Assembly: GCA_964531945.1 (NCBI GenBank) | Contig: CAZHGF010000002.1 | Location: 1-28,389 of the forward strand | Reading direction: 5' to 3' | Origin: an uncultured Gammaproteobacteria bacterium | GTDB lineage: Bacteria; Patescibacteriota; Microgenomatia; UBA1406; GWC2-37-13 | Length of the DNA: 28,389 nt | In this document: positions 1-28,389 of the stretch, piece after piece | Layout: every line of letters begins with the position of its first letter | Numbering within the stretch: the stretch's first letter is position 1 | The notes under the pieces: generated by a model | What the model saw: only the letters and a program-made list of their open reading frames with translations | The model's database searches: none | Told to the model about the DNA's origin: nothing | Made by a program: the position numbers and the translations under genes

Positions 1-31
1 GAGAGAAATGCAGGAGCGTATGAAACGATGA
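1..31 (+). CDS. smpB: 3' end of a gene truncated by the window, probably SsrA-binding protein SmpB
   Basis: Frame 2 reads ...REMQERMKR* (TGA 29-31), resembling the SmpB C-terminal tail, and lies directly upstream of the tmRNA gene. Only 9 codons are visible. Confidence 0.5.
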   Translation, partial: REMQERMKR

Positions 32-100
32 TGAGTTATGAGTTCAGGGTTCGGGGTTTTGTGCGCAACTTAAAACTCATAACCCATAACGCATAACTCG
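32..100. repeat. Inverted heptamer tandem array (unit ~TGRGTTA)
   Basis: Left arm tgagtta/tgagttc/agggttc/ggggttt (32-59); 13-nt centre; right arm aaactca/taaccca/taacgca/taactcg (73-100), whose units are reverse complements of the left consensus. Confidence 0.8.
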
Positions 101-106
101 ACAAAT

Positions 107-521
107 GGGGATGACAGGAATCGACGAAGAACTGCACTTTTAAAAATGGTTAGGGCGTATCTATACGACAAATAGAAAAACACAAATGTCAATAAAGACA
201 TTGAAGATCTTAAGGCTTTTGTAAAAGACTACATTGCTTCTGCAATGGGTCTTAATCAGTCAAGAGCATATGCTTTTGCTGCCTAAGCTTTCAAGAACTC
301 TTGTTAGGCTTCCCTAGGTACCTGCCTATCAAGGGATAAACCAATCTAGGTAAGATCAGTACTGTGTTCCCGATTTGACAATACTGGTTGATAACCCATC
401 AATTGGCAACCGAAATAGGTTTGTATATTTTCCAGTTTCGGAGCAGTAAAAAATATTCTATCTCTAACTAAACGTTTTTAAAATCTTTTTTCGGACCCGG
501 GTTCAATTCCCGGCATCTCCA
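107..521 (+). ncRNA. ssrA: tmRNA (one-piece)
   Basis: 5' GGGGATGACAGGAATCGAC; 3' GGACCCGGGTTCAATTCCCGGCATCTCCA with T-arm; GGGGATG pairs with CATCTCC (514-520); internal tag ORF ends ...YAFAA* (TAA 284-286). CCA is not fully encoded. Confidence 0.96.
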
Positions 522-637
522 CACTTCGCTCCTCGTGTTCACTCGGAGCTACGCGTGGTAAACCACCTTGTAATAATAATCTTTCCTTACTACCTTTTCG
601 CGAAGTGTGTGGCGCGAAGCCTTGGCGAAGTGCCACA
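519..637. repeat. Two imperfect palindromes between tmRNA and the GIY-YIG gene
   Basis: ccac..gctcc/ggagc..gtgg (519-558) and tgtggcgc-gaagccttggcgaa-gtgccaca (608-637) can each fold into stem-loops. Confidence 0.55.
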
Positions 638-666
638 TTATGTAGCTCATAATCCATAGACAATAC

Positions 667-927
667 ATGCTTTCCACTTTAAGCTTCTATTATGTTTATG
701 TTTATATTTTGAAACTTAAAGATAACTCAGTATATATAGGTTTTTCTTCAAATCTAAAAAGGCGATTAAAAACTCACATAGAAGGCTGCGTATCGGCAAC
801 TAAAAATCTTAGACCAGCAGAATTGATTTACTACTCAGCCTTTACTTCTCAAAAGAAAGCTACTGACTTCGAAAAATATCTTAAATCTTCTTCCAGCTTC
901 GCGTTTCGGAATAAGAGGCTGGTTTGA
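667..927 (+). CDS. Small stand-alone GIY-YIG nuclease family protein
   Basis: YVYIL...YIG...RRL..H..G...RP..L.Y...F.....A...E.YLK signature in 86 aa. Confidence 0.88.
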   Translation: MLSTLSFYYVYVYILKLKDNSVYIGFSSNLKRRLKTHIEGCVSATKNLRPAELIYYSAFTSQKKATDFEKYLKSSSSFAFRNKRLV

Positions 928-938
928 TATAATAGGTT

Positions 939-1568
939 ATGCTATATCTTCCAGAATTTCTCACTGTTGTAACGATACATCTGCTGGCAGTCGTCAGCCC
1001 TGGGCCTGATTTTATTATGACGGTTCGCAACACACTCATATACTCCCGAAAAACAGGAATTTATTCTGCTCTTGGATTAGGACTGGGCATTGGTATTCAT
1101 GTAACGTATTCGTTATTAGGGATCGGATTCCTCATCTCAAAATCAATTTTCCTCTTTACTATCATTAAATTTATTGGTGCCGGATATTTGTTTTACATCG
1201 GATATAAATCGCTTACTGCAAAAGCATCACACATCCAAGTAAATCAAGAGGATAAAAAGAAAGATATCGGCAAATTTGAGGCGATGAAAATAGGGTTTAT
1301 TACGAATGTTACGAATCCCAAAGCCACCCTTTTTTTCCTGGCGCTCTTTACCCAGGTAATTCATCCGACAACTCCTTATCTTATTCAAATTCTTTATGGA
1401 TTGGAGATGATGATAGCTACCACATTATGGTTTACTTTTGTGTCAGTACTATTTTCGCATCATATGGTAAAAAAAGGATTTGAGAGAGTAGGAAATGGAG
1501 CAGAAAAAGTGATGGGCGCGATTCTTATAGCGCTGGGGATCAAACTAGCGCTTTCTTCTTCAAAGTAA
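939..1568 (+). CDS. LysE/RhtB family amino-acid efflux translocator
   Basis: SPGPDF motif, GAGYLFYIG, NPKA.LFF motif, about 6 TM helices. Confidence 0.93.
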   Translation: MLYLPEFLTVVTIHLLAVVSPGPDFIMTVRNTLIYSRKTGIYSALGLGLGIGIHVTYSLLGIGFLISKSIFLFTIIKFIGAGYLFYIGYKSLTAKASHIQVNQEDKKKDIGKFEAMKIGFITNVTNPKATLFFLALFTQVIHPTTPYLIQILYGLEMMIATTLWFTFVSVLFSHHMVKKGFERVGNGAEKVMGAILIALGIKLALSSSK

Positions 1569-1571
1569 TCG

Positions 1572-2090
1572 TCACCTTCTCTGTCTGATTCTCATATGCG
1601 AGGCGCATGCTCGATCACCCTTCTGCCCCGTAAACGACCATCTGGCGTATCCTTTCATCGGTCCATCTGCAATTGTCTCAACATACCGCGGTCCATCACC
1701 GAGGTGTGTCGCTGAATGAACAGCAATATTCATTTTCCATCCGAAGCGCGCCGATAAGGGAGAATTATGCGCATTAACATATAGTCCAATAAGATAGTGA
1801 GGAGGAGCAACGCGATGGGCGTATTGACTCGTATCATAAATGGTTCGCAACCGATCGTCAATTGCGCCGACAACCGCCTCATAGGGTGCCTGAATGAATC
1901 GTCCAAAAGGATCTTCAAATTCAAGAGCGCCCGTGTAGTTGGCTCTTTGCGCATCCAAAATCTGTACGACACGAGGAATAAACACATCAGGACCAACCGC
2001 GGGGTCAATTTCTATCCGCGTTGTTTTTGGTAATAACGATGGCAGTCTTACTGACTCAAATCTTCTTCGTGCTTCAACGATGACAGACAT
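1572..2090 (-). CDS. Hypothetical protein
   Basis: 172-aa ORF filling the gap, TATAAT 10 nt upstream of the ATG; no family recognised. Confidence 0.6.
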   Translation of the reverse strand: MSVIVEARRRFESVRLPSLLPKTTRIEIDPAVGPDVFIPRVVQILDAQRANYTGALEFEDPFGRFIQAPYEAVVGAIDDRLRTIYDTSQYAHRVAPPHYLIGLYVNAHNSPLSARFGWKMNIAVHSATHLGDGPRYVETIADGPMKGYARWSFTGQKGDRACASHMRIRQRR

Positions 2091-2111
2091 AAGAAAAATA
2101 ATTATAGCAAA

Positions 2112-2597
2112 CTAAACATTCTTCTCCATCTCCACCGTTTTTACAGGGAATCCTTCAACCACTTCTTCTTTTTCGCCGACAATCTTGAATCCCTGTTTTG
2201 TATAAAAAGCACATGCTTTATCGTTCTGTTTCTCACACTCAAGCCGCAATAATTTTATCGATGGGAAACGCTTGAGCGCCGCGTTCATGAGGTGTGCGCC
2301 GATTCCTTTGCGCTGATGCCGAGGATGGATATAGAGGCGGCTCATAAAAGCAGTATTTTCATCAATTTTTCTGACCGTAATAAGTCCGACTATTTTTCCT
2401 TCCTCCTTCGCAACCGCAAAGAAGGTATCAGGGTTCGCAGCCTGCTGTACTAATGCCTTGGGATCATGCCAGATAGAAGTAATCTTTTCAATTATATCAG
2501 GTGGGTAGAGCGCTCCATACGTATCTTTCCATACATAGCTTAATAGATTTTTTACTTCAAGTATTTCTTCTGGAGGCACCTTCTCTATATTTATCAT
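2112..2597 (-). CDS. GNAT family N-acetyltransferase
   Basis: RLYIHPRHQRKGIGAHL (motif A) and N..A..FY.KQGF (motif B). Confidence 0.92.
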   Translation of the reverse strand: MINIEKVPPEEILEVKNLLSYVWKDTYGALYPPDIIEKITSIWHDPKALVQQAANPDTFFAVAKEEGKIVGLITVRKIDENTAFMSRLYIHPRHQRKGIGAHLMNAALKRFPSIKLLRLECEKQNDKACAFYTKQGFKIVGEKEEVVEGFPVKTVEMEKNV

Positions 2598-2668
2598 ATA
2601 TCCAGTTAAAAATTATACATATTTTTCCTTCATACTCTGTTTTTATAGGGTAGAATTATCATAAATAT

Positions 2669-3223
2669 ATGAAGGTATTAGCTTTGAGGTTCTCATCGGC
2701 TTATCTCAAGACTCTCAAGCGTCCAACAGTGGTTAAAATTGGGGTTATTGCTTTCGCTGCGGTGTTTATTATCATATTTATGATTTTCAATAGGGTTTAT
2801 ATAAAAAATACTGAGACAGAAATACCGAAAAGTGAAAGTAAACCCGAAGTAAAAGGAGCATCTGCATCAGCTTCAATTACCGCTTCTCCGTCAGCAACTA
2901 TTACTGTTTCACCTACGCCGACGAAATCCGTCGCGACACCAACTCCAACACCTCAACCGACGAATACTCCGGTACCTACTAATACCCCCGCTCCAACCGC
3001 TACACCGACTCCTACCCCAACTCCAACCAAAACTCCCACACCTACACCCACTCCAACTGCAGGCGCTTTGACTGCAACACCGACTCCTACTGTGAGTTCA
3101 ACACCAACAAACACTCCAACTCCCACTGGGTCATTAACTCCAACAGATACTCCTACTCCAACACCTACTTCTTCTCCAACACCAACACCGACCAATACAC
3201 CAACGCCTACTCCAACGCCTTGA
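2669..3223 (+). CDS. Membrane-anchored Pro/Thr-repeat (mucin-like) protein
   Basis: One N-terminal TM segment followed by about 110 residues of (PT)n/TPTP repeats to the C-terminus. Confidence 0.8.
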
Positions 3224-3240
3224 GTAGGTTTAAAGGTATA

Positions 3241-3786
3241 TTAAAATGGGTAGCCTTTCAATCCCTGTAACCCTTTTGCTGCAGAGATTTCGCCCATGAG
3301 ATTGTCAATATGTCCCATGAGCACCCTCATGACGAATCGTCCTAATTGCCATTCTCCCAGACCCCACTGTGACAGATTCACTTTTTTCTCAAGAAGATCT
3401 TTATCACTGAGCGTTGTCAAATAATCATCGGTTTGTTTATATACTGCTTTTGCATACTTTTGTAATTTCCGAAGGTCAATTTTTACATTCTTCGCCCATT
3501 TTGCAAAGTTGGTTTCCCAGTCCATGTCCATTGCCGGATGGGGATGACTGATACCAAGTTTTTTATTCCATCCCTGTTCCAGAAGCGGTTTTGCTTGTCT
3601 GATCATGTTGTTGAGCATAAGGTCTTCGGATATAACAACATGGACGTATGCAGCGCCAATGGGTAGCGCTTTTCCTGCAGGTTTCCAGTGCGCAACTTTC
3701 TCATCAACTCCTTGCATGGTGCCTTCAAGCGCGTCATGAGCATCTTTTAACGCTTGGCGAAACAGCTCAACCATTTTATTTTTCAT
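3241..3786 (-). CDS. DinB/YfiT-like four-helix superfamily protein
   Basis: Size and helical pattern; IGAAYVH and GHIDNLMGEI align with the DinB His-containing helices. Confidence 0.72.
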   Translation of the reverse strand: MKNKMVELFRQALKDAHDALEGTMQGVDEKVAHWKPAGKALPIGAAYVHVVISEDLMLNNMIRQAKPLLEQGWNKKLGISHPHPAMDMDWETNFAKWAKNVKIDLRKLQKYAKAVYKQTDDYLTTLSDKDLLEKKVNLSQWGLGEWQLGRFVMRVLMGHIDNLMGEISAAKGLQGLKGYPF

Positions 3787-3809
3787 AATGAGAACGAGAA
3801 GTAATAAAT

Positions 3810-4190
3810 TTACTCTTTCTTCAAATCCTGCCAGACGCCGATGATGTTTCCTTCGGGATCTTTAACGCGCGCATACATCCCCATGTCAAAAACTTTAACT
3901 GTCGGCATTACTACAACACCACCATGCTCTTTAATTTTCTCAAGCGCCGTTTCAATATTCTCAACACCCACAACAAGAACAGGCGTGGGAGCATCATTCT
4001 CTTTTTTCATGATAGCTCCGTTGATAAATCCCGGCTCTGCAGGCATCTGCTGTTCATTCGCGGGGCCGGTGATGGCGATGGTATATTCATCCATTGCCTT
4101 ATGCATCTTCCACCCGAAAACTTCTTCATAAAACTTCACTGCTTCCGACATATTCGCTGCCGGTATCTCAAAATGAATAACCTTATTCAT
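3810..4190 (-). CDS. VOC (glyoxalase/bleomycin-resistance) family protein
   Basis: VIHFEIPA...FYEEVFGW and GMYARVKDPEGNIIGVW motifs. Confidence 0.92.
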   Translation of the reverse strand: MNKVIHFEIPAANMSEAVKFYEEVFGWKMHKAMDEYTIAITGPANEQQMPAEPGFINGAIMKKENDAPTPVLVVGVENIETALEKIKEHGGVVVMPTVKVFDMGMYARVKDPEGNIIGVWQDLKKE

Positions 4191-4254
4191 GGATAGGAAA
4201 AATTTGTAACAATATTATTGTACCTGATATTAATTATGTCGCTATAATAATCTG

Positions 4255-5544
4255 ATGCAGTGGGTAAAAAAACATCCGTTTCTTGCTCTCATTCTTTTAT
4301 CCTTAATCCTCCGTTTCTCTCTCCTTTTCCTCGACTACAGTTTTGATGTCAATAACCATATGGTATGGGCAAAGGATGCTCTCACACGGGGAGTAAGAGG
4401 GTTTTATGAAATACAGTCTTCTCAAGGATTCGCAACTCATTACCCCAATTATCCGCCACTCGCAATCGTGATTTTTTCGTTCGTATATCCGTTGCAGTCA
4501 TTTATTTTTAAACTTGTGTGGTGGTTTAATGTAACGTTTCCGATTTTTCCATCGAAGCTCACTCTGTTTGTCGAAAGCAGAGTGTTTTTAGCAGGATTGC
4601 TTAAGTTACCTTCCATTGCTGCAGATGTGGGAATTGCGCTTCTTCTTATGGAGTTTGCGCGAAAAATGGTTCCCAAGGAAAAAAAGTTACCCTTCATTAC
4701 TGCGTCACTGTTTCTGTTCAATCCGGCAATTTTTTACAATAGTGCTTTTTGGGGTCAGATCGATGCTGTTCCGATTTTTTTCGCGCTTCTCTCATTTTAT
4801 CTCCTGTTTTTCACCAAACACTCTATTCTCAGTGCTCTTACCTTCACCCTTGGCATACTGGTGAAACCAACCATTTTTCTGTATCTGCCGATATATGTCA
4901 TTTATTTGGTATGGAAGCATAAGCTGATAGACTCGTTAAAAGCTCTCGGAACATCTCTTCTGGTTTTTTGGCTTGTTTTTTTACCCTTTTACCAATCCGG
5001 CAACATTTTGTTGTATCCTTTTACCACCTATTACAAAAGTATATTGCTGACGCAGAGTATTCCGTTTGCTACCAATGGCGCTTTTAATTTCTGGTTGTTG
5101 CTTACGCAATTTAAGGGCATCAAAGATACGACGGTGTTTTTACTGGGAATGTCTTATAGAGTCTGGGGTTATATATTGACCGGCGCTATCTTTACTCTGC
5201 TAGCGTCTCACGCTATCAAGAAAAAAGAGAGGGCAACCGCCTTTTTATGCGCCACGTTTCTTCTGTCTTTGGCCGGATTTTTATTTCTTACCAAAATGCA
5301 TGAACGATACCTGATGCTGCCGCTGCCATTTTTGTTGCTGCTGTCGTTGAAACAAAAAGTATACCTCCGAGGATTTATCCTATTGTCTATCATTGGTTTT
5401 TTAAACCTGTATCACAGTTGGCCCGTGCCGCGGAGTGAAATTCTTATTCAACTGCTTGATACGCCGGTGATTTATTCGTTATTATCTTTAGGCAACATAG
5501 GACTATTTTTCTATTTTCTCAAACGATTTATTTCAAAAACTTGA
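4255..5544 (+). CDS. GT-C fold integral-membrane glycosyltransferase (lipid-carrier-sugar dependent; ALG6/GT87-like)
   Basis: About 11-12 TM helices; conserved D after TM1, NYPP, LFNPA...WGQ.D and MHERY motifs. Confidence 0.75.
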   Translation: MQWVKKHPFLALILLSLILRFSLLFLDYSFDVNNHMVWAKDALTRGVRGFYEIQSSQGFATHYPNYPPLAIVIFSFVYPLQSFIFKLVWWFNVTFPIFPSKLTLFVESRVFLAGLLKLPSIAADVGIALLLMEFARKMVPKEKKLPFITASLFLFNPAIFYNSAFWGQIDAVPIFFALLSFYLLFFTKHSILSALTFTLGILVKPTIFLYLPIYVIYLVWKHKLIDSLKALGTSLLVFWLVFLPFYQSGNILLYPFTTYYKSILLTQSIPFATNGAFNFWLLLTQFKGIKDTTVFLLGMSYRVWGYILTGAIFTLLASHAIKKKERATAFLCATFLLSLAGFLFLTKMHERYLMLPLPFLLLLSLKQKVYLRGFILLSIIGFLNLYHSWPVPRSEILIQLLDTPVIYSLLSLGNIGLFFYFLKRFISKT

Positions 5545-6199
5545 TCGTGGCAATTACTTGATCGCAGAGAGAGGTGTCAATACTTTGAACATAGCAGCTT
5601 ATTGACAGTGCAGATCCGTAAGGATTTTGAATAATCGTAAAGTAACTTCCGTCTACCGGCGGGGTAGAGCCGATGGGGAAAGAGAGAATTTTCATCACCC
5701 TTTCTCCTTCAATGACGACTTCTTTTCCATCTACCATGAGAGGGATTTCCCTTGACTCCAGCCCTGGCATCCCAAATCCCGGCGCTTCAAGGAAGAGGGT
5801 GATATTTATCTTCTCTTTTGAGTTGGTTAAGTCAAGATAGGCAAGGCTCGACTTTCTTTGCGAATTGATAGTCTCACTTTTCGGATAATAGAGCATCGCA
5901 AAGGAATAAGGGAAACTTATCTGGAGTTTATAGTCATCAAATCGTACGATCTTCCATCCGGTGTGTGGATTATGACTAACAATAGGTTGTATTGGAGTAG
6001 GGGTGGGAGTATCGGTGGGGAGAGGCGCGCGCGCCAGGGGTTTTACTAAATCTCTTTTTATCCCTTCCAACCTGAATCTGTTTTCATGAAGGGAAATTCT
6101 GATAATAAGCGCTCCCACGACCGCAAGCAGCAGCAGTAACAAATGCGAAGTGAGTTTTGAGTCAGAGGGAGGAGGCTGTTTTCGTTGGAGCATCTTCAT
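5528..6199 (-). CDS. Membrane-anchored extracytoplasmic protein with PT linker and PsbP-like domain
   Basis: TM helix, PTDTPTPTP linker, then W......Y...ISFP motif. The family assignment is tentative. Confidence 0.6.
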   Translation of the reverse strand: MKMLQRKQPPPSDSKLTSHLLLLLLAVVGALIIRISLHENRFRLEGIKRDLVKPLARAPLPTDTPTPTPIQPIVSHNPHTGWKIVRFDDYKLQISFPYSFAMLYYPKSETINSQRKSSLAYLDLTNSKEKINITLFLEAPGFGMPGLESREIPLMVDGKEVVIEGERVMKILSFPIGSTPPVDGSYFTIIQNPYGSALSISCYVQSIDTSLCDQVIATIKFLK

Positions 6200-6252
6200 C
6201 TTAAGTTTAATTATTCACAAATGCAATCAAGAAACAATGGGGAAGGATATTA

Positions 6253-6474
6253 TTACCACGCCATCGCAACAACTCCGGCGATGAGGATGATAGTCAACAC
6301 GACGAGAATCGTGTGGCCAATAATGAATCTTTGAAATTTTCTGGGGATAAGGAGGCCGAAGTTCTGTTTTGTCCGCGTGATTTCCCTAATGAGCAGGTTG
6401 TTGTAGATATAAACGGCAGTCAAAATAAGAATGAAAATTATTGCAATAACAGTGGTGATATAGGGGTGATTCAT
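6253..6474 (-). CDS. Small two-TM membrane protein
   Basis: Two hydrophobic helices; start overlaps the upstream gene's stop (ATGA). Confidence 0.65.
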   Translation of the reverse strand: MNHPYITTVIAIIFILILTAVYIYNNLLIREITRTKQNFGLLIPRKFQRFIIGHTILVVLTIILIAGVVAMAW

Positions 6475-7106
6475 ATTCTTTTTAAACTTCTTCTTGGAAA
6501 CACTGCATCATTGAGCCGGACATTGTTTGCAATGCTTCTTGGATGAAACCATATGGGTGTGTCATGCATGATCGATTCAAGGGCGTCAGCAATAAAAATA
6601 CCCGTTTCCCGTGGGTTTTTTACATTTTGAAATATAAACGTTTCTTCATGAGACGGCCGGTCAAATACAATCACTACATCACCAATATCTAAGAGTTCCT
6701 GGATAAATCCATTTATTTTAATATCAATTTCAGTCGTTCTTACCTGATCTAAAAATACATTGTTGATGACATGAGAAAAGATCGGTTGGAAAAGAACCTC
6801 AAGAAGTTTACGGTCTGAAAGTATATATAAATGAAAATACCAGTCTATAATTTCGTGCAGCATAAAAGCGAGAGCAACATTCCCTATGACCAGAATACTT
6901 GCAATAAAAAGCGGTAGGGTGAAAATTTGAAATCCAAATAGTCCCGCAGTAACTCCGATTAAGAAAATTCCTGCGAATATGATAAAAAGTAACGGAGCTA
7001 ACAAAACGATCCAGTGTTGTCTTTTTGCAATCAGAAGATGTTCCCCTGGTAGTGAGCAGAAGTGTTTGACCTCAAAATAGGTAAGACAATCTTTTATTTC
7101 CTGCAT
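6471..7106 (-). CDS. Bacterial PH-domain (bPH/YdbS-like) membrane protein
   Basis: Two TM helices then Y.LSDRKLL....IDI....Q.LLDIGDV.I...F.NV.NP pattern; strong SD (AGGAGGTGA). Confidence 0.75.
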   Translation of the reverse strand: MQEIKDCLTYFEVKHFCSLPGEHLLIAKRQHWIVLLAPLLFIIFAGIFLIGVTAGLFGFQIFTLPLFIASILVIGNVALAFMLHEIIDWYFHLYILSDRKLLEVLFQPIFSHVINNVFLDQVRTTEIDIKINGFIQELLDIGDVVIVFDRPSHEETFIFQNVKNPRETGIFIADALESIMHDTPIWFHPRSIANNVRLNDAVFPRRSLKRI

Positions 7107-7167
7107 ACCTCTTCACCTCCTTTTCCAAAACTAATAGTCGATGTTAAGGTTGCAAGCCTATATATTT

Positions 7168-7196
7168 ATTATACTCCTTTCAAAATGCAATAGCAA
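7168..7196 (-). promoter_or_regulatory. Sigma70-type promoter for the PH-domain gene
   Basis: TTGCTA-N17-TATAAT on the minus strand. Confidence 0.55.
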
Positions 7197-7219
7197 GTAT
7201 GTCTCCAACCAATAACCAT

Positions 7220-7246
7220 AAAAAAACCCTCCCCGAGGGGAGGGTT
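7220..7246 (-). terminator. Rho-independent terminator after hsp20
   Basis: 9-bp stem aaccctccc/gggagggtt, 4-nt loop, followed by a T-run on the minus strand. Confidence 0.85.
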
Positions 7247-7259
7247 CCTCTTACACTAC

Positions 7260-7694
7260 TCATCGTCCCTTAGCTTTTACTGGAATTTTCCGTGCTTTTG
7301 CTGCTTCCGCAATCGGTGCAGTCACCGTTACCACTCCATTTTCTACATCAGCCGCAACTTTATCTGCTTCTATCGGTCGTGGTAGATAGGTAGCATAGTT
7401 GAAAGAAGCAGTTCGCTGCATCCGATGAACCACTCTATTTTTCTTTTTCTCTTCTTCTTTTTCCTCGCTCCGGGCACTAATTCGCAGAACTCCGTCTTCA
7501 TACGTAATATCTACTTTATCTGCAGGAATGCCGGGCACCGCAGCCTCAACTACTACTTTGTTATCCTCTTCATATACGTTTAAACTGTCATTTCCACTTG
7601 CGTTTGTCCATTCATCCTGATCGTCAAAGAACGATCGAATGAATTGTCGGCCAAACGGATCAAGACGGAAAGGATTAAAGCGTACGATAGCCAT
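7260..7694 (-). CDS. Hsp20/alpha-crystallin small heat-shock protein
   Basis: LNVYE....VVVEAAVPG....VDI...DGVL.I, F.....LP..I....V.A..ENGV.TVT.P; strong SD gaaagggggtga. Confidence 0.95.
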   Translation of the reverse strand: MAIVRFNPFRLDPFGRQFIRSFFDDQDEWTNASGNDSLNVYEEDNKVVVEAAVPGIPADKVDITYEDGVLRISARSEEKEEEKKKNRVVHRMQRTASFNYATYLPRPIEADKVAADVENGVVTVTAPIAEAAKARKIPVKAKGR

Positions 7695-7761
7695 AGTCTT
7701 TCACCCCCTTTCATCGAATGAAACTGGTAATAAGTATTACCGGTATTACTTGTGAGCTCTA

Positions 7762-7796
7762 TTAGCAGTATAGTATAAAGAGTGCCAATTTGTCAA
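7762..7796 (-). promoter_or_regulatory. CIRCE (HrcA operator) overlapping the hsp20 promoter
   Basis: Minus strand TTGGCACTC-N9-TACTGCTAA (7788-7762) versus consensus TTAGCACTC-N9-GAGTGCTAA, 3 mismatches; TTGACA(7796-7791)-N18-TATACT(7772-7767). Confidence 0.8.
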
Positions 7797-7813
7797 GGGG
7801 ATGTTGTGAGTTT

Positions 7814-7902
7814 TCGATCTTTGATCATCGGTGTTGGATGGCCGGTGGTAAAAGAGTGCTCTGTAAAACTTTCAGCATTGAAAGTCGAAGATCGAATATC
7901 GG
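7814..7902. repeat. Inverted heptamer tandem array (unit ~TCGATCT)
   Basis: Left tcgatct/ttgatca/tcggtgt/tggatgg/ccggtgg (7814-7848); right gcattga/aagtcga/agatcga/atatcgg (7875-7902). Confidence 0.6.
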
Positions 7903-7912
7903 ATATGTTTTT

Positions 7913-8656
7913 CTACTCATGATGGAGAAATGTAATCGAAGCGTACATGAGGATGATACCGATGATAAAGGGAAGAGACTGAGCCCACCCTTTTTGTTTT
8001 TTAAAATCTTTATGCATATCGGGGATCAGATCAGAACAGGCGATATAGATAAACATGCCGGCGCTGAAAGCGAGAGAAATTGGGAGCCAGTGTTCAAGAG
8101 TATTTAAGAAAAAGTAACCCCCAATCGCTCCAGCTAATGCACTGAGTGAAGAAATAAAGTTGAATAAAAGTGCTTTTAATTTGCTCATGCCGCTATGAAT
8201 GAGAATAGTAAAATCAGCAATTTCTTGGGGGATTTCATGGGCTGTGATCGCAAGTGTTGTGATAAAACCGAGCGCAGGGTTTGTAAGAAATGCAGCCGCA
8301 ATAGCAACGCCATCAATGAAATTATGGAACGAGTCACCGATAAGTATCAAAAGTGATGATGGCTTTTCGCCGTGAGACTCGTCATGATGATGAAACCATA
8401 AGAGAAATCGTTCGAGAAAAAAGAAAAGAATAATGGCAAAGAATGAAGGAATGAAAATATTTACTTCCTCTCCTCCTTCATGAAGTGCTTCTGGTAATAA
8501 ATCCAGAAACGCGGTAGTCAGTATAACACCTGCTGCACAGTTAACGAGGTAGGGAATGATTTGTTGAGTAAGCAGTTTTCGCCATAAGAGAAAAGCGCCT
8601 CCGATGAGAGAGACACTACTTACAAGAAGAGTAGCGATAATTATAGTTGATAACAT
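7913..8656 (-). CDS. ZIP family metal (zinc) transporter
   Basis: His-rich loop HHHDESHG, DSFHNFIDG and AHEIPQEIAD signature helices. Confidence 0.95.
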   Translation of the reverse strand: MLSTIIIATLLVSSVSLIGGAFLLWRKLLTQQIIPYLVNCAAGVILTTAFLDLLPEALHEGGEEVNIFIPSFFAIILFFFLERFLLWFHHHDESHGEKPSSLLILIGDSFHNFIDGVAIAAAFLTNPALGFITTLAITAHEIPQEIADFTILIHSGMSKLKALLFNFISSLSALAGAIGGYFFLNTLEHWLPISLAFSAGMFIYIACSDLIPDMHKDFKKQKGWAQSLPFIIGIILMYASITFLHHE

Positions 8657-8663
8657 AGTTATA

Positions 8664-9062
8664 TTACTGGCAACGGGTACATAACCCGAAAAATTCTAAT
8701 GAATGATTGGTTATTTGAAACTGAGTTTGTCCCTGTATTTCTTTCATTAGCCCTTCTTCCCCGATGGGCATGATATCCTCGATAGTACCGCAGTTATCAC
8801 AAATGAGGTGATGGTGGTGATCTTTCACGAGCTCATACCGTTTTTTACCCTCACGAATCTCAACAACCGTAACAATACCCATGTGTGTTAAAAGATGGAG
8901 GGTACGGTATACTGAGGCAAGATCAATTTTTTCTCCATGCTTCTCAAGCAGTTCAAAGATTTCCTGAGCAGTTAACGGGTGAGACCGCATGACCTCAAGG
9001 ATTTTCTTGCGTTGTTCAGTGATGCGGTATCCTTTGTCTTTTAAAGCTTGTATAGTTTTCAT
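8664..9062 (-). CDS. Fur family transcriptional regulator (Zur-like)
   Basis: RIT.QR..IL, LASVYRTL, HHHHLICDNCG and CTRC. Start reassigned to ATG 9062 because the longer ORF start lies inside the putative operator. Confidence 0.92.
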   Translation of the reverse strand: MKTIQALKDKGYRITEQRKKILEVMRSHPLTAQEIFELLEKHGEKIDLASVYRTLHLLTHMGIVTVVEIREGKKRYELVKDHHHHLICDNCGTIEDIMPIGEEGLMKEIQGQTQFQITNHSLEFFGLCTRCQ

Positions 9063-9106
9063 AGCGAAAGAGGCAAGGGGAGGTTCTTGCCTCTTGTAAA
9101 GTTTAT

Positions 9107-9127
9107 TATTGCAAATAATTCGCAATA
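9107..9127. promoter_or_regulatory. Putative Fur/Zur operator (10-1-10 inverted repeat)
   Basis: TATTGCAAAT-A-ATTCGCAATA, one mismatch, abutting a minus-strand TTGACT (9132-9127) upstream of the Fur-ZIP operon. Confidence 0.65.
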
Positions 9128-9142
9128 GTCAAGAGCATTTTC

Positions 9143-9232
9143 TGTTAGTACGTTAGTTGGTTAATTTGTTAGTTCGCACATATAGAAAGATATTTTTTAC
9201 GAACTAACGGTAAACGAACTAACCTACTAACT
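9143..9232. repeat. Inverted octamer tandem array (unit ~NGTTAGTT)
   Basis: Left tgttagta/cgttagtt/ggttaatt/tgttagtt (9143-9174); right aactaacg/gtaaacg/aactaacc/tactaact (9202-9232). Confidence 0.75.
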
Positions 9233-9258
9233 GTTGCTGTGAACGGTGAACAACTTCA

Positions 9259-10659
9259 TTATAGTTTCTTCACCTCAGTTGCGACTACCGTATTGGGGGG
9301 AGCGAGTATGGAACGGTTCAATTGATTATTTTCCACAACCACATTGTCAAACGTCGTTGCCGTTCCGTCAAGGTAGGTGAGAGTAAGAGTATGGGCGCCA
9401 TTCTCTAAGTTGGTGAATGTCACCGGTATCAGCTCAGTATTCCTGTTGTCTTTATCGTAATTTACGAGTATTAATACCGTTTTATTTCCATCCGTACCTG
9501 CCATTCCCCGCACATAGGTTCCTTCTCCCTCGACATTGAGCCGATTTCCCTGAAGGAGAGTGAGGAGCTTGAGTGCGTGATAGCGCGGTTTTTTTTCACC
9601 CGTATGACTTAAGATTCCCCATCGGGGAGCGGGGCCGTCTTTTGCTTCAAATAAAAATGCCATATCAAAGTTGAATCGGGAGAAATTACGGATAGATGCG
9701 ATGGTATGCGCCGCTCCCACATTGGTATCCGCGATGGAGTTTGGTTCGGAGTCATACCCCCATTCACTGATGATTTTCGGGAGCGATTGAAATCGGACAT
9801 ACTGCTCTGAATCTGACAGCCATTCGTTTATTTTCCCAATATCATCGGTATAGTCTTCGGTGCTTTTGCTGTAGTGATGCCAGGAGAGAAAATCAAGCCG
9901 GAGATTGTTTTCTATAACGTAGTTTAAAAACATCTGTATCCAGTTCTGATAGAGCGCCGTGGTGACTGGTCCCCCAATGAGGAATGAGTAAACATTTTGT
10001 GCTTTTTCCGCGCCCAGTACAGAGTACAGATAAAGTTTCTTATAGTCTTTTTCTCCCGTATACAAACTCCACTTTCCAAATGTCTCTAGATCAGGTTCGT
10101 TCCAGACTTCGTAGTGAATGTCTTTCAACCACTCTCCCTCAATCTGACCGCAGAGTCGTGTTGATTGACCGCTATAGCGTTCGATTGTTTTTTGCACTAT
10201 GAGACTCCATTCACCCCACTCTTTTGGTTGTGATATGAGTGAGCCGTCTGATGAGACCTCTGGCGGCATATACCCCAGTGAAAAAAACGGTTTAGCACCA
10301 GTACGATAGATATCGCAAACCGTAGCATCAAGCTGATCCCAGTGAAAAGAAAGTGTTCCATCGCTTTCTCTTTTGACAACATCATAATAGTCATAAATGT
10401 GATCGAGTCGGATTGAACGGGGATTTAATGCGGAAAGCGCCGGCACAATATTTTCTAACATTCGCACACCCTTTTCTTCTCCTCCCTGTGCGAGCGCCAT
10501 CCATCGAGATGGAATAACACCGGAAGTTTGTTTTACATCGACAGTAATGTTCGCCTTTACTAGAGTAGCTTTTGAGATGTATTGAAAGGAGAGAAACAAG
10601 AGGATTGGAATAGTAGCGATGACTGTAACTATAAGGATTCGTTTAAACTTCCTGCTCAT
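9259..10659 (-). CDS. Membrane-anchored glycoside hydrolase, GH39-like (clan GH-A)
   Basis: N-terminal TM; YEVWNEPD acid/base motif, LDFLSWHHYS, IISEWG nucleophile motif. Confidence 0.85.
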   Translation of the reverse strand: MSRKFKRILIVTVIATIPILLFLSFQYISKATLVKANITVDVKQTSGVIPSRWMALAQGGEEKGVRMLENIVPALSALNPRSIRLDHIYDYYDVVKRESDGTLSFHWDQLDATVCDIYRTGAKPFFSLGYMPPEVSSDGSLISQPKEWGEWSLIVQKTIERYSGQSTRLCGQIEGEWLKDIHYEVWNEPDLETFGKWSLYTGEKDYKKLYLYSVLGAEKAQNVYSFLIGGPVTTALYQNWIQMFLNYVIENNLRLDFLSWHHYSKSTEDYTDDIGKINEWLSDSEQYVRFQSLPKIISEWGYDSEPNSIADTNVGAAHTIASIRNFSRFNFDMAFLFEAKDGPAPRWGILSHTGEKKPRYHALKLLTLLQGNRLNVEGEGTYVRGMAGTDGNKTVLILVNYDKDNRNTELIPVTFTNLENGAHTLTLTYLDGTATTFDNVVVENNQLNRSILAPPNTVVATEVKKL

Positions 10660-10772
10660 ACACCAATTATAGCTTTCTTACTCGGCTCTTACACTCCTAT
10701 TACTGCTTTACGAAAAACGGGGAATAAGATTGTTACTAATTAAACGTTTTCATGAAAGGAGGTGAAATAAGC

Positions 10773-11036
10773 ATGGAACTACTTACGTGGGCGCTTTTAG
10801 GACTTATTGCCGGGTGGCTTGCGTCAATTGTAATGCGTACCAATTCCCGTCAGGGTTTCCTGATGGATATTATCCTTGGAGTTGTCGGGGCTCTTTTAGG
10901 AGGATTTATCATGAACATATTTGGAGAACCCGGTGTTTCCGGACTCAATATTTACAGCATTATTGTTGCGATCGTTGGCGCAATTGTCTTAATTTGGATT
11001 GGTCGTTTATTTACATCAGGAGAAGTCAGGCCGTAA
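10773..11036 (+). CDS. GlsB/YeaQ/YmgE family stress-response membrane protein
   Basis: GLIAGWLA..M...G...DIILGVVGA.LGG motif. Start reassigned to ATG 10773 behind a strong SD (AAGGAGGTGA). Confidence 0.92.
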   Translation: MELLTWALLGLIAGWLASIVMRTNSRQGFLMDIILGVVGALLGGFIMNIFGEPGVSGLNIYSIIVAIVGAIVLIWIGRLFTSGEVRP

Positions 11037-11067
11037 TGTTATAAATTTTTAGAAAGGGGTGATACCT

Positions 11068-11112
11068 ATGGTACGGAAAACAAGGCGACATGCAGCAAAC
11101 AAAAAACGCTAG
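11068..11112 (+). CDS. Putative 14-aa basic peptide MVRKTRRHAANKKR
   Basis: SD-like AAAGGGGTGA about 5 nt before the ATG, upstream of the terminator; below the ORF-track size cutoff. Confidence 0.5.
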   Translation: MVRKTRRHAANKKR

Positions 11113-11139
11113 GAATTTTCCTGCAATTTAAGAACTTTT

Positions 11140-11164
11140 CAGGTAGCTCTTTAAGAGCTACCTG
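11140..11164. terminator. Probable bidirectional terminator
   Basis: caggtagctct-tta-agagctacctg 11-bp stem between convergent genes, with a T-run after it on the + strand. Confidence 0.75.
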
Positions 11165-11166
11165 TT

Positions 11167-11979
11167 TTAATATGCTACTCCCTTAAACGATGGACAGTTT
11201 TTTTGCACCCACTGAAGATACTCCTTTTCACATTGTGGCTGTTTCCCGCTTTTATCTGCCATAATTTTCGGCATACAGTCTATATATTCTGTGGAGGGAC
11301 AGGAGTATTTATTATCTTCCGGATTACTCAACTGAAAGGTGCCAAGGATCTGTTCATATATGTTTTTTGCGTTGGGAAAAAGAGTTTGCCCTTCTTTAAG
11401 AGAGGGGGTGAAGTAAGCAAGCGTTATCGTAAAGATGTAATTTCCATTGGTGAGCGCGGTTTGCATTTGGGGCCAGTCCATACCGACACTGCTAAACTTG
11501 GTGGATGTTTTATGAGCAACGATTACCGTTTCTTTCACAAATCCTGACTCCGAACTATATTTTTCTGTCATGGTTTCTTCGCGGAGCTTTAAAGTCCGTG
11601 CATCTCCTTTTTCAACACTGACAAAGATTTCATAGCTGGCTTCAATTGATTGTTTCAAGTCAAGTTCCTGCGCAAATCGTGTAGTCATCATATCCGTTTG
11701 TACTGACCAGGTGGGAGGGTATTTAATGGCGTATCGATACGTTTCATTTTTATAGGTTTGCCATTGTGAGGTTTTGATTGTGGTGAGGAGGGGAAGGGAC
11801 GGGAGAGGAGTAGGAGTCGGGGTGAAGGGCGCTTTTAAGATATATCTATCGATAAAATCAGGGTTTCGTCCGAGTAGGTATCCAGACAGCACAAACATCA
11901 GTGAGAGTACAAGAGCGATGAAGATTTTTATTAATTTCGATACTTCCATCATCCTCCATTTTTTCATAAGTGGAGACAA
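11167..11979 (-). CDS. Membrane-anchored PsbP-like protein with C-terminal 4-Cys minidomain
   Basis: TM, PTPTP linker, WQTYKNETYRYAIKYPPTW motif, C-terminal CP.....DCMP...C...Y..W...NCP. Confidence 0.62.
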   Translation of the reverse strand: MSPLMKKWRMMEVSKLIKIFIALVLSLMFVLSGYLLGRNPDFIDRYILKAPFTPTPTPLPSLPLLTTIKTSQWQTYKNETYRYAIKYPPTWSVQTDMMTTRFAQELDLKQSIEASYEIFVSVEKGDARTLKLREETMTEKYSSESGFVKETVIVAHKTSTKFSSVGMDWPQMQTALTNGNYIFTITLAYFTPSLKEGQTLFPNAKNIYEQILGTFQLSNPEDNKYSCPSTEYIDCMPKIMADKSGKQPQCEKEYLQWVQKNCPSFKGVAY

Positions 11980-12001
11980 CGGTCAAGCGGGAAGACGATA
12001 A

Positions 12002-12565
12002 TTAATTAAACTTTCGTACGACTGCTTTCACCACGCCATGAATTTGAAGTTCCTGATGGGGATAAAAGGGAGGATATTTGGGGTTTGCCGACATGAGATA
12101 CGTTTTCTGATGGTCCTTTTTCAGAATCTTCAGTGTCCACTCGCGATCAATCTGTGCAAGAACGATATCGCCCGAATGCGGCTGACGTTTTTTTTCGATG
12201 ATGACAAGATCACCATCAAATATACCGGCGTTTATGAGTGAGTCACCACTGACGCGAAGTAAAAATGAGGACTGGGGGTCTTCAATAAGATACTCATCGA
12301 GTGTCAGATAATTTTTATCTTCCTCAGCAAGAATGGGAAATCCTGCTTTGATAAAACCCAGAAGCGGGAGACTGAAAAACTTGGAAGTTGGTGCGAGCTT
12401 ATTGCTTTCCTTTTTCACAACTCCATCCTCAATCCACTTTTGTACTATCCGGTAGATTGCATTTTTTGAAGAAAAATTAAAAAGTTTCAGCATTTCCGAG
12501 TAGGAAGGAAGTCGCTTGTGTTTCTTATAGAATTTCTTGACCGAGTCAAGTTGACTGCTTTTCAT
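12002..12565 (-). CDS. lexA: LexA-family repressor (winged HTH plus S24 peptidase)
   Basis: PSYSEM winged-HTH, Ala-Gly cleavage site (IKAGFP), catalytic Ser (SGDSL) and Lys (WTLK). Confidence 0.88.
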   Translation of the reverse strand: MKSSQLDSVKKFYKKHKRLPSYSEMLKLFNFSSKNAIYRIVQKWIEDGVVKKESNKLAPTSKFFSLPLLGFIKAGFPILAEEDKNYLTLDEYLIEDPQSSFLLRVSGDSLINAGIFDGDLVIIEKKRQPHSGDIVLAQIDREWTLKILKKDHQKTYLMSANPKYPPFYPHQELQIHGVVKAVVRKFN

Positions 12566-12591
12566 ACTATTAATTGAAACTTTAGTTAAAA

Positions 12592-12633
12592 CGTCATTCT
12601 GGAGTCGTCACTTCACTCCTCCCCAGAATGACG
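12592..12633. repeat. CGTC-tagged REP-like palindrome (short copy)
   Basis: Perfect 11-bp terminal inverted repeats CGTCATTCTGG/CCAGAATGACG, identical to those at 24117-24194. Confidence 0.8.
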
Positions 12634-12651
12634 AATGTTCGTAATTCTGTG

Positions 12652-12686
12652 ATTATAGTTTAGTAAACAATCGTTCACTTTGTCAA
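12652..12686 (-). promoter_or_regulatory. lexA promoter with putative SOS box
   Basis: TTGACA(12686-81)-N18-TAAACT, plus an overlapping TATAAT (12657-52). The spacer contains GTGAAC-gatt-GTTTAC (12678-12663), like the GAAC-N4-GTTC LexA box. Confidence 0.65.
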
Positions 12687-12740
12687 GTGTTAATTACTAT
12701 ATTGAAAATAGGTTATAATAAACAATATCTTATATATTGA

Positions 12741-13307
12741 TTGATTTCATTTATGAAAAGGGGGAATATCGCGATTTTAATTTCTTCAGTAATCGTTGCC
12801 ATTATTACCGCGGCATTGATAATGGTCACAAATGAAGGGAGTAATACGAAAGTAAACTCAGAGATTGAGACTTCACAACCGGTAAGCGCACCGTCAAATA
12901 CCCAAACCGCAACAGCTTCTGTCACTACTCAATCGTTTCAGGGAAGAGTCATTGCCGGCGTGAGCGCGCCTTTTATAGAGTTTAATAAAGCTGATTATGA
13001 AGCTGCGAAAAAAGCCGATAAAGTCATTGTGCTGGATTTTTATGCCAACTGGTGTCCGATCTGCCGGGCTGAAGCGCCGGATATCCAGGCAGGATTCAAT
13101 AGCTTAACCACTGATAATGTAGTTGGATTCCGAGTCAATTACAAAGATGATGAAACTGATGCTGATGAAGTCGCGCTTGCAAAACAGTATGGCATCAATT
13201 ATCAGCATACGAAAGTCATACTCAAAGATGGCAAGCAAGTTCTAAAAACCGGTGAGATATGGAATAAGGAGACGCTTATAAAGGAGATTACAAAAGCTAC
13301 TCAGTAA
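12741..13307 (+). CDS. Membrane-anchored thioredoxin-like protein
   Basis: N-terminal TM; LDFYANWCPIC active-site motif. Confidence 0.9.
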   Translation: MISFMKRGNIAILISSVIVAIITAALIMVTNEGSNTKVNSEIETSQPVSAPSNTQTATASVTTQSFQGRVIAGVSAPFIEFNKADYEAAKKADKVIVLDFYANWCPICRAEAPDIQAGFNSLTTDNVVGFRVNYKDDETDADEVALAKQYGINYQHTKVILKDGKQVLKTGEIWNKETLIKEITKATQ

Positions 13308-13316
13308 AACGCTGAA

Positions 13317-15083
13317 ATGGATTCTATGACAGTTCTTTTATTATTCGCGTTTATCTCAGGTTTAGTCACGATTCTCGCTCCCTGTATCTGGCCGCTTCTC
13401 CCGATTATTCTTTCCGCCACAACAACGGGAGGCAAAATGAAGCCACTCGGGATTACTCTTGGTATTACCATCAGCTTCGCACTGTTTACGTTGACACTTT
13501 CCTATATTGTAAAACTTATTCCTTTTGACCCGGATGTACTTCGGATATTTGCGGTGATCGTCATCGGTTTTTTAGGATTGACACTTATTATCCCCCGATT
13601 GAGTCAGATTCTTGAAGGATATGTCAGCCGGTTTACTGGTTCGTTTGCAGGGCGGGAGGGCGCGAGAAATGGATTTATTGGCGGTCTTATTACCGGATTT
13701 TCCTTAGGGATTGTGTGGTCTCCCTGTGCCGGGCCGATTTTAGCAACCATTGCGACACTTGCCGCAACTCAATCGGTAAACACTGCGGTTGTTGCCGTGA
13801 CAATAGCGTATGTTGCCGGTGTTGGTATTCCGCTTTTTCTTTTCGCAACTTTAGGTATGTCATTTTTTACGAAAAATCGGTTAATCTCCCGCTATACCGG
13901 AAAGATTCAACAGATTTTTGGGGTAATAATGATTCTTACCGCTCTTGCCATTATTACTAATTATGACAAAACCATACAGGCGCGGCTTCTTGATGCGTTT
14001 CCCGCCTACTCACAGTTCCTGTTTAAACTCGAGGGAAATGAATCAGTCAAAAAACAGCTTGATACGCTCAAAGGAAAAAAAGACATGAAGAATAAAGAAA
14101 AAGAAGTAAATAAACTCATGCCGAATATCATTATTCCCCAGTCAGGATTACCGGTCTTAGGGGTCGCGCCTGAGTTTACCGGTATTTCCCGGTGGTTGAA
14201 CTCTGCGCCACTGACGATGGAACAGTTGAAAGGGAAAGTAGTACTTGTTGATTTCTGGACATATACCTGTATCAACTGCATCCGGACCTTGCCACACGTT
14301 ACGGGCTGGTATGAAAAGTATAAAGACAAAGGTTTCATAGTAGTTGGCGTCCATACGCCGGAGTTTGAGTTTGAAAAAAGCACGACCAATGTCGTAGACG
14401 CGATAAAACAGTTTAAGATAACCTATCCCGTGGCACAAGATAATGAGTATGCAACATGGCGCGCTTATGATAACCATTACTGGCCGGCAAAGTATCTCAT
14501 TGATGCGCAAGGAAAAATACGCTGGGTCCACTTTGGGGAAGGAAAATATGACGAGGCCGAGCAGGCGATTCAAGCTCTTTTGAAAGAAGCGGGGACTGAG
14601 GTTGCTGCCGACATGAGTACAGTTGAAGATAAAACGCCCCGCGTTCGATTGACTCCAGAGACCTATTTAGGGTCGCTTCGGATGGAACGGTTCAATTCAA
14701 ATGAACCAGGAACAGAAGGCTTAAAAGATTATACATTCCCACAATATCTCGCCATTAACTATTTTGCCTTTGGCGGGAAATGGGATATCCAAAGTGAGTA
14801 CTCAGTGACACGGAAGAACGCAGTCCTGAGGTTCAGATATTATGCAAATAAAGTATTTCTCGTGATGACTCCAAAAAGTAAAAATGATCGCGTAAAAGTT
14901 GTATTAGACGGGAAAATTATCGAAGAAAAACATCAGGGAAAAGATGTAAAAAACGGTTATATTATTTTCGACGAACCACGATTATATGAGCTGATAAACT
15001 ATCAGGGTGATATAACCGATCATGAACTACGGTTAGAGTTTGAGAACGAAGGTGTAGAGATCTATGCGTTTACATTCGGTTAG
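13317..15083 (+). CDS. dipZ: DipZ-type cytochrome c biogenesis/thiol-disulfide protein (CcdA plus thioredoxin plus C-terminal domain)
   Basis: LAPCIWP and WSPCAGP CcdA cysteines; DFWTYTCINC thioredoxin motif; C-terminal ...YAFTFG. Confidence 0.92.
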   Translation: MDSMTVLLLFAFISGLVTILAPCIWPLLPIILSATTTGGKMKPLGITLGITISFALFTLTLSYIVKLIPFDPDVLRIFAVIVIGFLGLTLIIPRLSQILEGYVSRFTGSFAGREGARNGFIGGLITGFSLGIVWSPCAGPILATIATLAATQSVNTAVVAVTIAYVAGVGIPLFLFATLGMSFFTKNRLISRYTGKIQQIFGVIMILTALAIITNYDKTIQARLLDAFPAYSQFLFKLEGNESVKKQLDTLKGKKDMKNKEKEVNKLMPNIIIPQSGLPVLGVAPEFTGISRWLNSAPLTMEQLKGKVVLVDFWTYTCINCIRTLPHVTGWYEKYKDKGFIVVGVHTPEFEFEKSTTNVVDAIKQFKITYPVAQDNEYATWRAYDNHYWPAKYLIDAQGKIRWVHFGEGKYDEAEQAIQALLKEAGTEVAADMSTVEDKTPRVRLTPETYLGSLRMERFNSNEPGTEGLKDYTFPQYLAINYFAFGGKWDIQSEYSVTRKNAVLRFRYYANKVFLVMTPKSKNDRVKVVLDGKIIEEKHQGKDVKNGYIIFDEPRLYELINYQGDITDHELRLEFENEGVEIYAFTFG

Positions 15084-15115
15084 TAGACCGTCAAAACGTA
15101 TGCTATACTTCGCAC

Positions 15116-16237
15116 ATGACTGAACACAACAGTCCTTTTGAGAGATTTATCAGACCGCCATTCCGGGTGGTAATGCCAGGAATGTTCGGAGAAGGAAGAA
15201 CCATCACGGCGCTTCGTCAACAATTTGGGCATGATGCTTTTGTCTTTTCCTCAATTTCAGGGCTGCGAACAGTGCAAAGGGGTACCAAAGATTTGGATAG
15301 CCACTATAGGAGTATGGCGAAAGAAGTACTTTTACAGGCAGATGGTAGAGATATCTGGATGGATGGACATTCCTTAGGTGGTGATGAGATCATAAAACTG
15401 GGGAGAAAAATTACAGAGATTCAGCCGGGACAGGGTACGCGTATCCATTTAAATTTCATATCGGTTCCCGGGATTGGAGAACGGGGTATTGGCTCACTCA
15501 TAAATCTGTTGCGTAACTATGGATATATTAATAAACATGTGACCGCTTATGAACAGCATGTCGCGTATCCGCTTCCTGAGTCATGCTATGTTGAGAATCC
15601 ACTTCAAGAGATTGCAGAAGGAGTAAATGTTCGGACTGCATTTCGCGATAATCAAGAGGAAAGAGAACGGAGAAGAAAAACATTTAAAGACAATATGCGG
15701 TTACTGGTTGTCGATGAAATCGCTCGAAGTCAGTTGATTAATGAGCTACAAAGCCTTGATAGATCAATCGACAAAAATATTCAAGAAGGTGTACCGATTG
15801 ATACTCTTCTGGAAGAGCGACAAAAATTATTACATAATCCTATACAGGGATTATTTCATGGGAAGCATATTCCCGATACCGTTCACGAGCGGTATGAGAG
15901 GGAGTATGGGGAAACAAAAGATGCGGTTACTTTTTCGTTACGCATGTTTGCGCAAGCCATGCTTGGGTTCGGGAGCAGAGTAGTGACAGGGATAGATAAA
16001 GATATTAAACAGCTACAAAGAGAAGCAAAAGAAAGAGGGTATACGGTTACCATTTCCTTAACATATGTGGAACGGGATAGAGTTGTTCCTTTCAGTGAAA
16101 TTCCAGACGCTATAAGTAATTTATCTGACGAAGAGGTTGGAGTATTACCGACAGTTTTCTACCTGCAACAGTTAGCGCACTCGAGTATTGGATACGTGCC
16201 GGAAAAGTTTACGGAAATTCCAAATATTTCTCAATGA
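15116..16237 (+). CDS. Hypothetical protein, probable alpha/beta-hydrolase fold
   Basis: GHSLG nucleophile elbow; late D (RDRVVP) and H (LAHSS) in triad order. Confidence 0.55.
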   Translation: MTEHNSPFERFIRPPFRVVMPGMFGEGRTITALRQQFGHDAFVFSSISGLRTVQRGTKDLDSHYRSMAKEVLLQADGRDIWMDGHSLGGDEIIKLGRKITEIQPGQGTRIHLNFISVPGIGERGIGSLINLLRNYGYINKHVTAYEQHVAYPLPESCYVENPLQEIAEGVNVRTAFRDNQEERERRRKTFKDNMRLLVVDEIARSQLINELQSLDRSIDKNIQEGVPIDTLLEERQKLLHNPIQGLFHGKHIPDTVHERYEREYGETKDAVTFSLRMFAQAMLGFGSRVVTGIDKDIKQLQREAKERGYTVTISLTYVERDRVVPFSEIPDAISNLSDEEVGVLPTVFYLQQLAHSSIGYVPEKFTEIPNISQ

Positions 16238-17058
16238 TTGTATACCTCTTGTGGTTTGGTTCTTCTTAAAAAGACCCACCAGCTCATAAAGGCAACATAA
16301 GAACTGTAGAGTGAAAGCTGGATCACATCCATTTTCTGGGTAATGCCAAAGACTGCTTTAAGCATATCGCCAAAAAATGTTGTTTTTGCTGGAATAAAGG
16401 CAAAAGTCATCTTGCCGATCTCCGGAAGCCAGCCGACTTCGGCAAATTCATGGGCTCCCCGCGCAAGTAATCCCCCCGCAAAAAGAATAAGAAGAATACT
16501 GGTGATGCGGAATGCGAAGTAAACCGGCATACGGAGGGTTGCGAGAAAGAAAGCAAGAGATACCAGTAAGCCGCCGATTGCGCCACCCAAAAAGCCGGTG
16601 AATATACTCTGCGGATTGGAGGAAAAATAGATAGTTGATAAGAATAAAACGATTTCAAATCCCTCCCGGAATACCGCAGTAAATGCGAGGACAAACAGTC
16701 CTTTTTGTTCTTCCTGTTCAACGGTTGACTTAATCTTTGAGAGGAGCTTTGTTTTATATTTCCCGAAATACTTATGTAAAAAAAAGACTGCCCAGGTGAT
16801 AAAGACTGCTGATGTCATCATCAAAATTCCTTCGATCACTTCTTCTATCCTTCCGGAGTATACTTCCTGTATCTTAATTCCCAGCAAGCTCGCGCCCATA
16901 AGAAGCAAGAGACTTACCACCGTTGCTGCAGCTGTTGCCATCCACACGGTTTTTATTCCTTTTTTCTGATTGAGTTTGACAAGAATACCAAGAATCGTCG
17001 CAACTATTAAGGAAGCTTCAATAACCTCACGAAAGGTGATAAGGAATGCTGGTAGCAT
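16231..17058 (-). CDS. FTR1/EfeU family iron permease
   Basis: Two REXXE motifs (FREVIE, FREGFE), about 7 TM helices. Confidence 0.93.
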   Translation of the reverse strand: MLPAFLITFREVIEASLIVATILGILVKLNQKKGIKTVWMATAAATVVSLLLLMGASLLGIKIQEVYSGRIEEVIEGILMMTSAVFITWAVFFLHKYFGKYKTKLLSKIKSTVEQEEQKGLFVLAFTAVFREGFEIVLFLSTIYFSSNPQSIFTGFLGGAIGGLLVSLAFFLATLRMPVYFAFRITSILLILFAGGLLARGAHEFAEVGWLPEIGKMTFAFIPAKTTFFGDMLKAVFGITQKMDVIQLSLYSSYVAFMSWWVFLRRTKPQEVYNH

Positions 17059-17097
17059 AGGGCTTTATCAACTGGTACAAAAAAAGTAATAGTTTAG

Positions 17098-17127
17098 ATT
17101 ATAGAAGGAAAGTGATCTGTTTGTCAA
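17098..17127 (-). promoter_or_regulatory. Sigma70 promoter for FTR1
   Basis: Perfect TTGACA(17127-22)-N18-TATAAT(17103-098). Confidence 0.7.
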
Positions 17128-17192
17128 ATGCAAATTATCAGATATACCCCACTTTTTGTAAAATGATCGCGGAGTGGTATACAATTGGTGCT

Positions 17193-18302
17193 ATGTATAA
17201 AAAACGGTTGGAAACTATCAGAAACAAATTGGTTAAACAAAAACTTGATGCCATTCTCATAACCGACTACTATAACCTGACATATCTTACTGGTTTCACT
17301 GGATTCTCACCTGAAGAGCGGGAGGGGTATCTTCTTATTATAAAACATGCAAGTCATTTTTTGACCGACGGGAGATATCTCAATGAGAAACTCAAAACTC
17401 AAATGGGAAAACTTACCGTTGCCTGTCATCTCATTACCAGAGAAAAAACAGTTTTAGAACTTTTGCCAGTTCTTGCACAAACTGAGAAATGCAACAAAAT
17501 TGCGTTTGAGGCGGAGAGCGTTAGATTTGACGAGTATCAAAAGTTTGGAGAGTTACTTAAACAAAAACTTATACCAGTGGAGCAGTTTATTGAAGACGAG
17601 CGGCGGGTAAAGGATAGTGAAGAGATAAGTTGTATTCAAGAAGCGTGTAATTTGACAACCCGTTGTCTTGAGGATATAAAAAAAGTAATCCAGGTGGAAG
17701 TGGATGAAAAAGAGATTGCCTACAAAATTGAAGCGTGGATTCGAGAGAGAGGGTATGAGCTCGCATTCTCTCCGATTATTGTCGCCGTAGATAAAAATGC
17801 CGCTATTCCCCACTATGATACTCGTTTGAGCGACAGGAGAGTGAAACGGGGATCACTCATCTTGATCGATTTTGGTATTAAGTACAAAGGATATGTTTCA
17901 GATATTACCCGGGTATTTTTTGCGGGAAAGCCGAATCCGGAAATTGAAGATGCATATAATGTATTATTACACGCGCAGGAAAAAACTATAGAAAAGCTGA
18001 ATACGGACAAGGATGCAAAATCACTCGATAGCTACTGCCGGAGATTGCTTATTGAAAATAATCAAATAGACTTTTCTCATTCTACTGGTCATGGAGTCGG
18101 TCTGGAGATTCATGAATCGCCCCGGCTCTCCAGCCGTTCTCAGGACATATTGGTAGACGGCAATGTTTTTACCGTGGAGCCGGGGATTTATATTGAGGGA
18201 AAGTGGGGTATGAGGATAGAGGATACCGTTGTGTTGCAGAACGGAAAAGCAAAGGTTTTGACGAAGTTTACGAAGAAAATAGAGGATTTACTTCTTAAGT
18301 AA
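17193..18302 (+). CDS. Xaa-Pro aminopeptidase (M24B)
   Basis: N-terminal creatinase-like domain (YLTGF, TDGRY); metal ligands in IDFG..Y.GY.SDITR, HSTGHGVGLEIHE, TVEPG, RIED. Start reassigned to ATG 17193. Confidence 0.94.
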   Translation: MYKKRLETIRNKLVKQKLDAILITDYYNLTYLTGFTGFSPEEREGYLLIIKHASHFLTDGRYLNEKLKTQMGKLTVACHLITREKTVLELLPVLAQTEKCNKIAFEAESVRFDEYQKFGELLKQKLIPVEQFIEDERRVKDSEEISCIQEACNLTTRCLEDIKKVIQVEVDEKEIAYKIEAWIRERGYELAFSPIIVAVDKNAAIPHYDTRLSDRRVKRGSLILIDFGIKYKGYVSDITRVFFAGKPNPEIEDAYNVLLHAQEKTIEKLNTDKDAKSLDSYCRRLLIENNQIDFSHSTGHGVGLEIHESPRLSSRSQDILVDGNVFTVEPGIYIEGKWGMRIEDTVVLQNGKAKVLTKFTKKIEDLLLK

Positions 18303-18357
18303 TTAGCAATTGGTGATCAGTAATGAGGAGAGCAATCCAAAACAATTACTAATTTCA
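18298..18357. repeat. Degenerate inverted heptamer array (unit ~AGTAATT)
   Basis: Left agtaatt/agcaatt/ggtgatc/agtaatg (18298-18325, first unit contains the peptidase TAA); right aattact/aatttca (18344-18357). Confidence 0.5.
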
Positions 18358-18406
18358 AAACTATGGATATTGATATTTCGTTAGAAATTTGAAATATTAA
18401 ATTCAT

Positions 18407-18913
18407 ATGCGAGATTTATCTTCGGTAACTGATAAAGGTGCAAAAATTTTCCTTCTGCAGTATCTCGCGAGTAGAGAAATAAATATTGAGTTCTATAAAA
18501 GAGTTCCTCAGGATAAATTGGATTTTAGAATCGTTGATAATCCTGAGAGGAAGTCTGATTCTATTCGAGAAAGCCTGGAACATCAGATGAGAGTACAAAT
18601 GGACTATCAAACGGCGCTTGATACCGGAAAACTCGAATTCAATGCTCGGGACAACAGGGAAGTCAGATCATTAAACAAAGAAGGACTGTTGGGAAAATTG
18701 GCAAAGTTAGATGAAGAGCTCTTAAATAAGCTTTCTGATCCAAAGGTGGTTGGCAAAATGGTTTCTGTTCCCTGGAGTAAAGAGCCCATACCAGCTATTG
18801 CTATGCTTTATGGAATGAATTCTCATGAGATACTCCATACCGGTTGGAATCTGGCTCTTATGGACTTATTGGATATCGAAAGATTTCCCGCGTTAAAACA
18901 AATGTGGGGATAA
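18407..18913 (+). CDS. DinB family protein
   Basis: SIRESLEHQ and SHEILHTGW provide the H...HxxxH triad. Confidence 0.78.
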   Translation: MRDLSSVTDKGAKIFLLQYLASREINIEFYKRVPQDKLDFRIVDNPERKSDSIRESLEHQMRVQMDYQTALDTGKLEFNARDNREVRSLNKEGLLGKLAKLDEELLNKLSDPKVVGKMVSVPWSKEPIPAIAMLYGMNSHEILHTGWNLALMDLLDIERFPALKQMWG

Positions 18914-18935
18914 ATCAGCGGCGAAATCTTTAAGG

Positions 18936-21482
18936 TTATTTTTCTTCCGGTTTTTCAGTTGGAGGAGCGGAAGATGGTTCTTCGGTTGGTAGGGTAAGCT
19001 CTTCCGCCATCGTCATCGTTTTTGACGCTTCTTCTTTTTTGGCTACGGGAACATCAATGAGTACCTCGTCAGCTTTTGCCTTCAGTTTTTCGGTGATTTC
19101 CTTTTCCCGCTCGGTCATCATCTGGACAAATTTTGCCGCTTCGAGTTTGGCTTTCAAGTATACGATGAGTTCATCGCCTTTCAAATTGTTGATCATAAAT
19201 ATTGGTAGGATAAACCCGACTTCATCGAGTCCCTGCTGCCGCAAGGTCTGATCGGTTGAAAGGAGTTTATTGAGGGTATTGGTGATAAAGACAATATCCT
19301 GATCAATCCATTGAGCACGGGTTGAAACATTTTCGGTGACGGGCACCTCTCCTTTTTCGTACTGCTGGATCCACATCTTCTTTACTTCTTCATAGTCTTC
19401 GATTGCGACTGTGGGCGGAATTGCAATAGATTGCTCAATATGCGCTTCAGCTTCCGCGACCATTGGCAGCTGCGTTTGGATGACCTGTTGCACTTCTTCC
19501 TGTTTGACCTGCTCTTTCTGGGCAATGTCTTTTGCGATCTCAGTATTTGTTTGTACTGTTGACGCAACTTGTTTGATGACTTTGACAACTGTTTCTTTCT
19601 GGATGTTGTTCTCTTTAGCGATTGCCGGAACAATATGGAATGGTGGCTGATTGGCATTCTTCTGGTAGCTGGTGAGAATAGTTTGTACCTGACTATTTGT
19701 TACCTGTGTTTTTTGCGCGATAGTATTCACCAGGTTAGTATTTGTGGCAATTGACGCGGTAAGAGATGAGGTAATTGAGGAAACTTTTTCTGCCGGCAGT
19801 TTGACTTTGTACGATACAACCTGGGTAACAGGGGTAAGGATGGGAGTTTCCTGCAGCATTTTTTGTTTATTCTGAATGCGGTCGATGCCGGTTGCTGTTG
19901 CGGAGAGAAGTTGCTTTGCAATAGTGTCTTCCTTGATTGCGCGGTTAAAGAGTTCACTCCGGATGTTCATATATTTCTGACGTTCAGTAGGGGTATCGGC
20001 TTTCGTGGGATTGGAGAGGTACTCAATATTTTTCCGGACTGTTTCCCGGACTTCTTTATTCGTTTCCAGCCGCGCGATATCGGTAAGCTTGGTTGCCGAG
20101 AGACTGAGTGTCTTTGAAATTTCTTCAGTTTTGGTACGCTTAATCTCTTCAACGGTTTCAAGCCGTGTTTTTATCGATATCGGTACTGCTTGATCGACTT
20201 TAATCGTCGTTCCGGTTTTTACCGGTACCGGAGAGGGGCCGGGGGGGGTCGGGGAAGGACCGCCGCGCATCTGGTCATACATCGAGAGCAGGATGTTTTT
20301 CATAGCATAAATTCCGTCGCAGCAGTAGTCTCTAAAAATGCGAAGGAGCCACCAGGGGAGTATGATCACCGCCCAGAGCATGATGAGGGTAATGACATAC
20401 TCAACAAAGGTATCAATGTAGTTACCGTTGTTCATGACGCTTAGTTGTTGTGCCGGCCCGCCATAGAGGATGCTGGTTGCTGTCGGATACACATATCCCT
20501 CCGGCGTATTCGCGCGCTGAAAATCGAAGATAAAGGGAATACCGTCCTTCCAGAGTTTTGCCATACCGCCCAAAAATAGAGCAAGGAGCGGCCCATAGAA
20601 AAGCCACTGGAAGAAAACACCAACCCAGATCCAGCCGATGTTACGGATGAACACGAAAGGAAAAAGAAGCGCTAAAAATGGTGATACAAATAGCAAAAAC
20701 CATAAAATTATTTTCCTCAGAAGAAGCATAATTCCTAACGCATAATAGGTAATGTTGGTGAGCTTCAGCATGAAAAGTTGCGTGTCGGCAGCCTCTTGAA
20801 CCCGAATATTCAAATCACGACAGCCCACCCACTCAAGATAGTTTTTCTCAACACTTTTGGTATCGGCAAAGTAAATATTGAACAGTTTATCTGCTCCAAG
20901 GTTTTCAATAAAAAACTTCATGAAGACTTCGGAGAGTTGTACAAGAAGTAATACGATTGTTGCTGAAAACGTGATGTACAGGAGTGCTGAGGCAATTTTT
21001 ATGATCGATGGCCAGACCTTAATCTTAAGAGTAAAGTTGGCCCGTTGTCCGATAATAAACCCGACACCGAGAATCGCGGCAAGCAGTACGACAAAAAAGT
21101 AAGAGATATTCCGCGATACGCTCCAAATAGAAGTAATGGTGGGATGGTTATCGATAGCATTCTTTCCCAATACCCACGCGATAAACTGGCGCGCTCGCTC
21201 ATCGGCTTTTCCCTGAGTAGTGACTTCCGGATCTTCTGCCCAGAAATGGGAAGCTGAAGGGTCTTGTTTAAAGTCCTCATAGGTGCCAACGCATGACTCG
21301 CCGCGAGAAGTATAGAGCTGCTCTAATCCAGTTGGACAGCTGCCGCGCGGGCACGCAACCGGATCAAGCTGAACTTTTACCGGTTCTGTCCCAAAGGAAG
21401 GCGAAGCAAAGCCAAAGATAAAGATAGCCAGTATGATACCTGTCATGGAAAGAAATCCTGGTAGTATCTTCTGGCAGCTCAT
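18936..21482 (-). CDS. Large VirB6/TrbL-like polytopic membrane protein with long C-terminal helical tail
   Basis: W...RNISYFF.VLL...G and IKIASALLYITFS..I..L.VQLS helices resemble CPR VirB6-like proteins; signal peptide, Cys-rich N-terminal domain, about 450-aa hydrophilic tail. Confidence 0.6.
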   Translation of the reverse strand: MSCQKILPGFLSMTGIILAIFIFGFASPSFGTEPVKVQLDPVACPRGSCPTGLEQLYTSRGESCVGTYEDFKQDPSASHFWAEDPEVTTQGKADERARQFIAWVLGKNAIDNHPTITSIWSVSRNISYFFVVLLAAILGVGFIIGQRANFTLKIKVWPSIIKIASALLYITFSATIVLLLVQLSEVFMKFFIENLGADKLFNIYFADTKSVEKNYLEWVGCRDLNIRVQEAADTQLFMLKLTNITYYALGIMLLLRKIILWFLLFVSPFLALLFPFVFIRNIGWIWVGVFFQWLFYGPLLALFLGGMAKLWKDGIPFIFDFQRANTPEGYVYPTATSILYGGPAQQLSVMNNGNYIDTFVEYVITLIMLWAVIILPWWLLRIFRDYCCDGIYAMKNILLSMYDQMRGGPSPTPPGPSPVPVKTGTTIKVDQAVPISIKTRLETVEEIKRTKTEEISKTLSLSATKLTDIARLETNKEVRETVRKNIEYLSNPTKADTPTERQKYMNIRSELFNRAIKEDTIAKQLLSATATGIDRIQNKQKMLQETPILTPVTQVVSYKVKLPAEKVSSITSSLTASIATNTNLVNTIAQKTQVTNSQVQTILTSYQKNANQPPFHIVPAIAKENNIQKETVVKVIKQVASTVQTNTEIAKDIAQKEQVKQEEVQQVIQTQLPMVAEAEAHIEQSIAIPPTVAIEDYEEVKKMWIQQYEKGEVPVTENVSTRAQWIDQDIVFITNTLNKLLSTDQTLRQQGLDEVGFILPIFMINNLKGDELIVYLKAKLEAAKFVQMMTEREKEITEKLKAKADEVLIDVPVAKKEEASKTMTMAEELTLPTEEPSSAPPTEKPEEK

Positions 21483-21487
21483 ACGGT

Positions 21488-22138
21488 TTAAGTGGTTTTT
21501 TTTGAATTCTTTTTAAAGCTCAATTTACTGAAAGAGTTGGATGCGAAAAATGATGTTGTAGAAATAACCAAAAAGAATGCGCCTATGATACCAATAATCT
21601 GGGTAAAGGTGGCAGATCCGCTTCGGGGAAGGCGGGTTGGCAGCGGCGTAGGTTCTCCAGCGCCTGGCGGAACCGGTGTATTGGTTGCGCCGGGGGGAGG
21701 AATCGGGGTGGGGGTGGAGTTCGGATTCCAGAAAGAACAGAGCGTTGTGTCTCCCGGAGCATCGGCGATAATTTTAAAATTAACATAGGCAAAAACACCC
21801 GAGCTACTGAATCCTGAAGGATTTGTACCAGACAGAAGTATCCGTCCGTCTGAGAATGTTTGCACCTCCACGGTACTCATCGCTTCTCCCGGTGAAGCGC
21901 TTAAGTATTGAATATAGCGGATATCAGGAGTAAGTCCGATTTGTTGTGCTTTGATGGTATTCCCTTTTGTATCAAGCTGTACGGCAAACTGTATATCTTG
22001 TCCACGTGAAAGAGCGCCCGTAGTAGTAAGCACAAGTTTAAACTCAGGATTTGCTGCATGAACCGGTTGAGATAACAGAAATACTCCGGTGAGAACAATC
22101 GTTATTATAATGTGAATTACTCTATACATAGTATTCAT
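21488..22138 (-). CDS. Cohesin-like domain surface protein with PT linker and LPxSG sorting-like signal
   Basis: Signal peptide, beta-rich cohesin-like domain, PTP linker, LPRSG then TM then basic tail. Start chosen at ATG 22138 (22129 possible). Confidence 0.68.
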   Translation of the reverse strand: MNTMYRVIHIIITIVLTGVFLLSQPVHAANPEFKLVLTTTGALSRGQDIQFAVQLDTKGNTIKAQQIGLTPDIRYIQYLSASPGEAMSTVEVQTFSDGRILLSGTNPSGFSSSGVFAYVNFKIIADAPGDTTLCSFWNPNSTPTPIPPPGATNTPVPPGAGEPTPLPTRLPRSGSATFTQIIGIIGAFFLVISTTSFFASNSFSKLSFKKNSKKTT

Positions 22139-22158
22139 GGTAATGGATATTTGTATTG

Positions 22159-22188
22159 TTGACAAGGGTTACGAATATTTGATACAGT
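22159..22188 (+). promoter_or_regulatory. Sigma70 promoter for the large surface protein
   Basis: TTGACA-N18-TACAGT with TGn extension. Confidence 0.6.
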
Positions 22189-22200
22189 GAAATCATCTCT

Positions 22201-24081
22201 ATGAGAAATGATATTGTATTGATTGTATTTTTAGGATCACTCCTTATCGCTCCGGTAAGTGTTTCCGCTCAAGAAAAATCACAGAGGTGGGTATGTTTGG
22301 AACGGAAGTTATGCTCAGATTCGGGAAGCCAATGTTCCGGACAAGGTATCAGTGGTCATCGGGTCAAACTCAGTGTAAAACCTGATGTGAAACTTCTTCC
22401 AAATACTGAAACATATGTTGTCGAGTGTCTGGAAACAAAACAGGGTCAGGTTTGTACCACCGGCAATAGCACGCTGGATAACGAACTTTACCGTCGGGAT
22501 AATTTCACCCGTTTAAAAAACGATAGGGAAGTGCGCTACGATTTCAAGGGATTCTTTAATAAAGATGGTACGACAAGAGTGGCTTATCCACCTCCCCTTC
22601 GCAGCAACAATGCCGGCATAATCGGACCGTATGAATGGGAAAGCTTTACACCAAGCGGAATACGAAGAAAATTCCTGGCTTTAAATTTTTTTGAGCCACC
22701 GCCACCCGCTCCTACCGGAGCAGCTCCTGGACAAAAACAGGGAACATTTGATTTTGAGATCGTCAATAAGGACTGTGTCTCGATCGCGTGGGATCCCTAT
22801 GGCCGGGTGTTTGACAGTCAGAGCTTAGAGCCAATTCCCGCGGCAGAAGTTACATTACAACATCGGGTGGGAGAAACTTTTGTAAAAGTTGAAGAGGTGG
22901 TAGGGGGTATTTTTACTAATCCCCAGACGACCCTTGAAGATGGTGGTTTCAGCTTTGTTGTTCCGGATAATCTTTATAAACTGGTTGTTTCTCACACAGG
23001 GTATCGCTTTCCGGCAACACAGGCTGCGCGTATCAATCCGGGCTATGTACGGATGTACTCTGATGTTTATCCCGCGTTAACCGGCGAAGTCATTACCCAG
23101 CGCGGGAATATTGAACATAGAGATATACCTCTGGAACCGCTCGATGGGAGGGGTAAAAGTTATCCTCTTACCGTCAAATTCTTTTACGAAATCACAAAAA
23201 ATGGAAAAGGTATAGTGGATGGTCGCGCGTCACATCCATTCGCAACGATGAACGCGTATAGTGTAAAATTGACGCCGTCAGCAACTGGTGGAGAACCTAC
23301 CCGTACCCGCTACAAACTTCTGAAAACGGTTCAGGCGGATCGGCTTGGTCAGTTTAAAATTCAGATTGATCAGGTTGTATTTGAACCGGATGAAGTGTTT
23401 GGAGAGATTGAGGGACAAAAGACTCATCTTACGAGTGTTCCGCTGTCAAAAGGGAGTTTATTTGAGAAGATTGTCTCAAAAATAGTTTCAAGCGTTTTTG
23501 CTCAAGAATCAGTGATCATAAAGTTAGATCCTATACCAAACTATCTTGAGGGATATGCTTATGATGCGGGTGGAGGTGTCATGCCGAATGCTTCCGTTGG
23601 TGTTTATCTTTCTTTTTCCAATGTTCCTTACACTGAAGTAAGGGCTGATAGTACCGGTTACTATAAAATCTCTTCAGAATACTTACCCACTATGCCCTAT
23701 TCTGTACGGTATACATCCACAGCCGGCGCAAGAAGTGATGTTAGTACCGCAAAATACCTCGCCCAAAATAATAAAACTTTAGAGTCAAATAAAACAAATC
23801 CATATATATATAAAGATAGTGAAGGACAAACACCACCAGAAGCAAAGCCGGCCATTAATTCCAGACCATCGCAAACAGGATCTTCGTCCAGTCCTCCCGC
23901 GGATCAAAGGGTAAGCCGTGGTTCTAACGGATTGCCACAAACTATTCCGAGTACTGTCAATGCCAATCAGTCAGGCATACTCTTATTGCTGACTATTTTT
24001 CTTGTCTTTATAGGAGTTGTCGGGCTGATACTGGGGGTATACCTTTTCAACAAAAACCGGACATCTCCTCCGCAAATGTAG
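22201..24081 (+). CDS. Large surface protein with carboxypeptidase-regulatory-like (prealbumin-fold) domains
   Basis: Signal peptide, Cys-rich N-terminus, GRVFDSQSLEPIPAAEVTL and GYAYDAGGGVMPNASVGVY repeats, C-terminal TM anchor. Confidence 0.7.
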   Translation: MRNDIVLIVFLGSLLIAPVSVSAQEKSQRWVCLERKLCSDSGSQCSGQGISGHRVKLSVKPDVKLLPNTETYVVECLETKQGQVCTTGNSTLDNELYRRDNFTRLKNDREVRYDFKGFFNKDGTTRVAYPPPLRSNNAGIIGPYEWESFTPSGIRRKFLALNFFEPPPPAPTGAAPGQKQGTFDFEIVNKDCVSIAWDPYGRVFDSQSLEPIPAAEVTLQHRVGETFVKVEEVVGGIFTNPQTTLEDGGFSFVVPDNLYKLVVSHTGYRFPATQAARINPGYVRMYSDVYPALTGEVITQRGNIEHRDIPLEPLDGRGKSYPLTVKFFYEITKNGKGIVDGRASHPFATMNAYSVKLTPSATGGEPTRTRYKLLKTVQADRLGQFKIQIDQVVFEPDEVFGEIEGQKTHLTSVPLSKGSLFEKIVSKIVSSVFAQESVIIKLDPIPNYLEGYAYDAGGGVMPNASVGVYLSFSNVPYTEVRADSTGYYKISSEYLPTMPYSVRYTSTAGARSDVSTAKYLAQNNKTLESNKTNPYIYKDSEGQTPPEAKPAINSRPSQTGSSSSPPADQRVSRGSNGLPQTIPSTVNANQSGILLLLTIFLVFIGVVGLILGVYLFNKNRTSPPQM

Positions 24082-24116
24082 ATACCCTCCTTCGTAACTA
24101 AAGAGATTATGTTATG

Positions 24117-24194
24117 CGTCATTCTGGTAAGTCCCGACGGAGTCGAGGACGCATCCAGTCCGCAAGTTGGCCGACTGGAAAAGCCAGAATGACG
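24117..24194. repeat. CGTC-tagged REP-like palindrome (long copy with two internal hairpins)
   Basis: TIRs CGTCATTCTGG/CCAGAATGACG; internal stems gtcc-cgac/gtcg-ggac (24131-24150) and tccagtc/gactgga (24154-24179). Confidence 0.8.
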
Positions 24195-24285
24195 ATCAGG
24201 AAAGTAATCACGATAATAAATTTACCACACAATTGTTGCATATAGTCTATCGTCTACAAAAATTCTGAGCTTTACGCTGTTATAC

Positions 24286-25800
24286 ATGCTGGCAAAAGTA
24301 TATTCAGGGACAACCGTGGGGCTTGATGGGGTGCTCATTGATGTTGAGGTGGATGTAGCGAATAAAGGATTTCCAACGTTTACAATAGTGGGGCTTCCCA
24401 ATAAGGCGATTGATGAGGCAAAAGATCGGGTTCGGACCGCGATAGTGAATGCATCGTTTGAGATGCCTGACTCGAGACTGACGGTAAATCTGGCTCCCGC
24501 TGATTTGCCAAAAGTCGGGTCAAGTTTTGATCTGCCGATTGCGGTCGGGATTCTGGTTGCGTCAGGAGTCATTGGCGCTGAACTTCCGAAGAAAAGTATA
24601 TTCGTAGGTGAACTTTCTCTGGAGGGGAAACTCCGGCGGATTCCTGGAGTTATATCGGTTGCGGCAATGGCGGGGGAAAAACAGTTCGATTCAATATTTG
24701 TTCCGGTCGAGAACGCGCCAGAGGCAGCGCTCGTTGATGATATTACCGTTTTCCCGGTGTTTAACCTGCTCGATCTTATTCTCCACATGAATGGCGAGAA
24801 ACTCATTGCTCCCTATTACTCAGATGGTCTACTTTCGCAAGATGCTCATTTTGAAGTAGATTTTGGAGATGTGAAAGGGCAAGAGCAGGCCAAACGTGCT
24901 TTAGAGATTGCCGCTGCCGGATTTCACAATGTCCACTTAAAAGGACCGCCCGGCACCGGAAAAACCTTGATATCACGTGCACTTCCCTCGATTTTGCCAG
25001 AAATGGAAAAAGAAGAGGTGATCGAGACTTCGAAAATTTACTCAATCGCAGGATTATTGAATCCGCATAAGTTTATTATGACCCGTCCTTTTCGCTCTCC
25101 ACACCATACGACTTCTCGTATCGGTCTGATTGGAGGAGGGAGTAATCCATCACCGGGTGAGATTTCTTTAGCTCATCGAGGAGTATTGTTTCTTGATGAA
25201 TTTCCCGAGTTCCCCCGCTCAGTACTGGAATCACTCCGGCAACCGCTTGAAGATGGGGTTATCACGGTATCACGGGCATCAGGAAGCTTGACATTTCCTT
25301 CGCGGTTTCTCCTCCTTGCCGCATCCAACCCGTGTCCCTGCGGATATTTGGGTCATCCGACAAAGCACTGCAAATGTCTTCCCGGAACTATTTTAAAATA
25401 CCAGAAGCGTATTTCAGGGCCGCTTCTTGACCGGATCGACCTGCACGTCGATGTACCGGTGATAGAACAGGAAAAATTACTCGGGACAGAACAGGGAGAG
25501 GTAAGTAGCGCTATACGTGAGAGGGTTGCGGAAGCGCGCGTCCGTCAGAAAAAACGATCGACTTCATTAAAAACGAAAACAAATGGAGAAATGTCGCCGC
25601 AGGATATAAAAAAGTTCTGCATGATGAACAATGAAACAAAAGCATTTTTACGACAGGCAATCAGCCGCCGCTCCCTTTCAGCACGATCATATTTTAAAGT
25701 CATTAAAGTGAGTCAAACGATTGCAGATCTGGAGGGAAGTGAGACAATTCAAGTTTCTCATATAGCAGAAGCCCTCCAATTCCGGCGGAAGGAAGAGTGA
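24286..25800 (+). CDS. comM: YifB/ComM family Mg-chelatase-like AAA+ ATPase (competence helicase)
   Basis: FTIVGLP, VNLAPAD, Walker A GPPGTGKT, RPFRSPHH, LAHRGVLFLDE, AASNPCPCG, SGPLLDRID, LSAR. Confidence 0.96.
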   Translation: MLAKVYSGTTVGLDGVLIDVEVDVANKGFPTFTIVGLPNKAIDEAKDRVRTAIVNASFEMPDSRLTVNLAPADLPKVGSSFDLPIAVGILVASGVIGAELPKKSIFVGELSLEGKLRRIPGVISVAAMAGEKQFDSIFVPVENAPEAALVDDITVFPVFNLLDLILHMNGEKLIAPYYSDGLLSQDAHFEVDFGDVKGQEQAKRALEIAAAGFHNVHLKGPPGTGKTLISRALPSILPEMEKEEVIETSKIYSIAGLLNPHKFIMTRPFRSPHHTTSRIGLIGGGSNPSPGEISLAHRGVLFLDEFPEFPRSVLESLRQPLEDGVITVSRASGSLTFPSRFLLLAASNPCPCGYLGHPTKHCKCLPGTILKYQKRISGPLLDRIDLHVDVPVIEQEKLLGTEQGEVSSAIRERVAEARVRQKKRSTSLKTKTNGEMSPQDIKKFCMMNNETKAFLRQAISRRSLSARSYFKVIKVSQTIADLEGSETIQVSHIAEALQFRRKEE

Positions 25801-25827
25801 TAGAGATGTCAGATCGCAGATGACAGA
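25798..25827. repeat. Left heptamer array flanking the four-helix-bundle gene (unit ~TGNCAGA)
   Basis: tgataga-ga-tgtcaga/tcgcaga/tgacaga; the first unit contains the comM TGA stop. Confidence 0.75.
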
Positions 25828-25840
25828 AATTGATTGAAAT

Positions 25841-26208
25841 ATGATAAAAACAAACTTTGTAAAATTAACAGTATGGAATAAATCGCATAGATTTGTATTA
25901 TCGATCTATTCGTTAACTACGCAATTTCCGCAACATGAAATCTATGGTTTGATAAGTCAAATAAGAAGATCTGCAAGCTCTGTGGCAATGAATATTGTTG
26001 AAGGTGATGAAAGGAGAACAGCGCGAGAGTATGGGCAGTTCTTATATGTTGCAAAAGTTCATTAGCAGAGACACAATATCAATTATTACTTGCCCGGGAC
26101 TTAAAGTATATAAGTGAACTTCAATTCAATAACCTGAATCTACAGGCCTCAGATATTGGAAAAATGATTAATGGTTTAATCAAATATTTACAAGGTAGAC
26201 ACGAGTAA
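25841..26208 (+). pseudogene. Four-helix-bundle protein (23S rRNA-IVP/Avd-like, TIGR02436-type) split by a 1-nt frameshift
   Basis: N-part ...VW.KSH.FVL.IY..T..FP..E.YGL.SQIRRSASSV..NIVEG stops at 26065; another frame continues SLAETQYQLLLARDLKYI...IGKMINGLIKYLQGRHE* (26059-26208). One added base near 26057 restores about 122 aa. Confidence 0.88.
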
Positions 26209-26223
26209 AATCGATCGTAGATA

Positions 26224-26251
26224 TCTGACATCAGTCATCTGTGATCTAATC
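26224..26251. repeat. Right (inverted) heptamer array flanking the four-helix-bundle gene
   Basis: tctgaca/tcagtca/tctgtga/tctaatc are reverse complements of the left-array units. Confidence 0.75.
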
Positions 26252-26263
26252 GGCGCTTTGCCC

Positions 26264-26292
26264 TTGACAAGCGTAGTTTGATACGGTAATCT
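26264..26292 (+). promoter_or_regulatory. Sigma70 promoter for the pilin pair
   Basis: TTGACA-N17-TAATCT, 10 nt before the ATG. Confidence 0.6.
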
Positions 26293-26302
26293 GTAAATTG
26301 TT

Positions 26303-26725
26303 ATGAAACTCAACAAAATTGTTTCCCCCGTAGTAACTCTTTTTGCTTTTTTATTTCTTTTTAGTGTTTCTGTTTCCGCGCAGAATGTATCGGCAAACTT
26401 ACCTTTTACGCTTCCGAGTCTGCCCTATGTTATCGGTTTTGTTATAAGACTTTTTTTTATAATAGCCGGTGTTATTGCGCTCGTTTATCTTCTTCTGGGA
26501 GCATTCGCGTGGGTTACCTCCGGAGGGAATAAGGAAAATGTTGAAAAAGCACGAGAAAAAATACAGGCTGCAATCATTGGTCTCATCCTGATTGTTATTG
26601 TCATTGTTGTTTTGGCTGCCATTGAACGATTTGTTTTTAATCAAAAAGTCTGTTTCGGACTTACCTGTGATTTGACTCTGCCTGCCCTCTTAAATCCTGA
26701 GATAACGCCAGTGCCACCGAGATAA
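26303..26725 (+). CDS. VirB2/TrbC-like (T4SS-type) pilin
   Basis: Signal peptide; AG.IA.VYLL.GAF.W.TSGG..E.V.KAR..I..AIIGL two-helix core; C-terminal Cys pair. Confidence 0.8.
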   Translation: MKLNKIVSPVVTLFAFLFLFSVSVSAQNVSANLPFTLPSLPYVIGFVIRLFFIIAGVIALVYLLLGAFAWVTSGGNKENVEKAREKIQAAIIGLILIVIVIVVLAAIERFVFNQKVCFGLTCDLTLPALLNPEITPVPPR

Positions 26726-26740
26726 CAGTACATATAAAAT

Positions 26741-27064
26741 ATGCAAGAATGGGGAGATTGTGTTGTCGATGAAATCCCAACACTCAAATGCCTTGAGGTT
26801 GTTTTCAATAATCTCATTTTTCTCTCCTCTGCAATTGCTGTTTTGGCGCTCTTCGTCATGTTTCTCTTTGCCGGGTTTACCTACCTTACTTCATTCGGGA
26901 ATCCGGAGAAAGTAAAAAAAGCGCAGGCAACCTTTCGCTACGCGATTATCGGCCTTATTATTTTTGTAAGCTCTTATCTTATCTTAAAAATTATTGATGT
27001 CCTCTTTTTGGGAGGTCAGGGACTCATCTTCCAGTTCCGGCTTCCCGGTCCGGATGGACTCTGA
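26741..27064 (+). CDS. VirB2/TrbC-like (T4SS-type) pilin, second paralog
   Basis: A..LFVMFLFAGF.YLTS.GNPEKV.KA.....YAIIGL core; N-terminal C...PTLKC Cys pair; no signal peptide. Confidence 0.8.
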   Translation: MQEWGDCVVDEIPTLKCLEVVFNNLIFLSSAIAVLALFVMFLFAGFTYLTSFGNPEKVKKAQATFRYAIIGLIIFVSSYLILKIIDVLFLGGQGLIFQFRLPGPDGL

Positions 27065-27066
27065 GG

Positions 27067-27145
27067 TATTAGATGCCTGATCACAAATCACTGATTCCAG
27101 AGATCAGTCATCAGAAATCTGCCATCTGTAATCTGACATCTATCA
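27067..27145. repeat. Empty inverted heptamer array of the same unit family as the four-helix-bundle flanks
   Basis: Left tattaga/tgcctga/tcacaaa/tcactga; 9-nt centre; right tcagtca/tcagaaa/tctgcca/tctgtaa/tctgaca/tctatca. Confidence 0.8.
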
Positions 27146-27298
27146 TCTATTTTGTTCCGGGGTTACATAAATCACTTTCACTCCTTTGCTATCAGGAAGC
27201 GGAGAAATGAGGATATCTGAGTCTCTCAGAAAAAGAATACTTATATAAATAAGAAGTGTTATCCCGAGGACAATAAACACGTAACCGAAAAATTTCAT
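27143..27298 (-). CDS. Small single-TM membrane protein (51 aa)
   Basis: MKFFGYVFIVLGITLLIYISILFL...; its ATG overlaps the GT2 stop (ATGA), so the start is reassigned from 27451. Confidence 0.65.
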   Translation of the reverse strand: MKFFGYVFIVLGITLLIYISILFLRDSDILISPLPDSKGVKVIYVTPEQNR

Positions 27299-28227
27299 AT
27301 ATTCACCGATTCCTTTATGAGATACTGTGGTCTTCGCTGCATTTCTCTGTATATCTTGCTGATGTACTCGCCAATAATGCCAATCGTGATAAGTTGAACA
27401 CCCCCCAAAAAAACAATAGAAAAAAAGAGGGATGCCCAACCGGGAAGCCACTCTACATCAGGAAAAAGAGCGTGTTCAATGACCTTATATACTACGACAA
27501 CGATACTAAATAGTGAAGTAAGAAATCCCAAATATGTAGCCATACGGAGTGGCTTTGTGGAAAAAGAGGTAATACCATCAAGGGCTAAATTAACCATTTT
27601 GGAAAGCGGATAGTGCGTTTCCCCTGCATGTCGTTTTTCCCGTTCAAATCGCACATACTCCACCGGATATCCTCCCCAGGCGACAAGCCCTCGTAAAAAA
27701 CGGGACTGTTCAGGAAGGTTGTTCAGAAATTCTACTACCTGTCGGTCAAGTAGTCGAAAGTCACCAATATCCTGAGGAATTGGTGTGTCTGAGAAAAAGT
27801 TTATAAACCGATAGAATAATTTCGCTGTTAGTTGTTTAAATAAATCATCGCCATGCCGTTTGATCCGCTGCGCGTAGATAATTTTTGTTCCCTGTTGCCA
27901 CTTTCCAATCATCTCAGGGATAATCTCCGGAGGATCCTGAAGGTCTGCGTCTAAACTTACAACGCAATCTCCTTTTGCCAGTGTGTACCCGCACGTTAAA
28001 GCCATCTGGTGTCCAAAATTCCGGTTAAAAGACACGAGTTTTATATGCTTATTTTCTTTTGTATGATGCTTGATATGTTCTTCTGTCTGGTCTTTTGAGC
28101 CATCATTGATAAAGATAATTTCAAAACGGTATTTATCAACAATTGGGAGGAGGCGGTTGAGGAGAGGATCAATATTACTTGCTTCGTTATAAACGGGGAT
28201 GATAATAGAGAGAAGAAAGTCTTTCAT
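27295..28227 (-). CDS. GT2 polyprenol-phosphate glycosyltransferase (GtrB/ArnC-like)
   Basis: SIIIPVYNE, NDGSKD, RNFGHQ.A, DADLQDPP, GDFRLLDR, two C-terminal TM helices. Confidence 0.94.
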   Translation of the reverse strand: MKDFLLSIIIPVYNEASNIDPLLNRLLPIVDKYRFEIIFINDGSKDQTEEHIKHHTKENKHIKLVSFNRNFGHQMALTCGYTLAKGDCVVSLDADLQDPPEIIPEMIGKWQQGTKIIYAQRIKRHGDDLFKQLTAKLFYRFINFFSDTPIPQDIGDFRLLDRQVVEFLNNLPEQSRFLRGLVAWGGYPVEYVRFEREKRHAGETHYPLSKMVNLALDGITSFSTKPLRMATYLGFLTSLFSIVVVVYKVIEHALFPDVEWLPGWASLFFSIVFLGGVQLITIGIIGEYISKIYREMQRRPQYLIKESVNI

Positions 28228-28259
28228 GACTGTTATTCAGTATACCACCTCTTTTTTTG

Positions 28260-28329
28260 TTACGGGGCCAGGAGTTGAACCTGGTCTAAAAGATTATGAG
28301 CCTTTTGTGCAACCGTACACTACCCCGTA
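28260..28329 (-). tRNA. tRNA with CAT anticodon (Met-type; exact identity uncertain)
   Basis: Acceptor TACGGGG/CCCCGTA, D-stem GTGT/GCAC, anticodon arm AAAGG-CTCATAA-TCTTT, T-arm CCAGG-TTCAACT-CCTGG; 70 nt; CCA not encoded. Confidence 0.9.
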
Positions 28330-28389
28330 ATATAGTTGAAATTAGTTAAAAATAGCTCATTCCAACGAACTTTACGACTAATTCTAACT

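Follow-up and report, generated by a model that had tools for sequence, protein, structure and literature searches.

Inverted tandem arrays in the window

The window (the whole stretch of DNA analysed, 28,389 nucleotides) carries short elements made of tandem units, a spacer and the same units inverted, and raises the question of what these elements are and how they came to lie beside stop codons. An earlier note had listed six of them, with one layout, different units and a location at gene 3' ends. Four are solid (32-99, 7813-7903, 9144-9231 and the arms of 25798-26251), one is weak (27070-27153), and one (18298-18357) fails every test. The use of different repeat units in different elements was borne out.

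The first element (claimed at 32-100, confirmed) follows the smpB 3' end (2-31, plus strand, partial at the contig start), whose frame ends in ...REMQERMKR* (stop TGA at 29-31) and resembles SmpB C-termini directly upstream of tmRNA in relatives. It has 4+4 TGAGTTA-type units: a left arm of four heptamers (TGAGTTA, TGAGTTC, AGGGTTC, GGGGTTT; 32-59; period-7 self-match 17/21), a loop placed by folding (60-71), and a right arm of four inverted heptamers (AAAACTC, ATAACCC, ATAACGC, ATAACTC; 72-99) supported by both fold and self-match. The hairpin has a folding energy of -28 kcal/mol (z -3.6). The tmRNA gene (107-522, plus strand; ARAGORN, and Rfam RF00023 at 87.8 bits) starts 7 nt further on.

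The second element (claimed at 7814-7902) was likewise confirmed, with 4+4 degenerate TCGATCN units and a fold of -34 kcal/mol (z -4.1). One arm (TTCGATC, TTTGATC, ATCGGTG, TTGGATG; 7813-7840) is separated by a loop (7841-7875, from the fold) from the inverted arm (CATTGAA, AGTCGAA, GATCGAA, TATCGGA; 7876-7903, fold and self-match), and the whole is flanked by the ZIP stop (7913-7915, minus strand) on one side and a promoter-like site (7796-7767, minus strand) on the other. The third element (claimed at 9143-9232, confirmed; -33 kcal/mol, z -5.3) is built from 4+4 octamers of GTTAGTTN type. Its arm of four octamers (GTTAGTAC, GTTAGTTG, GTTAATTT, GTTAGTTC; 9144-9175) has a period-8 self-match of 18/24; the loop (9176-9200) and the inverted arm (GAACTAAC, GGTAAAC, GAACTAAC, CTACTAAC; 9201-9231) were placed by folding. 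Its neighbours on either side, both on the minus strand, are the GH39 stop (9259-9261) and a promoter-like site (9132-9105). The fourth claimed element (18298-18357) was rejected as an array hairpin, with a period-7 self-match below 14/21 and a fold of -8.8 kcal/mol (z 0.01).

The element claimed at 25798-26251 was confirmed as two inverted GATGNCA arms enclosing a four-helix-bundle (4HB; PF05635 / TIGR02436) gene. In the left arm (TGATAGA, GATGTCA, GATCGCA, GATGACA, GAAATTG; 25798-25832), the first triplet is the comM stop (25798-25800). The 4HB gene (25841-26208, plus strand) has one frameshift near 26058, and its two PF05635 matches (25862-26056 and 26035-26175) lie in different frames; a run X1 contig spanning 25997-26686 is identical to the window there. 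The right arm (26214-26251) holds the inverted units TCTGACA, TCAGTCA, TCTGTGA and TCTAATC. The 455-nt cassette is placed exactly between the comM stop and a conserved TTGACA (-35) box of the downstream pilin-like gene (26264-26269, plus strand). This box directly follows the comM stop in G001, G003, G005 and G011 (G001 onwards denote related genera), and the gap is only 3-15 nt in G001, G003 and G005.

The last element (claimed at 27067-27145) starts 3 nt after a stop at 27062-27064. Its right direct array (seven units, CAGTCAT ... CTGACAT, CTATCAT; 27105-27153; self-match 16/21) is clear and belongs to the same unit family as the cassette arms. The left inverted array (GATNNCN-type units; 27070-27104) is degenerate and complementary to it in the GAT core only, and the fold is no better than that of shuffled sequences (z 0.01).

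Arrays in the whole genome

A periodicity scan of the genome under study (G000; 1 Mb, a groundwater bacterium) revealed arrays far beyond chance. At a self-match of at least 17/21, 205 period-7 arrays were found, versus 0-1 in Markov-3 controls; at 16/21 or better, arrays of period 7, 8 or 10 numbered 360, versus 0-1 in the controls. A reverse-complement partner within 450 nt was present for 235 of the 360 (about 65%), compared with 17/360 when a reversed, non-complemented control was used. The arrays merge into 264 elements, or 2.0% of the genome, with 108 canonical units (period 7 is commonest, then 8, 10 and 9), which supports the claim that one architecture is retained across varying unit sequences.

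The CATGAAA family comprises 75 loci. The outer order in its two-armed loci was always (CATGAAA)n ... (TTTCATG)n and never the reverse, and one locus reads forward-reverse-forward. The same few unit variants are found again in both arms. In 38 CATGAAA pairs, the complementarity of an element's own arms was 0.848, versus 0.859 +/- 0.006 between a left arm and another element's right arm. Own arms thus complement each other no better than foreign ones, and any register should pair about equally well. The out-of-register ('sliding') pairing proposed in the earlier note is therefore supported, with the arms matching at family-consensus level only. A composite heptamer/octamer element is present in at least five copies; their cores, about 110-150 nt long, are nearly identical, and their flanking sequences are unrelated.

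Link between arrays and 4HB genes

Inverted arrays bracket 7/7 inspected 4HB genes of G000 (8 loci genome-wide), with six unit families among them, as well as 26/28 4HB genes in relatives (5/28 in a reversed control) and 4/4 in a Thermodesulfobacteriota genome. A cassette's unit is used by 54% of non-cassette period-7 arrays, versus 15% under the null. In 30 genomes, array density rises with 4HB gene count (rho 0.79, a statistic that ignores phylogeny): genomes with at least two 4HB genes contained 60 arrays in 487 kb, and those without any contained 5 arrays in 450 kb.

Three observations count against reading arrays and gene-bearing cassettes as one population akin to the intervening sequences (IVS) of rRNA. 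For 46% of period-7 arrays, the 94%-complete, fragmented assembly holds no cassette with a matching unit. G010 has 4 arrays in 40 kb and no detectable 4HB gene. Finally, similarity between 4HB proteins goes only weakly with similarity between their units (rho -0.21, from pairs that are not independent).

Insertion sites compared with relatives

At the smpB-ssrA junction, G003, G006, G008 and G019 have no insert (0-5 nt); other inserts are found there in G001, G002, G004, G005, G007 and G009. No array follows ZIP in the 5 relatives examined. In LepA, inserts of 25 aa and 58 aa are missing from 5 relatives (51-74% identity) and from solved LepA structures; protein inserts in TGT and LeuRS also coincide with arrays. 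The elements have been copied to unrelated loci and, judging from these comparisons, have evidently entered junctions that stand empty in related genera. They persist at tolerated sites: stop-to-promoter spaces, divergent gaps and, in frame, surface loops or linkers of proteins. The in-frame elements (a multiple of 3, no in-frame stop) are presumably read through as 7-residue-periodic peptides, as their intact frames suggest.

Alternatively, the arrays could have arisen where they stand, by replication slippage or template switching, as ordinary long simple-sequence repeats, with no dedicated protein, no movement, and loops that merely capture or retain 4HB genes. Such an origin is favoured by the differences in unit number between otherwise identical copies, by the many units that occur as singletons, and by the heptamer excess known from many bacteria (Mrazek 2007, as cited in PMC4679880). 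The analysis found neither a transposase nor a target-site duplication or excision product, which also fits slippage and counts against an IVS-like element, and the near-identical copies could stem from gene conversion among older elements rather than from new insertion. We nevertheless consider local origin unlikely, since near-identical composite cores stand at unrelated loci, polarity within the CATGAAA family is fixed, three related genera lack an insert at the junction where the whole 455-nt cassette stands, and arrays are almost absent from related 4HB-less genomes of similar GC content and genome size.

Location relative to genes

The arrays might also be host regulatory landing pads, through which a protein that binds tandem repeats, either the 4HB pentamer or a global regulator, controls the genes nearby. 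Unit cores are kept and pairing is not optimised (own arms pair no better than foreign ones, and the last window element keeps a GAT core only), arrays typically hold 4-6 units, -35 boxes follow the window elements at a distance of 11-18 nt, and 4HB genes co-occur with arrays; paired four-unit sites of Geobacter metallireducens have been annotated as regulator sites (Aklujkar et al. 2009, PMC2700814). However, the elements are not conserved at orthologous promoters, the burst of arrays is specific to the G000 lineage, and more than 100 unit types face only 8 4HB genes. In addition, many copies are inside ORFs: 50 elements (19%) are intragenic and in frame, in 38 functionally unrelated host genes, including LepA, LeuRS, TGT and CarB. 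A regulatory role of this kind is improbable. A protein may land on the arrays, as the earlier note proposed, and the obvious candidate is the 4HB protein encoded by full-length elements.

The claim that elements begin no more than about 30 nt from a stop codon holds in the window, at the smpB, ZIP, GH39 and comM stops and at 27062-27064, but is not specific: the distance to the next gene's -35 box is 11-18 nt, and the first element lies 7 nt from the 5' end of tmRNA. A location at gene 3' ends was not borne out genome-wide. Elements occupy 26/128 divergent (5'-5') gaps (20%), 126/651 tandem gaps (19%) and only 16/143 convergent (3'-3') gaps (11%; convergent versus divergent, OR 0.49, p 0.044). 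When both flanking genes were at least 150 aa, the figures were 9/94 convergent versus 19/81 divergent (p 0.014). Elements in tandem gaps lie at a median of 12.5 nt from the upstream stop (87/126 within 30 nt), with a mild stop-side bias (75 elements nearer the stop, 51 nearer the start, p 0.04) that speaks against IVS-like elements. Coding DNA carries elements at a 21-fold lower density than non-coding DNA, in keeping with insertion at random and subsequent filtering by reading frame, stop codons and tolerance of the site. Stop-codon adjacency is best read as a by-product of a compact genome, reflecting where insertion is tolerated, because the next promoter lies only a few nucleotides past a stop; since many units contain TGA, TAA or TAG, an element inserted into the last codons brings a stop with it.

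The least probable reading takes the hairpins for signals of the 3' end, which would either terminate transcription without a factor or stabilise the upstream mRNA from its 3' side. It is very hard to sustain: hairpin stability (z -3.6 to -5.3), closeness to the upstream stop in tandem gaps with its slight bias, and a like bias of Xanthomonas GGGAATC repeats (PMC4692102) speak for it, but T-rich tails follow only 5/88 hairpins (background 6%), the window's canonical GC-stem/T-tract terminators sit apart from the elements, convergent gaps are the least occupied, copies lie within ORFs, tmRNA begins 7 nt after the first element, the sites are empty or otherwise filled in related genera, and the arms lack covariation. 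The proposed terminator role was accordingly not upheld.

Discussion

We conclude that the window elements are probably part of one dispersed, genome-wide and selfish-looking population of IVS-like 'inverted tandem-array hairpins'. Each element has 3-10 imperfect units in a row (of 7 nt, more rarely of 8, 9 or 10), then a loop and the same units inverted. In the full-length form, of which 25798-26251 is the window example, the loop carries a small PF05635 4HB gene; the short forms are probably gene-less derivatives or relatives. The pentameric 4HB protein may bind its own tandem units and promote or stabilise copying, by analogy with the role of RAYT for REPINs; no catalytic partner for such copying was identified. 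Once transcribed, the stems may serve as substrates for RNase III, like those of rRNA intervening sequences. An rnc gene is present in G000, and no 23S gene is assembled.

The closest parallel is the ORF-bearing IVS of 23S rRNA (Leptospira; S23p IVS of Coxiella burnetii, PMC4990558), with a PF05635 gene in the loop and a stem of terminal inverted repeats. The Coxiella IVS also has tandem heptamers beside the ORF, variable in number between strains, and its unit GACAGAT (PMC4990558) shares its core with the arms of the window cassette. A selfish or mobile nature has been proposed for both kinds of element, and no enzyme is known for either. Unlike IVS, the elements described here are found not in rRNA but at gene junctions and within ORFs, and a single genome contains hundreds of hairpins without a gene besides its 8 cassette loci (7 of them inspected, with six unit families).

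REP/REPIN-RAYT systems (PMC3116915) also spread hairpin-forming inverted doublets through intergenic DNA, have a cognate gene flanked by repeats, and comprise autonomous and non-autonomous copies. The RAYT gene is a Y1 transposase, whereas the gene here encodes a non-catalytic 4HB protein. G000 has a RAYT-like gene (C107:615-1277), flanked by different, GC-rich REPs. Rickettsia palindromic elements (RPE; Ogata et al. 2000) are reportedly similar in being dispersed palindromic repeats that lie in frame in housekeeping genes and are read through as extra peptide segments at the surface; they are said to differ in forming fixed-sequence families of 100-150 nt, with no tandem-unit arms and no associated gene, in another lineage.

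TAACTGA repeats of Beggiatoaceae, Cyanobacteria and Bacteroidetes (MacGregor 2015, PMC4679880) are abundant intergenic tandem heptamers of patchy phylogeny; in contrast to the present arrays, they are nearly all direct (1 indirect set in 170), lie just upstream of starts, and use a single unit. Tandem heptamers, often in about 4 units, are also shared by Xanthomonas GGGAATC convergent pairs and Nostoc STRR-type repeats (Rehm et al. 2015, PMC4692102). In Xanthomonas there are 70-75 heptamer pairs per genome on opposite strands, with potential stem-loops; they favour the first 50 nt past a stop codon or overlap the stop, and are rare between divergent ORFs (PMC4692102). Here, divergent gaps are occupied as much as tandem ones and 19% of elements are intragenic. 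The single Xanthomonas unit is G-rich and was read as a G-quadruplex (PMC4692102), whereas the more than 100 units here are AT-rich, without G-tracts. The Xanthomonas and Nostoc repeats, and long simple-sequence repeats (Mrazek 2007), are in print without a link to 4HB genes. In Geobacter metallireducens (Aklujkar et al. 2009, PMC2700814), 4-5 tandem 7- or 8-nt units mostly form opposite-strand pairs at variable distance, and copies of the GGACCGG x4 family are found both in genes and in the spaces separating them. Those sites were annotated as global-regulator sites or regulatory RNAs; origin, in-frame reading and 4HB genes were not analysed there (PMC2700814). Xanthomonas, Geobacter and Coxiella thus provide partial precedents in print for the elements described here.

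Array elements in the window

The earlier note assigned six stretches of the window to a common layout of tandem short units, a spacer and inverted tandem units. Three of these are hairpins whose arms are tandem arrays: element 1 (32-99; 4+4 heptamers of the TGAGTTA type, fold z -3.6), element 2 (7813-7903; 4+4 heptamers of the TCGATCN type, fold z -4.1) and element 3 (9144-9231; 4+4 octamers of the GTTAGTTN type, fold z -5.3). The layout also holds for the inverted GATGNCA arrays at 25798-25832 and 26214-26251, which flank a gene and form the arms of a cassette. It is upheld in part for element 6 (27070-27153), in which the right side is a clear 7-unit array, the left side is degenerate and shares the GAT core alone, and the predicted fold is not better than that of shuffled sequence. 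The stretch at 18298-18357 was rejected as an array element, since it has neither periodicity nor a significant fold. An Rfam search revealed no family at the window's elements. Every window element lies either 7 nt ahead of the tmRNA gene or in the interval from a stop codon to the promoter-like -35 box that comes next, 11-18 nt away. The tmRNA (107-522; ARAGORN) has a tag of 32 residues and follows the end of smpB (2-31). Behind the tmRNA lies a small stand-alone GIY-YIG-like ORF (667-927, 86 aa), which matches the N-terminus of UvrC only weakly.

Genome-wide abundance of array elements

The whole assembly of the genome under study (G000; 1.07 Mb, 142 contigs, 94% complete, from groundwater) was scanned by autocorrelation, with Markov-3 simulations as controls; contig C2 of this assembly corresponds to the window. 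At a cut-off of at least 17 self-matches in 21 positions, 205 period-7, 65 period-8 and 27 period-10 arrays were observed, versus 0-2 in simulated sequence; at a cut-off of at least 16 of 21, there were 360 arrays, 297 of them with period 7 (0-1 simulated in both cases). A reverse-complement partner (at least 15/21, within 450 nt) was present for 235 of the 360 arrays, compared to 17 of 360 in a reversed, non-complemented control. Merging of arrays yielded 264 elements, which make up 2.0% of the genome. The proposal of one architecture built from many unit sequences is thus borne out and strongly non-random: there are 108 canonical units, the most frequent of which, CATGAAA, accounts for 70 arrays. 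Tandem 7-nt units occur beyond chance in this genome, as is required of LSSR/STRR repeats. A separate family with a 10-nt unit (AACTAATTNN) forms long inverted arrays at C8:3756-3899, C10:14163-14271, C11:12601-12731 and C6:16974-17017 (contig and position); none of the 4HB (four-helix-bundle) cassettes seen in G000 carries it.

Location of elements relative to genes

Genes were called with a dicodon model, and each element was then classified by location. Elements occupy 126 of 651 tandem gaps (19%), 26 of 128 divergent gaps (20%) and 16 of 143 convergent gaps (11%); a further 50 lie inside ORFs, 30 at contig ends and 16 at gene edges. Convergent gaps are occupied less often than divergent ones (OR 0.49, p 0.044), also when both neighbors are required to be at least 150 aa long (9/94 versus 19/81, p 0.014). 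The placement of elements at gene 3' ends, as claimed in the earlier note, therefore fell by that note's own measure, equal abundance at 5' ends. Elements in tandem gaps lie a median of 12.5 nt from the upstream stop and 28.5 nt from the downstream start, with 75 on the stop side versus 51 on the start side (p 0.04). Such adjacency to stop codons most likely reflects tolerance of inserts in a compact genome.

Intrinsic termination was considered as a function of the hairpins. In the sense direction, 5 of 88 hairpins have a T-rich tail (at least six T in 8 nt), versus a background of 6%, the stems are AT-rich and carry periodic mismatches, and convergent gaps are the least occupied; the terminator function is therefore rejected. 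Canonical terminators stand apart from the elements in the window, one on the minus strand (7220-7251) and one on the plus strand (11140-11164). What the earlier note described is for the most part correct; half of its interpretation stands, the architecture, and the 3'-end function does not. In annotation, these hairpins should not be taken as terminators; they also break short-read assemblies (at least 30 contig ends lie in arrays in this assembly of 142 contigs).

The arms were also examined for pairing. In 38 CATGAAA pairs, an element's own arms are 0.848 complementary in the best register, versus 0.859 ± 0.006 when the left arm of one element is set against the right arm of another. Variation of the CATGAAA unit is concentrated at positions 5 and 7, with few variants that are common to both arms. 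Since own arms pair no better than foreign ones, the arms match through the family consensus only, with no compensatory change. The identity of the unit is kept and exact pairing is not, as would be expected of unit recognition or of neutral turnover more than of an RNA structure under fine tuning.

Elements within coding sequences

The 50 intragenic elements are spread over 38 ORFs. All are open in the host reading frame, as the scoring definition requires. Pfam matches confirm the hosts as genuine genes, those for LeuRS, LepA, a P-type ATPase, CarB, TGT and an amine oxidase. LepA carries two inserts, of 25 and 58 residues, neither of which has a counterpart in five relatives (51-74% identity) or in LepA proteins of solved structure; the first is a complete array hairpin of the GATGNCA type. 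Inserts coincident with arrays are also found in TGT (three) and LeuRS (four). Because three heptamers make up 21 nt, all three frames of a heptamer array encode one 7-residue repeat, and RSQMSDV-like and SDIRHQT-like peptides recur across six hosts. Coding DNA has a 21-fold lower density of elements than non-coding DNA, which fits indiscriminate insertion followed by a filter on frame, stop codons and tolerated position. Removal of the inserts by splicing at the RNA level was rejected on account of this density difference and the intact ORFs around all intragenic elements; both imply that translation constrains the inserts. The elements presumably reshape essential proteins, LeuRS, LepA, CarB and TGT included, in a minimal genome.

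Palindromic repeats of Rickettsia (RPEs) are likewise found as in-frame inserts in conserved genes and are absent from orthologues. The palindromic inserts in LepA, TGT and LeuRS resemble them in these respects, but belong to an unrelated sequence family, and the likeness is one of analogy only.

The LepA records nearest to that of G000 come from 'uncultured Gammaproteobacteria' MAGs (59-68% identity in the best tblastn segment, 70-74% by alignment), followed by a Candidatus Peribacteria MAG (51% by alignment), while E. coli LepA does not score above Aquifex LepA. The label on the nearest records is at odds with this pattern of similarity.

A gene-bearing form of the element

The gene within the window cassette (25841-26208) belongs to the PF05635/TIGR02436 4HB family. 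PF05635 matches it in one frame at 76.9 bits and in another at 35.5 bits, and the gene has one frameshift, near 26058. A contig from a groundwater run, X1, has the identical frameshifted sequence, but this run could be the sample from which the MAG itself was derived. An intact paralogue is located on contig C68 (TIGR02436, 131 bits). There are eight 4HB loci in G000, and all seven that were inspected are flanked by inverted arrays; six unit families were found at the cassettes (AGACCTT, GTGAACN, AAGTATT, CATGAAA, AAATCAA, the latter twice, and GATGNCA). In same-order relatives from other genera and families, 26 of 28 4HB loci have reverse-complement flanks (at least 16/21), versus 5 of 28 in a reversed control, and the flanking arrays have periods of 7, 8, 9 or 10. 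All four 4HB genes of a Thermodesulfobacteriota genome are bracketed by inverted arrays; two in a Peribacteria genome lack clear brackets of this kind.

Of the period-7 arrays of G000 outside the cassettes, 54% share the unit of a cassette, versus 15% under the null. Array density tracks 4HB gene number across 30 related genomes (rho 0.79, sampled DNA), a result that is suggestive only, the relatives being non-independent: the 14 genomes with at least two 4HB genes contain 60 arrays in 487 kb, and the 12 with none contain 5 in 450 kb. One relative, G010, is an exception to this co-occurrence, since at 96% completeness it has four arrays in 40 kb (stretches L205 and L206) with no PF05635 match at E<=1e-5. 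Identity between 4HB proteins correlates weakly with the distance between their units (rho -0.21, non-independent pairs).

Two other systems were considered as the source of the arrays or their genes. A RAYT-like gene on C107 was rejected as the arrays' enzyme, since it is flanked by GC-rich REP palindromes of its own that are unrelated to the arrays. The 4HB genes are not the Avd genes of DGRs, because G000 has no match to a reverse transcriptase (RVT_1); the Avd model reaches 54.6 bits, under its cut-off of 80. The leader of lexA contains a REP-like, GC-rich hairpin (window 12596-12632) that resembles the palindromes beside the RAYT-like gene (L108:575-600, 1295-1310 and 1344-1365). The depth of this hairpin, 200-1100 in groundwater runs, with many different flanks, indicates that numerous genomes or loci of the community share it.

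Copying and insertion of elements

A composite element, in which CATGAAA heptamers are followed by CAAGAGAG-type octamers, a loop and inverted arrays, is present in at least five copies with a near-identical core of ca. 110-150 nt, unrelated flanks and a varying number of outer units. No target-site duplication was found at five near-identical copies or at the window cassette. With regard to MITEs, the elements have inverted arms, showed no such duplication and have a parent that carries a 4HB gene instead of a transposase. In CATGAAA loci with both arms, the outermost arrays always run forward before the loop and reverse after it, and a single locus has a forward-reverse-forward arrangement. 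Nested in a CATGAAA composite element at C36:3358-3589 is a palindromic, GC-rich stretch of ca. 95 nt; elements are inserted into one another.

Filled and empty states could be compared at two junctions. Between comM and the pilin-like gene, the stop is separated from a conserved TTGACA box by 3-15 nt in three relatives (G001, G003 and G005); in G000, the entire 455-nt cassette lies precisely between the two, and G011 contains a different, GC-rich insert. The smpB-ssrA junction measures 0-5 nt in four genera and holds element 1 in G000, other arrays in G004 and G009, and other hairpins in G001, G002, G005 and G007. We conclude that these are permissive sites that were filled more than once, and not conserved signals. 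Synteny downstream of the ZIP gene is not kept in relatives, which limits the strict empty-site comparison to elements other than 2 and 3. Only short contigs were obtained from four groundwater DNA runs (depth of ca. 3), and none showed a joint at an element.

A role of the 4HB protein in the elements is tentatively inferred, at somewhat less than even confidence. More specifically, though we consider this rather unlikely, PF05635 pentamers might recognize the tandem units of 7-10 nt that belong to them and, with no transposase involved, drive or license arm-bounded DNA copying. In that case, the intervening sequences (IVSs) of rRNA, the bacterial heptamer excess and RPE-like inserts would be products of one undescribed, widespread class of mobile element, and the 1-Mb genome of G000, with its eight cassettes and ca. 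260 elements, would be a natural 'burst' case. Apart from this reading, the present results tie the so far unexplained excess of heptamer repeats in bacteria to PF05635/TIGR02436 ('23S rRNA IVS protein'), a large family of unknown function. The G000 elements offer a compact system for asking if 4HB proteins bind tandem units and if elements are mobile.

Comparison with known systems

Gene-less counterparts of the elements have been described. In Xanthomonas, GGGAATC repeats form convergent pairs that crowd stop codons as well (PMC4692102), and paired four-unit sites in Geobacter lie in some cases inside genes (PMC2700814). 4HB genes within operons have been recorded at cas loci (PMC3936711). 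In the literature, we found no paper that joins gene-less arrays, in-frame inserts and the 4HB family.

The closest design to the G000 cassettes is that of ORF-bearing 23S rRNA IVSs. The IVS of Coxiella contains an S23p (PF05635) ORF, a 28-bp terminal stem that is cut by RNase III, and three to four tandem GACAGAT heptamers, whose number varies by strain (PMC4990558). The cassettes likewise have a PF05635 ORF between their arms, terminal inverted repeats that could pair into a stem, and heptamers beside the ORF, and the Coxiella heptamer is the unit core of the window cassette, whose units are of the GATGNCA type. An rnc gene is present in G000; a 23S rRNA gene was not found in the assembly. 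IVSs are located in helices of 23S or 16S rRNA, whereas comM and a pilin-like gene flank the window cassette. We conclude that the window elements most likely belong to a dispersed family of array hairpins that is IVS-like.

Follow-up and report, generated by a model that had tools for sequence, protein, structure and literature searches.

The window, that is, the whole stretch of 28,389 nucleotides that was analysed, contains downstream of comM a gene of the 23S rRNA intervening sequence (IVS) protein family (S23p; TIGR02436/PF05635), which is enclosed between two inverted arrays of GATNNCA heptamers. We interpret the segment 25798-26251 as an IVS-type cassette located outside rRNA genes, a reading to which we assign a probability of roughly 0.6. 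The array-gene-array segment is a discrete unit that was gained or lost as a whole in the interval from the comM stop codon to the pilin promoter, and a mostly period-7 inverted bracket, with the purine-rich arm upstream, surrounds most relatives of this gene across phyla, phage contigs and Nostocales plasmids.

The four-helix-bundle gene and its arrays

The first-pass annotation placed a four-helix-bundle (4HB) gene between comM and the pilin promoter, bracketed by inverted heptamers, and this arrangement is confirmed in the sequence (Table 1). Overall, three to four GATNNCA heptamers are located on the left of the gene and four to six reverse-complement units on the right. The claim of three to four tandem units on the left stands for the last three, which are in exact 7-nt register (tgtcaga 25807-25813, tcgcaga 25814-25820 and tgacaga 25821-25827; in an alternative phase, GATGTCA GATCGCA GATGACA), but not for the fourth, tgataga (25798-25804), which is out of phase, being separated from the others by two bases, and overlaps the comM stop codon, so that TGA 25798-25800 makes up the first bases of the array. 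The sense strand of the left array is purine-rich, and its TGA/TAG triplets close all three frames upstream of the ATG. The four right-hand units, correctly described as reverse complements, are in register (on the plus strand, tctgaca 26224-26230, tcagtca 26231-26237, tctgtga 26238-26244 and tctaatc 26245-26251) and are preceded by two weaker ones, tcgatcg and tagata(t), from position 26211. With at most one mismatch, GATNNCAGATNNCAGA has 8 matches in the window compared to 0.14 expected, a count that was reached in 0 of 100 shuffles, and these matches are confined to the two flanking arrays and a third site, 27111-27147. The arrays are tandem heptanucleotides in intergenic DNA. At a minimum score of 30, TRF reported neither of the flanking arrays and picked up only the 27098-27148 site; arrays were scanned with a custom autocorrelation in place of TRF.

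Table 1. Coordinates of the cassette, its parts and the adjacent features in the window
Feature	Position	Strand	Description
comM, upstream host gene	24286..25800	+	Mg-chelatase-like AAA+ protein; Pfam Mg_chelatase/ChlI/Mg_chelatase_C
Left (5') heptamer array	25798..25827	+	tgataga, (ga), tgtcaga, tcgcaga, tgacaga
5' arm of predicted closing stem	25805..25827	+	inverted-repeat search; MFE and centroid folds
4HB gene, 23S rRNA IVS protein family (S23p)	25841..26209	+	TIGR02436 / PF05635
Frameshift site	26053..26056	+	AAAA in window, AAAAA in L001 and L002 (alignment)
Right (3') heptamer array	26211..26251	-	GATNNCA on minus strand
3' arm of predicted closing stem	26223..26247	+	inverted-repeat search; MFE and centroid folds
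Pilin promoter, just outside cassette	26264..26292	+	read from sequence
ORF-less hairpin	27070..27151	.	(GATNNCA)x4 then (ATCNNNN)x6

The product of the 4HB gene is 122 amino acids long with one A restored, and in this form, repaired by one base, it was used as the profile query. It matches PF05635 over profile positions 2-106 of 106 (E = 1e-37, 129 bits with the cut-off at 33.8), TIGR02436 (125 bits, cut-off 24) and the solved relative XCC0516/2GSC from Xanthomonas campestris, a species that the literature counts among those with repeat-rich genomes; the solved relatives are pentameric rings (PMC4990558). The protein has both the length of about 120 amino acids and the motif R-x3-S-x3-N-x2-E that is given for the 4HB family (PMC3936711), and in a 40-sequence alignment, Q40, R43, S47, N51 and E54 are invariant. 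The closest relatives come from Roizman-, Shapiro- and Beckwithbacteria, and the host is CPR-like. A PADLOC scan produced no match, so no membership in a defence system is known. To our knowledge, no function has been assigned to the S23p, or 'four helix bundle protein', family in more than 30 years.

The reading frame is not intact in the window, where a one-nucleotide deletion in an A run results in a premature TAG (26063-26065); this frameshift either arose recently or reflects a sequencing error in the homopolymer. In the closely related locus L001 the frame is undisturbed, and L002 carries a CAA>TAA nonsense change. In the comparison with L001, the gene shows a dN/dS of 0.073 at a dS of 0.81, similar to the value for comM (0.056); a ratio of 0.07 points to long-term selection on the protein, and, judging by these substitution rates, the 4HB gene has been under purifying selection.

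The arms of the predicted closing stem pair in two registers, 25811-25827 with 26231-26247 (17 nt, 88%) and, shifted by 21 nt, 25805-25814 with 26223-26232 (10/10). The complementarity of the flanks is the best among 30 genes of the window and was equalled in 3 of 2000 shuffles and in 7 of 2000 randomly placed site pairs of identical geometry. The terminal stem is predicted to close off the whole 4HB gene in the MFE fold as well as in the centroid fold, that is, the insert is enclosed by complementary termini, as in an IVS.

Gain, loss and distribution of the bracket

The suggestion that the gene and the arrays form one unit is borne out by the comparison of comM-pilin loci. The cassette is present in L001 and L002 (comM identity to the window of 92% for L001 and 91-92% for the two together). 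In four more distant relatives (L083, L085, L086 and L088; comM identity of 66-70% across L083-L088), the gene order big626-comM-pilin1-pilin2-GT is kept but both the 4HB gene and the arrays are missing from the comM-pilin site. Because exactly the array-gene-array segment is lacking in these four syntenic relatives, it can be considered a single insertion/deletion unit. In L083, L085 and L088, the pilin promoter comes within 5-30 nt after the comM stop codon, in the arrangement TTGACA-17 nt-(TATTAT/TAAAAT)-ATG, to be compared with TTGACA (-35, 26264-26269), a 17-nt spacer, TAATCT (-10, 26287-26292) and the pilin ATG at 26303 in the window; a consensus promoter/terminator scan found nothing above chance and missed this conserved promoter. 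The left array contains two more units in L001 and L002 than in the window, and the right array is conserved with changes in both. Thus, the number of heptamers varies between close relatives.

About 0.9 kb downstream of the cassette, with the convergent pilin2 gene on one side and a small membrane gene on the other, there is an ORF-less hairpin built from the same units, with a minus-strand RNA fold of -31.7 kcal/mol (z = -4.15); it is present in L001 and absent from L083, L085 and L088. The segment 27098-27148 was considered as a third, one-sided array and rejected as such because L001 and folding show an inverted pair that forms a hairpin. Other heptamer hairpins occur in the window.

Periodic inverted flanks in homologues, which the first-pass annotation proposed as a check, turned out to be strongly enriched. 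With an inverted flank defined as one above the 95th percentile of controls, such flanks were detected for 59 of 80 GTDB homologues drawn from many phyla (74%) and for 5 of 171 neighbouring genes (2.9%; odds ratio 93, Fisher p = 3e-33). Arrays are 19 times denser at the ends of 4HB genes than elsewhere in those loci (p = 6e-50), with periods of 7 (n = 56), 8 (12), 9 (9) and 12 (1) among the significant ones, and the polarity is fixed, the purine-rich arm being upstream in 49 of 59 cases (p = 9e-8). In 427 kb of comM-selected DNA, we found only two period-7 arrays, both of which flank the one clear 4HB gene (L085). Of 15 viral loci, 13 show the bracket architecture, and in several viral cassettes a sigma-70-like promoter follows the 5' array and precedes the ATG, which means that the 5' arm is not always part of the gene's own transcript. 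Plasmid-borne 4HB relatives are concentrated in Nostoc, Calothrix and Anabaena/Trichormus, the classic STRR taxa, and two of four that were examined, both on Nostocales plasmids, have heptamer arrays on either side of the gene. The repeat units vary widely between lineages and between paralogues of one genome, with proteins that are 40-60% identical, and a core, CAGA(A/T) or YAGAT, recurs in CPR, Coxiella and Nostocales; within each cassette, the arms are complementary although the units differ between cassettes. We found no description of a family-wide association between gene and bracket in the literature that was covered, outside of which lie subscription journals.

Comparison with rRNA intervening sequences

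The closest known system is the Coxiella 23S rRNA IVS. In Coxiella burnetii, the S23p ORF is preceded by two to three GACAGAT heptamers and GACAGAA, the IVS has a 28-bp terminal stem in which RNase III cleaves at the first repeat, the number of heptamers differs by one unit between strains, and the authors concluded that the protein is decaying and probably not produced (Warrier et al. 2016, PMC4990558). The window element is similar in its length of about 430-450 nt, in encoding a protein of the same family and size (~120 amino acids), in the heptamers directly before the ATG (GTCAGAT CGCAGAT GACAGAA), which are tandem units of the GACAGAT type and variable in number, L001 having two more, and in the terminal inverted repeats that form a stem around the ORF, a predicted one in the window; furthermore, the ORF is damaged both in some Coxiella strains and in the window copy. 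The two elements differ in location, helix 45 of 23S rRNA in Coxiella and the comM-pilin interval in the window; there is no rRNA gene in the window, where Rfam finds only tmRNA and tRNA, and hence no rRNA insertion. RNase III cleavage has been demonstrated for the Coxiella element and is putative for the window element. Whereas the Coxiella ORF looks decayed and untranslated, the window lineage shows the signature of protein-level selection described above. The IVSs of Leptospira and Salmonella are stem-bounded inserts with or without an ORF (cited in PMC4990558), and rRNA insertions in CPR bacteria, where the window element also occurs, carry 23S_rRNA_IVP ORFs as well (Tsurumaki et al. 2024, PMC11270868). 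The cassette and the downstream hairpin parallel these forms with and without an ORF; unlike the window element, however, all these inserts have their location within rRNA genes as the defining feature. The searchable literature on IVSs describes neither heptamer-periodic arms nor a family-wide rule for free-standing copies.

If the window element is processed like an rRNA IVS, the following scenario appears plausible. The distance from the left array to the ATG is just 13 nt, which leaves no room there for a promoter of the cassette's own, and read-through from comM would provide the transcript. Once transcribed, the two arrays would form an imperfect stem of about 17-25 bp that closes off the ORF and consists of 5-bp CAGAU/AUCUG helices, one every 7 nt. 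By analogy with the rRNA IVSs, for which this step has been shown experimentally, RNase III might then cut the stem and separate the cassette RNA from the host transcript, such that the element could be tolerated inside a transcription unit without harm to the latter. Either arm could grow or shrink by slippage; because both arms consist of tandem copies of one unit, the altered arms would still pair in another register, which would explain both the periodicity and the changes in copy number. In support of slippage, L001 and the window differ by two left units, and Coxiella strains by a single one. Slippage alone does not explain the prevalence of period 7 over 6 or 8, the recurrence of the YAGAT/CAGA core or the fixed polarity.

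Stop triplets of the units that point inward may, in addition, halt incoming ribosomes in three frames. This orientation prevails (45 arrays, compared to 16 with outward triplets; p = 3e-4), but closure of all three frames is limited to 35 of 77 arrays and does not occur at periods 9 or 12, at which a three-frame stop is impossible; the idea of a three-frame barrier is therefore partly supported. Against the RNA-level reading, the fold of the whole cassette is not significantly more stable than those of shuffled sequences (z = -1.2), and the stem in the window is short and imperfect. A strand test for RNA-level selection yielded 78 G.U-type and 62 A.C-type mismatches, a difference that is not significant (p = 0.2), and the promoters downstream of the 5' array in several viral cassettes likewise speak against this reading.

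Alternative explanations and broader meaning

The cassette could also be a mobile element at the DNA level, a transposase-less 'cargo MITE' with the arrays as terminal inverted repeats and the ORF-less hairpins as non-autonomous derivatives, moved in trans by an enzyme of the host or of another element, or by hairpin- or cruciform-dependent recombination; processing of the RNA would be compatible with this as a secondary property. We regard this explanation as possible, if on the unlikely side. As expected of the inverted ends of a MITE, the boundaries with the empty sites of L083, L085 and L088 match the outer limits of the two arrays, and the downstream hairpin is likewise restricted to the lineage of the window and L001. 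Cassettes occupy many unrelated sites, including the interior of cas operons, phage contigs and conjugative plasmids, and some contain an internal promoter. In 37% of the cases, the unit of a solo array recurs in the cassette of its locus, compared to 4% in controls, and even the far zones of 4HB loci, with 0.18 arrays/kb, have a density 9 times that of unselected comM loci (0.021/kb). However, the 28-kb window encodes no transposase, as the first-pass annotation had it, and no integrase or reverse transcriptase either; no target-site duplication can be seen next to the arrays, in a comparison with empty sites whose proteins have diverged by about 30%. Moreover, the copy in the window has stayed in place since the split from L001 (dS of about 0.8), and a Beckwithbacteria relative occupies the same position after comM, observations that also run counter to the earlier characterization of the unit as autonomous-like. 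Finally, paralogous cassettes of one genome have different units (L079, L004/L022), which argues against one shared recognition sequence. Correia elements of Neisseria offer a comparison: they are short, inverted-repeat-bounded, intergenic MITEs without a transposase that are co-transcribed with their neighbours and whose stems are processed by RNase III, but their ends are unique sequences rather than tandem heptamers, they are not known to contain a conserved protein gene, and they have target-site duplications, none of which is seen in the window.

The first-pass annotation suggested that the protein binds the periodic arms. Such putative binding of the 4HB protein to the arrays of its cassette, in DNA or RNA form, would account for the tight and specific coupling of gene and arrays and for its fixed polarity; its role would lie in autoregulation, in protecting the stem, or in maintaining and spreading the arrays. 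Purifying selection on the gene, the core shared by CPR, Coxiella and Nostocales units and the pentameric rings of the solved relatives are all in line with such binding, which nevertheless seems quite improbable given the wide divergence of the units between lineages and paralogues with 40-60% identical proteins, the existence of periods 8, 9 and 12, and the Coxiella protein that its authors concluded to be decaying and probably not produced (PMC4990558).

The view that the arrays are generic STRR-like intergenic repeats that flank a short gene by chance, or that the gene is a leftover Avd of a DGR, has hardly any probability left and is effectively refuted. Heptanucleotide repeats are, according to the literature, the most frequent type of long simple repeat in prokaryotic DNA, and the other heptamer hairpins of the window fit a chance origin, but the enrichment at 4HB genes (p = 6e-50 and p = 3e-33), the complete lack of period-7 arrays away from the 4HB gene in 427 kb of background DNA, and the complementarity of the arms in cassettes with different units do not. 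Similarly to the window arrays, STRR and the TAACTGA repeats of Beggiatoaceae (MacGregor 2015, PMC4679880) are intergenic tandem 7-nt units of variable copy number, and the array often ends right before a start codon; in contrast to the window arrays, they have been described as dispersed direct repeats, not as inverted arms around one gene family, and their units differ from GATNNCA. The 'Avd-like' label of the first-pass annotation holds at the level of the four-helix-bundle fold, which the window protein shares with the DGR Avd, with weak HMM matches, but goes no further: the protein scores below the cut-offs of the Avd equivalog NF033474 (42.3 bits against 80, E = 8e-11) and of bAvd, PF22296 (36.3 bits against 40, E = 9e-9), even though the nearest phage family in PHROGs is labelled 'Avd protein of DGR' (E = 4e-15). 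No reverse transcriptase was detected among the 31 ORFs of the 28-kb window that were scanned for the RT domain, and identity as a DGR Avd was rejected. Avd is a pentamer that binds nucleic acid and the RT. The GATNNCA unit is, we assume, not among the named STRR units, and the host is CPR-like, not cyanobacterial.

A more far-reaching interpretation, which we consider rather doubtful when taken as a whole, is that 4HB genes, inverted arrays and derived ORF-less hairpins together represent very widespread, previously unrecognised, transposase-less selfish cassettes in which the pentameric 4HB protein would be the element's own factor that recognises, protects or propagates the 7-nt arms. If this is the case, rRNA IVSs would be merely those cassettes that happened to insert into rRNA, and a considerable fraction of the heptanucleotide repeats of prokaryotes, cyanobacterial STRR-type arrays among them, would be footprints of such elements. 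The association of gene and bracket itself ties together three subjects, the S23p family, the origin of rRNA IVSs and the origin of heptanucleotide arrays. For annotators, the bracket provides a simple signature of cassettes outside rRNA genes and of the fragmented transcripts that these may cause. The S23p family is very large and is met from CPR bacteria to cyanobacteria and phage contigs; most 4HB genes lie inside a bracket of fixed polarity, bracket and gene are gained and lost together, and empty brackets exist.

The four-helix-bundle cassette after comM

The four-helix-bundle (4HB) gene that lies between comM and two pilin-like genes is bracketed by inverted heptamer arrays, as noticed in the first-pass annotation and confirmed here by the unit register, the unit count, the pairing of the arms and the family matches. 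The unit GATNNCAGATNNCAGA, with at most one mismatch, occurs 8 times in the window against 0.14 expected. Positions 25811-27 pair with 26231-47 (17 nt, 88%), and an alternative register, shifted by three units, pairs at 10 of 10 positions. The 4HB gene ranks first in flank complementarity among 30 window genes, a value reached in 3 of 2000 shuffles and at 7 of 2000 random positions. Over its full length, it matches PF05635 (E 1e-37) and TIGR02436 (125 bits; cut-off 24), the family of proteins encoded in 23S rRNA intervening sequences (IVSs), with XCC0516 (2GSC) and 2RLD as solved relatives; the nearest GTDB relatives come from the Microgenomates (CPR), namely, Roizman-, Shapiro- and Beckwithbacteria (54-58% identity). 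The single defect is AAAA at 26053-56, where relatives have five A, resulting in a frameshift and a TAG at 26063. The 28.4-kb window (G+C, 42%) otherwise carries ordinary housekeeping and envelope genes, one tmRNA and one tRNA-Met.

Features of the window discussed in the text
Feature	Position	Details
Heptamer hairpin	29-103	ATGAGTT ATGAGTT CAGGGTT CGGGGTT / AAAACTC ATAACCC ATAACGC ATAACTC; 4 nt before tmRNA gene
tmRNA gene	107-524	
ORF without Pfam match	2669-3223	ACTCC/ACACC-rich tandem repeats of 12, 18 and 30 nt at 2983-3220
Weak inverted pair	7801-7906	TTCGATC TTTGATC ... TCGAAGA TCGAATA TCGGATA; 60-nt spacer; between HSP20 and ZIP transporter genes
Surface protein gene, 626 aa		directly before comM, right end of window
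comM	24286-25800	between surface protein gene and cassette
Left array, first unit	25798-25804	tgataga; overlaps comM stop codon; two bases follow
Left array, further units	25807-25827	tgtcaga, tcgcaga, tgacaga; exact 7-nt register
4HB gene	25841-26209	ATG at 25841, stop codon 26207-26209
Right array, last four units	26224-26251	tctgaca, tcagtca, tctgtga, tctaatc; reverse complement type; up to six units past 4HB stop codon
Pilin promoter	26264-26305	TTGACA at 26264, 17 nt, TAATCT at 26287, gtaaattgtt, ATG at 26303
T4SS-pilin-like genes	26303-26725, 26741-27064	small; after cassette
Small membrane gene, then family-2 glycosyltransferase gene		after second pilin gene; membrane gene convergent
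ORF-less hairpin, right arm	27098-27148	left units GATCACA AATCACT GATTCCA GAGATCA; right units ATCAGAA ATCTGCC ATCTGTA ATCTGAC ATCTATC ATCTATT

A metagenome scan with comM yielded four contigs for an empty-site comparison (L083, L085, L086 and L088), in which comM is 66-70% identical and the order surface protein-comM-pilin1-pilin2-glycosyltransferase is kept. In L083, L085 and L088, the pilin promoter (TTGACA, 17 nt, TATTAT or TAAAAT) lies 5-30 nt past the comM stop codon and is followed by the pilin ATG, with neither a 4HB gene nor heptamers between the comM stop and the pilin gene. In the window, the last heptamer is followed by the equivalent promoter, GCGCTTTGCCC-TTGACA. The segment that differs from the empty sites is exactly 25798/9-26251, the span originally marked as a cassette, which is a single insertion/deletion unit. 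No target duplication was seen at its boundaries in this comparison across about 30% protein divergence. At the same spot, L086 (2650-2900) harbors an unrelated insert of ~230 nt with GCAATGAC/GTCATTGC-type palindromic repeats, and the spacer between comM and the pilin gene seems to be a site where small elements insert. The pilin ATG is located ~10 nt past the -10 box, without a Shine-Dalgarno sequence, and this layout is kept in L083, L085 and L088, so that the window pilin mRNA is probably leaderless or nearly so.

Divergent 4HB genes are found just upstream of comM, and none after it, in L085 (2029-2498) and L086 (640-1130). The L085 gene (24% identical) has its own inverted arrays, with units TCAGAAT and ATTCTAG; the weaker 4HB-like ORF of L086 is flanked by inverted heptamers AAATCTC/GAGATTT of reversed polarity.

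The complete Beckwithbacteria genome CP011210 shows the arrangement dprA-comM-array-4HB-array-yraN, in which the left array (GATAGTT GATTGTC GATCGTA GATAGTA GATAGTA) starts at the comM stop codon, as it does in the window. In two other loci, comM and yraN are separated by 9 nt (L090) or by a 125-nt spacer with CTGAAAC-type heptamers (L089). Thus, the post-comM cassette is present in two lineages with cassette-less relatives between them, which implies either repeated insertion or old presence with repeated clean loss. A 4HB gene (1269-1631) also lies amid consecutive T4SS-pilin-like genes, an arrangement like that of the window, in a record labelled 'uncultured Gammaproteobacteria' (L074, 100-1980), which we suspect to be a CPR genome given that these neighbours resemble those of the CPR-like window.

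Two short Logan contigs carry the same locus (comM 91-92% and 4HB protein about 87% identical to those of the window). In both, the left array is two heptamers longer than in the window, and the GAT..CA positions of the units are fixed while the two middle bases vary. One of these contigs (L001) encodes an intact 4HB ORF of 121 aa, and in the other (L002), it is interrupted by a nonsense change (CAA>TAA). For the 4HB gene, dN/dS between the window and L001 is 0.073 at dS 0.81, comparable to that of comM (0.056) and the pilin genes (0.035 and 0.12); hence, purifying selection acted on the protein during most of this period. The window frameshift and the L002 nonsense change, two independent lesions, are either recent or sequencing errors.

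Inverted short-period arrays across the family

Forty homologues were aligned, and flanks were compared for the best 80 loci, one genome per GTDB species, from CPR, Bacillota, Bacteroidota, Nitrospirota, Chloroflexota, Planctomycetota, Omnitrophota, Aquificota and others. The 100-nt upstream and downstream flanks of 4HB genes pair far better than those of mismatched loci: in local alignment, 59 of the 80 homologues exceed the 95th percentile of the mismatched-loci control, compared with only 5 of 171 neighbouring genes from the same loci (Fisher OR 93, p 3e-33). The enrichment in inverted periodic flanks anticipated in the first-pass annotation is thus present and, together with the empty sites, supports the cassette reading more broadly than the window alone.

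The paired arms are visibly tandem arrays across the family, with units such as TAGATGC (Roizmanbacteria L003), CAGATNN (Shapirobacteria), GGGGTAN (Desulfacinum), CAGCTNT (Gemmataceae), the 8-nt GCGTCCAG (a Chloroflexota genome) and the 9-nt GTAGAGGCT (a Bacteroidales genome). In two-cassette genomes (L079, L016, L028, L032, and L004 with L022 from the same MAG), the unit and even the period differ between copies (GGGACGA vs GAGACCT, one per copy, in L079; 7-nt CAGATNN vs 8-nt GTAGATAA), yet the arms still match each other inside each cassette. A strict array detector (a match at the period in 21 or more of 28 positions; no hits in 423 kb of shuffled DNA) gave a density near the ends of 4HB genes (to about 100 nt) 19 times that of the remaining locus sequence (p 6e-50). 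Of the significant flank arrays, 56 have period 7, 12 have period 8, 9 have period 9 and 1 has period 12. The arms have a fixed polarity: of 59 upstream arms, 49 are rich in purines on the sense strand (p 9e-8), and AGAT and TAGA appear in 18 units, their reverse complements in 2. An independent 427 kb of DNA, chosen by comM alone, contains nine arrays, and the only two with a 7-nt period lie on either side of the divergent L085 4HB gene.

The bracket is also present in 13 of 15 IMG/VR loci. PLSDB plasmids with a 4HB relative come mainly from Nostoc, Calothrix, Trichormus/Anabaena and related cyanobacteria, which account for at least 22 of 29 records (Nostoc 10, Calothrix 4, Trichormus 2, and Anabaena, Scytonema, Aulosira, Picosynechococcus, Pseudanabaena and Leptolyngbya 1 each). 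The STRR heptamers were first described in Nostoc, Calothrix and Anabaena/Trichormus. Among four plasmid loci examined (L178-L181), two have arrays on both sides, one has a 3' array only and one has none; the both-sided arrays consist of (TCAGAAT/TCAGGAG)x5 before the ATG and TCCTGAC-type units across the stop codon. Trichormus plasmid C and N. punctiforme pNPUN02 carry the 4HB gene within a row of conjugation genes, bracketed by heptamer arrays on both sides.

ORF-less hairpins and solo arrays

The '14-nt/7-nt repeat' reported by TRF downstream of the pilin genes is the right arm of a hairpin (minus-strand RNA fold, -31.7 kcal/mol, z -4.15). This ORF-less hairpin is also found in L001, with better left units, and is absent from L083, L085 and L088. 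A second hairpin, with a different heptamer (ATGAGTT/AACTCAT), precedes the tmRNA gene (plus-strand fold, -28 kcal/mol, z -4.6); its upstream context extends beyond the window edge. The weak inverted pair between the HSP20 and ZIP transporter genes may be a decayed solo element. Arrays or hairpins away from the gene occur at 0.18/kb in 4HB-selected loci vs 0.021/kb in the comM background, and 37% of solo arrays match the unit of the cassette in their own locus vs 4% for other loci (p 8e-9). Solo arrays are part of the same system as the 4HB cassettes.

A probable IVS-type element outside rRNA

We consider the window feature to be an IVS-type element outside rRNA, with a probability of roughly 0.6. 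The Coxiella burnetii IVS, which spans 428 nt within helix 45 of 23S rRNA, encodes an S23p ORF of the TIGR02436/PF05635 family, has termini that form a 28-bp stem cut by RNase III, and carries two or three tandem GACAGAT, the number being strain-dependent, plus GACAGAA directly before the ATG, with the RNase III site at the first heptamer repeat (Warrier et al. 2016, PMC4990558). The window has GTCAGAT CGCAGAT GACAGAA, with the ATG 13 nt on; given this match in heptamers, it appears to hold the same kind of object, although outside rRNA. 23S_rRNA_IVP ORFs have been reported in CPR rRNA insertions (PMC11270868), and genes of the family have been noticed wedged inside cas operons (PMC3936711). 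In the searchable literature, we found no statement that free-standing members generally have inverted short-period array brackets. The heptamer-array bracket is a family-wide hallmark of TIGR02436/PF05635 genes. The relationship to Avd and the autonomy initially proposed for the cassette found no support, and we consider it unlikely that the 4HB protein binds the arms, as was also proposed.

The unit character of the cassette, the selection on its protein, the variable unit number, the complementary polar arms and the ORF-less twins are observed, and a working scheme can be proposed around them. Since the left array ends just 13 nt before the ATG, the 4HB gene is presumably read from comM transcripts. 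The arms would pair in RNA and RNase III would cut the stem, by analogy with rRNA IVSs, freeing the cassette RNA and sparing the host message; being built of tandem identical units, the stem would tolerate slippage on either side. The weak points of this scheme are a non-significant sense-strand wobble test, an unexceptional whole-cassette RNA fold and, in some viral cassettes, a promoter inside the 5' arm. Alternatively, at the DNA level, this could be a transposase-less mobile cassette with MITE-like derivatives, which we find rather unlikely and which may be complementary to RNA processing.

The commonest long simple repeats in prokaryotes are reported to be heptanucleotides, explained by polymerase slippage, and in Beggiatoaceae, TAACTGA arrays abut start codons (PMC4679880). 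Slippage by itself leaves the 7-nt preference, the polarity and the recurrence of the CAGA/YAGAT core unaccounted for. At both ends, units contain more stop triplets inward than outward (2.97 vs 1.66 per array), with an inward excess in 45 arrays vs an outward one in 16 (p 3e-4). Given a period not divisible by three, the inward triplets close every reading frame in 35 of 77 arrays (outward, 18 of 77) and, in the window, before the 4HB ATG; a stop barrier of this kind would be an additional idea that fits part of the data. Under the IVS-type reading, such cassettes outside rRNA open two old puzzles to direct experiment.

Elsewhere in the window, the tag peptide predicted by ARAGORN for the tmRNA is unusually long, with 32 residues (VNKDIEDLKAFVKDYIASAMGLNQSRAYAFAA), and the tandem repeats in the ORF without a Pfam match would encode a Thr/Pro-rich low-complexity tail.
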